The position numbers and the translations under genes were made by a program. Shown here piece after piece: positions 1 to 64,000 of a stretch of 64,000 bases of DNA. The stretch is taken from the NCBI RefSeq assembly GCF_030144855.1, contig NC_082710.1:149482001-149546000 (forward strand), in the 5' to 3' direction. The first letter of the stretch is position 1. The number at the start of each line of letters is the position of its first letter. Under the pieces are notes generated by a model. It saw only the letters and a list, made by a program, of their open reading frames with translations, was not told the DNA's origin and did not search any database. The stretch is from Hypanus sabinus (lineage: Eukaryota).

Positions 1-3000
1 GCATCTAACAGTGGTAAGGAGGGCAAAGGTTCACGGACCAGGCGACCTCAGCTTTTCTCGGCTTTTTCGCTGAAGTCAGGCGTTCTTCTTAGAGCGCAGC
101 TATAACAAGTGTTCTTATTAGGACACAGAAAGAATGCGACGCAGGGCGACGATGGAAAGAAGGCGGTGAGAGCAGTGCTTCGACTTGCCGGGCTGGAATG
201 CAGAACGCTGTATGATGGTGTCCGAGGTTAGAAAGCTTACCCGGGTGAACGTGTAATAAACGTACCCAATGTCGCCCTCGCATTGAGAGACCTCTTCCTA
301 CGTGGCTGTATCATGTTGTGTGTGGATTCCAGGTTCTTTTTCCCAAAAATACACTTTATTCAGAAGTACCTCAAAATAAATTTATTTGCAAAACCCATTT
401 GTTTCCTCTGATGCTCTGTCTGTTTGTGACCTGCAGTGAGGGCAAAGTGTGCTGTGCAGCGCCATTTTGTTTGGCTAAATCGCATTAAAATGCAGGAACG
501 TATTGAAATAAAGCAAGGGTTGGTTCTAACTAATCTGGCCGGGAGCTGCCAATCATCAGGAGTGCATGGGTTTCTGGGCCAGTCGATCGCAGACCTTCTC
601 GGCAATTTGGCTGAGATCAGGCGTTCTTATTAGAGCAGAGCTATGCCAAGTGTTCTTATTAGGACACAGAGAGGAAGCGAGCCAGAGCGGCGATGGAAGA
701 AAGGATCGTTGAAAGAGGCGGGGAGTGCAGTGCTTCGACTTGTGGGACTGGAAACCAAAGCGCTGTAAGGGTAGGTGTCCTAGATTAGAAAACGTTCCTT
801 GGGGAACGGGTAATTAAGGTTCCCAATGTCGCCCTCACACTGGGAGACCACTTCCTTTGCGGATGCATCAGTTTTGGTGTGAATCGCAGGTTTTGCTAGC
901 CACAAAATACACTTTATGCAGAAATATTTCAAAATAAAGTTAATTACAAAGACCATTAGTAGACCCTGATGCTCTGTCTGGTTGTGTCCTCCAGTTAGCG
1001 CAAAGGGTGTTTTACAGCGGCGTTTTCTTTTTTAGCTAAATCGCCTTAAAATGCGCTAATGTATTGAATGAAATCAAAGGTTCTTGCAAAATGACCGGGC
1101 AGGGAGCAATCAGATGTGAAGTGGGCAAAGTTTCGCGGACCATGTGATCTCAGCTCTTCACAGCCTATTGGCTGAGATCAGGTGTTCTTATCGGAGCGCA
1201 GCTACACCAAGTCTTCATTTAGGATTGAGAACGAAAGCGACGCAGGGCGGTGATGGAAGACGATGGCGGGACAGATCAGCAGATCGGTGATAAAAGCTGA
1301 GGAGTGCAGCGCTACGACTTGCGGGGTGGGAATACAGAACGCAGTCGGATTGAGCGTCCGACTTAAGCAGGTGGGAGAACGGAGATAATACGTCTCCAAT
1401 GTCGCCCTCTCTCTGAGAGACGACTTCCTATGTGATTCCATGAGGTATTGTGTTGACCGCAGAGCTTTTAGCCCAAAAAAGTCCTATCTTCAAAAATATT
1501 CCAAATTAATGTTATTTACAAAAACCATTAGTTGACACTCATGCACTGTCCGGTTGTCTGTCACCTCCACTGAGCGCAAACAGTGCATGACAGCGGCATT
1601 TTTTTGCTAAATCACCTGAAAATGCGCTAAAATACAGAATGAAGGCAAGGATAGTACTTCCGAAGCAGGCAGGGCATCTAACAGTGGTAAGGGGGGCAAA
1701 GGTTCACGGACCAGGCGACCTCAGCTTTTCTCGGCTTTTTCGCTGAAGCCAGGCGTTCTTCTTAGAGCGCAGCAATAACAAGTGTTCTTATTAGGACACA
1801 GTACGAATGCGACGCAGGGCGGCGATGGAAAGAAGGATCGGTGAAGAAGGCGGTGAGAGCAGGGCTTCGACTTGCCGGGCTGGAATGCAAAACGCTGTAT
1901 GATGTTGTCCGAGGTTAGAAAACGTACCCGGGAGAACGTGTAATAAACGTACCCAATGTCGCCCTCGCATTGAGAGACCTCTTCCTACGTGGCTGTATCA
2001 TGTTGTGTGTGGATTCCAGGTTCTTTTTCCCAAAAATACACTTTATTCAGAAATACCTCAAAATAAATTTATTTGCAAAACCCATTTGTTTCCTCTGATG
2101 CTCTGTCTGTTTGTGACCTGCAGTGAGGGCAAAGTGTGCTGTGCAGCGCCATTTTGTTTGGCTAAATCGCATTAGAATGCAGGAACGTATTGAAATAAAG
2201 CAAGGGTTGGTTCTAACTAATCTGGCCGGGAGCTGCCAATCATCAGGAGTAAATGGGTTTCTGGGCCAGTCGATCGCAGACCTTCTCGGCAATTTGGCTG
2301 AGATCAGGCGTTCTTATTAGAGCAGAGCTATGCCAAGTGTTCTTATTAGGACACAGAGAGGAAGCGAGCCAGAGCGGCGATGGAAGAAAGGATCGGTGAA
2401 AGAGGCGGGGAGAGCAGTTCTTCGATTTGAGGGACTGGAAACCAAAACGCTGTAAGGGTAGGTGTCCTAGATTAGAAAACGTTCCTTGGGGAACGGGTAA
2501 TTAAGGTACCCAATGTCGCCCTCACACTGGGAGACCACTTCCTTTGCAGATGCATCAGTTTTGGTGTGAATCGCAGGTTTTTCTAGCCACAAAATACACT
2601 TTATGCAGAAATATTTCAAAATAAAGTTAATTACAAAGACCATTAGTAGACCCTGATGCTCTGTCTGGTTGTTTCCTCCAGTTAGCGCAAAGGGTGTTTT
2701 ACAGCGGCGTTTTTTTTTTTAGCTAAATCGCCTTAAAATGCGCTAATGTATTGAATGAAATCAAAGGTTCTTGCAAAATGACCGGGCAGGGAGCAATCAG
2801 AGGTGAAGAGGGCAAAGTTTCGCGGACCATGTGATCTCAGCTCTTCACAGCCTATTGGCTGAGATCAGGTGTTCTTATCGGAGCGCAGCTACACCAAGTC
2901 TTCATTTAGGATTGAGAACGAAAGCGATGCAGGGCGGTGATGGAAGACGATGGCGGGACAGATCAGCGGATCGGTGATAAAAGCTGAGGAGTGCAGCGCT

Positions 3001-6000
3001 ACGACTTGCGGGGTGGGAATACAGAACGCAGTCGGATTGAGCGTCCGACTTAAGCAGGTACTCTGGTCAACGGAGATAATACGTCTCCAATGTCGCCCTC
3101 TCTCTGAGAGACGACTTCCTATGTGATTCCATGAGGTATTGTGTTGACCGCAGAGCTTTTAGCCCAAAAAAGTCCTATCTTCAAAAATATTCCAAATTAA
3201 TGTTATTTACAAAAACCATTAGTTGACACTCATGCACTGTCTGGTTGTCTGTCACCTCCACTGAGCGCAAACAGTGCATGACAGCGGCATTGTTTTGCCA
3301 AATCACCTGAAAATGCACTAAAATACAGAATGAAGGCAAGGAGAGTACTTCCGAAGCAGGCAGGGCATCTAACAGTGGTAAGGAGGGCAAAGGTTCACGG
3401 ACCAGGCGACCTCAGCTTTTCTCGGCTTTTTCGCTGAAGTCAGGCGTTCTTCTTAGAGCGCAGCTATAACAAGTGTTCTTATTAGGACACAGAAAGAATG
3501 CGACGCAGGGCGACGATGGAAAGAAGGCGGTGAGAGCAGTGCTTCGACTTGCCGGGCTGGAATGCAGAACGCTGTATGATGGTGTCCGAGGTTAGAAAGC
3601 TTACCCGGGTGAACGTGTAATAAACGTACCCAATGTCGCCCTCGCATTGAGAGACCTCTTCCTACGTGGCTGTATCATGTTGTGTGTGGATTCCAGGTTC
3701 TTTTTCCCAAAAATACACTTTATTCAGAAATACCTGAAAATAAATTTGTTTGCAAAACCCATTTGTTTCTTCTGATGCTCTGTCTGTTTGTGACCTGCAG
3801 TGAGGGCAAAGTGTGCTGTGCAGCGCCATTTTGTTTGGCTAAATCGCATTAAAATGCAGGAACGTATTGAAATAAAGCAAGGGTTGGTTCTAACTAATCT
3901 GGCCGGGAGCTGCCAATCATCAGGAGTGCATGGGTTTCTGGGCCAGTCGATCGCAGACCTTCTCGGCAATTTGGCTGAGATCAGGCGTTCTTATTAGAGC
4001 AGAGCTATGCCAAGTGTTCTTATTAGGACACAGAGAGGAAGCGAGCCAGAGCGGCGATGGAAGAAAGGATCGTTGAAAGAGGCGGGGAGTGCAGTGCTTC
4101 GACTTGTGGGACTGGAAACCAAAGCGCTGTAAGGGTAGGTGTCCTAGATTAGAAAACGTTCCTTGGGGAACGGGCAATTAAGGTTCCCAATGTCGCCCTC
4201 ACACTGGGAGACCACTTCCTTTGCGGATGCATCAGTTTTGGTGTGAATCGCAGGTTTTTCTAGCCACAAAATACACTTTATGCAGAAATATTTCAAAACA
4301 AAGTTAATTACAAAGACCATTAGTAGACCCTGATGCTCTGTCTGGTTGTGTCCTCCAGTTAGCGCAAAGGGTGTTTTACAGCGGCGTTTTTTTTTTAGCT
4401 AAATCGCCTTAAAATGCGCTAATGTATTGAATGAAATCAAAGGTTCTTGCAAAATGACCGGGCAGGGAGCAATCAGAGGTGAAGAGGGCAAAGGTTCGCG
4501 GACCATGTGATCTCAGCTCTTCACAGCCTATTGGCTGAGATCAGGTGTTCTTATCGGAGCGCAGCTACACCAAGTCTTCATTTAGGATTGAGAACGAAAG
4601 CGACGCAGGGCGGTGATGGAAGACGATGGCGGGACAGATCAGCGGATCGGTGATAAAAGCTGAGGAGTGCAGCGCTACGACTTGCGGGGTGGGAATACAG
4701 AACGCAGTCGGATTGAGCGTCCGACTTAAGCAGGTACTCTGGTCAACGGAGATAATACGTCTCCAATGTCGCCCTCTCTCTGAGAGACGAGTTCCTATGT
4801 GATTCCATGCGGTATTGTGTTGACCGCAGAGCTTTTAGCCCAAAAAAGTCCTATCTTCAAAAATATTCCAAATTAATGTTATTTACAAAAACCATTAGTT
4901 GACACTCATGCACTGTCTGGTTGTCTGTCACCTCCACAGCGCAAACAGTGCATGACAGCGGCATTTTTTTGCTAAATCACCTGAAAATGCGCTAAAATAC
5001 AGAATGAAGGCAAGGATAGTACTTCCGAAGCAGGCAGGGCATCTAACAGTGGTAAGGAGGGCAAAGGTTCACGGACCAGGCGACCTCAGCTTTTCTCGGC
5101 TTTTTCGCTGAAGTCAGGCGTTCTTCTTAGAGCGCAGCTATAACAAGTGTTCTTATTAGGACACAGAAAGAATGCGACGCAGGGCGACGATGGAGAGAAG
5201 GCGGTGAGAGCAGTGCTTCGACTTGCCGGGCTGGAATGCAGAACGCTGTATGATGGTGTCCGAGGTTAGAAAGCTTACCCAGGAGAACGTGTAATAAACG
5301 TACCCAATGTCGCCCTCGCATTGAGAGACCTCTTCCAATGTGGCTGCATAATGTTGTATGTGTATCCCAGGTTCTTTTCGCCCAAAACTACACTTTATTC
5401 AGAAATACCTCAAAATAAATTTATTTACAAAACCCATTTGTTTACCCTGATTCTCTGTCTGTTTGTGACCTGCAGTGAGCGCAAAGTGTGCTGTGCAGCG
5501 GCATTTTGTTTGGCTAAATCGCATTAAAATGCACTAACGTACTGAAATAAAGCAAAGTTTGGTGCTACCTAATCTGGCAGGGAGCTGCCGATCAACAGGA
5601 GTGCATGGGTTTCTGGGCCAGTCGATACCAGCGCTTCTCGGCCTTTTGGCTGATATCAGGCGTTCTTATTAGAGCGCAGCTATAAAAGGTGTCCTTATTA
5701 GGACACAGAGAGGAAGCGACGCAGAGCGGCGATGGAAAAAAGGATCGGTGAAAAAGGTGGGGAGAGCAGTGCTTCGACTTGTGGGACTGGAAACCAAAAC
5801 GCTGAAAGGGTAGGTATCCGAGATTAATAAACGTTCCTTGGAGAACGGGTAATTAAGGTACCCAATGTCGCCCTCACCCTGAGACACCTCTTCTTTTGCG
5901 GATGCATGAGTTATGGTGTGAATCGCAGGTTTTTCTTACCACAAAATACACTTTATTCAGAAATATTTCAAAATAAAGTTATTTACAAAGACCATTAGTA

Positions 6001-6800
6001 GACCCTGATGCTCTGTCTGGTTGTGTCCTCCAGTTAGCGCAAAGGGTGTTTTACAGAGGCGTTTTCTTTGGCTAAATCGCCTTAAAATGCGCTAATGAAT
6101 TGAATGAAATCAAAGGTTCCTACGAACAGACCGGAGAGGGAGATATCAGAGGTGAAAAGGGCAAAGGTTCCCGGAACAGGCGATCCCAGCGTTTCTCGGC
6201 CTTTTGGCTGAGATCAGGCGTTCTTATCAGAGCGCAGCTATACCAAGTCTTCATTTAGGATTGAGAACGAAAGCGACGCAGGGCGGTGATGGATGAGGAT
6301 GGCCGGACAGATCAGCAGATCGGCGATGAAGGCCGAGGAGTGCAGCGCTACGACATGCGGGCTGGAAATACTGAACGCAGTCGGATTGAGCGTCCGACTT
6401 AAGCAGGTACTCTGGTCAACGGAGATAATACGTCCCCAATGTCGCCCTCTCTCTGAGAGACGACTTCCTATGTGATTCCATGAGGTTTTGTGTTGACCAC
6501 AGAGCTTTTACCCCCAAAAAAGTCCGATCTACAAAAATATTCCAAATTAATGATATTTACAAAAACCATTAGTTGACACTCATGCACTGTCTGGTTGTCT
6601 GTCACCTCCACTGAGCGCAAACAGTGCATGACAGCGGCATTTCTTTGCTAAATCACATTAAAATGCGCTGAAATACAGAATGAAGGCAAGGAGAGTACTT
6701 CCGAATCAGGCAGGGCAACTAACTGTGGTAAGGAGGGCAAAGGTTCACTGTCCAGGCGACCTCAGCTTTTCTCGGCCTTTTGGCTGAGATCAGGCGTTCT
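1..6800 (+). repeat. Trimeric higher-order repeat (A-B-C)n, period ~1,675-1,690 bp
   Basis: Diagnostic monomer bodies cycle regularly: A (GAATGCGACGCAGGG...GCTGTATGATG), B (GAGGAAGCG...GCTGTAAGGGTAGG), C (CTTCATTTAGGATTGAGAACG). ORF offsets are 436->2123->3800. Confidence 0.9.
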
Positions 6801-9800
6801 TCTTAGAGCGCAGCTATAACAAGTGTTCTTATTAGGACACAGAAAGAATGCGACGCAGGGCGACGATGGAGAGAAGGCGGTGAGAGCAGTGCTTCGACTT
6901 GCCGGGCTGGAATGCAGAACGCTGTATGATGGTGTCCGAGGTTAGAAAGCTTACCCAGGAGAACGTGTAATAAACGTACCCAATGTCGCCCTCACATTGA
7001 GGAACGTCTTCCTACGTGGCTGTATCACGTTGTGTGTGGATCCCAGGTTCTCTTAGCTCAAAAATACACTTTATTCAGAAATACCTCAAAATAAATTTAT
7101 TTACAAAAACCATTTGTTTACCCTGATGCTCTGTCTGCTTGTGACATCTAATGAGCGCAAAGTGTGCTGTGCAGCGGCATTTTGTTTGGCTAAATCGCAT
7201 TTACGTACACTAACGTATTGAAATAAAGCAAAGATTGGTGCAAACTAATCTGGCAGGGAGCTGTCAATCATCAGGAGTGCATGGGGTCCTGGGCCAGTCG
7301 ATCTTAGCACTTCTCGACATTTTGGCTGAGATCAGGCGTTCTTATTTGAGCAGAGCTATAACAGGTGTTCTTATTAGGACACAGAGAGGAAGCGAGCCAG
7401 AGCGGCGATGGAAGAAAAGATCGTTGAAAGAGGCGGGGAGTGCAGTGCTTCGATTTGCCCGGCTGGAATGCAGAACGCTGTATGATGCTGTCCGAGGTTA
7501 GTAAACGTACCCAGGAGAACGTTTAATAAACGTACCCAATGTGGCCCTCGCATTGAGAGATCTCTTCCAATGTGGCTGCATCATGTTGTGTGTGTATCCC
7601 AGGTTCTTTTCGCCACAAAATACACTTTATTCAGAAATACCTCAAAATAAATTTATTTACAAAAACCATTTGTTTCCTCTGATGCTCTGTCTGTTTGTGA
7701 CCTGCAGTGAGGGCAAAGTGTGCTGTGCAGCGCCATTTTTTTTGGCTAAATCGCATTAAAATGCAGGAACGTATTGAAATAAAGCAAGGGTTGGTTCTAA
7801 CTAATCTGACCGGGAGCTGCCAATCATCAGGAGTACATGGGTTTCTGGGCCAGTCGATCGCAGACCTTCTCGGCAATTTGGCTGAGATCAGGCGTTCTTA
7901 TTAGAGCAGAGCTATGCCAAGTGTTCTTATTAGGACACAGAGAGGAAGCGACGCAGAGCGCCGATGGAAAAAAGGATCGGTGAAAGAGGCGGGGAGAGCA
8001 GTGCTTCGATTTGAGGGACTGGAAACCAAAACGCTGTAAGGGTAGGTGTCCGAGATTACAAAACGTTCCTTGGACAACGGGTAATAAACGTACCCAGTGT
8101 CGCCCTCACATTGAGAAACCTCTTCCCACGTGGCTGTATCATGTGTGTGGATCCCAGGTTCTTTCGCCCAAAACTACACTTTATTCAGAAATACCTCAAA
8201 ATAAATTTATTTACAAAAACCATTTGTTTACTCTGATGCTCTGTCTGTTTGTGAAATCTAATGAGTGCAAAGTGTGCTGTGCAGCGGCATTTTGTTTGGC
8301 TAAATCGCATTTAAGCAGGGCGGTGATGGAAGAAAGGATCGGTGAAAGTGGCGTGGAGAGCAGTGATTCGACTTGAGGGACTGGAAACCACAGCGCTGTA
8401 AGGGGAGGTGTCCTAGATTAGAAAACGTTCCTTGGAGAACGGGTAATTAAAGTACCCAATGTAGACCTCACCTTGAGAGACCTCTTCCTTTGCGGATGCA
8501 TCAGTTTTGGCGTGAATCGCAGGTTTTTCTAGCCACAAAATACACTTTATGCAGAAATATTTCAAAATAAAGTTAATTACAAAGACCATTAGTAGACCCT
8601 GATGCTCTGTCTGGTTGTGTCCTCCAGGTAGCGCAAAGGGCGATTTACAGCGGCGTTTTTTTTTTTGGCTAAATCGCCTTAAAATGCGCTAACGTATTGA
8701 ATGAAATCAAAGGTTCGTGTGAAATGACCGGGCAGGGAGCAATCAGAGGTGAAGAGGGCAAAGGTTCGCGGACCATGTGATCTCAGCTCTTCACAACCTG
8801 TTGGCTGAGATCAGGCGTTCTTATCAGAGCACAGCTATTCCAAGTCTTCATTTAGGATTGAGAACGAAAGCGACGCAGGGCGGTGATGGATGAGGATGGA
8901 GGACAGATCAGCGGATCGGTGATGAAGGCCAAGGAGTGCAGCGCTACTACTTGCGGGCTGGGAATACTGAACGCAGTCGGATTGGGCGACCGACTTTAGC
9001 AGGTACCCTGGTCAACGGAGATGAGACGTCCCCAATATCGCCCTCTCCCTGAGAGACGACTTTCGATGTGATTCCATGAGGTTTTGTGTTGACCGCACAG
9101 CTTTTAGCCCAAAACAGTCCTATCTTCAAAAAATATTCCAAATTAATGAAATTTACAAAAACCATTGGTTGACACTCATGCACTGTCTGGTTGTCTATCA
9201 CCTCCACAGCGCAAACAGTGCATGACAGCGGCATTTTTTTGCTAAATCACTTTAAAATGCGCTGAAATACAGAATGAAGGCAAGGCGAGTACTTCCGAAG
9301 CTGGCAGGGCAACTAACTGTGGTAAGGAGGGCAAAGGTTCACGGACCAGGCGACCTCAGCTTTTCTCGGCCATTTGGCTGAGATCAGGCGTTCTTCTTAG
9401 AGCGCAGCTATAACAAGTGTTCTTATTAGGACGCAGTACGAATGCGACGCAGGGCGGCGATGGAAAGAAGGATCGGTGAAGAAAGCGGTGAGAGCAGGGC
9501 TTCGACTTGCCGGGCTGGAATGCAAAACGCTGTATGATGTTGTCCGAGGTTAGAAAACGTACCCAGGAGAAAGTGTAATAAACGTACCCAATGTCACCCT
9601 CACATTGAGAGACCTCTTCCAATGTGGCTGCATAATGTTGTATGTGTATCCCAAGTTCTTTTCGCCCAAAACTACACTTTATTCAGAAATACCTCAAAAT
9701 AAATTTATTTACAAAAACCATTTGTTTACTCTGATGCTCTGTCTGCTTGTGACATCTAATGAGCGCACAGTATGCTGTGCAGCGGCATTTTGTTTGGCTA

Positions 9801-12800
9801 AATCGATTTCAAATACACTAACGTATTGAAATAAAGCAAAGATTGGCGCAAACTAATCTGGCAGGGAGCTGTCAATCATCAGGAGTGCATGGGGTCCTGG
9901 GCCAGTCGATCTTAGCCCTTCTCGACATTTTGGCTGAGATCAGGCGTTCTTATTAGAGCAGAGCTATGCCAAGTGTTCTTATTAGGACACAGAGAGGAAG
10001 CGAGCCAGAGCGGCGATGGAAGAAAGGATCGTTGAAAGAGGCGGGGAGTGCAGTGCTTCGACTTGTGGGACTGGAAACCAAAGCGCTGTAAGGGTAGGTG
10101 TCCTAGATTAGAAAACGTTCCTTGGAGAACGGGTAATTAAGGTACCCAATGTCGCCCTCACACTGGGAGACCACTTCCTTTGCGGATGCATCAGTTTTGG
10201 TGTGAATCGCAGGTTTTTCTAGCCACAAAATACACTTTATGCAGAAATATTTCAAAATAAAGTTAATTACAAACACCATTAGTAGACCCTGATGCTCTGT
10301 CTGGTTGTGTCCTCCAGTAAGCGCAAAGGGTGTTTTACAGCGGCGTTTTTTTTTTAGCTAAATCGCCTTAAAATGCGCTAATGTATTGAATGAATTCAAA
10401 GGTTCGTGCGAAATGACCGGGCAGGGAGCAATCAGAGGTGAAGAGGGCAAAGGTTCGCGGACCATGTGATCTCAGCTCTTCACAGCCTATTGGCTGAGAT
10501 CAGGCGTTCTTATCAGAGCGCAGCTATACCAAGTCTTCATTTAGAATTGAGAACGAAAGCGACGCAGGGCGGTGATGGAAGACGATGGCGGGACAGATCA
10601 GCGGATCGGTGATAAAAGCTGAGGAGTGCAGCGCTACGACTTGCGGGGTGGGAATACAGAATGCAGTCGGATTGAGCGACCGACTTAAGCAGGTACTCTG
10701 GTCAACGGAGATAATACGTCCCCAATGTCGCCCTCTCTCTGAGAGACGACTTCCTATGTGATTCCATGAGGTATTGTGTTGACCGCAGAGCTTTTAGCCC
10801 AAAAAAGTCCTATCTTCAAAAATATTCCAAATTAATGTTATTGACAAAAACCATTAGTTGACACTCCTGCACTGTCTGGTTGTCTGTCACCTCCACTGAG
10901 CGCAAACAGTGCATGACAGCGGCATTGTTTTGCTAAATCACCTGAAAATGCGCTAAAACACAGAATGAAGGCAAGGATAGTACTTCCGAAGCAGGCAGGG
11001 CATCTAACAGTGGTAAGGAGGGCAAAGGTTCACGGACCAGGCGACCTCAGCTTTTCTCGGCTTTTTCGCTGAAGTCAGGCGTTCTTCTTAGAGCGCAGCT
11101 ATAACAAGTGTTCTTATTAGGACACAGAAAGAATGCGACGCAGGGCGACGATGGAAAGAAGGCGGTGAGAGCAGTGCTTCGACTTGCCGGGCTGGAATGC
11201 GGAACGCTGTATGATGGTGTCCGAGGTTAGAAAGCTTACCCAGGAGAACGTGTAATAAACGTACCCAATGTCGCCCTCACATTGAGGAACCTCTTCCTAC
11301 GTGGCTGTATCATGTTGTGTGTGGATTCCAGGTTCTTTTTCCCAAAAATACACTTTATTCAGAAATACCTCAAAATAAATTTATTTGCAAAACCCATTTG
11401 TTTCCTCTGATGCTCTGTCTGTTTGTGACCTGCAGTGAGGGCAAAGTGTGCTGTGCAGCGCCATTTTGTTTGGCTAAAGCGCATTAAAATGCAGGAACGT
11501 ATTGAAATAAAGCAAGGGTTGGTTCTAACTAATCTGGCCGGGAGCTGTCAATCATCAGGAGTGCATGGGTTTCTGGGCCAGTCGATCGCAGACCTTCTCG
11601 GCAATTTGGTTGAGATCAGGCGTTCTTATTAGAGCGCAGCTATAACAGGTGTTCTTATTAGGACACAGAGAGGAAGCGACGCAGAGCGCCGATGGAAAAA
11701 AGGATCGGTGAAAGAGGCGGGGAGAGCAGTGCTTCGATTTGAGGGACTGGAAACCAAAACGCTGTAAGGGTAGGTGTCCGAGATTACAAAACGTTCCTTG
11801 GACAACGGGTAATAAACGTACCCAGTGTCGCCCTCACATTGAGAAACCTCTTCCTACGTGGCTGTATCATGTGCGTGGATCCCAGGTTCTTTTAGCACAA
11901 AAATACACTTTATTCAGAAATACCTCAAAATAAATTTATTTACAAAAACCATTTGTTTACCCTGATGCTCTGTCTGCTTGTGACATCTAATGAGCGCAAA
12001 GTGTGCTGTGCAGCGGCATTTTGTTTGGCTAAATCGCATTTAAGTACACTAACGTAGTGAAATAAAGCAAAGATTGTTGCTAACTAATCTTTCAGGGAGC
12101 TGTCAATCATCAGGAGTGCATGGGGTCCTGGGCCAGTCGATCTTAGCCCTTCTCGGCATTTTGGCTGATATCAGGCGTTCTTATCAGAGCGCAGCTATAA
12201 CAGGTGTTCTTATTAGGACACAGAGAGGAAGCGACGCAGAGCGGCGATGGCAGAAAGGATCGGTGAAAGAGGCGGGGAGAGCAGTGCTTCGACTTGAGGG
12301 ACTGGAAAACACAGCGCTGTAAGGGTAGGTGTCCTAGATTAGAAAACGTTCCTTGGAGAACGGGTAATTAACGGGTAACCCAATGTAGACCTCACCTTGA
12401 GAGACCTCTTCCTTTGCGGATGCATCAGTTTTGGGTGTGAATCGCAGGTTTTTCTAGCCACAAAATACACTTTATGCAGAAATATTTCAAAACAAAGTTA
12501 ATGACAAACACCATTAGTAGTCCCTGATGCTCTGTCTGGTTGTGTCCTCCAGTTAGCGCAAAGGGTGTTTTACAGCGGCGTTTTTTTTTTGCTAAATCGC
12601 CTTAAAATGCGCTAATGTATTGAATGAAATCAAAGGTTCGTGCGAAATGACCGGGCAGGGAGCAATCAGAGGTGAAGAGGGCAAAGGTTCGCGGACCATG
12701 TGATCTCAGCTCTTCACAGCCTATTGGCTGAGATCAGGCGTTCTTATCAGAGCGCAGCTACACCAAGTCTTCATTTAGGATTGAGAACGAAAGCGACGCA

Positions 12801-15800
12801 GGGTGGTGATGGAAGACGATGGCGGGACAGATCAGCGGATCGGTGATAAAAGCTGAGGAGTGCAGCGCTACGACTTGCGGGGTGGGAATACAGAACGCAG
12901 TCGGATTGAGCGTCCGACTTAAGCAGGTACTCTGGTCAACGGAGATAATACGTCCCCAATGTCGCCCTCTCTCTGAGAGACGACGTCCTATGTGATTCCA
13001 TGAGGTATTGTGTTGACCGCAGAGCTTTTAGCCCAAAAAAGTCCTATCTTCAAAAATATTCCAAATTAATGTTATTTACAAAAACCATTAGTTGACACTC
13101 ATGCACTGTCCGGTTGTCTGTCACCTCCACTGAGCGCAAACAGTGCATGACAGCGGCATTTCTTTGCTAAATCACCTGAAAATGCGCTAAAATACAGAAT
13201 GAAGGCAAGGATAGTACTTCCGAAGCAGGCAGGGCATCTAACAGTGGTAAGGAGGGCAAAGGTTCACGGACCAGGCGACCTCAGCTTTTCTCGGCTTTTT
13301 CGCTGAAGTCAGGCGTTCTTCTTAGAGCGCAGCTATAACAAGTGTTCTTATTAGGACACAGAAAGAATGCGACGCAGGGCGACGATGGAAAGAAGGCGGT
13401 GAGAGCAGTGCTTCGACTTGCCGGGCTGGAATGCAGAACGCTGTATGATGGTGTCCGAGGTTAGAAAGCTTACCCAGGAGAACGTGTAATAAACGTACCC
13501 AATGTCGCCCTCACATTGAGGAACCTCTTCCTACGTGGCTGTATCATGTTGTGTGTGGATTCCAGGTTCGTTTTCCCAAAAATACACTTTATTCAGAAAT
13601 ACCTCAAAATAAATTTATTTGCAAAACCCATTTGTTTCCTCTGATGCTCTGTCTGTTTGTGACCTGCAGTGAGGGCAAAGTGTGCTGTGCAGCGCCATTT
13701 TGTTTGGCTAAATCGCATTAAAATGCAGGAACGTATTGAAATAAAGCAAGGGTTGGTTCTAACTAATCTGGCCGGGAGCTGCCAATCATCAGGAGTGCAT
13801 GGGTTTCTGGGCCAGTCGATCTTAGCCCTTCTCGGCAATTTGGCTGAGATCAGGCGTTCTTATCAGAGCGCAGCTATAACAGGTGTTCTTATTAGGACAC
13901 AGAGAGGAAGCGACGCAGAGCGGCGATGGCAGAAAGGATCGGTGAAAGAGGCGGGGAGAGCAGTGCTTCGACTTGAGGGACTGGAAAACACAGCGCTGTA
14001 AGGGTAGGTGTCCTAGATTAGAAAACGTTCCTTGGAGAACGGGTAATTAACGGGTAACCCAATGTAGACCTCACCTTGAGAGACCTCTTCCTTTGCGGAT
14101 GCATCAGTTTTGGTGTGAATCGCAGGTTTTTCTAGCCACAAAATACACTTTATGCAGAAATATTTCAAAACAAAGTTAATGACAAACACCATTAGTAGAC
14201 CCTGATGCTCTGTCTTGTTGTGTCCTCCAGTTAGCGCAAAGGGTGTTTTACAGCGGCGTTTTTTTTTAGATAAATCGCCTTAAAATGCGCTAATGTATTG
14301 AATGAAATCAAAGGTTCTTGCAAAATGACCGGGCAGGGAGCAATCAGAGGTGAAGAGGGCAAAGGTTCGCGGACCATGTGATCTCAGCTCTTCACAGCCA
14401 ATTGGCTGAGATCATGCGTTCTTATCAGAGCGCAGCTATGCCAAGTGTTCTTATTAGGACACAGAGAGGAAGCGACGCAGAGCGCCGATGGAAAAAAGGA
14501 TCGGTGAAAGAGGCGGGGAGAGCAGTGCTTCGATTTGAGGGACTGGAAACCAAAACGCTGTAAGGGTAGGTGTCCGAGATTACAAAACGTTCCTTGGACA
14601 ACGGGTAATAAACGTACCCAGTGTCGCCCTCACATTGAGAAACCTCTTCCTACGTGGCTGTATCATGTGCGTGGATCCCAGGTTCTTTTAGCACAAAAAT
14701 ACACTTTATTCAGAAATACCTCAAAATAAATTTATTTACAAAAACCATTTGTTTACCCTGATGCTCTGTCTGCTTGTGACATCTAATGAGCGCAAAGTGT
14801 GCTGTGCAGCGGCATTTTGTTTGGCTAAATCGCATTTAAGTACACTAACGTAGTGAAATAAAGCAAAGATTGTTGCTAACTAATCTTTCAGGGAGCTGTC
14901 AATCATCAGGAGTGCATGGGGTCCTGGGCCAGTCGATCTTAGCCCTTCTCGGCATTTTGGCTGATATCAGGCGTTCTTATCAGAGCGCAGCTATAACAGG
15001 TGTTCTTATTAGGACACAGAGAGGAAGCGACGCAGAGCGGCGATGGCAGAAAGGATCGGTGAAAGAGGCGGGGAGAGCAGTGCTTCGACTTGAGGGACTG
15101 GAAAACACAGCGCTGTAAGGGTAGGTGTCCTAGATTAGAAAACGTTCCTTGGAGAACGGGTAATTAACGGGTAACCCAATGTAGACCTCACCTTGAGAGA
15201 CCTCTTCCTTTGCGGATGCATCAGTTTTGAGTGTGAATCGCAGGTTTTTCTAGCCACAAAATACACTTTATGCAGAAATATTTCAAAACAAAGTTAATGA
15301 CAAACACCATTAGTAGACCCTGATGCTCTGTCTGGTTGTGTCCTCCAGTTAGCGCAAAGGGTGTTTTACAGCGGCGTTTTTTTTTTAGCTAAATCGCCTT
15401 AAAATGCGCTAATGTATTGAATGAAATCAAAGGTTCGTGCGAAATGGCCGGGCAGGGAGCAATCAGAGGTGAAGAGGGCAAAGGTTCGCGGACCATGTGA
15501 TCTCAGCTCTTCACAGCCTATTGGCTGAGATCAGGCGTTCTTATCAGAGCGCAGCTGCACCAAGTCTTCATTTAGGATTGAGAACGAAAGCGACGCAGGG
15601 CGGTGATGGATGAGGATGGAGGACAGATCAGCAGATCGGTGATGAAGGCCGAGGAGTGCAGCGCTACTACTTGCGGGCTGGGAATACTGAACGCAGTCGG
15701 ATTGGGCGACCGTCTTTAGCAGGTACCCTGATCAACGGAGATGAGACGTCCCGAATATCGCCCTCTCCCTGAGAGACGACTTTCGATGTGATTCCATGAG

Positions 15801-18800
15801 GTTTTGTGTTGACCGCACAGCTTTTAGCCCAAAACAGTCCTATCTTCAAAAAATATTCCAAATTAATGAAATTTACAAAAACCATTAGTTGACACTCATG
15901 CACTGTCTGGTTGTCTATCACCTCCACAGCGCAAACAGTGCATGACAGCGGCATTTTTTTGCTAAATCACTTTAAAATGCGCTGAAATACAGAATGAAGG
16001 CAAGGCGAGTACTTCCGAAGCAGGCAGGGCAACTAACTGTGGTAAGGAGGGCAAAGGTTCACGGACCAGGCGACCTCAGCTTTTCTCGGCTTTTTCGCTG
16101 AGATCAGGCGTTCTTCTTAGAGCGCAGCTATAACAAGTGTTCTTATTAGGACACAGAAAGAATGCGACGCAGGGCGACGATGGAAAGAAGGCGGTGAGAG
16201 CAGTGCTTCGACTTGCCGGGCTGGAATGCAGAACGCTGTATGATGGTGTCCGAGGTTAGAAAGCTTACCCAGGAGAACGTGTAATAAACGTACCCAATGT
16301 CGCCCTCACATTGAGGAACCTCTTCCTACGTGGCTGTATCATGTTGTGTGTGGATTCCAAGTTCTTTTCCCCAAAAATACACTTTATTCTGAAATACCTC
16401 AAAATAAATTTATTTGCAAAACCCATTTGTTTCCTCTGATGCTCTGTCTGTTTGTGACCTGCAGTGAGGGCAAAGTGTGCTGTGCAGCGCCATTTTGTTT
16501 GGCTAAATCGCATTAAAATGCAGGAACGTATTGAAATAAAGCAAGGGTTGGTTCTAACTAATCTGGCCGGGAGCTGTCAATCATCAGGAGTGCATGGGGT
16601 CCTGGGCCAGTCGATCTTAGCCCTTCTCGGCATTTTGGCTGATATCAGGCGTTCTTATTAGAGCGCAGCTATAACAGGTGTTGTTATTAGGACACAGAGA
16701 GGAAGCGACGCAGAGCGGAGATGGAAGAAAGGATCGGTGAAAGAGGCGGGGAGAGCAGTGCTTCGACTTGAGGGACTGGAAAACACAGCGCTGTAAGGGT
16801 AGGTGTCCTAGATTAGAAAACGTTCCTAGGAGAACGGGTAATTAACGGGTAACCCAATGTAGACCTCACCTTGAGAGACCTCTTCCTTTGCGGATGCATC
16901 AGTTTTGGTGTGAATCGCAGGTTTTTCTAGCCACAAAATTCACTTTATGCAGAAATATTTCAAAATAAAGTTAATTACAAAGACCATTAGTAGACCCTGA
17001 TGCTCTGTCTGGTTGTGTCCTCCAGTTAGCGCAAAGGGTGTTTAACAGCAACCTTTTTTTTTTAGCTAAATCGCCTTAAAATGCGCTAATGTATTGAATG
17101 AAATCAAAGGTTCGTGCGAAATGACCGGGCAGGGAGCAATCAGAGGTGAAGAGGGCAAAGGTTCGCGGACCATGTGATCTCAGCTCTTCACAGCCTATTG
17201 GCTGAGATCAGGCGTTCTTATCAGAGCGCAGCTACACCAAGTCTTCATTTAGGATTGAGAACGAAAGCGACGCAGGGCGGTGATGGATGAGGATGGAGGA
17301 CAGATCAGCAGATCGGTGATGAAGGCCGAGGAGTGCAGCGCTACTACTTGCGGGCTGGGAATACTGAACGCAGTCGGATTGGGCGACCGTCTTTAGCAGG
17401 TACTCTGGTCAACGGAGATAATACGTCCCCAATGTCGCCCTCTCTCTGAGAGACGACTTCCTATGTGATTCCATGAGGTATTGTGTTGACCGCAGAGCTT
17501 TTAGCCCAAAAAAGTCCTAGCTTCAAAAATATTCCAAATTAATGTTATTTACAAAAACCATTAGTTGACACTCATGCACTGTCCGGTTGTCTGTCACCTC
17601 CACTGAGCGCAAACAGTGCATGACAGCGGCATATTTTTACTAAATCACCTGAAAATGCGCTAAAATACAGAATGAAGGCAAGGAGAGTACTTCCGAAGCA
17701 GGCAGGGCGCTATCAGTGGTCAGGAGGGCAAAGGCTACCTGACCAGGCGACCTCAGCTTTTCTCGGCTTTTTCGCTGAAGTCAGGCGTTCTTCTTAGAGC
17801 GCAGCTATAACAAGTGTTCTTATTAGGACACAGAAAGAATGCGACGCAGGGCGACGATGGAAAGAAGGCGGTGAGAGCAGTGCTTCGACTTGCCGGGCCG
17901 GAATGCAGAACGCTGTATGATGGTGTCCGAGGTTAGAAAGCTTACCCAGGAGAACGTGTAATAAACGTACCCAGTGTCGCCCTCACATTGAGGAACCTCT
18001 TCCTACGTGGCTGTATCATGTTGTGTGTGGATTCCAGGTTCTTTTTCCCAAAAATACACTTTATTCAGAAGTACCTCAAAATAAATTTATTTGCAAAACC
18101 CATTTGTTTCCTCTGATGCTCTGTCTGTTTGTGACCTGCAGTGAGGGCAAAGTGTGCTGTGCAGCGCCATTTTGTTTGGCTAAATCGCATTAAAATGCAG
18201 GAACGTATTGAAATAAAGCAAGGGTTGGTTCTAACTAATCTGGCCGGGAGCTGCCAATCATCAGGAGTGCATGGGTTTCTGGGCCAGTCGATCGCAGACC
18301 TTCTCGGCAATTTGGCTGAGATCAGGCGTTCTTATTAGAGCAGAGCTATGCCAAGTGTTCTTATTAGGACACAGAGAGGAAGCGACGCAGAGCGCCGATG
18401 GAAAAAGGGATCGGTGAAAGAGGCGGGGAGAGCAGTGCTTCGATTTGAGGGACTGGAAACCAAAACGCTGTAAGGGTAGGTGTCCTAGATTACAAAACGT
18501 TCCTTGGACAACGGGTAATTAACGTACCCAGTGTCGCCCTCACATTGAGAAACCTCTTCCCACGTGGCTGTATCATGTGTGTGGATCCCAGGTTCTTTTA
18601 GCTCAAAAATACACTTTATTCAGAAATACCTCAAAATAAATTTATTTACAAAAACCATTTGTTTACCCTGATGCTCTGTCTGCTTGTGACATCTAATGAG
18701 CGCAAAGTGTGCTGTGCAGCGGCATTTTGTTTGGCTAAATCGCATTTAAGTACACTAACGTAGTGAAATAAAGCAAAGATTGTTGCAAACTAATCTGGCA

Positions 18801-21800
18801 GGGAGCTTTCAATGATCAGGAGTGCATGGGGTCCTGGGCCAGTCGATCTTAGCCCTTCTCGGCATTTTGGCTGATATCAGGCGTTGTTATTAGAGCAGAG
18901 CTATAACAGGTGTTATTAGGACACAGAGAGGAAGCGACGCAGAGCGGCGATGGAAGAAAGGATCGGTGAAAGAGGCGGGGAGAGCAGTGCTTCGACTTGA
19001 GGGACTGGAAACCACAGCGCTGTAAGGGTAGGTGTCCTAGATTAGAAAACGTTCCTTGGAGAACGGGTAATTAACGGGTAACCCAATGTAGACCTCACCT
19101 TGAGAGACCTCTTCCTTTGCGGATGCATCAGTTTTGGTGTGAATCGCAGGTTTTTCTAGCCACAAAATACACTTTATGCAGAAATATTTCAAAATAAAGT
19201 TAATTACAAACACCATTAGTAGACCCTGATGCTCTGTCTGGTTGTGTCCTCCAGTTATCGCAAAGGGTGTTTTACAGCGGCGTTTTTTTTTGCTAAATCG
19301 CCTTGAAATGCGCTAATGTATTGAATGAAATCAAAGGTTCGTGCGAAATGACCGGGCAGGGAGCAATCAGAGGTGAAGAGGGCAAAGGTTCGCGGACCAT
19401 GTGATCTCAGCTCTTCACGGCCTATTGGCTGAGATCAGGCGTTCTTATCAGAGCGCAGCTATACCAAGTCTTCATTTAGGATTGAGAACGAAAGCGACGC
19501 AGGGCGGTGATGGACGAGGATGGAGGACAGATCAGCAGGTCGGTGATGAAGGCCGAGGAGTGCAGCGCTACTACTTGCGGGCTGGGAATACTGAACGCAG
19601 TCGGATTGGGCGACCGTCTTTAGCAGGTACCCTGGTCAACGGAGATGAGACGTCCCCAATATCGCCCTCTCCCTGAGAGACGACTTTCGATGTGATTCCA
19701 TGAGGTTTTGTGTTGACCGCACAGCTTTTAGCCCAAAACAGTCCTATCTTCAAAAAATATTCCAAATTAATGAAATTTACAAAAACCATTAGTTGACACT
19801 CATGCACTGTCTGGTTGTCTATCACCTCCACAGCGCAAACAGTGCATGACAGCGGCATTTTTTTGCTAAATCACTTTAAAATGCGCTGAAATACAGAATG
19901 AAGGCAAGGCGAGTACTTCCGAAGCAGGCAGGGCATCTAACAGTGGTAAGGAGGGCAAAGGTTCACGGACCAGGCGACCTCAGCTTTTCTCGGCCATTTG
20001 GCTGAGATCAGGCGTTCTTCTTAGAGCGCAGCTATAACAAGTGTTCTTATTAGGACACAGTACGAATGCGACGCAGGGCGGCGATGGAAAGAAGGATCGG
20101 TGAAGAAAGCGGTGAGAGCAGGGCTTCGACTTGCGGGGCTGGAATGCAGAACGCTGTATGATGGTGTCCGAGGTTAGAAAACGTACCCAGGAGAAAGTGT
20201 AATACACGTACCCAATGTCACCCTCACATTGAGAGACCTCTTCCAATGTGGCTGCATAATGTTGTATGTGTATCCCAGGTTCTTTTCGCCCAAAACTACA
20301 CTTTATTCAGAGATACCTCAAAATAAATTTATTTACAAAAACCATTTGTTTACTCTGATGCTCCGTCTGCTTGTGGCATCTAATGAGCGCACAGTATGCT
20401 GTGCAGCGGCATTTTGTTTGGCTAAATCGATTTCAAATACACTAACGTATTGAAATAAAGCAAAGATTGGTGCAAACTAATCTGGCAGGGAGCTGTCAAT
20501 CATCAGGAGTGCATGGGGTCCTGGGCCAGTCGATCTTAGCCCTTCTCGACATTTTGGCTGAGATCAGGCGTTCTTATTAGAGCAGAGCTATGCCAAGTGT
20601 CCTTATTAGGACACAGAGAGGAAGCGAGCCAGAGCGGCGATGGAAGAAAGGATCGTTGAAAGAGGCGGGGAGTGCAGTGCTTCGACTTGTGGGACTGGAA
20701 ACCAAAGCGCTGTAAGGGTAGGTGTCCTAGATTAGAAAACGTTCCTTGGAGAACGGGTAATTAACGGGTAACCCAATGTAGACCTCACCTTGAGAGACCT
20801 CTTCCTTTGCGGATGCATCAGTTTTGGTGTGAATCGCAGGTTTTTCTAGCCACAAAATACACTTTATGCAGAAATATTTCAAAATAAAGTTAATTACAAA
20901 CACCATTAGTAGAACCTGATGCTCTGTCTGGTTGTGTCCTCCAGTTAGCGCAAAGGGTGTTTTACAGCGGCGTTTTTTTTTTTGCTAAATCGCCTTAAAA
21001 TGCGCTAATGTATTGAATGAAATCAAAGGTTCGTGCGAAATGACCGGGCAGGGAGCAATCAGAGGTGAAGAGGGCAAAGGTTCGCGGACCATGTGATCTC
21101 AGCTCTTCACGGCCTATTGGCTGAGATCAGGCGTTCTTAGCAGAGCGCAGCTATACCAAGTCTTCATTTAGGATTGAGAACGAAAGCGACGCAGGGCGGT
21201 GATGGACGAGGATGGAGGACAGATCAGCAGGTCGGTGATGAAGGCCGAGGAGTGCAGCGCTACTACTTGCGGGCTGGGAATACTGAACGCAGTCGGATTG
21301 GGCGACCGTCTTTAGCAGGTACCCTGGTCAACGGAGATGAGACGTCCCCAATATCGCCCTCTCCCTGAGAGACGACTTTCGATGTGATTCCATGAGGTTT
21401 TGTGTTGACCGCACAGCTTTTAGCCCAAAACAGTCCTATCTTCAAAAAATATTCCAAATTAATGAAATTTACAAAAACCATTAGTTGACACTCATGCACT
21501 GTCTGGTTGTCTATCACCTCCACAGCGCAAACAGTGCATGACAGCGGCATTTTTTTGCTAAATCACTTTAAAATGCGCTGAAATACAGAATGAAGGCAAG
21601 GCGAGTACTTCCGAAGCAGGCAGGGCATCTAACAGTGGTAAGGAGGGCAAAGGTTCACGGACCAGGCGACCTCAGCTTTTCTCGGCCATTTGGCTGAGAT
21701 CAGGCGTTCTTCTTAGAGCGCAGCTATAACAAGTGTTCTTATTAGGACACAGTACGAATGCGACGCAGGGCGGCGATGGAAAGAAGGATCGGTGAAGAAA

Positions 21801-24800
21801 GCGGTGAGAGTAGGGCTTCGACTTGCCGGGCTGGAATGCAGAACGCTGTATGATGGTGTCCGAGGTTAGAAAACGTACCCAGGAGAAAGTGTAATACACG
21901 TACCCAATGTCACCCTCACATTGAGAGACCTCTTCCAATGTGGCTGCATAATGTTGTATGTGTATCCCAGGTTCTTTTCGCCCAAAACTACACTTTATTC
22001 AGAGATACCTCAAAATAAATTTATTTACAAAAACCATTTGTTTACTCTGATGCTCCGTCTGCTTGTGGCATCTAATGAGCGCACAGTATGCTGTGCAGCG
22101 GCATTTTGTTTGGCTAAATCGATTTCAAATACACTAACGTATTGAAATAAAGCAAAGATTGGTGCAAACTAATCTGGCAGGGAGCTGTCAATCATCAGGA
22201 GTGCATGGGGTCCTGGGCCAGTCGATCTTAGCCCTTCTCGACATTTTGGCTGAGATCAGGCGTTCTTATTAGAGCAGAGCTATGCCAAGTGTCCTTATTA
22301 GGACACAGAGAGGAAGCGAGCCAGAGCGGCGATGGAAGAAAGGATCGTTGAAAGAGGCGGGGAGTGCAGTGCTTCGACTTGTGGGACTGGAAACCAAAGC
22401 GCTGTAAGGGTAGGTGTCCTAGATTAGAAAACGTTCCTTGGAGAACGGGTAATTAAGGTACCCAATGTCGCCCTCACACTGGGAGACCACTTCCTTTGCG
22501 GATGCATCAGTTTTGGTGTGAATCGCAGGTTTTTCTAGCCACAAAATACACTTTATGCAGAAATATTTCAAAATAAAGTTAATTACAAAGACCATTAGTA
22601 GACCCTGATGCTCTGTCTGGTTGTGTCCTCCAGTTAGCGCAAAGGTGTTTTACAGCGGCTTTTTTTTTTTTAGCTAAATCGCCTTAAAATGCGCTAATGT
22701 ATTGAATGAAATCAAAGGTTCTTGCAAAATGACCGGGCAGGGAGCAATCAGAGGTGAAGAGGGCAAAGGTTCGCGGACCATGTGATCTCAGCTCTTCACA
22801 GCCTATTGGCTGAGATCAGGCGTTCTTATCAGAGCGCAGCTACACCAAGTCTTCATTATAATTGAGAACGAAAGCGACGCAGGGCGGTGATGGAAGACGA
22901 TGGCGGGACAGATCAGCGGATCGGTGATAAAAGCTGAGGAGTGCAGCGCTACGACTTGCGGGGTGGGAATACAGAACGCAGTCGGATTGAGCGTCCGACT
23001 TAAGCAGGTACTCTGGTCAACGGAGATAATACGTCCCCAATGTCGCCCTCTCTCTGAGAGACGACTTCCTATGTGATTCCATGAGGTATTGTGTTGACCG
23101 CACAGCTTTTAGCCCAAAAAAGTCCTAGCTTCAAAAATATTCCAAATTAATGTTATTTACAAAAACCATTAGTTGACACTCCTGCACTGTCTGGTTGTCT
23201 GTCACCTCCACTGAGCGCAAACAGTGCATGACAGCGGCATTTTTTTGCTAAATCTCCTGAAAATGCGCTAAAATACAGAATGAAGGCAAGGATAGTACTT
23301 CCGAAGCAGGCAGGGCATCTAACAGTGGTAAGGAGGGCAAAGGTTCACGGACCAGGCGACCTCAGCTTTTCTCGGCTTTTTCGCTGAAGTCAGGCGTTCT
23401 TCTTAGAGCGCAGCTATAACAAGTGTTGTTCTTAGGACACAGAAAGAATGCGACGCAGGGCGACGATGGAGAGAAGGCGGTGAGAGCAGTGCTTCGACTC
23501 GCCGGGCTGGAATGCAGAACGCTGTATGATGGTGTCCGAGGTTAGAAAACGCACCCAGGAGAACGTGTAATAAACGTACCCAATGTCGCCCTCGCATTGA
23601 GAGACCTCTTCCAATGTGGCTGCATCATGTTGTGTGTGTATCCCAGGTTCGTTTTCCCGAAAATACACTTCATTCAGAAATTCCTCAAAATAAATTTATT
23701 TGCAAAACCCATTTGTTTCCTCTGATGCTCTGTCTGTTTGTGACCTGCAGTGAGGGCAAAGTGTGCTGTGCAGCGACATTTTGTTTGGCTAAATCGCATT
23801 AAAATGCAGGAACGTATTGAAATAAAGCAAGGGTTGGTTCTAACTAATCTGACCGGGAGCTGCCAATCATCAGGAGTACATGGGTTTCTGGGCCAGTCGA
23901 TCGCAGACCTTCTCGGCAATTTGGCTGAGATCAGGCGTTCTTATTAGAGCAGAGCTATGCCAAGTGTTCTTATTAGGACACAGAGAGGAAGCGACGCAGA
24001 GCGCCGATGGAAAAAAGGATCGGTGAAAGAGGCGGGGAGAGCAGTGCTTCGATTTGAGGGACTGGAAACCAAAACGCTGTAAGGGTAGGTGTCCTAGATT
24101 ACAAAACGTTCCTTGGACAACGGGTAATTAACGTACCCAGTGTCGCCCTCACATTGAGAAACCTCTTCCCACGTGGCTGTATCATGTGTGTGGATCCCAG
24201 GTTCTTTTAGCTCAAAAATACACTTTATTCAGAAATACCTCAAAATAAATTTATTTACAAAAACCATTTGTTTACCCTGATGCTCTGTCTGCTTGTGACA
24301 TCTAATGAGCGCAAAGTGTGCTGTGCAGCGGCATTTTGTTTGGCTAAATCGCATTTAAGTACACTAACATAGTGAAATAAAGCAAAGATTGTTGCAAACT
24401 AATCTGGCAGGGAGCTGTCAATCATCAGGAGTGCATGGGGTCCTGGGCCAGTCGATCTTAGCACTTCTCGGCATTTTGGCTGATATCAGGCGTTGTTATT
24501 AGAGCAGAGCTATAACAGGTGTTCTTATTAGGACACAGAGAGGAAGCGACGCAGAGCGGCGATGGAAGAAAGGATCGGTGAAAGAGGCGGGGAGAGCAGT
24601 GCTTCGACTTGAGGGACTGGAAAACACAGCGCTGTAAGGGTAGGTGTCCTAGATTAGAAAACGTTCCTTGGAGAACGGGTAATTAACGGGTAACCCAATG
24701 TAGACCTCACCTTGAGAGACCTCTTCCTTTGCGGATGCATCAGTTTTGGTGTGAATCGCAGGTTTTTCTAGCCACAAAATACACTTTATGCAGAAATATT

Positions 24801-27800
24801 TCAAAATCAAGTTAATTACAAACACCATTAGTAGACCCTGATGCTCTGTCTGGTTGTGTCCTCCAGTTAGCGCAAAGGGTGTTTTACAGCGGCGTTTTTT
24901 TTTGCTAAATTGCCTTAAAATAAGCTAATGTATTGAATGAAATCAAAGGTTCTTGCAAAATGACCGGGCAGGGAGCAATCAGAGGTGAAGAGGGCAAAGG
25001 TTGGCGGACCATGTGATCTCAGCTCTTCACAGCCTATTGGCTGAGATCAGGCGTTCTTATCAGAGCGCAGCTACACCAAGTCTTCATTATAATTGAGAAC
25101 GAAAGCGACGCAGGGCGGTGATGGAAGACGATGGCAGGACAGATCAGCGGATCGGTGATAAAAGCTGAGGAGTGCAGCGCTACGACTTGCGGGGTGGGAA
25201 TACAGAACGCAGTCGGATTGAGCGTCCGACTTAAGCAGGTACTCTGGTCAACGGAGATAATACGTCCCCAATGTCGCCCTCTCTCTGAGAGACGACTTCC
25301 TATGTGATTCCATGAGGTATTGTGTTGACCGCACAGCTTTTAGCCCAAAAAAGTCCTAGCTTCAAAAATATTCCAAATTAATGTTATTTACAAAAACCAT
25401 TAATTGACACTCATGCACTGTCTGGTTGTCTATCACCTCCACAGCGCAAACAGTGCATGACAGCGGCATTTTTTTGCTAAATCACTTTAAAATGCGCTGA
25501 AATACAGAATGAAGGCAAGGCGAATACTTCCGAAGCAGGCAGGGCATCTAACAGTGGTAAGGTGGGCAAAGGTTCACGGACCAGGCGACCTCAGCTTTTC
25601 TCGGCCATTTGGCTGAGATCAGGCGTTCTTCTTAGAGCGCAGCTATAACAAGTGTTCTTATTAGGACACAGTACGAATGCGACGCAGGGCGGCGATGGAA
25701 AGAAGGATCGGTGAAGAAAGCGGTGAGAGCAGGGCTTCGACTTGCCGGGCTGGAATGCAGAACGCTGTATGATGTTGTCTGAGGTTAGAAAGCTTACCCA
25801 GGAGAAAGTGTAATAAACGTACCCAATGTCACCCTCACATTGAGAGACCTCTTCCAATGTGGCTGCATAATGTTGTATGTGTATCCCAGGTTCTTTTCGC
25901 CCAAAACTACACTTTATTCAGAGATACCTCAAAATAAATTTATTTACAAAAACCATTTGTTTACTCTGAAGCTCTGTCTGCTTGTGACATCTAATGAGCG
26001 CAAAGTGTGCTGTGCAGCGGCATTTTGTTTGGCTAAATCGCATTTAAGTACACTAACGTAGTGAAATAAAGCAAAGGTTGGTGCAAACTAATCTGGCAGG
26101 GAGCTGTCAATCATCAGGAGTGCATGGGGTCCTGGGCCAGTCGATCTTAGCCCTTCTCGACATTTTGGCTGAGATCAGGCGTTCTTATTAGAGCAGAGCT
26201 ATGCCAAGTGTTCTTATTAGGACACAGAGAGGAAGCTACGCAGAGCGCCGATGGAAAAAAGGATCGGTGAAAGAGGCGGGGAGAGCAGTGCTTCGATTTG
26301 AGGGACTGGAAACCAAAACGCTGTAAGGGTAGGTGTCCGAGATTAGAAAACGTTCCTTGGAGAACGGGTAATTAAGGTACCCAATGTCGCCCTCACACTG
26401 GGAGACCACTTCCTTTGCGGATGCATCAGTTTTGGTGTGAATCGCAGGTTTTTCTAGCCACAAAATACACTTTATGCAGAAATATTTCAAAATAAAGTTA
26501 ATTACAAACACCATTAGTAGACCCTGATGCTCTGTCTGGTTGTGTCCTCCAGTTAGCGCAAAGGGTGTTTAACAGCAACCTTTTTTTTTAGCTAAATCGC
26601 CTTAAAATGCGCTAATGAATTGAATGAAATCAAAGGTTCATGCAAAATGACCGGGCAGGGAGCAATCAGAGGTGAAGAGGGCAAAGGTTCGCGGACCATG
26701 TGATCTCAGCTCTTCACAGCCTATTGGCTGAGATCAGGCGTTCTTATCAGAGCGCAGCTACACCAAGTCTTCATTTAGGATTGAGAACGAAAGCGACGCA
26801 GGGCGGTGATGGAAGACGATGGCGGGACAGATCAGCGGATCGGTGATAAAGGCTGAGGAGTGCAGCGCTACGACTTGCGGGGTGGGAATACAGAACGCAG
26901 TCGGATTGAGCGTCCGACTTAAGCAGGTACTCTGGTCAACGGAGAGAATACGTCCCCAATGTCACCCTCTCCCTGAGAGACGACTTCTTATGTGATTCCA
27001 TGAGGTTTTGTGTTGACCGCCGAGCTTTTAGACCAAAAAAGTCCGACCTTCAAAAATATTCCAAATTAATGATATTTACAAAAACCATTAGTTGACACTC
27101 ATGCACTGTCCGGTTGTCTGTCACCTCCACTGAGCGCAAACAGTGCATGACAGCGGCATTTTTTTGCTAAATCACCTGAAAATGCGCTAAAATACAGAAT
27201 GAAGGCAAGGAGAGTACTTCCGAAGCAGGCAGGGCATCTAACAGTGGTAAGGGGGGCAAAGGTTCACGGACCAGGCGACCTCAGCTTTTCTCGGCTTTTT
27301 CGCTGAAGTCAGGCGTTCTTCTTAGAGCGCAGCTATAACAAGTGTTCTTATTAGGACACAGAAAGAATGCGACGCAGGGCAGCGATGGAAAGAAGGCGGT
27401 GAGAGCAGGGCTTCGACTTGCCGGGCTGGAATGCGGAACGCTGTATGATGGTGTCCGAGGTTAGAAAGCTTACCCAGGAGAACGTGTAATAAACGTACCC
27501 AATGTCGCCCTCACATTGAGGAACCTCTTCCTACGTGGCTGTATCATGTTGTGTGTGGATTCCAGGTTCGTTTTCCCAAAAATACACTTTATTCAGAAAT
27601 ACCTCAAAATAAATTTATTTGCAAAACCCATTTGTTTCCTCTGATGCTCTGTCTGTTTGTGACCTGCAGTGAGGGCAAAGTGTGCTGTGCAGCGCCATTT
27701 TGTTTGGCTAAATCGCATTAAAATGCAGGAACGTATTGAAATAAAGCAAGGGTTGGTTCTAACTAATCTGGCCGGGAGCTGCCAATCATCAGGAGTGCAT

Positions 27801-30800
27801 GGGTTTCTGGGCCAGTCGATCTTAGCCCTTCTCGGCAATTTGGCTGAGATCAGGCGTTCTTATCAGAGCGCAGCTATAACAGGTGTTCTTATTAGGACAC
27901 AGAGAGGAAGCGACGCAGAGCGGCGATGGCAGAAAGGATCGGTGAAAGAGGCGGGGAGAGCAGTGCTTCGACTTGAGGGACTGGAAAACACAGCGCTGTA
28001 AGGGTAGGTGTCCTAGATTAGAAAACGTTCCTTGGAGAACGGGTAATTAACGGGTAACCCAATGTAGACCTCACCTTGAGAGACCTCTTCCTTTGCGGAT
28101 GCATCAGTTTTGGTGTGAATCGCAGGTTTTTCTAGCCACAAAATACACTTTATGCAGAAATATTTCAAAATAAAGTTAATTACAAACACCATTAGTAGAC
28201 CCTGATGCTCTGTCTGGTTGTGTCCTCCAGTTAGCGCAAAGGGTGTTTAACAGCAACCTTTTTTTTTAGCTAAATCGCCTTAAAATGCGCTAATGAATTG
28301 AATGAAATCAAAGGTTCATGCAAAATGACCGGGCAGGGAGCAATCAGAGGTGAAGAGGGCAAAGGTTCGCGGACCATGTGATCTCAGCTCTTCACAGCCT
28401 ATTGGCTGAGATCAGGCGTTCTTATCAGAGCGCAGCTACACCAAGTCTTCATTTAGGATTGAGAACGAAAGCGACGCAGGGCGGTGATGGAAGACGATGG
28501 CGGGACAGATCAGCGGATCGGTGATAAAGGCTGAGGAGTGCAGCGCTACGACTTGCGGGGTGGGAATACAGAACGCAGTCGGATTGAGCGTCCGACTTAA
28601 GCAGGTACTCTGGTCAACGGAGAGAATACGTCCCCAATGTCACCCTCTCCCTGAGAGACGACTTCTTATGTGATTCCATGAGGTTTTGTGTTGACCGCCG
28701 AGCTTTTAGACCAAAAAAGTCCGACCTTCAAAAATATTCCAAATTAATGATATTTACAAAAACCATTAGTTGACACTCATGCACTGTCCGGTTGTCTGTC
28801 ACCTCCACTGAGCGCAAACAGTGCATGACAGCGGCATTTTTTTGCTAAATCACCTGAAAATGCGCTAAAATACAGAATGAAGGCAAGGAGAGTACTTCCG
28901 AAGCAGGCAGGGCATCTAACAGTGGTAAGGGGGGCAAAGGTTCACGGACCAGGCGACCTCAGCTTTTCTCGGCTTTTTCGCTGAAGTCAGGCGTTCTTCT
29001 TAGAGCGCAGCTATAACAAGTGTTCTTATTAGGACACAGAAAGAATGCGACGCAGGGCAGCGATGGAAAGAAGGCGGTGAGAGCAGGGCTTCGACTTGCC
29101 GGGCTGGAATGCGGAACGCTGTATGATGGTGTCCGAGGTTAGAAAGCTTACCCAGGAGAACGTGTAATAAACGTACCCAATGTCGCCCTCACATTGAGGA
29201 ACCTCTTCCTACGTGGCTGTATCATGTTGTGTGTGGATTCCAGGTTCTTTTTCCCAAAAATACACTTTATTCAGAAGTACCTCAAAATAAATTTATTTGC
29301 AAAACCCATTTGTTTCCTCTGATGCTCTGTCTGTTTGTGACCTGCAGTGAGGGCAAAGTGTGCTGTGCAGCGCTATTTTGTTTGGCTAAATCGCATTAAA
29401 ATGCAGGAACGTATTGAAATAAAGCAAGGGTTGGTTCTAACTAATCTGGCCGGGAGCTGTCAATCATCAGGAGTGCATGGGTTTCTGGGCCAGTCGATCG
29501 CAGACCTTCTCGGCAATTTGGCTGAGATCAGGCGTTCTTATTAGAGCAGAGCTATGCCAAGTGTTCTTATTAGGACACAGAGAGGAAGCGACGCAGAGCG
29601 CCGATGGAAAAAATGATCGGTGAAAGAGGCGGGGAGAGCAGTGCTTCGATTTGAGGGACTGGAAACCAAAACGCTGTAAGGGTAGGTGTCCGAGATTACA
29701 AAACGTTCCTTGGACAACGGGTAATAAACGTACCCAGTGTCGCCCTCACATTGAGAAACCTCTTCCTACGTGGCTGTATCATGTGTGTGGATCCCAGGTT
29801 CTTTTAGCTCAACAATACACTTTATTCAGAGATACCTCAAAATAAATTTATTTACAAAAACCATTTGTTTACCCTGATGCTCTGTCTGCTTGTGACATCT
29901 AATGAGCGCAAAGTGTGCTGTGCAGCGGCATTTTGTTTGGCTAAATCGCATTTAAGTACACTAACGTAGTGAAATAAAGCAAAGATTGTTGCAAACTAAT
30001 CTGGCAGGGAGCTGTCAATCATCAGGAGTGCATGGGGTACTGGGCCAGTCGATCTTAGCCCTTCTCGGCATTTTGGCTGATATCAGGCGTTCTTATTAGA
30101 GCGCAGCTATAACAGGTGTTCTTATTAGGACACAGAGAGGAAGCGACGCAGAGCGGCGATGGAAGAAAGGATCGGTGAAAGAGGCGGGGAGAGCAGTGCT
30201 TCGACTTGAGGGACTGGAAAACACAGCGCTGTAAGGGTAGGTGTCCTAGATTAGAAAACGTTCCTTGGAGAACGGGTAATTAACGGGTAACCCAATGTAG
30301 ACCTCACCTTGAGAGACCTCTTCCTTTGCGGATGCATCAGTTTTGGTGTGAATCGCAGGTTTTTCTAGCCACAAAATACACTTTATGCAGAAATATTTCA
30401 AAATAAAGTTAATTACAAACACCATTAGTAGACCCTGATGCTCTGTCTGGTTGTGTCCTCCAGTTATCGCAAAGGGTGTTTTACAGCGGCGTTTTCTTTT
30501 TGCTAAATCGCCTTGAAATGCGCTAATGTATTGAATGAAATCAAAGGTTCGTGCGAAATGACCGGGCAGGGAGCAATCAGAGGTGAAGAGGGCAAAGGTT
30601 CGCGGACCATGTGATCTCAGCTCTTCACGGCCTATTGGCTGAGATCAGGCGTTCTTATCAGAGCGCAGCTATACCAAGTCTTCATTTAGGATTGAGAACG
30701 AAAGCGACGCAGGGCGGTGATGGACGAGGATGGAGGACAGATCAGCAGGTCGGTGATGAAGGCCGAGGAGTGCAGCGCTACTACTTGCGGGCTGGGAATA

Positions 30801-33800
30801 CTGAACGCAGTCGGATTGGGCGACCGTCTTTAGCAGGTACCCTGGTCAACGGAGATGAGACGTCCCCAATATCGCCCTCTCCCTGAGAGACGACTTTCGA
30901 TGTGATTCCATGAGGTTTTGTGTTGACCGCACAGCTTTTAGCCCAAAACAGTCCTATCTTCAAAAAATATTCCAAATTAATGAAATTTACAAAAACCATT
31001 AGTTGACACTCATGCACTGTCTGGTTGTCTATCACCTCCACAGCGCAAACAGTGCATGACAGCGGCATTTTTTTGCTAAATCACTTTAAAATGCGCTGAA
31101 ATACAGAATGAAGGCAAGGCGAGTACTTCCGAAGCAGGCAGGGCATCTAACAGTGGTAAGGAGGGCAAAGGTTCACGGACCAGGCGACCTCAGCTTTTCT
31201 CGGCCATTTGGCTGAGATCAGGCGTTCTTCTTAGAGCGCAGCTATAACAAGTGTTCTTATTAGGACACAGTACGAATGCGACGCAGGGCGGCGATGGAAA
31301 GAAGGATCGGTGAAGAAAGCGGTGAGAGTAGGGCTTCGACTTGCCGGGCTGGAATGCAGAACGCTGTATGATGGTGTCCGAGGTTAGAAAACGTACCCAG
31401 GAGAAAGTGTAATACACGTACCCAATGTCACCCTCACATTGAGAGACCTCTTCCAATGTGGCTGCATAATGTTGTATGTGTATCCCAGGTTCTTTTCGCC
31501 CAAAACTACACTTTATTCAGAGATACCTCAAAATAAATTTATTTACAAAAACCATTTGTTTACTCTGATGCTCCGTCTGCTTGTGGCATCTAATGAGCGC
31601 ACAGTATGCTGTGCAGCGGCATTTTGTTTGGCTAAATCGATTTCAAATACACTAACGTATTGAAATAAAGCAAAGATTGGTGCAAACTAATCTGGCAGGG
31701 AGCTGTCAATCATCAGGAGTGCATGGGGTCCTGGGCCAGTCGATCTTAGCCCTTCTCGACATTTTGGCTGAGATCAGGCGTTCTTATTAGAGCAGAGCTA
31801 TGCCAAGTGTCCTTATTAGGACACAGAGAGGAAGCGAGCCAGAGCGGCGATGGAAGAAAGGATCGTTGAAAGAGGCGGGGAGTGCAGTGCTTCGACTTGT
31901 GGGACTGGAAACCAAAGCGCTGTAAGGGTAGGTGTCCTAGATTAGAAAACGTTCCTTGGAGAACGGGTAATTAAGGTACCCAATGTCGCCCTCACACTGG
32001 GAGACCACTTCCTTTGCGGATGCATCAGTTTTGGTGTGAATCGCAGGTTTTTCTAGCCACAAAATACACTTTATGCAGAAATATTTCAAAATAAAGTTAA
32101 TTACAAAGACCATTAGTAGACCCTGATGCTCTGTCTGGTTGTGTCCTCCAGTTAGCGCAAAGGTGTTTTACAGCGGCTTTTTTTTTTTTTAGCTAAATCG
32201 CCTTAAAATGCGCTAATGTATTGAATGAAATCAAAGGTTCTTGCAAAATGACCGGGCAGGGAGCAATCAGAGGTGAAGAGGGCAAAGGTTCGCGGACCAT
32301 GTGATCTCAGCTCTTCACAGCCTATTGGCTGAGATCAGGCGTTCTTATCAGAGCGCAGCTACACCAAGTCTTCATTATAATTGAGAACGAAAGCGACGCA
32401 GGGCGGTGATGGAAGACGATGGCGGGACAGATCAGCGGATCGGTGATAAAAGCTGAGGAGTGCAGCGCTACGACTTGCGGGGTGGGAATACAGAACGCAG
32501 TCGGATTGAGCGTCCGACTTAAGCAGGTACTCTGGTCAACGGAGATAATACGTCCCCAATGTCGCCCTCTCTCTGAGAGACGACTTCCTATGTGATTCCA
32601 TGAGGTATTGTGTTGACCGCACAGCTTTTAGCCCAAAAAAGTCCTAGCTTCAAAAATATTCCAAATTAATGTTATTTACAAAAACCATTAGTTGACACTC
32701 ATGCACTGTCTGGTTGTCTGTCACCTCCACGGAGCGCAAACAGTGCATGACAGCGGCATTTCTTTGCTAAATCACATTAAAATGCGCTGAAATACAGAAT
32801 GAAGGCAAGGAGAGTACTTCCGAAGCAGGCAGGGCATCTAACTGTGGTAATGAGGGCAAAGGTTCACGGACCAGGCGACCTCAGCTTTTCTCGGCTTTTT
32901 CGCTGAAGTCAGGCGTTCTTCTTAGAGCGCAGCTATAACAAGTGTTCTTATTAGGACACAGAAAGAATGCGACGCAGGGCGACGATGGAGAGAAGGCGGT
33001 GAGAGCAGTGCTTCGACTCGCCGGGCTGGAATGCAGAACGCTGTATGATGGTGTCCGAGGTTAGAAAACGCACCCAGGAGAACGTGTAATAAACGTACCC
33101 AATGTCGCCCTCGCATTGAGAGACCTCTTCCAATGTGGCTGCATCATGTTGTGTGTGTATCCCAGGTTCGTTTTCCCGAAAATACACTTTATTCAGAAAT
33201 TCCTCAAAATAAATTTATTTGCAAAACCCATTTGTTTCCTCTGATGCTCTGTCTGTTTGTGACCTGCAGTGAGGGCAAAGTGTGCTGTGCAGCGACATTT
33301 TGTTTGGCTAAATCGCATTAAAATGCAGGAACGTATTGAAATAAAGCAAGGGTTGGTTCTAACTAATCTGACCGGGAGCTGCCAATCATCAGGAGTACAT
33401 GGGTTTCTGGGCCAGTCGATCGCAGACCTTCTCGGCAATTTGGCTGAGATCAGGCGTTCTTATTAGAGCAGAGCTATGCCAAGTGTTCTTATTAGGACAC
33501 AGAGAGGAAGCGACGCAGAGCGCCGATGGAAAAAAGGATCGGTGAAAGAGGCGGGGAGAGCAGTGCTTCGATTTGAGGGACTGGAAACCAAAACGCTGTA
33601 AGGGTAGGTGTCCTAGATTACAAAACGTTCCTTGGACAACGGGTAATTAACGTACCCAGTGTCGCCCTCACATTGAGAAACCTCTTCCCACGTGGCTGTA
33701 TCATGTGTGTGGATCCCAGGTTCTTTTAGCTCAAAAATACACTTTATTCAGAAATACCTCAAAATAAATTTATTTACAAAAACCATTTGTTTACCCTGAT

Positions 33801-36299
33801 GCTCTGTCTGCTTGTGACATCTAATGAGCGCAAAGTGTGCTGTGCAGCGGCATTTTGTTTGGCTAAATCGCATTTAAGTACACTAACATAGTGAAATAAA
33901 GCAAAGATTGTTGCAAACTAATCTGGCAGGGAGCTGTCAATCATCAGGAGTGCATGGGGTCCTGGGCCAGTCGATCTTAGCACTTCTCGGCATTTTGGCT
34001 GATATCAGGCGTTGTTATTAGAGCAGAGCTATAACAGGTGTTCTTATTAGGACACAGAGAGGAAGCGACGCAGAGCGGCGATGGAAGAAAGGATCGGTGA
34101 AAGAGGCGGGGAGAGCAGTGCTTCGACTTGAGGGACTGGAAAACACAGCGCTGTAAGGGTAGGTGTCCTAGATTAGAAAACGTTCCTTGGAGAACGGGTA
34201 ATTAACGGGTAACCCAATGTAGACCTCACCTTGAGAGACCTCTTCCTTTGCGGATGCATCAGTTTTGGTGTGAATCGCAGGTTTTTCTAGCCACAAAATA
34301 CACTTTATGCAGAAATATTTCAAAATCAAGTTAATTACAAACACCATTAGTAGACCCTGATGCTCTGTCTGGTTGTGTCCTCCAGTTAGCGCAAAGGGTG
34401 TTTTACAGCGGCGTTTTTTTTTGCTAAATTGCCTTAAAATAAGCTAATGTATTGAATGAAATCAAAGGTTCTTGCAAAATGACCGGGCAGGGAGCAATCA
34501 GAGGTGAAGAGGGCAAAGGTTGGCGGACCATGTGATCTCAGCTCTTCACAGCCTATTGGCTGAGATCAGGCGTTCTTATCAGAGCGCAGCTACACCAAGT
34601 CTTCATTATAATTGAGAACGAAAGCGACGCAGGGCGGTGATGGAAGACGATGGCAGGACAGATCAGCGGATCGGTGATAAAAGCTGAGGAGTGCAGCGCT
34701 ACGACTTGCGGGGTGGGAATACAGAACGCAGTCGGATTGAGCGTCCGACTTAAGCAGGTACTCTGGTCAACGGAGATAATACGTCCCCAATGTCGCCCTC
34801 TCTCTGAGAGACGACTTCCTATGTGATTCCATGAGGTATTGTGTTGACCGCACAGCTTTTAGCCCAAAAAAGTCCTAGCTTCAAAAATATTCCAAATTAA
34901 TGTTATTTACAAAAACCATTAATTGACACTCATGCACTGTCTGGTTGTCTATCACCTCCACAGCGCAAACAGTGCATGACAGCGGCATTTTTTTGCTAAA
35001 TCACTTTAAAATGCGCTGAAATACAGAATGAAGGCAAGGCGAATACTTCCGAAGCAGGCAGGGCATCTAACAGTGGTAAGGTGGGCAAAGGTTCACGGAC
35101 CAGGCGACCTCAGCTTTTCTCGGCCATTTGGCTGAGATCAGGCGTTCTTCTTAGAGCGCAGCTATAACAAGTGTTCTTATTAGGACACAGTACGAATGCG
35201 ACGCAGGGCGGCGATGGAAAGAAGGATCGGTGAAGAAAGCGGTGAGAGCAGGGCTTCGACTTGCCGGGCTGGAATGCAGAACGCTGTATGATGTTGTCTG
35301 AGGTTAGAAAGCTTACCCAGGAGAAAGTGTAATAAACGTACCCAATGTCACCCTCACATTGAGAGACCTCTTCCAATGTGGCTGCATAATGTTGTATGTG
35401 TATCCCAGGTTCTTTTCGCCCAAAACTACACTTTATTCAGAAATACCTCAAAATAAATTTATTTACAAAAACCATTTGTTTACTCTGAAGCTCTGTCTGC
35501 TTGTGACATCTAATGAGCGCAAAGTGTGCTGTGCAGCGGCATTTTGTTTGGCTAAATCGCATTTAAGTACACTAACGTAGTGAAATAAAGCAAAGGTTGG
35601 TGCAAACTAATCTGGCAGGGAGCTGTCAATCATCAGGAGTGCATGGGGTCCTGGGCCAGTCGATCTTAGCCCTTCTCGACATTTTGGCTGAGATCAGGCG
35701 TTCTTATTAGAGCAGAGCTATGCCAAGTGTTCTTATTAGGACACAGAGAGGAAGCTACGCAGAGCGCCGATGGAAAAAAGGATCGGTGAAAGAGGCGGGG
35801 AGAGCAGTGCTTCGATTTGAGGGACTGGAAACCAAAACGCTGTAAGGGTAGGTGTCCGAGATTAGAAAACGTTCCTTGGAGAACGGGTAATTAAGGTACC
35901 CAATGTCGCCCTCACACTGGGAGACCACTTCCTTTGCGGATGCATCAGTTTTGGTGTGAATCGCAGGTTTTTCTAGCCACAAAATACACTTTATGCAGAA
36001 ATATTTCAAAATAAAGTTAATTACAAACACCATTAGTAGACCCTGATGCTCTGTCCGGTTGTGTCCTCCAGTTAGCGCAAAGGGTGTTTAACAGCAACCT
36101 TTTTTTTTAGCTAAATCGCCTTAAAATGCGCTAATGAATTGAATGAAATCAAAGGTTCATGCAAAATGACCGGGCAGGGAGCAATCAGAGGTGAAGAGGG
36201 CAAAGGTTCGCGGACCATGTGATCTCAGCTCTTCACAGCCTATTGGCTGAGATCAGGCGTTCTTATCAGAGCGCAGCTACACCAAAGTCTTCATTTAGG

Positions 36300-39200
36300 A
36301 TTGAGAACGAAAGCGACGCAGGGCGGTGATGGAAGACGATGGCGGGACAGATCAGCGGATCGGTGATAAAAGCTGAGGAGTGCAGCGCTACGACTTGCGG
36401 GGTGGGAATACAGAACGCAGTCGGATTGAGCGTCCGACTTAAGCAGGTACTCTGGTCAACGGAGAGAATACGTCCCCAATGTCACCCTCTCCCTGAGAGA
36501 CGACTTCTTATGTGATTCCATGAGGTTTTGTGTTGACCGCCGAGCTTTTAGACCAAAAAAGTCCGACCTTCAAAAATATTCCAAATTAATGATATTTACA
36601 AAAACCATTAGTTGACACTCCTGCACTGTCTGGTTGTCTGTCACCTCCACTGAGCGCAAACAGTGCATGACAGCGGCATTTTTTTGCTAAATCACCTGAA
36701 AATGCGCTAAAATACAGAATGAAGGCAAGGATAGTACTTCCGAAGCAGGCAGGGCGCTATCAGTGGTCAGGAGGGCAAAGGTTACCGGACCAGGCGACCT
36801 CAGCTTTTCTCGGCTTTTTCGCTGAAGTCAGGCGTTCTTCTTAGAGCGCAGCTATAACAAGTGTTCTTATTAGGACACAGAAAGAATGCGACGCAGGGCA
36901 GCGATGGAAAGAAGGATCGGTGAAGAAGGCGGTGAGAGCAGGGCTTCGACTTGCCGGGCCGGAATGCGGAACGCTGTATGATGGTGTCCGAGGTTAGAAA
37001 GCTTACCCAGGAGAACGTGTAATAAACGTACCCAATGTCGCCCTCACATTGAGGAACCTCTTCCTACGTGGCTGTATCATGTTGTGTGTGGATTCCAGGT
37101 TCTTTTTCCCAAAAATACACTTTATTCAGAAGTACCTCAAAATAAATTTATTTGCAAAACCCATTTGTTTCCTCTGATGCTCTGTCTGTTTGTGACCTGC
37201 AGTGAGGGCAAAGTGTGCTGTGCAGCGCTATTTTGTTTGGCTAAATCGCATTAAAATGCAGGAACGTATTGAAATAAAGCAAGGGTTGGTTCTAACTAAT
37301 CTGGCCGGGAGCTGTCAATCATCAGGAGTGCATGGGTTTCTGGGCCAGTCGATCGCAGACCTTCTCGGCAATTTGGCTGAGATCAGGCGTTCTTATTAGA
37401 GCAGAGCTATGCCAAGTGTTCTTATTAGGACACAGAGAGGAAGCGACGCAGAGCGCCGATGGAAAAAATGATCGGTGAAAGAGGCGGGGAGAGCAGTGCT
37501 TCGATTTGAGGGACTGGAAACCAAAACGCTGTAAGGGTAGGTGTCCGAGATTACAAAACGTTCCTTGGACAACGGGTAATAAACGTACCCAGTGTCGCCC
37601 TCACATTGAGAAACCTCTTCCTACGTGGCTGTATCATGTGTGTGGATCCCAGGTTCTTTTAGCTCAACAATACACTTTATTCAGAGATACCTCAAAATAA
37701 ATTTATTTACAAAAACCATTTGTTTACCCTGATGCTCTGTCTGCTTGTGACATCTAATGAGCGCAAAGTGTGCTGTGCAGCGGCATTTTGTTTGGCTAAA
37801 TCGCATTTAAGTACACTAACGTAGTGAAATAAAGCAAAGATTGTTGCAAACTAATCTGGCAGGGAGCTGTCAATCATCAGGAGTGCATGGGGTACTGGGC
37901 CAGTCGATCTTAGCCCTTCTCGGCATTTTGGCTGATATCAGGCGTTCTTATTAGAGCGCAGCTATAACAGGTGTTCTTATTAGGACACAGAGAGGAAGCG
38001 ACGCAGAGCGGCGATGGAAGAAAGGATCGGTGAAAGAGGCGGGGAGAGCAGTGCTTCGACTTGAGGGACTGGAAAACACAGCGCTGTAAGGGTAGGTGTC
38101 CTAGATTAGAAAACGTTCCTTGGAGAACGGGTAATTAACGGGTAACCCAATGTAGACCTCACCTTGAGAGACCTCTTCCTTTGCGGATGCATCAGTTTTG
38201 GTGTGAATCGCAGGTTTTTCTAGCCACAAAATACACTTTATGCAGAAATATTTCAAAATAAAGTTAATTACAAACACCATTAGTAGACCCTGATGCTCTG
38301 TCTGGTTGTGTCCTCCAGTTAGCGCAAAGGGTGTTTAACAGCAACCTTTTTTTTTAGCTAAATCGCCTTAAAATGCGCTAATGAATTGAATGAAATCAAA
38401 GGTTCATGCAAAATGACCGGGCAGGGAGCAATCAGAGGTGAAGAGGGCAAAGGTTCGCGGACCATGTGATCTCAGCTCTTCACAGCCTATTGGCTGAGAT
38501 CAGGCGTTCTTATCAGAGCGCAGCTACACCAAGTCTTCATTTAGGATTGAGAACGAAAGCGACGCAGGGCGGTGATGGAAGACGATGGCGGGACAGATCA
38601 GCGGATCGGTGATAAAAGCTGAGGAGTGCAGCGCTACGACTTGCGGGGTGGGAATACAGAACGCAGTCGGATTGAGCGTCCGACTTAAGCAGGTACTCTG
38701 GTCAACGGAGAGAATACGTCCCCAATGTCACCCTCTCCCTGAGAGACGACTTCTTATGTGATTCCATGAGGTTTTGTGTTGACCGCCGAGCTTTTAGACC
38801 AAAAAAGTCCGACCTTCAAAAATATTCCAAATTAATGATATTTACAAAAACCATTAGTTGACACTCCTGCACTGTCTGGTTGTCTGTCACCTCCACTGAG
38901 CGCAAACAGTGCATGACAGCGGCATTTTTTTGCTAAATCACCTGAAAATGCGCTAAAATACAGAATGAAGGCAAGGATAGTACTTCCGAAGCAGGCAGGG
39001 CGCTATCAGTGGTCAGGAGGGCAAAGGTTACCGGACCAGGCGACCTCAGCTTTTCTCGGCTTTTTCGCTGAAGTCAGGCGTTCTTCTTAGAGCGCAGCTA
39101 TAACAAGTGTTCTTATTAGGACACAGAAAGAATGCGACGCAGGGCAGCGATGGAAAGAAGGATCGGTGAAGAAGGCGGTGAGAGCAGGGCTTCGACTTGC

Positions 39201-42200
39201 CGGGCCGGAATGCGGAACGCTGTATGATGGTGTCCGAGGTTAGAAAGCTTACCCAGGAGAACGTGTAATAAACGTACCCAATGTCGCCCTCACATTGAGG
39301 AACCTCTTCCTACGTGGCTGTATCATGTTGTGTGTGGATTCCAGGTTCTTTTTCCCAAAAATACACTTTATTCAGAAGTACCTCAAAATAAATTTATTTG
39401 CAAAACCCATTTGTTTCCTCTGATGCTCTGTCTGTTTGTGACCTGCAGTGAGGGCAAAGTGTGCTGTGCAGCGCTATTTTGTTTGGCTAAATCGCATTAA
39501 AATGCAGGAACGTATTGAAATAAAGCAAGGGTTGGTTCTAACTAATCTGGCCGGGAGCTGTCAATCATCAGGAGTGCATGGGTTTCTGGGCCAGTCGATC
39601 GCAGACCTTCTCGGCAATTTGGCTGAGATCAGGCGTTCTTATTAGAGCAGAGCTATGCCAAGTGTTCTTATTAGGACACAGAGAGGAAGCGACGCAGAGC
39701 GCCGATGGAAAAAATGATCGGTGAAAGAGGCGGGGAGAGCAGTGCTTCGATTTGAGGGACTGGAAACCAAAACGCTGTAAGGGTAGGTGTCCGAGATTAC
39801 AAAACGTTCCTTGGACAACGGGTAATAAACGTACCCAGTGTCGCCCTCACATTGAGAAACCTCTTCCTACGTGGCTGTATCATGTGTGTGGATCCCAGGT
39901 TCTTTTAGCTCAACAATACACTTTATTCAGAGATACCTCAAAATAAATTTATTTACAAAAACCATTTGTTTACCCTGATGCTCTGTCTGCTTGTGACATC
40001 TAATGAGCGCAAAGTGTGCTGTGCAGCGGCATTTTGTTTGGCTAAATCGCATTTAAGTACACTAACGTAGTGAAATAAAGCAAAGATTGTTGCAAACTAA
40101 TCTGGCAGGGAGCTGTCAATCATCAGGAGTGCATGGGGTACTGGGCCAGTCGATCTTAGCCCTTCTCGGCATTTTGGCTGATATCAGGCGTTCTTATTAG
40201 AGCGCAGCTATAACAGGTGTTCTTATTAGGACACAGAGAGGAAGCGACGCAGAGCGGCGATGGAAGAAAGGATCGGTGAAAGAGGCGGGGAGAGCAGTGC
40301 TTCGACTTGAGGGACTGGAAAACACAGCGCTGTAAGGGTAGGTGTCCTAGATTAGAAAACGTTCCTTGGAGAACGGGTAATTAACGGGTAACCCAATGTA
40401 GACCTCACCTTGAGAGACCTCTTCCTTTGCGGATGCATCAGTTTTGGTGTGAATCGCAGGTTTTTCTAGCCACAAAATACACTTTATGCAGAAATATTTC
40501 AAAATAAAGTTAATTACAAACACCATTAGTAGACCCTGATGCTCTGTCTGGTTGTGTCCTCCAGTTAGCGCAAAGGGTGTTTAACAGCAACCTTTTTTTT
40601 TAGCTAAATCGCCTTAAAATGCGCTAATGAATTGAATGAAATCAAAGGTTCATGCAAAATGACCGGGCAGGGAGCAATCAGAGGTGAAGAGGGCAAAGGT
40701 TCGCGGACCATGTGATCTCAGCTCTTCACAGCCTATTGGCTGAGATCAGGCGTTCTTATCAGAGCGCAGCTACACCAAGTCTTCATTTAGGATTGAGAAC
40801 GAAAGCGACGCAGGGCGGTGATGGAAGACGATGGCGGGACAGATCAGCGGATCGGTGATAAAAGCTGAGGAGTGCAGCGCTACGACTTGCGGGGTGGGAA
40901 TACAGAACGCAGTCGGATTGAGCGTCCGACTTAAGCAGGTACTCTGGTCAACGGAGAGAATACGTCCCCAATGTCACCCTCTCCCTGAGAGACGACTTCT
41001 TATGTGATTCCATGAGGTTTTGTGTTGACCGCCGAGCTTTTAGACCAAAAAAGTCCGACCTTCAAAAATATTCCAAATTAATGATATTTACAAAAACCAT
41101 TAGTTGACACTCCTGCACTGTCTGGTTGTCTGTCACCTCCACTGAGCGCAAACAGTGCATGACAGCGGCATTTTTTTGCTAAATCACCTGAAAATGCGCT
41201 AAAATACAGAATGAAGGCAAGGATAGTACTTCCGAAGCAGGCAGGGCGCTATCAGTGGTCAGGAGGGCAAAGGTTACCGGACCAGGCGACCTCAGCTTTT
41301 CTCGGCTTTTTCGCTGAAGTCAGGCGTTCTTCTTAGAGCGCAGCTATAACAAGTGTTCTTATTAGGACACAGAAAGAATGCGACGCAGGGCAGCGATGGA
41401 AAGAAGGATCGGTGAAGAAGGCGGTGAGAGCAGGGCTTCGACTTGCCGGGCCGGAATGCGGAACGCTGTATGATGGTGTCCGAGGTTAGAAAGCTTACCC
41501 AGGAGAACGTGTAATAAACGTACCCAATGTCGCCCTCACATTGAGGAACCTCTTCCTACGTGGCTGTATCATGTTGTGTGTGGATTCCAGGTTCTTTTTC
41601 CCAAAAATACACTTTATTCAGAAGTACCTCAAAATAAATTTATTTGCAAAACCCATTTGTTTCCTCTGATGCTCTGTCTGTTTGTGACCTGCAGTGAGGG
41701 CAAAGTGTGCTGTGCAGCGCTATTTTGTTTGGCTAAATCGCATTAAAATGCAGGAACGTATTGAAATAAAGCAAGGGTTGGTTCTAACTAATCTGGCCGG
41801 GAGCTGTCAATCATCAGGAGTGCATGGGTTTCTGGGCCAGTCGATCGCAGACCTTCTCGGCAATTTGGCTGAGATCAGGCGTTCTTATTAGAGCAGAGCT
41901 ATGCCAAGTGTTCTTATTAGGACACAGAGAGGAAGCGACGCAGAGCGCCGATGGAAAAAATGATCGGTGAAAGAGGCGGGGAGAGCAGTGCTTCGATTTG
42001 AGGGACTGGAAACCAAAACGCTGTAAGGGTAGGTGTCCGAGATTACAAAACGTTCCTTGGACAACGGGTAATAAACGTACCCAGTGTCGCCCTCACATTG
42101 AGAAACCTCTTCCTACGTGGCTGTATCATGTGTGTGGATCCCAGGTTCTTTTAGCTCAACAATACACTTTATTCAGAGATACCTCAAAATAAATTTATTT

Positions 42201-42800
42201 ACAAAAACCATTTGTTTACCCTGATGCTCTGTCTGCTTGTGACATCTAATGAGCGCAAAGTGTGCTGTGCAGCGGCATTTTGTTTGGCTAAATCGCATTT
42301 AAGTACACTAACGTAGTGAAATAAAGCAAAGATTGTTGCAAACTAATCTGGCAGGGAGCTGTCAATCATCAGGAGTGCATGGGGTACTGGGCCAGTCGAT
42401 CTTAGCCCTTCTCGGCATTTTGGCTGATATCAGGCGTTCTTATTAGAGCGCAGCTATAACAGGTGTTCTTATTAGGACACAGAGAGGAAGCGACGCAGAG
42501 CGGCGATGGAAGAAAGGATCGGTGAAAGAGGCGGGGAGAGCAGTGCTTCGACTTGAGGGACTGGAAAACACAGCGCTGTAAGGGTAGGTGTCCTAGATTA
42601 GAAAACGTTCCTTGGAGAACGGGTAATTAACGGGTAACCCAATGTAGACCTCACCTTGAGAGACCTCTTCCTTTGCGGATGCATCAGTTTTGGTGTGAAT
42701 CGCAGGTTTTTCTAGCCACAAAATACACTTTATGCAGAAATATTTCAAAATAAAGTTAATTACAAACACCATTAGTAGACCCTGATGCTCTGTCTGGTTG
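36300..42800 (+). repeat. Near-identical tetrameric higher-order repeat (A-D-B-C)x~3, period 2,246 bp
   Basis: Identical ORFs at 37202/39448/41694 and 37506/39752/41998, exactly 2,246 bp apart. Confidence 0.92.
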
Positions 42801-44031
42801 TGTCCTCCAGTTATCGCAAAGGGTGTTTTACAGCGGCGTTTTTTTTTTGCTAAATCGCCTTGAAATGCGCTAATGTATTGAATGAAATCAAAGGTTCGTG
42901 CGAAATGACCGGGCAGGGAGCAATCAGAGGTGAAGAGGGCAAAGGTTCGCGGACCATGTGATCTCAGCTCTTCACAGCCTATTGGCTGAGATCAGGCGTT
43001 CTTATCAGAGCGCAGCTATACCAAGTCTTCATTTAGGATTGAGAACGAAAGCGACGCAGGGCGGTGATGGATGAGGATGGCCGGACAGATCAGCAGATCG
43101 GTGATGAAGGCCGAGGAGTGCAGCGCTACTACTTGCGGGCTGGAAATACAGAACGCAGTCGGATTGAGCGTCCGACTTAAGCAGGTACTCTGGTCAACGG
43201 AGATAATACGTCCCCAATATCGCCCTCTCTCTGAGAGACGACTTCCTATGCGATTCCATGAGGTTTTGTGTTGACCACAGAGATTTTACCCCAAAAAAAG
43301 TCCGATCTTCAAAAATATTCCAAATTAATGTTATTTACAAAAACCATTAGTTGACACTCATGCACTGTCTGGTTGTCTGTCACCTCCACTGAGCGCAAAC
43401 AGTGCATGACAGCGGCATTTTTTTGCTAAATCTCCTGAAAATGCGCTGAAATACAGAATGAAGGCAAGGATAGTACTTCCGAAGCAGGCAGGGCAACTAA
43501 CAGTGGTAATGAGGGCAAAGGTTCACGGACCAGGCGACCTCAGCATTTCTCGGCCTTTTGGCTGAGATCAGGCGTTCTTCTCAGAGCGCAGCTATAACAA
43601 GTGTTCTTATTAGGACACAGAAAGAATGCGACGCAGGGCAGCGATGGAAAGAAGGATCGGTGAAGAAGGCGGTGAGAGCAGGGCTTCGACTTGCCGGGCT
43701 GGAATGCAGAACGCTGTATGATGGTGTCCGAGGTTAGAAAACTTACCCAGATGAACGTGTAATAAACGTACCCAATGTCGCCCTCACATTGAGAAACCTC
43801 TTCCTACGTGGCTGTATCATGTTGTGTGTGGATCTCAGGTTCTTTTGCCCAAAAATACACTTTATTCAGAAATACCTCAAAATAAATTTATTTGCAAAAC
43901 CCATTTGTTTACTCTGATTCTCTGTCTGTTTGTGACCTGCAGTGAGGGCAAAGTGTGCTGTGCACCGGCATTTTGTTTGGCCAAATCACATTTAAGTACA
44001 CTAACGTAGTGAAATAAAGCAAAGGTTGGTG

Positions 44032-44097
44032 CTACCTAATCTGGCAGGGAACTGCCGATCATCAGGAGTGCATAGGTTCCTGGGCCAGTCGATCCCA
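44032..44097 (+). pseudogene. U1 snRNA 5' fragment (nt ~1-65) inside a satellite monomer (representative best copy; a version is present in essentially every monomer)
   Basis: 44041-44097 CTGGCAGGGAACTGCCGATCATCAGGAGTGCATAGGTTCCTGGGCCAGTCGATCCCA aligns ungapped to U1 nt 9-65 at 60654-60710 with 45/57 identities (hand count). Confidence 0.88.
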
Positions 44098-44168
44098 GCG
44101 CTTCTCGGCCTTTTGGCTGAGATCAGGCGTTCTTATTAGAGCGCAGCTATAACAAGTGGTCTTATTAG
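44097..44168 (+). pseudogene. U2 snRNA 5' fragment (nt 1-34 joined to 44-52) plus a second partial copy, inside a satellite monomer (representative copy)
   Basis: AGCGCTTCTCGGCCTTTTGGCTGAGATCAGGCGT matches the vertebrate U2 5' end ATCGCTTCTCGGCCTTTTGGCTAAGATCAAGTGT at 30/34. It continues TCTTAT(T/C)AG (U2 TCTTATCAG). CAAGTG(T/G)TCTTATTAG repeats 29 bp later. Confidence 0.88.
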
Positions 44169-47100
44169 GACACAGAGAGGAAGCGACGCAGAGCGGCGAT
44201 GGAAGAAAGGATCGGTGAAAGAGGCGGGGAGAGCAGTGCTTCGATTTGAGGGACTGGAAACCAAAACGCTGTAAGGGTAGGTGTCCGAGATTACAAAACG
44301 TTCCTTGGACAACAGGTAATGAAGTTAGCCAATATCGCCCTCACCCTGCGACACCTCTTCCTTTGTGGATGCATGTGGTTGAGTGTGGTTCCCAGGTTCT
44401 CTTAGCCCAAAAAATACAGTTCATTCAGAAATATTGGAAAGGAAAGTAATTTAGAAAAACCATTTGTTTACTCTGATGTTCTGTCTGTCTATTAACGCCA
44501 GTGAGTGCAAAGTGTGCTGTGTCGCGGAATTTTCGTTGGCTAAATCGCATTAAAATGCACAAACGTATTGAAAGAAGACAAAGGTAGGTACTATCTAATT
44601 TGGCAGCGAGCTGTCAATCATCAGGAGTGCATAGATTTCTGGGCCAGTCGATCCCAGCGCTTCTCGGCCTTTTGGCTGACATCAGGCGTTCTTATTAGAG
44701 CAGAGCTATGACAAGTGTTCTTATTAGGACACAGAGAGGAAGCGGCGATGGAAAAAAGGATCGGTGAAAGAGTCGGGGAGAGCAGTGCTTCGATTTGAGG
44801 GACTGGAAACCAAAACGCTGTAAGGGTAGGTGTCCGAGATTAGACAACGTTCCTTGGAGAACGGGTAATTAAGGTACCCAATGTCGCCCTCACCCTGAGA
44901 CACCTCTTCCTTTGTGGATGCATGAGTTATGGTGTGAATCGCAGGTTTTTCTAGCCACAAAATACACTTTATTCAGAAATATTTCAAAATAAAGTTATTT
45001 ACAAAGACCATTAGTAGACCCTGATGCTCTGTCTGGTTGTGTCCTCCAGTTAGCGCAAAGGGTGTTTTACAGCGGCGTTTTTTTTTTAGCTAAATCGCCT
45101 TAAAATGCGCTAATGTATTGAATGAAATCAAAGGTTCGTGCGAAATGACCGGGCAGGGAGCAATCAGAGGTGAAGAGGGCAAAGGTTCGCGGAACATGTG
45201 ATCTCAGCTCTTCACAGCCTATTGGCTGAGATCAGGCGTTCTTATCAGAGCGCAGCTACACCAAGTCTTCATTTAGGATTGAGAACGAAAGCGACGCAGG
45301 GCGGTGATGGATGAGGATGGCCGGACAGATCAGCAGATCGGTGATGAAGGCCGAGGAGTGCAGCGCTACTACTTGCGGGCTGGAAATACAGAACGCAGTC
45401 GGATTGAGCGTCCGACTTAAGCAGGTACTCTGGTCAACGGAGATAATACGTCCCCAATATCGCCCTCTCTCTGAGAGACGACTTCCTATGCGATTCCATG
45501 AGGTTTTGTGTTGACCACAGAGATTTTACCCCAAAAAAAGTCCGATCTTCAAAAATATTCCAAATTAATGTTATTTACAAAAACCATTAGTTGACACTCA
45601 TGCACTGTCTGGTTGTCTGTCACCTCCACTGAGCGCAAACAGTGCATGACAGCGGCATTTTTTTGCTAAATCACATTAAAATGCGCTGAAATACAGAATG
45701 AAGGCAAGGATAGTACTTCCGAAGCAGGCAGGGCATCTAACTGTGGTAATGAGGGCAAAGGTTCACGGACCAGGCGACCTCAGCATTTCTCGGCCTTTTG
45801 GCTGAGATCAGGCGTTCTTCTCAGAGCGCAGCTATAACAAGTGTTCTTATTAGGACACAGAAAGAATGCGACGCAGGGCAGCGATGGAAAGAAGGATCGG
45901 TGAAGAAGGCGGTGAGAGCAGGGCTTCGACTTGCCGGGCTGGAATGCAGAACGCTGTATGATGGTGTCCGAGGTTAGAAAACGTACCCAGGAGAAAGTGT
46001 AATACACGTACCCAATGTCACCCTCACATTGAGAGACCTCTTCCAATGTGGCTGCATAATGTTGTATGTGTATCCCAGGTTCTTTTCGCCCAAAACTACA
46101 CTTTATTCAGAGATACCTCAAAATAAATTTATTTACAAAAACCATTTGTTTACTCTGATGCTCCGTCTGCTTGTGACATCTAATGAGCGCAAAGTGTGCT
46201 GTGCAGCGGCATTTTGTTTGGCTAAATCGATTTCAAATACACTAACGTATTGAAATAAAGCAAAGATTGGTGCAAACTAATCTGGCAGGGAGCTGTCAAT
46301 CATCAGGAGTGCATGGGGTCCTGGGCCAGTCGATCTTAGCCCTTCTCGACATTTTGGCTGAGATCAGGCGTTCTTATTAGAGCAGAGCTATGCCAAGTGT
46401 CCTTATTAGGACACAGAGAGGAAGCGAGCCAGAGCGGCGATGGAAGAAAGGATCGTTGAAAGAGGCGGGGAGTGCAGTGCTTCGACTTGTGGGACTGGAA
46501 ACCAAAGCGCTGTAAGGGTAGGTGTCCTAGATTAGAAAACGTTCCTTGGAGAACGGGTAATTAAGGTACCCAATGTCGCCCTCACACTGGGAGACCACTT
46601 CCTTTGCGGATGCATCAGTTTTGGTGTGAATCGCAGGTTTTTCTAGCCACAAAATACACTTTATGCAGAAATATTTCAAAATAAATTATTTACAAAGACC
46701 ATTAGTAGACCCTGATGCTCTGTCTGGTTGTGTCCAGTTAGCGCAAAGGGTGTTTTACAGCGGCGTTTTCTTTGGCTAAATCGCCTTAAAATGCGCTAAT
46801 GCATTGGATGAAATCAAAGGTTCCTACGAACAGACCGGAGAGGGAGCTATCAGAGGTGAAAAGGGCAAAGGCTCCCGGAACAGGCGATCCCAGCGTTTCT
46901 CGGCCTTTTGGCTGAGATCAGGCGTTCTTCTTAGAGCGCAGCTGTAACAAGTGTTCTTATTAGGACACAGAAAGAATGCGACGCAGGGCGGCGATGGAAA
47001 GAAGGATCGGTGAAGAAGGCGGTGAGAGCAGGGCTTCGACTTGCCGGGCTGGATTGCGGAACGTTGTATGACAGAGTGTCCGAGGTCAGAAAACGTACAT

Positions 47101-49613
47101 AGGAGAACGTGGAGTAAATGTAACCAATGTCTCCCTCACCTTGAGAGACCTCTTCCTATGTGGCTGCATCAGGTTGTGTGTGGATCCCAGGTTCTCTTAG
47201 CCCAAAAATACACTTTCTTCTGAAATATTTCAAAATAAATTAATTTACAACCACCATTTGTTTACTCTCATGCTCTGTCTGTTTGTGACCTCCAGTGAGC
47301 GCAAAGTGTGCTGTGCAGCGGCATTTTGTTTGGCGAAATCGCATTAAAATGCACTAACGTATTGAAAGAAAGCAAAGGTTGGTACTAACTAATCTGGCAG
47401 GGAGCTGTCAATCATCAGGATTGCATGGGTTCCTGAGCCAGTCGATCCCAGCGCTTCTCGTACTTTTGTCCGAGATCAGGCGTTCTTATTAGAGCGCAGC
47501 TATAACGAGTGTTCTTATTCGGACACTGAGAGAGAACGACGCAGAACGGCGATGGAAAAAGTATCGGTAAAGAAGGCCGGGAGGGCAGTGCTTCGACTTG
47601 CGGGACTGGAAACCACAGCGCTGTAAGGCCAGGTGTCCGAGGTTAGACAACGTTCCTTGGACAACGGGTAATAAAGGTACTCAATGTTGCCCTTTACCCT
47701 GAGAGACCTCTTCCTTTGTGGATGCATCAGTTTTGGTGTGAATTGCCGGTTTGTTTTTAGCCACAAAAGACGCTTTATTCAGAAATAATTCAGTATAAAG
47801 TTATTTACAAAGACCATTAGTTGACTCTGATGCTCTGTCTGTCTGTGTCCTCCAGTTAGCGCAAAGGGTGTTTCACAGCGTCATTTTTATTTTTGGCTGA
47901 ATCGCTTTAAAATGCGCTAATATATTGAATGAAATCAAAGGTTCGTGCAAAATGACCGGGCAGGGAGCAATCAGAGGTGAAAAGGCAAAGGTTCGCGGAC
48001 CATGTGATCTCAGCTCTTCACAGCCTATTGGCTGAGATCAGGCGTTCTTATCAGAACGCAGCTATACCAAGTGTTCATTTAGGATTGAGAACGAAAGCGA
48101 CGCAGCTTGGTGATGGAAAAGAGGATGGCGGGACAGATCCGCGGATCGGTGATGAAGGCCGGGGAGTGCAGCGCTACGTCTTAAGGGGCAGGAATAGAGA
48201 ACGCAGTCAGATTGAGCGTCCGAGGTTAGTTGGTGTCCCGGACAAGGGAGATGATATGTCCCGAATGCCGGCCTCTCCCTGAGAGACGACTTCCTATGTG
48301 ACTGCATCAGGTTTTGTGTTGACCGCAGATCTTTTAGCCCGAAAAGTGTCCTATCTTTAGAAATATTCCAAATTAATGATATTTACAAAAACCATTATTT
48401 GACACTCATGCACTGTCTGGTTGTCTGTCACCTCCAATTAGCGCAAACAGTGCATGACCGCGGCATTCTTTTGCTAAATCGATTTATAATGCGCTAAAAT
48501 ACATAACGAAGGCAAAGATCGTATTACCTAACGAGGCAGGGCGCTATCAGTGGTCAGGATGCAAAGGTTAGCTGACCAGGCGATCTCAGCGTTTCTCGGC
48601 CTTTTGGATGAGATCAGGCGTTCTTCTCAGAGCGCAGCTATAACAAGTGTTCTTATTAGGACACAGAAAGAATGCGACGCAGGGCGACGATGGAAAGAAG
48701 GCGGTGAGAGCAGTGCTTCGACTCGCCGGGCTGGAATGCAGAACGCTGTATGATGGTGTCCGAGGTTAGAAGCCGGTACCCTGGACAGTGGGAAAACTCG
48801 TCCCCAATGTCGCCCTCACGCGGTGGGAAGGCTTCGTATGTGTCTGCATCAGGTTTCGTGTGAATCCCACAGTTTTTTTTTCAAAATAATTTACTTTATT
48901 GAGAAGTATTCCAAAGTAATATTATTTACCAAAACCATTAGTTGACTCTCAGTCCTTATCTGTTTAGTACTAAAATTCTCATGCTCTGTTTCTCTGTTTG
49001 TGACCCCCAATTAGCGCATTACAGCGGCACTTATATTTGGCTAAAATGCGCTAACTTCCAGAATGCCGGCAAAGGTCAGGGTTATATACGTATAAAACTA
49101 TTTATTCACCAAAATCAACAGCTCCGTTTTCACCTGAGGGCCGATCCGCCATCATGGAAATCGGTCCGCCACACCACTACGCATGCGCACGGCCAGCCTC
49201 AGCAGCTGCCCCAAGCGGAGCCAAAGGGCAGGGCAGTTCTATTTTGACTCCCTCCAGGAGTGCACCAACGGGTCACCCCGTTGTCTACTTCACAATAAAG
49301 ATGTTTGCAATAAATTATTCGTTGACTCTCAAACCCCTAGTCAGGAATAAAACCTATTTACAATTAAACTCTTTACAACAAAACAAGGCGTTGACTCTCA
49401 TTGCTTTACAGTCTTGTGGCTGTATAATGAGCAAATCTGACCTGGATTGTAATCACTTGGGAGCAAGTGACTATTATAAAGGTTGCAGCCACTCCTGTGG
49501 CACTATGTTGATTCATCTATCCACACCGCTGATGAGGGGTATACTCCTCACCATCCGACCCCTCCCACCCCCGGGGTTGACGAACCCTAAACTGGACCTT
49601 CCGCAATGGGCCT

Positions 49614-49692
49614 TGGTACACAAAACGCTGGTGGAAAGCCGCAGGCCAGGCAGCATAGGAAGAGTCGACGTTTCGGGCCGAGACCTTTCGAC
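49614..49692 (-). mobile_element. Penelope-associated repeat fragment with truncated minimal hammerhead-like motif
   Basis: The minus strand reads CGAAAGGTCTCGGCCCGAAACGTCGACTCTTCCTATGCTGCCTGGCCTGC, the same family as 54,222-54,325. Confidence 0.55.
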
Positions 49693-50950
49693 ATAACGGA
49701 TTGTTGTCGGTTCAAGGCGGAGGATTTCGCCGGTTGCTATGACGTCACCACCCGGCATGCCGCAGGCGGGCAGAAAGTGCAACAGTATTTAATCGAGGAG
49801 AGGAGCGAGGCGCCGCTGTCGCTACTTCAAGCACAACCCCTCTTCGCCGAGGCAACACAGCAAGAATGAACGGTTACGGTACAAATGCTCAACCCCTATG
49901 TACCTGTCGTTCACGTCCTCACGTTCCGAGCGCGGTATGTGGAGAGCGTGGGAATTGTGTGAACGTCAACGACAATCTAGGAATATGGACCAGTGAACTC
50001 CAAGTCAGGGTGAAGCTGAGGGTGGACTCCAGCAGCTTTGTCATCCACGCACCCTCAGTCTTCGCAATCGGAGGGAACCATCCCCCTTGCAGAACACACA
50101 GGACCCACCACGACGAGGAGGAGTCCACGGAAGAGGGGGGAGCCGAGGGGTAAGAAGGAGCATGGAGCGTGGTTGCCAAACGCAAAAAGCCCCAGAAGGC
50201 TCCTCCAAGAAGACAGCCGGCGGAGAAAGCGGAGAACCCAAAGAAAAGGGCCGTGGAATCTAATACATCCTCTGGTCACCTCTCCACTTCGGCAGAGGAA
50301 GACGGTGGGCAACAGTCGAGAGAACTGTGAAAGTGCTGGCCACCCCCCAAATACAGGAGGTGGAGATCAGCAGAGCCCCTCAGCTCCGGGAAACCGGGAG
50401 CAGTATCGCATCTGGGGCAGCCCCAGGAATCCCTCCGCGTTCAGAGCCCGCACTGCCTCTCCCTAGCGAGGACTACCCGCAGTCCCTGAGCCCACAGCTG
50501 GGGGCAAGACATCACCCAGACGGTGGCATGAGGGGTCAGGAGCGCGAAGGGGAGGACGAGGGTCTGTAAAGGATGACGGACCTTAAACCAGCGACCTTAA
50601 ACGTTCTCATCTGCGTCAGCGCGCTCCAGTACTTGAACACTGTGAATGCCGACGTGACCTTCCTCCAAGTGTGCAGTGTGCCGTGCGGAGAGAGCGGCTC
50701 CCGCCGCTGCTGGTGACGGCCCGGCCGGTCGTTCTGGCCGGAGACTTCAACTGCACCATTGATGCGGCTGGACGATCCGGCAGCGCCGACGGCAGGCTGG
50801 ACAGTACCTCCAGACTCCTGAATGGACACGGTGAAGACAGCCAGGCTGCGCGACGCCTTTGGCGACCCCACAGGTGGAGCGCAGCCGCAAGCCACCTGGA
50901 CACGACCGGACCGCTCAGCCCGCTCCCGGATCGACTTCCTCTTGACTAAC
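49693..50950 (+). mobile_element. Degenerate Tx1-clade non-LTR retrotransposon: ORF1 and start of ORF2 (APE endonuclease)
   Basis: Frameshifted ORF1-like peptides: DCCRFKAEDFAGCYDVT..APLSLL, VTVQMLNPYVPVVHVLTF, LGIWTSELQVRVKLRVD..HAPSVFAIGG. APE-like peptides: RPVVLAGDFNCTID, TWTRPDRSARSRIDFLL. Confidence 0.85.
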
Positions 50951-50974
50951 TGGTCATTAGAAATTAAAGGGAAC

Positions 50975-51560
50975 ATTGCAGTGCAGGTCCTGTGATCCAA
51001 TTCCTTCCCTACTATTGAGTGAATTTATCCTGGAGCAAAGATCCCCACTGTTCAGAGTGAACGTTGTGGGAAGGTGAGGCTGGAAGCAACATCCAAGCAA
51101 GAAGAGTCTGGGGCGGTTGTAGTTAAGTGAGACTGTCGGAGACAAGATAGGCCTGGGTGAGTGAGGTAGTGTGAGCTCAGGCCAGACAAGTGAGGCATCT
51201 GTAATGAGACTTTTACAGAAAGGACTTCCTTTTGCCCCTTTACACAACAAGGACGGAGAAGACAGGTATAATGGAAGGTTGTGAAACTAAAGGACAATTG
51301 TCTTTACTAACCAAGATAACATCGGTTGTCAGCTTGAAGTTCGACTGACTTTTAACACCTCCGTGACAGTTAAGGAATTCAAACAGATGCAATGTATTCA
51401 ATGATTGACATCAGTAACTGACAAGCCAATTCTATGTACCATTTGCAGTTTCTTGCCCCGCCTTCAGAACAGTGTGGGTGACAAGGGCCATGCTTGTGCA
51501 CTAGTAAAATAAAAGCAATGTTTGAGTTGTGAGAGTTTGTGCTCTGTGCCCAGTTATTTT
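50975..51560 (+). mobile_element. Possible LTR-like interspersed repeat interrupting the Tx1 copy
   Basis: Abrupt loss of Tx1 coding similarity. AATAAA (~51,508) is followed by a GT-rich tract. No family recognised. Confidence 0.25.
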
Positions 51561-51654
51561 TGTTATATTAGTTATTTATTTTGATATTGGCGACGACATC
51601 AGAATCAGGACATGGTTTAATATTGTGAAATTTGTTGATTCCAATTCTGGTTCT

Positions 51655-51790
51655 GAAAGATCCCCACCATCCTGACTGCACTCTCATCTCACTACGACCA
51701 TCGGGTAAGAGGTACAGTAGCCTTAGGTTCCTCACTACCAGGTTCAAGAAGAGTTCCTACCCGATAACCATCAGGCTCCCGAACCAGCTT
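51655..51790 (+). mobile_element. Rex1/Babar-type LINE 3' ORF fragment
   Basis: Translates to KDPHHPDCTLISLRPSGKRYSSLRFLTTRFKKSSYPITIRL, matching the typical Rex1 C-terminal 'LPSGRRYR..TTR..NSF.P' motif. Confidence 0.75.
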
Positions 51791-52026
51791 TGATAAATTC
51801 ACCCAGCTGGGCCTGCAACTCACAGACTCACTTCCACAGACACGATGCAAATCAGGTTCTCAATATTATTTTTTTTAATTGCACAATTTGTCTGGAGGAA
51901 GGTGAAATAGCCTCTGCAGCGTTTCATCCCCAGCAGCTGTGTGACAGAGGACCCTCTGATCTCTGTTCCCAGAGACAAACACCATGCGCTCATGGTATTG
52001 GAGTATAAAAGTTGCATTATTTGCTG

Positions 52027-52607
52027 TGTAACCAAAAGAGATGTAGTCAGCTTTGAAACTTGCTATTTGCTATGCATGTATCCAAAATGAAATCCTAGGA
52101 ATGTAAAAGACAATGGTGTGTTAGAGGAAGCTAAGAGATGTAAATTATGTAATCTGAGTTTGCTATTTGCTATGCATGTACCCAATTTAGCAGGAGAATG
52201 AAATATTAAGAATGTAAAAGTCAATGGTGTGTTAATGAGAGGTAGCTAAGAGGTGTAGATAAAAGAGATGTAGTCAGGATTAAGTCACGAAGTATTAAGA
52301 ATGTAAACTTGCTATTTGCTAGAGAATGAAATCTTAGGAATGTAAAAGACAATGGTGTGTTAATGAGAGGCAGCGAAGAGATGTAGATTAGAACATGATT
52401 AAGTCAATGGGTAAAAATAATAGTGACAAGATGTACGTGTGGTACGTGTGAAACTGGACCAGGAGATTGCTATAAAAAATGCCGTGTCCGAGGATCAGCG
52501 ACTAGCTCAATGACTGTCTCAGCTTTGATTTGCAAATTAAAGTTTAACCCTTCTTGAAGAATCTTCTGCGTCTCCTGGTCATTTGTGAGGCACGAAAAAC
52601 CGCGACA
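52027..52607 (+). mobile_element. Probable LTR (TG...CA) with internal imperfect tandem repeats; retroelement leader-like sequence follows to ~53,010
   Basis: Three imperfect repeats of TTGCTATTTGCTA...GAATGTAAAAG.CAATGGTGTGTTA at 52,060-52,390, TATAAAAA at ~52,471, ATTAAA at ~52,536, and an end at ...CGCGACA. Confidence 0.45.
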
Positions 52608-53019
52608 ATGGCAGATCACCAACTCGCTGAAAGGCAAACTCTGTGACTGAGGTGCAGGACACAGGCACAGAGACTGAGCTGGGATGCTTGCGACAACGTG
52701 AACGTTGAGGAATCTTGACACGGAGCTCTGATATGGAGTCTTCACACGGAGACGGGGTTTTCATGGAATATCTTGAAACTGGAGCTGAACTTAGAACTAC
52801 CGGTTCTAAGCGGTCGGGAATCGAAATTACCACACGGGAGTAGACCAGAGGTTGTGACGCCGGGATTCTTACACTGCCATGCTTGATGGAGACCAGGTGC
52901 GCTCGCATTAAGCGAATTAGCAGTAAGTGGGAAATTAAGGATCGGAATCAAGGCATAATCAAAGGAGATTTGGGGCAAAATAGTGGATTAACAATCGGGA
53001 CCATGGCAAACTTTGGTCA

Positions 53020-53245
53020 CCCGAAACTTGTTGGTCTACCAGCACATCGCGATGTCCGTGGAGGAATGCTGCTGATTGGCTCAGTCCAGGCTGCAGGGTC
53101 CGTGCTGCGGGATGCCCTGAAGCTCAGCGCTGCCACCACAAAGGGTAAGTAGGGAATGTCCATGGAGTAGGGTTCCTCACCAACTGGAGAAAGAGGGGAT
53201 GAATAGGTAATTTTGTAGTTTTTTTTTAATAACATTTATTTTGTT
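53020..53245 (+). mobile_element. Tx1-clade ORF2 C-terminus and 3' end
   Basis: LLVYQHIAMSVEECC*LAQSRLQ..VLRDALKLSAATTK resembles the Tx1 ORF2 terminus. It is followed by a T-rich TTTTAATAACATTTATTTTG end like those at 58.4 and 62.98 kb. Confidence 0.75.
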
Positions 53246-53728
53246 TACATTTTTTCTTTTGCACATTGCTGGGCAGTCTTGTTTATTTTCTAGCTTTTCG
53301 CAAATTCTGTTGTATTTCCTCATTTTCCGGAAAATGCATGCCACCGTATCTCGTGGCTGCATACCATAGCGTATTAGATAGCACTGTAATCATGAATTGT
53401 TCTTCTTTTTACCGTATGAAACGCTGTGTTGCGTTAGTGAGCCTACTTCCACTTCTCTTCCAACACTGAAATGCCGCGTTCATTTCTGATGTTGTAATCC
53501 TCATTCAGATTTAACTTCTCTGATTTAGATGGAAGGAAATCACATTGTGTTCATATCAGTTCTGTGATGTTATAGTCACCGCTCCGGACGGCAGATCCTC
53601 AATCGGTTCGTTCCGTCAATGAATCCTCAATAGCTTGAGGCACCCCAAGAACCGGCTTGGCTGTGTCCTGGGGACAGAATCCGCGTCCGGATCCGTCCCA
53701 CGCCCGCAGTCGGTGAATCTGCTGTGCT

Positions 53729-53760
53729 GGGACACCTAGTGGCTGGTTTCAGAACTGCAG
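53729..53760 (-). promoter_or_regulatory. CTCF-like site with upstream (ZF9-11) motif
   Basis: Minus strand CTGCAGTTCTGAAACCAGCCACTAGGTGTCCC: TGCAG upstream module plus CCACTAGGTG core at the usual spacing. Confidence 0.65.
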
Positions 53761-53796
53761 GTGGCTGGTCGGAGACTGTTTCCCCGTAGGGCAGAT

Positions 53797-53804
53797 ATGC
53801 AAAT
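53797..53804 (+). promoter_or_regulatory. Octamer ATGCAAAT (distal sequence element of U1 copy 1), -179
   Basis: Perfect octamer at a DSE-like distance, with a counterpart upstream of U1 copy 2. Confidence 0.8.
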
Positions 53805-53914
53805 AAAACAGTGTGGAACGTTGAAGGGCTGTAATATTTTAAAGTAAAACTAAGATAAAGCATGAGCCACGTTTGTGTCTTTTTGCACCAGCTGAGCTGA
53901 GCGGAAATTGGTAG

Positions 53915-53936
53915 CTCTTGCTGAAGCTAAGGGGTG
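53915..53936 (+). promoter_or_regulatory. Putative proximal sequence element (PSE) of U1 copy 1, starting at -61
   Basis: CTCTTGCTGAAGCTAAGGGGTG aligns ungapped with GTCGTGTTGATGTTAAGGAGTG at the same -61 offset of copy 2. Confidence 0.6.
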
Positions 53937-53975
53937 ATGTATGTGTTTGGCTGGGTGTGCAAAGGGTCGTTAAGT

Positions 53976-54139
53976 ATGCTTACCTGGCAGGGAACCGTCG
54001 GTGATCAGGAGGGCGGAGGTTCCGGGACGAGGCTATCCCATTGCACTCCGGGTGTGCTGACGCCCGCGATGTCCCCAAATGCGGCATACTCGACTGGATA
54101 ATTTGTGTTAGTGGGGGACTGAGTTCGCGCTCTGTACTG
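53976..54139 (+). ncRNA. RNU1: U1 snRNA variant, full length (164 nt), degenerate (variant gene or young pseudogene)
   Basis: ATGCTTACCTGGCAG...GATCAGGAGG...ATTGCACTCC...AATTTGTG...GGGGGACTG. It carries A3G and mismatches in helix H, SL1, SL3 and SL4. Confidence 0.9.
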
Positions 54140-54221
54140 GTCTAATACACAAAAAAATAGAATGTAATGATTCTAAGTAAGCTGTATTTAATGTTTCCAA
54201 ATGCTGAATGACAGGGACACG

Positions 54222-54325
54222 AGTCCTATCGAAGGGTCTCGGCCCGAAACGTTGACTGTTCGTTTCCACGGATGCTGCCCGATCTGCTAGTTCCTCCAGC
54301 GTGTTGCTTTGACCCCAGCATCCGC
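54222..54325 (+). mobile_element. Penelope-associated repeat with degenerate minimal type I hammerhead
   Basis: AGTC-CTATCGA-AGGGTCTCGGCCC-GAAA-CG-TT-GACT: stem I (AGTC/GACT), stem II and GAAA are present, but the CUGANGA core is mutated. Confidence 0.6.
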
Positions 54326-54894
54326 CCAGTGATTTGTCTGGACACAGGAGTTCGTCGGGGTGTAAAAACCAGACTTAAGTTCTCTGTGGGCGGCAGGAAA
54401 ACTATCCTTCTTGTGTTCCTTGATCTAAATACAGAAGACCCTGTCACTTTGATCTGGACCACACCTTTCAGTAAGCTGGTCTATTAACTTGGTTCTATTA
54501 ACCTGGTAGCAGCCTCGGGTCTTCGAACATTAGACACCCTTGGCCAGGCGACCGAGCCAGGGTCGATCACTCGGTCTGTGGTTTTCCCCCATGGACCAAG
54601 ATAATGAAAGACGCGTGACTTGGATGGTTCGGGCATTTTAGACCACGTTCTTTAGGTCTATTTTGAACACGTGGGGAATGGGATGTTTCCGGAACCCTCT
54701 GCCCAGACCATCCGGCGGCATCCCTCATCCCCACGCCTCACCAACAGGCACAAAGACTCCGCCTGGCTGGCGGCGGGCGGGAGTTACCCTCCACCCTCCC
54801 ACCCCATCCCACTCTGCCCCAGTCAAATCCTTCCTGCATATCCGGAGCGTCATTTCACAATCTGTCTTCTTTAAAGTAGTTAATACTTTTCATA

Positions 54895-54990
54895 ATGCAT
54901 TGCTCCGTACTGCTGTCGCCCAAAACAAGACATTTGATGACATACGCCAGCGATATAAAATCTGCATCTGATTCTGATTCTGATTCGGAT
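54895..54990 (+). mobile_element. Rex1-type LINE 3' tail ending in (GATTCT)n
   Basis: Same tail as the Rex1 copy at 61,960-62,035. Confidence 0.6.
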
Positions 54991-55739
54991 CCGGATCAAG
55001 CAGTACAGGTGGGGGCGGGGGGAATGGGTGATTGTTCAGCAATTTGTAGACCTTCAGGGTCAGGCCGGCATCACGACCGAGTGAAGAGCGGAAATCTCCA
55101 GTATAAAGAAGAGAAGGGGAGGGGTGAGGCAAGGTAAGTGATGAACTGAGGGAAAGGTAAGGATTACGGGCAGGTTGAGCTAGGGGTGGAAGGGTTGGAG
55201 TCGGGGGGGGGGCAAAAAGATGGATAAAAAATACTGAGAAGGGTGGATTGAGGCAGAGGGAATGCAAGCACGAGGCGCAGAGAATCAGCCCATTTGGCCT
55301 TAAATCTGATCATCACTGATCCAATACAGACCTCACCGCCTCTGTTCCGGTTCCCTAGAGTCTCAAAACGCAGTTTGCTTCAAACCGTATTTATATCTTT
55401 ATATACCCCGAGTGGTCTCGTCTCCAAAGATCTCCAGAATCAGGAATTTCACCACACTCCGTGACGGAACTCATTTTTACATCACATCCCTCCGGCGACT
55501 GTCCACGCATTGAGGCTCTCCAACTAGTGTCCGATATGACAAAGATCTTGCACCAGAACCATTAACCGTTTCTCTTTCTGCAGAAGCTGACTGACCCCCT
55601 GAGTGTTCTCCCTTCATCTCCCTGTCAACAAAAGTCCAAGTCCGACCTTACTGTCCCTCTCCAAGAAAAACCTCCCGTCAATTGGATGGCACGCATTCCA
55701 CATCATGTCTTGTCTTCAGCAGTAACCCCAACATAAGCG

Positions 55740-56090
55740 GAAAACAAGCAGCTGGCACAGAACAGCAGTGGGAGACCCGTTTGTTCGAGATGGATTGCAA
55801 GCGACGTTCGGAAGGTGGTGTGGGCGCTCGCACTGGCCGAGGGCCCAGCGTGTGAGTGACAGAGAAGTTCAAGATGAGCTCCAAACCTGTGCACATTTGA
55901 CTGTTTAATTAGAATGGGCCCTTTTCTTTCTGTTATCCTTTACTAACCCTTTACTTAAGTAAGATCAATAAATGTGATACCTTTAACTGTGTGCAGTGTA
56001 CTGTCCGTTATTTCGTGGTACGAATTCGTAACAAAGTAGCAAATTACACAACATCCACACTGACAGTGGGGTTTGAGGTGAGCCCGAGCT
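55740..56090 (+). mobile_element. Possible LTR-like interspersed repeat
   Basis: Composition and AATAAA (~55,967) only. Family not identified. Confidence 0.25.
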
Positions 56091-56760
56091 GTCTCAATCT
56101 CCCACGTTTGGAAGGACCGGAGATTGTCTTCCCTAGACTTCCGCAGCCGAGGAAACCAGAGCGTTTCATAGATTTTCAGTATTGTGTTTAATTTGCACAA
56201 TTTGTCTTCTTTCGCACATTGGTTGTCAGTCTTTTTTCGTTTATTCTATTCTGTTTCATTGTTTTCCTGTAACTCCTGCAAGACACTGGATCCCATGGCA
56301 GTATATGATAATGTATACGCATTTTGATAAAAATTTTACTCTACATTACTGTAGGAAGCGTGTTGCCTTAGTGAGTCTACCCGCATTACTGTTCACAACA
56401 GTGCGCGAATGGTCGTGACCACTTAGTCCCGCATCAACCCTTATTTATCTTTAAGTCCTCAGCCCTAGGCGGAACAAAATCATAATGAATACATATTGAT
56501 ATCAATTCGTGATATTATGGTCACGGTTCCTCAATTTACCCATTCCTCTGACAAAACAGCACATGCAAATTGCCCGACCCCTTAATAAATTCTCTGTCTC
56601 TGTGACGCCGGCTATGAGCTCCGGAGAACGCCAGCTGAGACTGTCTGCTCACGGTGAAGGCCTGGTGGTCCGAGACGAAAAGGACGAAGCAGTGGCGGGG
56701 TTTGAAAGCGGGCAGGATCCCAGTCACAAGCCCGCAATCGATTAATTAAAATTGGTGATG

Positions 56761-56792
56761 GTGACACCTAGTGGCTGTTGTCAGAACTGCAG
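56761..56792 (-). promoter_or_regulatory. Orphan CTCF-like site paralogous to those upstream of the U1 genes
   Basis: Minus strand CTGCAGTTCTGACAACAGCCACTAGGTGTCAC. No octamer or U1 gene follows. Confidence 0.65.
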
Positions 56793-57109
56793 GTGCGTTG
56801 TCAGGCCCCACACAATGGTACAGTAATCCGGGTCAGTGGGCGCACCCGCAGGAATACGATTCCAGTCGATTTCAGACGGCCCAGGATAAATCCATGGAGT
56901 TAATCCGAGGGGCGGGGGTTCAGCTAGAGCTGGGGAGTCGGCTGTCGACAAAAACAGCAGAGTGTGGGCCGTCACACCAAGACATCGAGACCGTCCGGAG
57001 TCACAACGACTGACCGACACCGACATGCTCAGCGTTCTTCGCCCTCAGAGGAGAAACAAGAATAAAGGGGAGAGAGCAGAGCGGCTGCGATCCGAGAACG
57101 CGCCAGTGA

Positions 57110-57590
57110 AAAGGGTGCAGAGAGAGGCAGGATGCGCGGAAGAATCATGGAAACACGCCTCTCCGCCGTGGACCCAGCCTACACCTCGCTCCCTCGGTAA
57201 GGCAGCGAAACTAGCCAAAGACCCCACCCATTTCAGAATCCCCCCACCCCCTTTCCCATCGGGCAGATGATACAAAACCCTGCGAGACCGTACCTACCAC
57301 CAGGCTCAAGAATAGCTTCCATCCCACTGCTATACGAATATTTATTGTTTTCCCTGTAGGATAAGATGCCGTCCTGATCTCACAGTCTCCTTCGTCAGGA
57401 TCTTGCACCTTATTCTCTGCCTGCAGTGTACTTTCTCTACACTGGAACGTTTTCAGCAGCGCTTTGTTATTGCTTTAGCTTGTTTTACCTTGACGCCCTG
57501 TGTAATGTTCTCTATCAACAGTAAATAGGGCAAGTTTTCCAGTGCAGCTCGGTACGTGTGACAACATTAAACCAAGCCCAGTTCCAATTC
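57110..57590 (+). mobile_element. Rex1/Babar-type LINE 3' fragment
   Basis: KDPTH...FPSGR*YKTL..TTRLKNSFHPTAIR followed by a 3' UTR. Confidence 0.7.
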
Positions 57591-57749
57591 CACGCGCATG
57601 TGGCAACATGAAGACGAACAGGGCGACGAGCCCGGTGAAGCACGGTCAGATTGAACAAGTAGAGTGAAGCGAATGCCAGCCTCGTAGAGTCCCGAGGAAA
57701 GCGGGGAGGCGGCGGAAGATCCCGAGTGGATCTGCTAACCCGGTGCGGC

Positions 57750-58415
57750 TCAACGGAACCTAAGAAGGGAATGAGCAGAGTTCTCTGAGTCAAAAAGTAC
57801 CCTGATCTCCCCGGCTGATTCCAGGGACACATACCCAGACGAACACCAACTGTGCTGGAAGAACATCAACTCGGTGAAAGACGCCCTTTGAACTAACTGT
57901 AACTTACAGCACACTACGGGCCATTCGCTGTGCGATGTTTTGCCGATCTTATAACCTAGTCTGTGATCAATCTAACATTCCCCTCCTACAGAGCCCTTCA
58001 TATTGCCACCATCCACGTGCCTATCCAAAAGTTTCATAAATCTCCCTTCTGTCTGCCTCTACCACCACAGTGGACATCGTGGTTTTCCGGAACATCGACG
58101 TGATGGAGGAATGCTGCCGGCTGGCCGGCTGGCCGGCTGACACGTGGCGAGGGGACGCACTGACGCTCGGCGCAGACACCGAGCACCTCTAGGGTTTTCC
58201 ACGACTGGACAGGGAGGGACCGGCATGGGCGGGGGTTCCTGATTTACTGCAGTCGTGTACCTTGGTAGGTGACATACGGCAACAGTGACATTTCTTCTAC
58301 GAAATGTAATTGTGCACTGCATAACACATCGTGTGTGAACGTGAGCATGAAATGTTTGGGTTATCCTTCTAAATATTTATTTTTATTATGAATACGATTT
58401 ATTTTAGTTTAAAAA
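57750..58415 (+). mobile_element. Tx1-clade ORF2 3' fragment with a nested antisense CR1/SINE-tail insertion (~57,895-58,075)
   Basis: PGTH..CWKNINSVKDAL, then VFRNIDVMEECCRLA, RDALTLGA, and a T-rich 3' end. Confidence 0.75.
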
Positions 58416-58659
58416 TATCACACTTCAGGCAATCTCATCATGCCCTCCTTGGTCCCGAAGTTCCAGAACGGTGAACAGAGGGTGGGTGACGTGGGGCTAC
58501 AGGAGTGAGGATGCTGGACAATGGGAGAAGGTGGATGTGGGGTTCGAGAGACCGCACGGTAAATGGTAGCGCTACAGAGAGTTGTACAACAGAGAGACCG
58601 AGGAGGGCAGGCACATAATTCCCCGGCAGTGGTAACACAGGTAGGGAAAGCGGTAATGA

Positions 58660-58850
58660 AAGCACTCTGACTTTCTGTCAGGGTATTGGCGGCAGGAGTT
58701 GGGATGTCGTGTTACAACTACACAAGATGAGAGTGGTACATTTGGAGTCCAGCGCACAGAGCTGATCATCCAGCTACGGGGAGAATAGCAGTAAATTCGA
58801 AAGGGTGCAGATAAGATTCATGTCGCCGGTTCTGGAAGGCTTGAGTATAT
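58660..58850 (+). mobile_element. CR1-type LINE ORF2 fragment
   Basis: RSWDVVLQLHK...HLE...KFERVQIRF resembles CR1 'LYKTLVRPHLEY..LERVQ.RF'. Confidence 0.6.
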
Positions 58851-59004
58851 GAGAGGGCCGATGGGTCGGCTTCCCTTCCGAGATTCTTCTCTGCTTCTGA
58901 ACCGCTCTGAGCCGAGGATTTCCCGCCGGATCCTTCTTGCCTTGTCCAGGTCAATCGCTCACTTCCACCCCCAGACCCTTTTCCAGTCCCCTGGAAAATG
59001 GAGG

Positions 59005-59752
59005 TCGAGTTAAGATGGCGCTAAACGGCGACTCCTTTGCTTGCGTCTTCCAAAACAGCTCTATTCATCTTTTTGAGGACCCCGACCTGGAGTTCCACGC
59101 AGACCTCGGTTCCTGCGGGAATGGGACTCTTTCTCGAGGTTTCAGGACTGGCCGTTATCCGACATGCCGAAGATTCGGCCGAGAGTCTCGCTCGGATTAG
59201 GAAGCCCAAGATCTCGGGGCTCCGGGGGCGGGCGGATCGAGGGTCGGTGTCACGGCAGGAGACTCGCGTGTCGTCGGGAGGCCGGAAAATCTTTCGCTGT
59301 GGGCCCGAAGACCCGGGATCTTTGCGATCTTCGGACACAGAGCTCGAAAAAAAGCTACGAAACGGACTTCTACCATCGTAAGCCGGCGGGTTGTTGTTAT
59401 GTTCCCCGTTCGTTGAGAAAATGGGGGACACCTCCCTCTCCCTTACTAGGGAGGGAGAGAACCTGTGGTTTGTCGAATGTCGGATGAAATGCGATAGTCT
59501 CTGGGGTAACTGCAAGTCTGTGTCTTTGCTATTGTCTATCTCATGCTTGTGCTCGGTGGCGGTAACGATGCGCTTTCAGACTTAGACGGGAGGCGTTGCT
59601 CGCAGCCGCTTACGCGCGGGAGGGCTGAGCTGGGGGGAACTTTGGGGTTCTCAAGTTTAACTGTCATTCATTCTTTAGCGCACTTCTCTGTTTTCGTGGA
59701 TGTTTGCGAAGAAAAAGCATTTCAGGATGCATATTGTATGCTCTTCTCTGAA
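59005..59752 (+). mobile_element. Unclassified CpG-rich interspersed repeat (probably a non-autonomous retroelement)
   Basis: Sharp compositional block beginning AAGATGGCGC and ending in a LINE-like tail (AAAGCATTTCAGGATGCATATTGTATG). No coding motif. Confidence 0.35.
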
Positions 59753-60373
59753 CCCTCTCCTGTAGTGTGGCTGCCCTGCTTTTCAGGATTAGCGTTAGGA
59801 TCAGATTTATCATCACTCAATTTAACTCAGACGTAAGTAGTTTATTTATTGTGTAAAATGTTCGCTGTTCATAATAAAACGACATCTTCTGAGTCTCCAC
59901 ACCTTCTGGACTTGATCCAATGGAACTATTGTGACCCTCAACCCAATCTTCATCCTGTAAGCAACATTTTGTTGGTCTGGTCGGTTTCCCCTCATTACTG
60001 TACTATCACGAACAGTGCACATTCCCAGCTTTTGATAGAAAGGGGTCATAGTGGGTATTTTCATTAATTCTGTAACTTTATGGTCACTGTTTCTCAATTC
60101 CCTAATCGTCAAACCAACCCTTCCCAGTGACGCAACAATACATGGAAATAATCCGTTCCCTCATTCAATCCTCAATACCAGAGACACTCCAAGTCCTCGA
60201 GTTTGCCCCAGCCATCCTCCAGGAGCGCCCGCCGATATTGACTGCACACAGTGAGAGTCTGAGGCTTATAGTCAAGTAGAGGAAGAGCAGAGACGGGTAC
60301 CTGATAGCGGACAGGAACCACAGATCTCATCCCGGTCCCGGTCACATGCCGATGAATGAAACCCCGGGATAAT

Positions 60374-60405
60374 GTGACACCTAGCGGGCAACCTCAGAAC
60401 TGCAG
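60374..60405 (-). promoter_or_regulatory. CTCF-like site with upstream motif
   Basis: Minus strand CTGCAGTTCTGAGGTTGCCCGCTAGGTGTCAC. Confidence 0.6.
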
Positions 60406-60439
60406 GTGAGTTTTCGGGTCGTCTCCTATTATGGAATAT

Positions 60440-60447
60440 ATGCAAAT
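60440..60447 (+). promoter_or_regulatory. Octamer ATGCAAAT (DSE of U1 copy 2), -206
   Basis: Perfect octamer at the canonical DSE distance. Confidence 0.85.
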
Positions 60448-60584
60448 ACAAAATCGAGTGCAGTGCGAGATTCTTGAAAGCTGCAGTTATGTTTAAAGGC
60501 TACAAGATCTGAATGATAACACATAGAGCTAGATTAGATGAATTGTCTTTCGGAAATATAAATATAAAAGGTTTGAAATTCTGG

Positions 60585-60606
60585 GTCGTGTTGATGTTAA
60601 GGAGTG
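60585..60606 (+). promoter_or_regulatory. Putative PSE of U1 copy 2, starting at -61
   Basis: Position, and conservation with copy 1. Confidence 0.6.
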
Positions 60607-60645
60607 ATGTGCATGGCTGGCTGAGTGCGACAATGGTGTAAAAGC

Positions 60646-60809
60646 ATACTTACCTGGCAGGGAACTGTCGGTGATCAGGAAGGCCGAGGTTCCAGGACGA
60701 GGCTATCCCATTGCACTCCGGGTGTGCTGACGCCTGCGATGTCCCCAAATGCGGGATACTCGACTGCACAATTTGTGGTAGTGGGGGACTGCGTTCGCGC
60801 TTTCCCCTG
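60646..60809 (+). ncRNA. RNU1: U1 snRNA gene (164 nt), variant stem-loop I, probably functional
   Basis: Canonical ATACTTACCTG 5' end, U1A loop ATTGCACTCC, Sm site AATTTGTGG, and canonical SL4 GGGGACTGCGTTCGCGCTTTCCCCTG. Stems are preserved by compensatory changes. Confidence 0.96.
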
Positions 60810-60811
60810 AT

Positions 60812-60829
60812 GTTTAAACAAAAGGAAGA
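60812..60829 (+). terminator. Candidate snRNA 3' box
   Basis: GTTTAAACAAAAGGAAGA resembles GTTTN0-3AAARNNAGA but lies closer to the gene end than usual. Confidence 0.4.
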
Positions 60830-61229
60830 TTAATAATTTGTGAGCGGAGTTTGGGCTGTGACACTTACTGTTTATGCTCTACTTGAATAAATTGCTTCTG
60901 GTGGATTACCAACTCGGTTCGGTGAAAGTCGCTCTTTAGTCGGCTGGTAAATTATTATTCTATCAGCACATCAGGAAGGGCTCTGCCGCTGGTTTATCCC
61001 AGCGTGCAGATGTACGTGTACAGCAGAGGGACGCATTGAAGCTTGGTGCAACTCGTTGGGGAAGGACCACGGTGCAGAGTTCTTCTCCTCTGAGGGAGGG
61101 ATCGGGATGGAGAAGAAGGCCCTCAATTATTCTAGTATTTGATTAAAAAAGAGTGCCACGTGAGTGGGTGAAGTACTAGAACAGTAAGTAAAGCATTGAA
61201 TATGCATGTCTAAATGGAAAAGCGTTAGC

Positions 61230-62035
61230 TTGTAGGCACAACTCAAACGCCATCTATAAATTTGCTGACAACGCAACCATTGTTGGCAGAATTTCACACG
61301 GTGACAAGAGGGCGTACAGGAGCAAGATATATCAGCTAGTTGAGTGGTATGGAAGCAACAACCGGTCCTCATCGAGGGATCAGAGGCGGGAAGAGTGAGC
61401 ATTATCAAGTTCCTGGTTGCCAATATCTCTGAGGAGCTAGTCTGGACACAACATATGATGCAGCTACAAAATCTGTACTTCATTAGGAGTTTGAGGAGAT
61501 TCGGTATGTCAACGAACCACTCGCAAATCTCTACAGATGTACCGTGGAAAGCATTCTAACTGACTGTATCACCGTCTGGTACGGGGGTGGGGGCTACAGC
61601 ATTACATCGAAGTAAGGTGCAGGGAATTGGAAACTGCCGGCTCCATCATGGGCTCTAGCCTCTCTAGTATCTGGGAGGACATCTTCAAGGAGCAATGGAT
61701 GACTAAAAAAAAAATCATTAAGGACTCCCTTCATTCAGGTCATGCATTGTTGTCATTGCTACGACCTGGAAGGAGGTACAGAAGCGTGCAGCACACACTC
61801 AATGGCTCAGGAACAAACTCTTCTCCTCTGCCATCTGGTTTCTGAATGGACATTTAATCCATGAACACTACCTCACTACATTTTTATTTTTTTTATTTCC
61901 ACTACTTATTTAATTTAACCATATATATATTGCTGTAATTCACATCTTTCTATAGTTACGCATTGCTGTCGCAAAGACAACAGATTTCACGACATATGCC
62001 GGTGATATCAAACCCGATGCTGATTCTGATTCTGA
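61230..62035 (+). mobile_element. Rex1/Babar-type LINE, 5'-truncated, degenerate RT to 3' tail
   Basis: IYKFADNATIVGRIS..AYRS.I..LVEW; LYFIRSLRRFGMS; KDSLHSGHALLSLLRPGRRYRS; (GATTCT)n tail. Confidence 0.85.
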
Positions 62036-62059
62036 GACGCCGCACGAAAAGGAGAAGTA

Positions 62060-62980
62060 GAGTGTGTCGCTTAGCAGACTGTCCAGACCATCTGGCTGAA
62101 TACCTCACCGAGACATCTCACCAACAGGCACCCAGGCCTTGTTGGCTGGTGGTTAGAGGGCCCCTCGCAGTCACATCCTTCCTGCATGCCCGGAGCACCT
62201 CTCCGACCGCGCGCTCTCCAGAGGGGCCTGTAGGAGGGTCGCTCTCCTCTCGGCAAAGTTTGCAAAGAGGGTGTGGAGAAAGAAGCAAGGACCTATGTCG
62301 CGGTTCATCCTGAACACGTGCGAAAGGGAGCTCTGATCTACGGGCTGATCCCAGGGACACATAGGGAGAGGGACACTAACTGTGCTGGAAGATCATCAAC
62401 TCAGTGAAAGACGCCCTTTGACTGATCGAACCTTAGGGCAAGCACCAGTACTACAGGCCCTTCGCTCGACGATGTTGTCCCAATGCTTTAAACTAGTCTA
62501 TGATCCATATAACCCCTCCCGCCTGCGTGGTCCTCCACATGTCTATCATGCACATGCCCAACTCCCTAACCTATCAGCCTCTAGCCCCACCCAGGGGAGG
62601 GCATTCCATGAAACTTGTTGGTTTTCCTGGACATCAAGATGATCGATGAAGACTGCCGATCAGTATATTCCAGGCTACGGTGTACGTGACGAGGGGACGC
62701 ACTGACGCTCGGCGCAGTGGCGCAAAAAGCGCTCGGTGGGGTAGGGCCGCACCTAGGGCTCTTCCAGTACTGGGCAGGGAGGAGTCGGCTGGGGCGAGGG
62801 AGCCCCTGGTTTATTGCAGCAGTCGACCACCCCAGCAGTCGACATGTGGAAATAGTGCTATTTGTTGGTAACTAAGCACTACGCAACAGAATATATGTGA
62901 ATATAAGAATGAAAATAAGCATTGCACATTTTATTCTTCTAAATATTTATTTTTATTATGAATAATATTTATTTTGTCTC
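62060..62980 (+). mobile_element. Tx1-clade ORF2 3' fragment (zf-RVT region to 3' end) with the same nested insertion as the 57.75-kb copy
   Basis: QTVQTIWLN..LTNRH, WLVVRGPLAVTSFLHAR, LIYGLIPGTH, CWKIINSVKDAL, RDALTLGA, and a T-rich end. Confidence 0.8.
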
Positions 62981-63014
62981 TTAATTTTTGAAATGGAGCT
63001 CGCATGCACCATTT

Positions 63015-63690
63015 GCACAGGTAACTCATTCCACAGCCTGACGATCCTCTGAATGAAGATGTCCCCCCTACCATGTTCCCCTTACTCATTTCACCTTTCA
63101 CCCTTAACCCATGTCCTTCAGCTGTCGATAACCCTCATAATTTTATATGCTTCTTATAAAATTTTCACCAAATATTCTACATTCCAAAGAAAACCCCCCT
63201 AACTTATACAATATTTCCATAAACTCAGACTATCCAGTCCCTGCATTGTAAATTTTCGCTGTACTCATCCAACCTTATTTACATCTTTCCTGTCGGTAGG
63301 TGACCAAAACACCACACACTCTCTAAATCAGGCCTCACTGACGTCTTATACAACTTTAACATCACATCCTGTACTCAGTAGTTTGATTTATGAGGGCCAA
63401 TGTGCCAAAAGGTTTCTTTACGGTGGTATATGCCAGTGACGCCACTTCCGATGATTGATGGACCCATATTCCCAGATCCCTTTGTTCCACCGGTCACCGT
63501 GTCAGGCCTACCCTGCTCGGTCCTGTCGAAATTCAACACCGCGCACTTGTCTGCGTTAAATTACATCTGCCATTTCCAGTCCATTCATCCAGCTGGTCCA
63601 GATCTCGCTACAAGCTCCGATAGTCTTCCTCACTGTCCACTATGCCCCTAATTTTGGTGTCATCCGTAAATTTGTTGGCCAGTTAACCAC
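63015..63690 (-). mobile_element. CR1-type LINE RT/3' fragment
   Basis: Minus strand KFTDDTKIRGIVDSEED...LEMADVI, plus CR1-like C-terminal sequence. Confidence 0.8.
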
Positions 63691-63700
63691 ATTGTTCAGA

Positions 63701-63704
<4 letters not shown>

Positions 63705-63775
<71 letters not shown>
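63705..63775. repeat. Compound microsatellite (AT)21(GT)14
   Basis: Read directly from the sequence. Confidence 0.97.
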
Positions 63776-63776
<1 letters not shown>

Positions 63777-63781
63777 CCTCT

Positions 63782-64000
63782 TTACAGATTTGTTCCTCTG
63801 AATCCAGCGCTGTTGGGGGTTCTATAATGCCCCGTTACAATAGTCCTACCATTATTATTCCTCAGTTCCACCCATATAGCTCCACTAGACGAGTTCTCCA
63901 CTGCCGTAACAGTTTCCCAGAGTAGGAACACCACCCCTCCCCCGGTAGTTCCCCCTGCTCTGTCTCGTCTCAAAGAGCGGAACCCTGGGTTATCCAGTTT
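63782..64000 (-). mobile_element. CR1-type LINE endonuclease fragment
   Basis: RRDRAGGTTGGGVVFLL...AIWVELRNNNG..GHYRTPNS matches the CR1 APE motifs 'RRDR..GGGV', 'IWVEL' and 'YRPP'. Confidence 0.8.

Follow-up and report, generated by a model that had tools for sequence, protein, structure and literature searches.

A stingray satellite with U1- and U2-derived heads as a probable by-product of a Keno-like, U2-targeting LINE

The satellite array that occupies most of a 64,000-nucleotide stretch of the Hypanus sabinus genome (NC_082710.1, positions 149,482,001 to 149,546,000; hereafter the window) derives from a transposon and does not represent a novel type of RNA fusion. Its repeat unit is best read, with a probability that we put at about 0.8, as assembled from fragments of a Keno-like LINE that targets U2 snRNA genes, capped at its 5' end by nucleotides 3-65 of the U1 snRNA and then amplified. 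The original prediction had described the unit as a fusion of two spliceosomal RNAs; a head of U1 followed by U2 is indeed present, but a plain fusion it is not, since the U2 part is itself the head of the LINE and monomer positions 58-439 are LINE-homologous.

Architecture of the array

Positions 1-49082 of the window form a single head-to-tail array on the forward strand, with 88 monomers of 542-577 bp (unit length about 558 bp), one of them deleted, and it continues past the left window edge. The count derives from an nhmmer search with one monomer as the query, which returned 88 consecutive plus-strand matches from 14 to 49082 and confirmed the predicted satellite of at least 49 kb with monomers of about 560 bp and one deleted copy; beyond 49082 it recovered no further monomer-like sequence in the window except two U1 genes. 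TRF, being limited to periods of up to 500, did not detect the array. The deleted monomer (8315-8718, plus strand) lacks a head because model positions 1-148 are missing: it matches positions 149-550 only, and the copy that precedes it ends at position 515.

The monomers fall into the classes A (n=24), B (n=24), C (n=23) and E (n=10), the last being a B/A hybrid, along with seven one-off variants: the deleted copy and six full-length monomers, most of which lie close to the right edge. Monomers at the edge of the array are divergent. Identity is 94-97% inside a subtype versus 68-85% across subtypes. The classes are strung into two higher-order units, ABC (three monomers, ~1.69 kb) and AEBC (four monomers, ~2.24 kb), with 94-100% identity among units and the subtypes 15-32% apart. 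The 4-monomer units in monomers 66-77 are 100% identical, and a 9-monomer block recurs as a duplicate 17 monomers away. Its 88 copies over at least 49 kb, of diverged subtypes in a repeating order, identify the array as satellite DNA with higher-order repeats, and we regard it as non-coding.

The snRNA-derived head of the monomer

Every head, the deleted copy aside, has U1 nucleotides 3-65 in colinear order followed by the 5' end of U2, and the common register claimed for all subtypes holds for the four main ones. The consensus of all monomers matches U1 nucleotides 3-65 at 50/63 ungapped positions (z 18.7 against shuffles) and U2 nucleotides 4-29 at 24/25 (z 14.5 against shuffles), a better fit to both snRNAs than that of any single subtype consensus. 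A profile of the monomer also matches the true U1 genes with E-values of 1.4e-5 and 1e-4. The shuffled controls sustain the predicted U1 and U2 ancestry of the consensus, whereas the Rfam models do not call the heads snRNAs: the U2 model (RF00004) reaches at best 24.4 and 22.2 bits on the array heads, below its gathering score of 46, and the U1 model (RF00003, gathering score 69.5 bits) gives no array match even at E<=10. The array heads are U1-derived fragments covering nucleotides 3-65, not U1 genes.

In the best-preserved monomer (44040-44598) the outer U1 module spans 44035-44097 on the plus strand, and the earlier count of 45/57 ungapped identities between 44041-44097 and 60654-60710 could be reproduced. 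So could the 30/34 identities of 44097-44130, here obtained against the first 34 nucleotides of the head of one LINE locus (L003); against the head of another (L005), which has two changes of its own, the figure is 29/34. The overlap at the junction is at most 'AT' (U1 nucleotides 65-66 being the same as U2 nucleotides 1-2), and even the best-kept copies have one substitution there.

When aligned to L005, the outer U2 module (44097-44139, plus strand) is identified with the LINE head and shows U2 nucleotides 1-33 joined directly to 43-52. The nine absent nucleotides, 34-42, include the branch-point-binding GUAGUA and the nucleotide 38/39 insertion site of the LINE. Chained alignments point to older, decayed modules in 44140-44168 (plus strand), with a spacer followed by a second U2 piece of nucleotides 29-33 and 43-52. 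The spacer is homologous to the inner U1 nucleotides ~50-66 of a Mobula LINE head. The chain runs from the monomer to L001 (41/50, z 14.7), from L001 to L002 (z 8.0), and from L002 to U1 nucleotides 33-66 (27/33, z 9.7); the inner spacer of the monomer, when aligned directly to U1, yields no significant match, and it is transitively, through this chain, that we infer an inner U1 module in the monomer.

LINE fragments in the monomer body

From the U2 segment through about 380 bp beyond it, the monomer consists of pieces of the Keno-like LINE. Monomer positions 58-439 are homologous, in turn, to the LINE head, the 5' UTR, the beginning of ORF1, part of ORF2 and the 3' UTR in inverted orientation, such that the monomer reads as U1 nucleotides 3-65, LINE head, 5' UTR and ORF1 start, 97 bp of ORF2, inverted 3' UTR with poly(A), and 119 bp of other sequence. 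In the best-preserved monomer, the LINE 5' UTR lies at 44169-44299 (plus strand) together with the beginning of ORF1, which comprises some 27 codons and has lost its start codon; in this region monomer positions 47-257 match L001 at E 2.4e-17 and positions 120-260 match L003 with z 11.5. The internal, coding ORF2 fragment of 97 bp (44300-44396, plus strand) corresponds approximately to positions 4220-4316 of the LINE at L002, and finds matches at five loci with E-values of 1e-10 to 2e-19. It is followed by the end of the LINE 3' UTR in inverted orientation (44397-44479, minus strand), with a T-run that is the complement of the poly(A).

The last 119 bp (44480-44598, with no strand assigned), just upstream of the next U1 head, gave no significant match in the LINE, its 3' UTRs, the 5' flanks of the LINE copies or the flank of the array in the window. 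The monomer end (positions 440-558) is devoid of an A-run, the sole poly(A) remnant being internal and inverted. Given the inverted 3' UTR and the 119 bp of unmatched sequence, the unit cannot be a single, straightforward retrocopy.

The parent LINE in rays and sharks

The monomer profile matches seven loci in Mobula hypostoma, M. birostris, Cetorhinus maximus, one ENA assembly and one Logan run, with E-values down to 2e-19. The LINE family at these loci begins with U2 nucleotides 1-29, 1-34 or 1-52 (in devil rays, the basking shark and one sequencing run), and one such head, that of L007, scores 37.1 bits (E 5e-6) with the Rfam U2 model. New copies insert exactly at U2 nucleotide 38/39. The target may be a U2 gene or the U2 head that an older copy carries, and insertion into such a head produces tandem LINEs. 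At L003 the poly(A) is followed directly by U2 nucleotides 39-52, twice, in tandem LINEs, and at L007 directly by nucleotides 39-66; L001 and L002 lie at non-U2 sites. The devil ray copy L002 carries a U2-U1-U2 composite head of its own, with z 9.7 for the U1 part. None of the three Mobula heads tested (L001-L003, as distinct from L005-L007) has U1 upstream of the U2 head, and the outer U1-U2 junction could be unique to this array.

ORF2 of L002 and its relatives has an N-terminal APE endonuclease (Exo_endo_phos) followed by RVT_1 and zf-RVT, and ORF1 has two ZCCHC3-type RNA-binding domains and CCHC knuckles. The nearest ORF2 relatives are amphibian, fish and lancelet proteins, one match, at 43% identity, being named 'transposon TX1 uncharacterized 149 kDa protein'. 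Judging by this domain order, the target site with its 3' flank from U2 nucleotide 39 and the one TX1-named match, we class the parent LINE as a probable Tx1-type, Keno-like element.

Flanks of the array and local U1 genes

Directly next to the last monomer, the 3' end of a LINE from this family lies in inverted orientation (49090-49615, minus strand). Within it, 49286-49615 corresponds to LINE positions 5059-5327 (E 1.5e-26), the 3'-UTR motif is found at 49286-49416, and the part from 49090 to 49286 was assigned by eye. Downstream lies a 5'-truncated, internally deleted LINE copy (49694-53206, plus strand; E 6e-59 and 7e-53), which holds ORF1 RNA-binding domains (RBD_ZCCHC3_2nd at 1.4e-7), pieces of the APE endonuclease (Exo_endo_phos at 3e-4; fragments at 50570-50990) and the C-terminus of ORF2. 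A HMMER search with a piece of its ORF1 returned six matches, and relatives of this ORF1 were found in Mobula.

Only two loci in the window pass the Rfam U1 threshold, both on the plus strand and 4.9 kb and 11.6 kb from the array: a copy with a divergent 3' end (53976-54141, 113 bits), which is probably a variant or a pseudogene, and a full-length U1 gene (60646-60809, 155.7 bits). A 5'-truncated LINE 3' fragment (60893-61175, plus strand) begins 84 bp downstream of the latter, and similar fragments lie at 54677-54863, 57786-57905, 62037-62434 and 62608-62961. Degraded copies of the parent LINE of the array flank both the array and the two U1 genes.

Origin of the repeat unit

We propose that the LINE would have acquired its U2 head either by co-transcription with its U2 target or by a homology-guided joining of its 5' end to the target. 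The U1 modules would have been added when the reverse transcriptase, on arriving at the 5' end of the RNA, switched template to the U1 snRNA at a short homology, a process already proposed for the crocodilian SINEU and Tx1-Mar elements (PMC4494074). A single rearranged locus of nested and deleted LINE copies may then have been amplified by unequal exchange and segmental duplication, with the three diverged subtypes arising first, followed by the 3- and 4-monomer higher-order units, some of which are now 100% identical.

A competing scenario would have the unit born in place at the DNA level, with illegitimate recombination fusing nucleotides 1-65 of the neighbouring U1 gene, where the two share a short homology, with either a U2-headed element or a U2 gene, and local amplification of the product. 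The proximity of the two U1 copies to the array fits such an event, as does the resemblance of U1 loop II to the 5' end of U2. Further, the head has the 'CAGGA' loop variant found in the local U1 and not the 'CACGA' of the U1 module in the Mobula LINE, and monomer positions 389-474 weakly resemble positions -143 to -65 of U1b (z 5.3, yet inside the range of the shuffles). However, the sequence upstream of the head showed no homology to the local U1 promoter regions under two scoring schemes (z <= 1.4), the nhmmer match to the U1 genes ends at the head, and the consensus favours neither local copy (scores of 61 and 59). The U1 piece starts at most 2 nucleotides, and the U2 piece at most 3, from the respective mature 5' ends, which is as predicted by copying to the end of an RNA and not by a random DNA break. 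Moreover, a Mobula LINE on another chromosome likewise has U2/U1 junctions that sit at short homologies. On this evidence a local DNA-level birth appears quite unlikely to us.

Less probable still is that the array grew by repeated site-specific self-insertion of a short, non-autonomous SINEU-like element instead of by unequal exchange. The parent LINE does make head-to-tail arrays by means of its own U2 head, as at L003, and tandem SINEU insertions have been reported (PMC4494074), but the U2 modules of the monomer are without nucleotides 34-42, where the target site sits, and no poly(A) marks the junctions between monomers. The presence of identical blocks that span several monomers (2.2 kb and ~5 kb), moreover, argues for segmental amplification. 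Finally, that the repeat is maintained for a function of its snRNA-like head, for instance in transcripts binding snRNP proteins or as a small-RNA source locus, seems extremely improbable: the U2-derived stretch and the next 70 bp are the best conserved between subtypes (0.79-0.84 vs 0.71 overall) and the CpG observed/expected ratio is fairly high (0.82), but conservation is lowest in the U1 part (0.59-0.74), the Rfam scores are far under threshold, and the functional sequences (the Sm site, the branch-point-binding stretch of U2 and the U1 stretch that pairs with the 5' splice site) are mutated or absent. Selection on RNA structure was likewise rejected, as each of the subtypes A, B and C disrupts U2 stem I with substitutions of its own when their consensi are compared with the Rfam structure line. 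With their functional sequences lost and their stems freely decaying, the heads are therefore not expected to have any snRNA function.

Comparison with known snRNA-associated elements

The precedents named in the original prediction, the crocodilian SINEU/Tx1 elements and Keno, proved to be the relevant ones. SINEU-2 has a head with U1 on the 5' side and U2 after it, as has the ray monomer, and the Tx1-Mar LINEs have U1 or U2 heads (Kojima 2015, PMC4494074). In both the crocodilian and the ray elements, U1/U2 sequence was repeatedly added at the 5' end, junctions lie at short homologies and there is a link to Tx1 LINEs related to Keno. Of U2, the first 32 nucleotides are retained in SINEU-3 (PMC4494074) and the first 33 in the ray monomer. 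In that paper no SINEU was found outside crocodilians, whereas the host here is a ray. The ray monomer, by contrast, combines its U1/U2-derived 5' region with ORF fragments and an inverted 3' UTR, lacks a terminal poly(A), and is a satellite unit known here as a tandem array from one window.

Keno, in the accounts that cite its description, is a U2-snRNA-gene-specific LINE of the Tx1 clade in fish, frogs and lancelet (Kojima & Fujiwara 2004, cited in PMC4494074 and PMC4640811), and it shares with Utopia an insertion site with U2 nucleotide 39 downstream (PMC4640811). As far as those accounts go, the ray LINE agrees with it in its APE-type endonuclease and reverse transcriptase and in the U2 sequence from nucleotide 39 downstream of its insertions, and the host range of Keno fits the nearest relatives of the ORF2 described here. 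It differs in that many of the copies in rays sit at sites other than U2 genes and bring the U2 head with them, and composite U2/U1 heads are absent from the Keno description as cited there. U2_sat of Ciona, a satellite derived from a U2 gene (PMC4640811), resembles the ray array, by name and description, in holding U2-derived sequence and in its tie to U2-targeting non-LTR elements; on the same comparison, the ray array differs in that its U2 came as the 5' end of a LINE, together with U1 and fragments of the LINE body. L1-mediated chimeric retrocopies with snRNA 5' parts (Buzdin 2002; Garcia-Perez 2007, both as cited in PMC4494074) similarly have an snRNA joined 5' to another transcript by template switching of the reverse transcriptase, but, as described there, they are single dispersed mammalian retrocopies, neither family heads nor satellites. 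Our literature search found no described stingray satellite derived from snRNA. The novelty of the array is narrower than first claimed because SINEU-2, the Tx1-Mar heads and U2_sat were already described.

Implications

The odd 'U1-U2 fusion satellite' is hence explained as a by-product of a target-specific retrotransposon. In annotation the array should be masked as a LINE-derived satellite, and its U1/U2-like heads should not count as snRNA genes or pseudogenes. The tandem Mobula locus shows concretely how a U2-specific LINE can form head-to-tail arrays when its head includes the sequence that it targets, and the loci described here extend the snRNA-headed Tx1-type elements, reported in 2015 from crocodilians only, to rays and sharks. 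It is conceivable, though we hold it to be rather unlikely at present, that 5' capping with U1/U2 sequence is an old and recurrent property of the whole Keno/Tx1-Mar lineage in cartilaginous fishes and crocodilians, perhaps one useful to the element, with the heads seeding large satellites by snRNA gene clusters. If so, the cap might, for example, guide the joining of the 5' end to snRNA-gene targets by homology, or permit read-through from snRNA promoters.

Architecture of the satellite array

The original prediction described monomers of about 560 bp with a single deleted copy, and an nhmmer search with the monomer at 44040-44598 as query bears this out: it recovers 88 consecutive plus-strand monomers spanning 14-49082, ranging in length from 542 to 577 bp, with only the copy at 8315-8718 lacking model positions 1-148 and therefore being headless. 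Within the window but outside the array, the same query matches only the first ~68 nt of two U1 genes (E = 5e-5 and 3e-4). TRF did not report the array because its longest period was 500. Clustering separates the monomers into subtypes A (24 copies), B (24), C (23) and E (10), along with seven one-off variants, six of them full-length and mostly near the right edge, the other being the deleted copy. The subtypes, which are 94-97% identical internally and 68-85% identical to each other, are ordered along the array as ABC and AEBC units, with E combining an A-like 3' half and a B-like 5' half. The 4-monomer units in monomers 66-77 are 100% identical. Further, a nine-monomer block is duplicated 17 monomers apart (21616-26650 versus 31134-36169), seven of its monomers being 99.8-100% identical and the remaining two 98.6% and 99.1%; the block was either duplicated very recently by a segmental event inside the array or duplicated in the assembly. 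Edge monomers 80 and 85-88 show 75-88% identity to their nearest relatives. At its core the array is thus homogenised and at its edges older and decayed, the pattern expected for a satellite under unequal exchange.

The snRNA-derived head

The 45/57 match of the head to U1 was reproduced, as was the 30/34 match to U2 when the reference is the initial 34 nt of the head of a LINE from the devil ray Mobula hypostoma (L003); the head of another LINE locus (L005) itself carries two changes, and against it the same segment scores 29/34. When the all-monomer consensus is used as an approximation of the ancestor, its snRNA match exceeds that of every single subtype: it aligns with U1 nt 3-65 at 50/63 positions without gaps (z = 18.7 against shuffled sequences) and with U2 nt 4-29 at 24/25 (z = 14.5). 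The monomer profile recovers both U1 genes (E = 1.4e-5 and 1e-4). The U1 piece starts at most 2 nt from the mature U1 5' end and the U2 piece at most 3 nt from that of U2, with an overlap of 'AT' at most at their junction. The Rfam models recover this relationship only in part: the U2 model reaches at best 24.4 and 22.2 bits on the array, below its gathering score of 46, and the U1 model gives no match at E<=10. The heads are therefore fragments of snRNA origin rather than snRNA genes.

Conservation between subtypes is lowest in the U1 part (0.59-0.74), while values for the U2 part and the 70 bp that follow it (0.79-0.84) are mildly above the overall value of 0.71. U2 stem I is disrupted by differing substitutions in subtypes A, B and C, and the sequence that pairs with the splice site, the Sm site and the branch-point sequence are mutated or absent. 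No snRNA-like function would be expected of such heads.

The monomer as a composite of LINE fragments

A search with a 136-aa ORF1 piece from the window LINE found six proteins; the four that were looked up all proved to be ORF1 proteins of the ZCCHC3-like type, from Mobula hypostoma and M. birostris. In one database protein, P0003 (204 aa), a fragment of a LINE ORF1 RNA-binding domain is fused to an entire core histone fold, probably through a gene model that spans a LINE insertion. Further searches uncovered additional copies in horn shark, basking shark and sawshark. We fetched seven loci, from M. hypostoma (L001-L003), M. birostris (L006), Cetorhinus maximus (L007), one ENA assembly (L004) and one Logan run (L005), all of which are matched by the stingray monomer profile. 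L002 is a nearly complete LINE with an ORF1 of 483 aa, an ORF2 with Exo_endo_phos, RVT_1 and zf-RVT domains, and a 3' UTR terminating in AATAAA and poly(A). For ORF2, the relatives are EN-RT proteins from frogs, salamanders, teleosts and lancelet, including one (43% identity) named 'transposon TX1 uncharacterized 149 kDa protein'. With an APE and no restriction-like endonuclease, the ray/shark LINE classifies by its domains as Keno-like.

In consensus coordinates, U1 nt 3-65 occupies monomer positions 554-558 and 1-57, followed at 58-100 by U2 nt 1-33 and 43-52, the absent nt 34-42 comprising GUAGUA and the 38/39 site. Positions 101-130, a spacer plus a second 'AAGTG + TTCTTATTAG', align at 41/50 (z = 14.7) with the inner head of L001. 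The LINE 5' UTR and ~27 ORF1 codons follow at 131-260 (L001, E = 2.4e-17; L003, z = 11.5), then an internal ORF2 piece at 261-357 (E up to 2e-19) and an inverted LINE 3'-UTR end at 358-439, whose T-run is the poly(A) complement; for positions 440-558 (segment X) no source was found. The head thus appears layered as U1, U2, decayed U1 and decayed U2. Direct alignment of the inner spacer to U1 is not significant, so the inner U1 layer is inferred via a chain of alignments, in which the inner heads of L001 and L002 align with z = 8.0 and the L002 stretch is clearly U1 nt 33-66.

U1 genes and LINE remnants in the right flank

An inverted LINE 3' end (about 49090-49615) abuts the last monomer, beyond which lies a degraded, 5'-truncated plus-strand LINE (49694-53206) whose pieces match RBD_ZCCHC3_2nd of ORF1 at E = 1.4e-7 and, at E = 3e-4, the APE endonuclease domain Exo_endo_phos. 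Five more 5'-truncated plus-strand 3' fragments (54677-54863, 57786-57905, 60893-61175, 62037-62434 and 62608-62961) sit among the U1 genes, one beginning 84 bp past a U1 gene; a local preference for insertion, or else an old tandem unit, may underlie this arrangement. Adjacent (AT)21 and (TG)15 microsatellites lie at 63705-63775. At the gathering threshold, Rfam reports only two U1 genes in the window, at 60646-60809 (155.7 bits) and 53976-54141 (113 bits). In the latter, the Sm-site region is altered and the 3' end has diverged, which makes a variant gene or pseudogene probable. Upstream blocks from about -75 to -1 and from about -270 to -230 are common to both copies.

Origin of the U1 cap

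We consider template switching, by which U1 would be added to the 5' side of the LINE, the likeliest source of the cap, with a probability of about 0.6-0.7. Both snRNA pieces of the head begin at RNA 5' ends, and a separate U2/U1 junction at a short homology is present in a Mobula LINE: the 5' end of L002 (9822-9903; M. hypostoma OY992599.1) consists of U2 nt 1-29, U1 nt ~30-66 and a decayed U2 piece, with U1 nt 33-66 aligning at 27/33 (z = 9.7) and joined to the U2 segment at a shared GATCA. This order is the reverse of the U1-U2 order of the outer head of the stingray monomer. In crocodilians, Tx1-Mar LINEs bear U1 or U2 heads, SINEU-2 combines a 5' U1 with a 3' U2, and SINEU-1 had U1 or U2 added repeatedly at its 5' end, all attributed to template switching (Kojima, PMC4494074).

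The main rival is DNA-level capture from an adjacent U1 gene. Loop I of both local copies reads AUCAGGA(A/G)G, against CACGAAG in the Mobula LINE U1 module, and the head has the stingray 'CAGGA' variant; hence its outer U1 derives from a stingray-type U1. Neither local copy is favoured. No similarity links the 119 bp that precede the head to the promoter block conserved in the two local U1 genes. A match of 53832-53910 (-143 to -65 of the 53976 copy) to consensus 389-474, which covers the inverted 3'-UTR end and the start of segment X, is weak, gappy and within the shuffle range (z = 5.3).

Satellites derived from transposable elements are already known, as are a U2-derived satellite, U2_sat of Ciona (PMC4640811), and, in crocodilians, U1/U2-headed Tx1 elements (PMC4494074). 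In the literature searched, three features appear to be undescribed: the occurrence of U1/U2 heads among cartilaginous fishes, a U1/U2 head of four layers, and the amplification of this head, along with LINE body fragments, to form a satellite that spans at least 49 kb next to U1 genes.

U2 targeting and the growth of tandem LINEs

The LINE 5' ends begin with U2 nt 1-28 (L001), 1-29 (L002), 1-34 (L007; Rfam U2 37.1 bits, E = 5e-6), 1-52 (L003 and L005) and ~5-52 (L006). In the basking shark (L007, 10820-10900; CAXMLO010000991.1) poly(A) directly precedes U2 nt 39-66, a configuration that indicates an insertion at nt 38/39 of a U2 gene copy. U2 downstream of Utopia insertions likewise begins at nt 39, and the 3' flanks of Keno are identical (PMC4640811). 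In M. hypostoma (L003, 640-13002; OY992602.1), three LINE copies lie head-to-tail ~5.16 kb apart, the first beginning with U2 nt 1-52, and each poly(A) is followed by U2 nt 39-52 and the 5' UTR of the next copy. Because the head of the LINE itself contains the target site, new copies can enter old heads, and by such insertion into its own U2-derived head the LINE builds tandem arrays.

Follow-up and report, generated by a model that had tools for sequence, protein, structure and literature searches.

A satellite array in the genome of the stingray Hypanus sabinus is built from monomers in which a stump of U1 is joined directly to a stump of U2 that leads in turn into LINE sequence. The right edge of the array runs without a break into an unamplified remainder of the same material, and a decayed U1 gene cluster lies on the far side of it. 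All of these features are found in the window, the whole stretch of 64,000 nucleotides that we analysed (contig NC_082710.1, positions 149,482,001 to 149,546,000), and coordinates below are positions within it. The explanation that we favour, for which the chances seem to us about even, is that a U2-headed LINE inserted at nt 65/66 of a former U1 gene of the decaying cluster, and that the resulting junction was then amplified.

Structure of the satellite array

The array spans positions 1..49076 (+ strand), where a repeat search together with nhmmer segmentation by a monomer profile and clustering resolves 88 monomers of about 556 bp (range 541–576 bp), arranged head-to-tail and all on the + strand. 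As its left end runs off the window and the left edge is outside the stretch read, the array is at least 49 kb long. Tandem Repeats Finder reports no repeat over this region because its period limit is 500. The monomers fall into three types, which diverge from one another by 22–31%, and are organised in higher-order units of 3 or 4 monomers. Within the monomer profile, positions 55–446 consist of LINE parts and positions 437–552 of a dispersed repeat that we call Y; no poly(A) is seen at the end of the unit. Exact look-ups of one satellite ORF and one ORF of the right flank gave no match.

The monomers at the edge of the array are both the most divergent and the most ancestral-looking. The one at 44033..44591 (+), near the edge, is the most similar to U1, with 49–50 matches out of 65 as against 42–46 in the others, and retains ancestral U1 states that have gone from the homogenised interior copies. 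The last monomer, which forms the array end at 48525..49076 (+; nhmmer profile positions 2–552), is the most divergent of all.

The neighbouring U1 gene cluster

Two U1 genes lie in the window, and both exceed the gathering score of the Rfam model RF00003 (113 and 155.7 bits against 69.5, the cut-off for a full-length U1 gene). Copy 1 (53976..54141, +; 113 bits) is a degenerate variant with several broken pairs, altered in the end that pairs with the 5' splice site, in the Sm site and in stem-loop IV. Its promoter (53731..53940, +) combines a conserved 40-nt element with the octamer ATGCAAAT at -179 and with a PSE-like box near -50. Copy 2 (60646..60809, +; 155.7 bits) is a canonical-looking gene with a fully paired stem-loop I, and its promoter (60376..60610, +) has the 40-nt element, an octamer at -206 and a PSE-like box. 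Because it is a well-formed U1 with octamer and PSE, copy 2 looks like an ordinary U1 type of the lineage, and the idea of an unusual variant is not supported.

A further region at 56187..56802 (+) is homologous to the upstream DNA at 53235-53770 (E 8e-23 and 9e-11), and no U1 gene is matched by Rfam downstream of it; this orphan region is what is left of a decayed cluster unit. Two exact matches of 12 nt to the Sm region of U1, at 51880 and 56194, were considered as remnants of U1 3' ends and set aside, as they have a non-U1 context in common and do not rise above shuffles.

The distance from the array end to the cluster is 4.9–11.6 kb, on the same strand. By our own estimate, made for no more than a few hundred U1 loci per genome of a few Gb, a position picked at random would fall within this distance upstream of a U1 gene with a probability of about 1e-4 to 1e-3, and it is unlikely that an array comes to lie 4.9 kb from a U1 cluster of the same orientation by chance.

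The U1-derived head of the monomer

Every monomer opens with sequence equivalent to U1 nt ~3–65, in the orientation of the U1 genes at 53976 and 60646, as illustrated by the head at 44035..44097 (+; blastn E 8.6e-9, and a three-way alignment). Since the first ~9 nt align equally well to Y, the 5' limit of this head falls somewhere in U1 nt 1–10. The monomer profile matches both genes at profile positions 2–66 (nhmmer, E 1.6e-8 and 6.4e-8), and the consensus head aligns locally to U1 with a score of 61, compared with a maximum of 22 in 300 shuffles. The heads give no match to RF00003 even at E<=1, with only nt ~3–65 of U1 being present, and the tail of the monomer does not resemble the DNA upstream of U1. 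Two other candidate U1 segments were rejected: a second U1-like fragment in the monomer body (CGGTGAT..GAAGGCCGAGG), whose score is not above shuffles, and what might be an older and degenerate stretch of U1 that follows the U2 head both in the stingray monomer and in L001, which is not significant.

These alignments suggest strongly that the head is derived from U1 of the local type. In a comparison by hand, 18 sites separate copy 2 from human U1 nt 1–65, and the satellite consensus shares the local state at 15 of them and the human one at not a single site. This agrees with the original prediction, which described the monomers as being of the local and not the human U1 type and as lying in the same orientation as the local genes, a point that holds for all 88 monomers and for both genes. 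The same prediction tied the satellite to copy 1 by a GAGGGC motif. This motif is present in two monomer types (T1 and T2), the third type has GAGTGC, and all types have G at U1 position 36 in common with copy 1. Given the head's own divergence, the chance of one such shared A-to-G change is about a third. The claim that the head is nearer to copy 1 than to copy 2 is not supported by the comparison. The all-monomer consensus is 79.0% identical to copy 1 over 62 nt (E 9e-10) and 79.4% identical to copy 2 over 63 nt (E 3e-10), and of the five sites that distinguish the two genes, positions 3 and 21 match copy 2, position 36 matches copy 1, and positions 40 and 49 match neither gene. The sequence does not demonstrate that either surviving gene was the donor, and identity cannot separate a U1 gene of this locus from one that lies elsewhere in the genome.

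The U2 stump and the LINE body

In the monomer, U2 nt 1–33 follows directly after the U1 piece with no DNA between the two, and is succeeded by TTCTTATTAG (44097..44141, +; Rfam U2 match, E 0.028). With this U2-derived head a Tx1/Keno-like LINE begins at its 5' terminus. Positions 55/65 to 143/264 of the monomer profile match the 5' ends of U2-headed LINEs of Mobula (E 5.7e-17 to 4e-4), of which four copies start exactly at U2 nt 1, with unrelated DNA upstream and a following 5' UTR that is common to them and the monomer. Because these four copies begin at U2 nt 1, the U1 stump must abut a complete LINE 5' end. The original prediction does not mention this U2 segment, and its mechanism leaves the LINE out; the U1 stump is attached to the 5' end of this U2-headed, Tx1-like element.

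The region derived from snRNA at the 5' end thus comprises U1 and U2 in the stingray monomer, and U2 in four Mobula LINE copies, one of which also has U1. The U2 heads in Mobula extend over nt 1–33 and 1–52, and searches of L002, L003 and L004 and of the window yield no 3' part of U2, only 5' stumps. The U1 piece in the Mobula copy L002 ends at nt 66 (82% over 39 nt, with a score of 50 compared with a shuffle maximum of 40), so that its breakpoint is that of the stingray monomer within 1–2 nt, in a head of different architecture and with a different U1 type. The stem-loop II states of this piece are held in common with U1 copy 2.

L002 encodes two RBDs and CCHC knuckles in its ORF1, and APE, RVT_1 and zf-RVT domains in its ORF2. 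Its ORF2 has a homologue at 43% identity (E 1.5e-122) that NCBI names 'transposon TX1 149 kDa protein', and the assignment of the LINE to Tx1 is based on this name and not on phylogeny; the protein atlas gives the LINE generic reverse-transcriptase names only. Protein searches returned no Hypanus protein of this LINE family.

The right edge of the array

The boundary of the repeat unit lies inside Y, and the second half of Y survives once, as the right flank of the array. The Y piece at 48958..49247 (+) is 77% identical to L004:20103-20410 and collinear with it across the array end. It is followed by the 3' region of an antisense LINE at 49289..49617 (-), collinear with L002:15287-14881 on the minus strand, which continues the antisense piece found inside the monomer at 48870-48959. 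Further along is a degenerate LINE ORF1 at 49721..50683 (+; Pfam RBD_ZCCHC3_2nd, E 1.4e-7, and matches to batoid ORF1 proteins) that is 72–80% identical to the Mobula LINE ORF1. It picks up ~90 nt past the end of the LINE part of the monomer, and probably comes from the LINE copy that also supplied the monomer with its LINE head and with the start of ORF1. A degenerate and internally deleted APE endonuclease remnant at 50570..50992 (+; Pfam Exo_endo_phos, E 3e-4, and reading-frame pieces) is 91–93% identical to Mobula copies, and the LINE is truncated after it.

The right edge is therefore collinear with progenitor-like arrangements, with L004 for Y and with L002 for the two antisense LINE pieces. 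Because it is collinear in this way with the unamplified rest of the source sequence, the array was very probably born at its present locus, as the original prediction had proposed. A monomer homologous to transposable elements and a right edge collinear with the progenitor are both found here, as is expected of a satellite that is derived from a transposable element in situ.

Origin of the satellite

The preferred explanation would make the 556-bp unit the fossil of a single transposon nest at the upstream edge of an old U1 cluster. A 5'-complete Tx1/Keno-like LINE, whose RNA started with U2 nt 1–33, would have been placed directly after U1 nt 65, most probably by insertion at nt 65/66 of a U1 gene of the cluster, the first 65 nt being left as a stump. 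Other LINE fragments and the ~300-bp Y would afterwards have nested into this LINE, and the segment that begins with the U1 stump and ends midway through Y would have been duplicated in tandem by DNA-level exchange. Tandem expansion to at least 49 kb and differentiation into three monomer types would have followed, with what remained of Y and of the antisense LINE, together with ORF1 and APE, left behind as the unamplified right flank. We infer that the U1 stump came from a local gene rather than by addition at the level of RNA, and that nt 65/66 is the insertion site. Neither a U1 promoter nor a remnant of U1 nt 66–164 adjoins the nest within the window, the expected place of the promoter being at the left array end, outside it. 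The start of the unit in U1 nt 1–10, near the 5' end of the RNA, fits an RNA-level origin at least as well as it fits a gene stump. A further proposal, that a ray lineage of Tx1/Keno-like LINEs inserts in U1 genes (at nt 65/66) as well as in U2 genes, keeping the upstream stump as its head, and that one such hit in the U1 cluster seeded the satellite, is tentative and in our judgement rather unlikely.

An origin of the head at the RNA level is possible, although we lean away from it. While copying a U2-headed LINE RNA, the LINE reverse transcriptase would have switched template to a U1 snRNA from any U1 gene, adding U1 nt 1–65, and the copy would have inserted here and been amplified in place; the proximity of U1 genes would then be coincidental, or due to the element's preference for certain regions or targets. 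Such switching accords with the fact that each stump starts at nt 1 of its RNA or close to it and that the two are joined without intervening DNA, with the recurrent 5' addition of U1 and U2 pieces documented for Tx1-Mar and SINEU (PMC4494074), and with the presence of a U1 piece in L002, at a locus where no intact U1 gene is detected. However, a random landing 5 kb upstream of a U1 cluster of the same orientation is almost never expected, and the switch positions of crocodile SINEU-2 differ by as much as 22 nt, in contrast to the ends of two independent batoid heads at nt 65 and 66.

The remaining accounts seem to us much less probable. It is very unlikely that the array arose elsewhere, with this locus being secondary and the seamless edge and U1 neighbourhood incidental, as Y, the antisense LINE and the ORF1 that belongs to the headed LINE are all continued in register by the flank. 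Three source sequences continued in this manner would be hard to obtain by transposing an array, and the divergent, ancestral-looking monomers at the edge also argue against it. About equally unlikely is the mechanism of the original prediction, in which a unit of the cluster seeded the array by DNA duplication, such that neighbouring DNA of the copy 1 lineage would have been duplicated or converted into the progenitor monomer. The genes are indeed nearby and in the same orientation, and the G at position 36 is common to copy 1 and the satellite, but identity to the two copies is equal and the four other private states of copy 1 (at 3, 21, 40 and 49) are missing. Moreover, homology is bounded by U1 nt 1–10 on one side and nt 65 on the other, and the monomer has no U1 nt 66–164 and no PSE, DSE or U1-gene flank, even though the two genes have the promoter elements and flank similarity in common.

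Relation to known satellites and retroposons

Satellites derived from 5S rDNA, such as 5SHindIII and PcP190, have a piece of a small RNA gene embedded in the monomer, and arise from units of gene plus spacer by DNA duplication. In contrast, the monomer described here lacks the spacer and promoter of a U1 unit, and its gene piece arrived joined to a LINE. Satellites born from transposable elements in place resemble it in having a monomer made of element fragments and one edge joined seamlessly to the progenitor, whereas the present unit adds snRNA stumps, a higher-order structure of three types and a divergence of 22–31% between those types.

The crocodilian SINEU and Tx1-Mar (PMC4494074) are like the stingray sequence in carrying 5' heads of U1 and/or U2 stumps, in their case on elements of the Tx1 clade related to Keno and in the stingray on a Tx1-like LINE. 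Their heads were added recurrently and in either order, with a U1 part of ~55–65 nt and, in SINEU, a U1/U2 junction at SINE positions 53–58, and the U1 heads are attributed to template switching and not to insertion in U1 genes (PMC4494074). Those elements are dispersed, polyadenylated and reported from crocodilians only, whereas here a tandem satellite of a batoid, without poly(A), lies beside real U1 genes. Keno and Utopia (PMC4640811) are likewise APE-type LINEs with a U2 5' stump, and their known insertion site at U2 nt 38/39 (PMC4640811) is bracketed by the Mobula U2 heads of nt 1–33 and 1–52. They target U2 genes, but the copies examined here have no flanking 3' part of U2 (from nt 39 on). 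A U1 target is undescribed for this clade, and up to a 2015 review of elements that target snRNA genes (PMC4640811), none of the reported non-LTR elements targeted U1.

Implications

Tx1 retroposons headed by snRNA sequence were previously described from crocodilians only, and the stingray locus together with the manta-ray copies shows U1 and U2 heads on Tx1-like LINEs of cartilaginous fish, which suggests that this LINE clade took up the habit long ago or repeatedly. Because one array edge still joins its source, one can tell where the satellite was born, where its units begin and end and in which order the events took place, and the locus is an unusually legible record of how a satellite starts. 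If the U1 stump is a hit gene of the adjacent cluster, the capture of a target gene by a LINE followed by satellite formation would be documented, and the locus would also illustrate the decay of multicopy RNA gene clusters. If in addition the LINE is one that targets U1, it would be the first U1-targeting non-LTR retrotransposon, and the array would be the first satellite with an origin traced to the disruption of an snRNA gene by the parasite of that gene.

Satellite array and U1 cluster

A profile built from five monomers and searched across the window resolves the satellite into 88 head-to-tail monomers of 541–576 bp, all on the + strand, which form a tandem array at 1–49076. To the right of 49076 the window holds no further monomer matches except two short ones on the U1 genes. 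Clustering separates three monomer types, with T1 ~69% identical to both T2 and T3, and T2 78% identical to T3. These are arranged in higher-order units, T2-T3-T1 or T2-T3-T3-T1, the copies of which are 95–100% alike. At 7798–8720 one monomer is cut at profile position 521 and the next begins at position 156, marking a deletion junction within the array.

Two U1 genes lie to the right, both on the + strand and sharing a 40-nt upstream element. U1 copy 1 (53976–54141; Rfam 113 bits), the nearer to the array, has broken pairs and is altered at both its 5' end and its Sm site. U1 copy 2 (60646–60809; 155.7 bits) has a fully paired stem-loop I and, judged from its sequence, resembles an ordinary functional gene of the lineage. 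The octamer ATGCAAAT is found at -179 in copy 1 and -206 in copy 2, a PSE-like box GYTAAGGRGTGATGT at about -50 in both, and the genes resemble each other upstream from -60 and patchily beyond. An orphan upstream region at 56187–56802 is homologous to -740 to -205 of copy 1 and carries the 40-nt element at 56763, but is not followed by a U1 gene of its own; it is a decayed third unit. The two genes together with this gene-less third region therefore constitute an old, partly decayed U1 cluster. Interspersed among the units are three copies of a ~600-bp segment (53023–53254, 57802–58405 and 62333–62975; 65–70% alike); this segment either belonged to the ancestral cluster unit or is a dispersed repeat.

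U1 homology of the monomer head

Positions 2–66 of the satellite profile match both U1 genes (E 1.6e-8 and 6.4e-8), and with either gene as query blastn matches all monomers, always in the same register and strand. The head of the all-monomer consensus is 79% identical to the U1 genes over 62–63 nt (E 3e-10 and 9e-10), and its alignment score of 61 compares with a shuffle maximum of 22. Single monomer types are only 67–73% identical to U1; common descent from a U1 sequence predicts just this pattern, a consensus that resembles U1 more than the individual types do. Of 68 aligned positions, 60 retain the U1 base in one or more monomer lineages, and the most U1-like monomer, at 44033, is situated near the array edge. 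In a hand comparison over nt 1–65, copy 2 differs at 18 positions from what we take to be the human U1 sequence; at 15 of these the satellite consensus carries the stingray state and at none the presumed human state. The original prediction that the heads are U1-derived, of local rather than human type and in the same orientation as the genes is thus borne out.

The homology stops short of the promoters and flanks of both U1 genes, and neither the monomer nor the 5-kb interval separating the array from copy 1 yielded any remnant of U1 nt 66–164. At the left end, the opening ~9 nt of the head (TAMCTAATC) fit U1 nt 1–9 and the next bases of Y, a ~300-bp repeat that enters the monomer in part, about equally well, so that the start of the U1 piece can be located only to within nt 1–10.

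Composition of the monomer

In the monomer, U1 nt 65 is immediately followed by A-G-CGCTTCTCGGCCTTTTGGCTGAGATCAGGCG, which corresponds to U2 snRNA nt 1 to ~33, and each monomer gives a weak Rfam match to U2 (best E 0.028). Immediately to the right of the array the + strand carries a degenerate non-LTR retrotransposon, represented by an ORF1 RNA-binding domain (49743–50150, +; Pfam E 1.4e-7) and APE endonuclease pieces (50570–50992, +). Profile searches against related loci place monomer positions 55/65 to 143/264 at the 5' end of a LINE in Mobula (E down to 5.7e-17), positions 264–391 in the sense direction within its ORF2 (E down to 1.3e-18), positions 360–446 antisense in its 3' region, and positions 437–552 in the Y repeat of M. 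birostris (E 1.7e-27). From these piecewise matches the order of the monomer is a U1 stump, a complete LINE 5' end (U2 head, 5' UTR and ORF1 start), an ORF2 fragment, an antisense LINE tail and the first ~120 bp of Y. Y itself is dispersed, being present in the stingray (48958–49247) and in M. birostris (L004:20103–20410), with an ATG-led stretch conserved between both.

Related LINEs in other rays and skates

Protein-search matches were all from rays, skates and sharks. Among 1.84 billion representative proteins the ORF1 piece has six matches only, all from rays and skates (Mobula hypostoma, M. birostris, Leucoraja and Rhinoraja), in gene models that are 'ZCCHC3-like' or unnamed. All six carry two RBDs and zinc knuckles, a combination typical of LINE ORF1 proteins. 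At the M. hypostoma locus L002, the ORF2 that comes after ORF1 encodes APE, RVT_1 and zf-RVT domains, and one of its homologues (43% identity, E 1.5e-122) is named 'transposon TX1 149 kDa protein' by NCBI; domain content and this one named homologue, rather than a phylogeny, support a Tx1-like assignment. The APE segment at 50692–50943 is unusually conserved: it is 90–93% identical to L001:26143–26385, L004:11493–11743 and L003:6626–6876, and the adjacent ORF1 only 72–80%.

U2 nt 1 is the exact start of four Mobula LINE copies, the upstream DNA being different in each. The U2 head spans nt 1–33 in L001 and 1–52 in L003 and L004; Keno and Utopia are known to insert into U2 genes at nt 38/39, a position between these two lengths (PMC4640811). 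At L003:8788–20390 (M. hypostoma) a 5161-bp tandem repeat holds LINE ORF1 and the ORF2 fragment, a further instance in which parts of the LINE family became amplified in tandem. In Rhinoraja longicauda (L006:10001–19833) a gene model joins the LINE ORF1 RNA-binding domain to histone H3, and the ORF2 fragment found in the stingray monomer occurs three times, ~2.8 kb apart, among histone genes; the family therefore also resides within a histone gene cluster.

The nearly intact Tx1-like LINE at L002 has a composite head (9822–9884, OY992599.1) consisting of U2 nt 1–29, then GATCACGAAGGCTGTTCTCCCAGGACGCGGCTATCCCAT, then the LINE body, with U2 nt 1–29 fused to U1 nt ~30–66 via a shared GATCA. The middle of this head is 82% identical to copy 2 nt 28–66 (E 2e-5; score 50 against a shuffle maximum of 40), and no intact U1 gene was detected at the L002 locus. 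Thus U1 pieces occur in the heads of the stingray's LINE family in another ray, with no intact U1 gene detected there. The order of the stumps, U2 then U1, is opposite to that in the stingray. The L002 piece shares the stem-loop II states of the stingray genes, GGACG.GGCTATCCCA, where human U1 presumably has GGGCGAGGCTTATCCA, so part of the apparent oddity of the stingray U1 is common to these rays. Its stem-loop I strand, however, differs from the stingray type, AGGTTCC, which the satellite has, and the two U1 captures are therefore independent. The U1 piece ends at nt 66 in L002 and at nt 64–65 in the stingray; in crocodile SINEU-2 the U1/U2 junction lies at SINE positions 53–58 (PMC4494074). 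A breakpoint that recurs in this way points to a favoured position, either for insertion into U1 genes or for template switching on U1 RNA.

Probable amplification in place

The segment 48958–49247 straddles the point where the last monomer ends and runs collinear with M. birostris L004:20103–20410 (77%); internal monomer junctions exit mid-Y into TGGCAGGG, U1 from nt 10 onward. The antisense LINE tail inside the monomer (48870–48959) matches L002:15287–15194, and the right flank at 49297–49614 matches L002:15137–14881, continuing that tail beyond Y. The ORF1 remnant resumes ~90 nt (in Mobula LINE coordinates) past the stop of the monomer's LINE part, and the two probably belong to the same LINE copy. 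The most divergent, ancestral-looking monomers sit at the right array edge. As read from the sequence, this passage of three source sequences in register from the unit into single-copy flank is the signature of amplification at this locus, and the proposed birth of the array in situ is supported by the continuation of Y, the antisense LINE tail and ORF1 into the right flank. An imperfect microhomology between the U1 start and Y may have mediated the first duplication.

Source of the U1 piece

A tie of the head to the nearer copy 1 had been proposed from a GAGGGC motif shared with the heads of two monomer types. The consensus head is 79.0% identical to copy 1 and 79.4% to copy 2, with per-type means within one match. 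At the five sites within nt 1–65 that distinguish the genes, the satellite has the copy 2 base at 3 and 21 and the copy 1 base at 36; at 40 and 49 it matches neither gene. Since copy 2 has the conserved state at all five, the copy 1 states are private changes of a decaying gene, of which the satellite shares one. With the head changed at about a fifth of positions, we estimate that one coincident transition among five sites is expected about one time in three, and the argument for copy 1 therefore fails.

The broader proposal, that the neighbouring cluster was the source, holds in part. Sequence affinity does not say that the neighbouring genes were the donor, and the monomer contains neither promoter nor flank of a U1 unit; location and orientation speak for it. 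For a genome of a few Gb with at most a few hundred U1 loci, we estimate at ~1e-4 to 1e-3 the chance that a random site has a similarly oriented U1 gene within 6 kb downstream, and this context argues for a local link between satellite and cluster. The simplest account of the head, which we consider about as likely as not, is that the U2-headed LINE would have entered a U1 gene of the cluster at nt 65/66, the first 65 nt of the interrupted gene remaining as the stump that now heads every monomer. Its main rival, which we entertain more doubtfully, follows the mechanism put forward for SINEU and Tx1-Mar of crocodilians (PMC4494074): as reverse transcription finished, the enzyme would have switched template to U1 snRNA, and the resulting copy would then have inserted at this site. 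Template switching neatly accounts for both stumps starting at or near nt 1 of their RNAs, but requires a target or regional preference to account for the U1 neighbourhood.

Comparison with known elements

The closest described system to the stingray head is SINEU/Tx1-Mar of crocodilians, which likewise has both stumps, U1 and U2 pieces having been recurrently added to Tx1-clade elements; none of these was found outside crocodilians (Kojima 2015, PMC4494074). With the stingray locus and the Mobula copies, the known range of snRNA heads on Tx1-like LINEs comes to include cartilaginous fish. As a tandem array derived from TEs the satellite belongs to a familiar class; what sets it apart are its snRNA stumps and a legible birth site beside real U1 genes. 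Its significance would be greater if the U1 stump came from a gene of the cluster that was hit, since non-LTR retrotransposons that target U1 had not been reported up to a 2015 review (PMC4640811).

Follow-up and report, generated by a model that had tools for sequence, protein, structure and literature searches.

A stingray satellite beside U1 genes combines two spliceosomal RNAs with two pieces of a Tx1 retrotransposon

Introduction

The window, a stretch of 64,000 nucleotides from the stingray Hypanus sabinus, holds a long tandem array that stops close to a broken Tx1 LINE and to two U1 snRNA genes. The repeat unit itself begins with U1 and U2 sequence. The question raised by this locus is whether the unit is the amplified 5' junction of the Tx1 element next to it, as the original prediction proposed, or whether the array and its neighbor have separate histories.

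Composition of the repeat unit

The ~558-bp unit consists of U1 nt 1-65, the 5' end of a Keno-like Tx1 element, a distal piece of ORF2 and a further 154 nt. In a reference copy these parts are arranged as follows.

44027-44585, + strand: reference monomer, 559 bp
44033-44097, + strand: U1 snRNA nt 1-65, to the start of loop II (profile positions 6-71 against the U1 gene at 60645-60710, E 1.8e-8)
44097-44139, + strand: head made of U2 nt ~1-33 followed directly by nt 43-52 (alignment with skate locus L002; Rfam U2 24.4 bits, E 0.004)
44140-44198, + strand: Tx1 5'UTR with spacer, second U2-derived box (44154-44168) and leader (match to L002)
44199-44297, + strand: ATG and decayed ORF1 N-terminus, 33 codons with one stop, ending ...GNQNAVRVGVRDYK
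44308-44431, + strand: sense fragment of distal Tx1 ORF2, from the stretch that separates the reverse transcriptase domain from zf-RVT (aa 54-95 in the skate ORF L003:14069-15100)
44432-44585, + strand: remainder of the unit, 154 nt, with AATAAA ~12 nt before the unit end in some subtypes

The predicted junction in U1 loop II is present: U1 nt 1-65 are fused there to the U2-headed 5' end of a Keno-like Tx1. Upstream of the U1 piece, neither a MAFFT alignment nor a profile search detected similarity to U1 upstream regions, and the idea that the 3' half of the monomer is a U1 promoter was rejected because the same two methods found no similarity. The U2 head lacks 9 nt across the Keno target site at 38/39. 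A U1- or U2-derived head, as used to recognize SINEU elements, is thus found in the unit.

The likeness to Tx1 extends past the U2 head, with profile positions 71-154 aligning to 68-166 of L002, the non-U2 spacer included (E 3.4e-5). An ATG and an ORF1-like peptide follow ~120 bp behind the U2 head in each monomer (in the reference unit the ATG at 44199 lies 60 nt past the head end), and about 33-45 codons of ORF1 are kept. The peptides first noticed here in the three subtypes (RAGMQNAV*, GNQNAVRVGVR and EIQNAVGLSVR) are all encoded on the + strand behind the U2 head, and the ORF1 motif named in connection with them, of the type GVRNT(V/I)RVSVK, proved real in ORF1 of Mobula, Heterodontus and skate. 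Monomers score above shuffled sequence: the N-termini of the Mobula ORF1 proteins P0001, P0002 and P0006 reach local scores of 69, 69 and 57 against them, while 200 shuffled queries, compared with all six frames of 85 monomers, reach at best 54, 52 and 52. As a profile the ORF1 N-terminus is modest, reaching 11.5 bits where controls reach 8.5 at most.

The ORF2 piece (~123 nt) occurs in every monomer, 10 nt behind ORF1 codon ~33. Profile positions 282-404 match 14228-14350 of skate locus L003 (nhmmer, E 5.3e-11), and tblastn returns dozens of matches, down to E 3e-6. A continuation of the monomer ORF1 to 'DCCGF', where it would abut the ORF1 of the flanking element, was rejected; the likeness does not rise above shuffles and the stretch is ORF2. 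The view of the monomer as an amplified Tx1 5' junction holds for its first ~270 bp; the further ORF2 piece does not fit it, and the flanking element as the monomer's own body is not supported.

Profile searches of both strands found no match between the 154-nt part and three Tx1 3'UTRs from the window, with E values up to 100 allowed. It bears a weak likeness to 49286-49335 only, which there resembles monomer positions 405-453. An antisense Tx1 3' tail in the monomer was also rejected, as blastn gave AT-rich matches only (E ~0.08) and the 3'UTR profiles nothing at E 100.

Organization of the array

1-49075, + strand: tandem array of about 88 units, 541-576 bp each, its left side cut by the window start
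48520-49075, + strand: terminal monomer, complete (profile positions 2-557), 71-75% like any subtype

The 87 U2-head anchors between 55 and 48593 are spaced 541-576 bp apart. The monomers fall into three subtypes (24, 24 and 36 copies), 90-94% identical within and 69-78% between subtypes, which succeed one another in the order C-A-B, with additional C units, and form a higher-order repeat of ~1.68 kb. A long head-to-tail array whose subtypes recur in fixed order is what characterizes a satellite, and as such this is ordinary transposon-derived satellite DNA. The satellite is old and occurs in related rays too. High-depth contigs from three other runs are 89-91% alike to it and conserve its edge at 49044. 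The array stops after a whole unit at 49075, 6 nt short of the next U1 nt 1 phase (chance ~2%), which agrees with a discrete unit beginning at U1 nt 1.

The Tx1 source family

The 5' ends were compared using skate loci and Mobula proteins rather than full-length stingray Tx1. Relatives of the ORF1 that flanks the array are the three Mobula proteins above, Heterodontus P0009 and skate L002, and they share the N-terminal motif ...G(A/P/Q)G(I/V)(K/R)NTVR(L/V)(S/T)V(R/K)D. It had been suggested that members of this family be checked for U2-derived 5' ends, and the relatives L002 and L003 indeed have them. In L002, U2 nt 1-52 (Rfam 61.5 bits) stand immediately before the same 5'UTR and ORF1, so that the U2-derived 5' end of a Keno-like Tx1 is seen there and, at 24.4 bits, in the monomer head.

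The ORF1 of L003 contains a zinc knuckle besides two RNA-binding domains, and the ORF2 of this locus has Exo_endo_phos (E 4e-13), RVT_1 (E 3e-38) and zf-RVT (E 4e-12) domains in Pfam. The succession of APE endonuclease and reverse transcriptase is represented by the endonuclease in the window and the reverse transcriptase in L003. The poly(A) of the first L003 copy is followed by U2 nt 39-50, which matches the Keno 3' junction (PMC4640811). Judged from sequence, the source family is Keno-like. In the window, U2 is absent behind the 3' end of all Tx1 copies; candidate U2 nt 39-52 remnants there were rejected, as two loose matches occur where chance predicts 0.63. A third skate locus, L001, carries another, different U1-on-U2 head ahead of an ORF1.

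The flanking Tx1 remnant and the U1 genes

49076-49692, no strand assigned: patchwork of mixed repeat pieces between array and Tx1, 617 bp
49162-49359, within the patchwork: repeat with about 100 copies
49618-49691, minus strand, within the patchwork: piece, lacking both ends, of a repeat that is present in thousands of copies
49693-50557, + strand: Tx1 ORF1 without its first ~65 codons; ~120 zinc-knuckle codons absent at 50078/50085
50573-50968, + strand: beginning of ORF2, coding for an APE-type endonuclease from which ~aa 60-127 are deleted internally (46-63% to skate ORF2, E 6e-27; Pfam Exo_endo_phos E 3e-4)
50969-51880, no strand assigned: non-Tx1 repeats in the expected place of the reverse transcriptase
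51881-51961, + strand: part of ORF2, matching aa 254-280 in the last reading frame of skate ORF2
51962-53021, no strand assigned: abundant repeats, nested within the element (contigs from three runs show the joints 51956/51962 to 53020/53031)
53022-53245, + strand: ORF2 C-terminus (to ~53170) and 3' tail motif; 53022-53155 correspond to skate ORF2 aa 311-355
53976-54141, + strand: variant U1 gene (Rfam 113 bits)
60646-60809, + strand: U1 gene (Rfam 155.7 bits)

A + strand Tx1 lacking its ORF1 N-terminus does start at 49693, as described before. From 'ITDCCRF' at 49693 to 50078 it is 51-72% identical to Mobula ORF1 (E 2e-40), and its ORF1 C-terminus lies at 50085-50557; contigs from related rays hold ~289 additional nt at 50078/50080. 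The string 'GLGTQNA' at 49606 was rejected as the missing N-terminus, lying inside the minus-strand fragment of the abundant repeat. The course of the element through the endonuclease to the end of ORF2 was correctly seen in that both are there; the reverse transcriptase is wholly absent rather than just interrupted, and no such domain was found in this copy or elsewhere in the window. The tail motif, to ~53245, is common to copies at 58.4 and 62.98 kb.

Between the monomers and this flank, translated comparison found the U1 likeness and nothing else, and none of the monomer ORF1 similarity extends to the flank ORF1 start point. A word search using the flank ORF1 piece returned no match.

The two U1 genes lie on the same strand as the array, at distances of 5 and 11.5 kb, and at least five + strand Tx1 3' fragments occur within 15 kb. 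Behind their 3' ends, the Tx1 copies in the window have no sequence in common. U1 loop II as a Tx1 target was rejected because TTGCAC does not consistently follow these 3' ends.

Origin of the satellite

The satellite probably goes back to a short Tx1 derivative, deleted internally and headed by U1 on U2, that became a higher-order satellite, the flanking Tx1 being a separate copy. One such Keno-like derivative would have been the founder. The most likely way for its U2-headed RNA to have gained the U1 5' piece is a template switch, in which the reverse transcriptase would have passed from the 5' end of that RNA onto U1 snRNA at nt 65 and run to nt 1; addition of U1 onto U2-headed elements is known from SINEU-1 and Tx1-Mar of crocodilians, for which a template-switch route has been proposed (PMC4494074). 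The founder would have landed beside the U1 gene cluster, where this Tx1 family accumulated, and unequal exchange would have generated the three-monomer higher-order repeat while leaving a less homogenized edge unit. Template switching alone does not account for the position of the array, 5 kb away from U1 genes.

The remnant at 49693-53245 would stem from a second copy, separate and now decayed, within the founder's ORF1 family. The broken flank is most likely such a second copy rather than the missing body of the monomer element, since in the monomer distal ORF2 stands 10 nt behind the ORF1 start, an order that together with the flank is not colinear with one element, and since at least five same-strand Tx1 3' fragments lie within 15 kb. 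Its adjacency to the array on the same strand may reflect a habit of landing in tandem, as in skate L003.

An origin of the U1 piece at the DNA level, by insertion of a Tx1 derivative into a local U1 gene at nt 65/66 or by read-through from a U1 promoter, retains a minor share of the probability. Two U1 genes stand on the array's strand at the distances given, and within stem-loop I the U1 piece of the monomer agrees with the U1 sequence of this locus. Tx1 fragments are also concentrated around these U1 genes, and Keno acquires its U2 head in such a manner. Against this, U1 nt 66-164 are absent behind every unit and behind the array, no similarity to a U1 promoter precedes the U1 piece, and the window's Tx1 3' ends share no downstream sequence and are inconsistently followed by TTGCAC.

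It is improbable that a single U2-headed Tx1, in or behind a U1 piece, had only its 5' junction amplified and left its own body at 49693-53245. The array and the remnant are on the same strand and 617 bp apart, and flank ORF1 is low-copy in reads, so chance adjacency is not trivial; this argument is weakened by the presence of at least five Tx1 fragments here, all on the + strand. The monomer carries the start of ORF1, flank ORF1 sets in ~20-30 codons further on, without overlap, and the flank also lacks the ORF2 stretch carried by the monomer. It is thus without exactly the two Tx1 parts found in the monomer, which leaves room for local rearrangement of a single element. However, distal ORF2 follows ORF1 codon ~33 in the monomer and so precedes the rest of ORF1 and the endonuclease, and the claimed colinearity of array and flank with one element fails. 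The last unit of the array is also complete and stops at the phase of U1 nt 1, and the spacer is pieced together from unrelated repeats.

Comparably improbable is a mobile, SINEU-like non-autonomous retroposon whose array arose from repeated tandem insertion instead of unequal exchange. In its favor, the unit begins at U1 nt 1, AATAAA stands ~12 nt before the unit end in some subtypes, and the family inserts in tandem in skate. Yet unit junctions contain neither poly(A) nor a U2 nt 39-52 remnant, the three-subtype higher-order repeat points to block amplification, and loose read ends are not clustered at unit borders. Dispersed solitary copies of the unit, poly(A) and target-site duplications were not seen.

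That the Tx1 likeness arose by chance in a mere snRNA pseudogene satellite is scarcely credible: single ORF1 matches are weak (E 0.02-0.6), but the ORF2 piece matches at E 5.3e-11, the 5'UTR match runs past the U2 head, and the real ORF1 N-termini of three Mobula proteins exceed all 200 shuffles.

Alongside a founder with a U1-on-U2 head, the same-strand Tx1 remnants clustered at U1 genes raise the question of whether U1 is preferred here as U2 is by Keno. A stingray Keno-related lineage that makes SINEU-like U1-on-U2 derivatives and prefers the U1 cluster, the satellite being one of them amplified there, is a speculative and rather doubtful extension.

Comparison with known systems

The closest parallels are SINEU-1 and Tx1-Mar of crocodilians (Kojima, 2015; PMC4494074). 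In these, as in the stingray unit, a short U2-derived 5' head has a U1 5' fragment in front, the snRNA pieces begin at nt 1 or close to it and lack their 3' parts, and there is a link to Keno-related Tx1 LINEs. The stingray unit differs in retaining the Tx1 leader, the ORF1 start and a scrap of ORF2, and in being seen as a satellite only, not as dispersed poly(A) copies. The host differs as well, SINEU having been reported from crocodilians only (PMC4494074). U1 stacked on a U2-headed Tx1 is therefore now found in cartilaginous fishes too, where the skate has a second, different junction.

Keno, described in the citing papers as a Tx1-clade LINE specific for U2 genes (Kojima and Fujiwara, 2004, cited via PMC4494074 and PMC4640811), shares with the present family, as far as those accounts go, an APE endonuclease, a U2-derived head and an equal layout of ORF1 and ORF2, and the skate L003 element is inserted between U2 nt 38 and 39, the site given for Keno in PMC4640811. 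Unlike Keno, no copy in the window is flanked by a U2 gene, and the monomer head is without the 9 nt around the target site.

Chimeric retrocopies of snRNA and LINE attributed to template switching, U6-L1 and others (Buzdin, 2002; Garcia-Perez, 2007; both via PMC4494074), likewise have an snRNA 5' part joined to LINE-derived sequence and no snRNA promoter. Compared with those retrocopies as summarized there, the stingray unit has two stacked snRNA pieces and was tandemly amplified.

As in transposon-derived higher-order satellites, the units run head to tail with a fixed subtype order, a homogenized core is accompanied by a divergent edge unit, and the satellite is common to related species. 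In contrast to other transposon-derived satellites, the unit is a chimera whose four parts come from two snRNAs and from two widely separated stretches of one LINE, and the assembly of a vertebrate satellite from such parts can here be traced at the level of single bases.

The Satellite Monomer

Judged by its sequence matches, the monomer combines U1 with an internally deleted Keno-like Tx1 that carries a U2 head, and this chimera has been amplified as a satellite. The tandem array occupies the window from its first base to 49075, its left edge lying beyond the window, and a U2-like motif recurs in it 87 times at a spacing of 541-576 bp, on the + strand throughout. With a period above 500 bp, the array escapes Tandem Repeats Finder, but a separate repeat search detects it. 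Clustering of the 85 full units yields three subtypes (24, 24, and 36 units) with 90-94% identity within and 69-78% between them. They follow one another in the order C-A-B, with an extra C now and then, forming a higher-order repeat of ~1.68 kb. The terminal unit (48520-49075) is complete, yet displays only 71-75% identity to any subtype. The last repeat of the array is thus a whole one, and its end lies 6 nt short of the next expected U1 nt 1; a phase this near U1 nt 1 would arise by chance in ~2% of cases.

Segments of the ~558-bp unit (profile built from 85 units, mapped to the reference unit 44027-44585)
44033-44097 (profile 6-71): U1 nt 1-65; E 1.8e-8 against the U1 gene at 60646
from 44097 (profile 71-154): U2 head, spacer, and second U2 box; E 3.4e-5 against L002 68-166
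44199-44297 (after profile 154): ATG and decayed ORF1 N-terminus; ORF1 N-terminus comparison
44308-44431 (profile 282-404): distal ORF2 piece; E 5.3e-11 against skate ORF2 DNA
44432-44585 (profile 405-558): remaining 154 nt, no match

L002, a skate-type contig, has a clean U2 nt 1-52 (Rfam 61.5 bits) followed by more boxes of U2 nt 38-52 and then the ORF1 ATG. The monomer aligns with it across the U2 head and the second box as well as the non-U2 spacer between them. From the ATG at 44199 the monomer encodes a peptide that terminates in ...GNQNAVRVGVRDYK, and genuine ORF1 N-termini of the family to which the flanking Tx1 belongs read ...GAGIKNTVRLSVRD. The other subtypes encode RAGMQNAV* and (E/G)IQNAVGLSVR, which are among the peptides in which the original prediction saw a likeness to the ORF1 N-terminal motif. 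That likeness holds: in local alignments against all monomers in six frames, three Mobula N-termini score 69, 69, and 57, whereas 200 composition-preserving shuffles reach at most 54, 52, and 52 and minus-strand alignments peak at 29-38. The shark ORF1 N-terminus by itself is not significant in the same test. Mobula ORF1 also carries EKRAGES-type repeats ahead of the N-terminal motif, which are echoed in the monomers.

Past 'VRD', the monomer has no ORF1 similarity above the shuffles. The stretch that follows is ORF2, its peptide (...VPNVALTLR.LF..GCI...) aligning to aa 54-95 of the last skate reading frame in dozens of monomers (tblastn E down to 3e-6). The 154-nt remainder matches neither the U1 upstream regions nor, on either strand and even at E 100, any of three 3'UTRs taken from Tx1 copies in the window. 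No promoter precedes the U1 piece, which starts at nt 1. Outside the array, 49382-49477 weakly resembles the ORF2 stretch of the monomers (E 0.11; ...ALTL...CGCI...), which may reflect a strongly decayed remnant of a unit-like sequence or chance.

The Tx1 Remnant Beside the Array

To the right of the array lies a broken Tx1, whose ORF2 pieces were placed with the ORF2 reading frames of L003, a little-skate contig, as reference.

Pieces of the flanking Tx1, + strand
49693-50078: ORF1 from 'ITDCCRF'; identity 51-72%, E 2e-40 (tblastn of ORF1-type proteins)
50085-50557: ORF1 C-terminus
50573-50968: endonuclease with internal deletion; identity 46-63%, E 6e-27 (against L003 ORF2)
51881-51961: ORF2 aa 254-280, last reading frame (against L003)
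53022-53155: ORF2 aa 311-355 (against L003)
to ~53245: 3' tail motif, also in the Tx1 copies at 58.4 and 62.98 kb

Pfam assigns RBD_ZCCHC3_2nd (E 1.4e-7) to the ORF at 49866-50150 and, weakly, Exo_endo_phos to that at 50671-50946. A word search with the ORF1 piece gave no match; an exhaustive search with 49866-50150 returned eight ORF1-type proteins, which their source names assign to Mobula hypostoma, M. birostris, Heterodontus, and little skate. The earlier description of ORF1 from 49693, an endonuclease, and an ORF2 end is accurate, but the reverse transcriptase is lost rather than just interrupted: a search with the L003 ORF2 reading frames found none in the flank. Also absent are ~120 zinc-knuckle codons after 50078. 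At 50078-50085, contigs of related rays carry ~289 extra nt and ORF1 keeps this region, so the loss is specific to the present genome or its assembly. Contigs from three other runs connect ~51960 directly to ~53025, identifying 51962-53021 as a nested insertion.

Immediately left of 49693, a 73-nt minus-strand fragment (49618-49691), cut at both ends, is part of a repeat present in thousands of copies, one of which lies on the + strand at 54229-54306. It is adjoined by a repeat of ~100 copies at 49162-49359, right of the array.

Reads of Related Rays

In the read runs examined, unique parts diverged by 3-6%, so the runs represent relatives. The satellite is present in them at high depth (contigs of 89-91% identity), as is the flank, one contig stopping at 49044, near the array edge. 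These reads display no extra depth over the Tx1-derived part of the monomer, no pile-up of loose ends at unit borders, and no dispersed unit copies at ≥80% likeness.

U1 Genes and Tx1 Fragments

Right of the array lies a cluster of U1 genes (53689-60809, + strand); its two genes, with 60 nt of upstream sequence in common, are interspersed with Tx1 remains. The stretch from 49.7 to 63 kb holds five or more Tx1 3' fragments, every one on the + strand.

U1 genes and additional Tx1 fragments, + strand
53976-54141: U1 gene
54686-54863: Tx1 ORF2 C-terminus/3'UTR fragment
57802-58405: Tx1 ORF2 C-terminus/3'UTR fragment
60646-60809: U1 gene
60913-61074: Tx1 ORF2 C-terminus/3'UTR fragment
62075-62990: Tx1 ORF2 C-terminus/3'UTR fragment

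The density and single orientation of these fragments hint at a landing preference of Tx1 for the U1 repeat, which is only suggested because the window fragments have no common sequence after their 3' ends. One of the four additional fragments starts 104 nt after a U1 gene. The upstream block at 53689-53763 is found again at 56715-56795 (+ strand) with no U1 after it, possibly a third U1 unit that has lost its gene.

Origin of the Array

The observation behind the original prediction is confirmed and its interpretation is partly supported. Skate relatives of the flanking Tx1 have U2-derived 5' ends that are related to the monomer, and the monomer is ORF1-like, so the condition set to refute the prediction does not hold. 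The further claim, that the body of this element is the Tx1 just beyond the array, fits neither the order of the pieces nor the whole unit at the array end. Each monomer runs from ORF1 codon ~33 into distal ORF2, and the flank holds the rest of ORF1, the endonuclease, and the ORF2 end, an order that one colinear element cannot give. Together with the whole-unit end and a U1 piece that starts at nt 1 with no promoter, this order suggests a discrete founder, a short Tx1 derivative that would have begun at U1 nt 1 with its internal deletion already present. The Tx1 next to the array is most likely a copy in its own right.

Its position may be explained by a habit visible in little skate. L003 (9897-21350) contains two full-length Keno-like elements in tandem. 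In each, ORF1 has a zinc knuckle and a pair of RNA-binding domains, and ORF2 combines an APE endonuclease with a reverse transcriptase and zf-RVT. After the poly(A) of copy 1 come U2 nt 39-50 and then the U2-box leader of copy 2, an arrangement equal to the described Keno 3' junction, in which U2 resumes from nt 39 after poly(A) (PMC4640811). L003 thus also shows that new copies enter the 5'UTR of a resident copy at its U2-derived box, in tandem and in the same orientation. A similar landing could have brought the second Tx1 beside the founder, separately from it.

A composite head is also present in little skate at L001:9520-9800, where U1 nt 1-48 is followed by U2 nt 24-46, with the ORF1 ATG downstream at 9778. 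This junction differs from that of the monomer (U1 nt 1-65 before U2), so U1-on-U2 stacking recurs in batoids. In crocodilian SINEU-1, U1 pieces have repeatedly been put before U2-headed elements, and some of the Keno-related Tx1-Mar LINEs have U1 or U2 heads; Kojima ascribes the addition of snRNA heads to template switching (PMC4494074). The satellite is a fresh example of two known kinds, the snRNA-headed Tx1 derivatives and the transposon-derived satellites.
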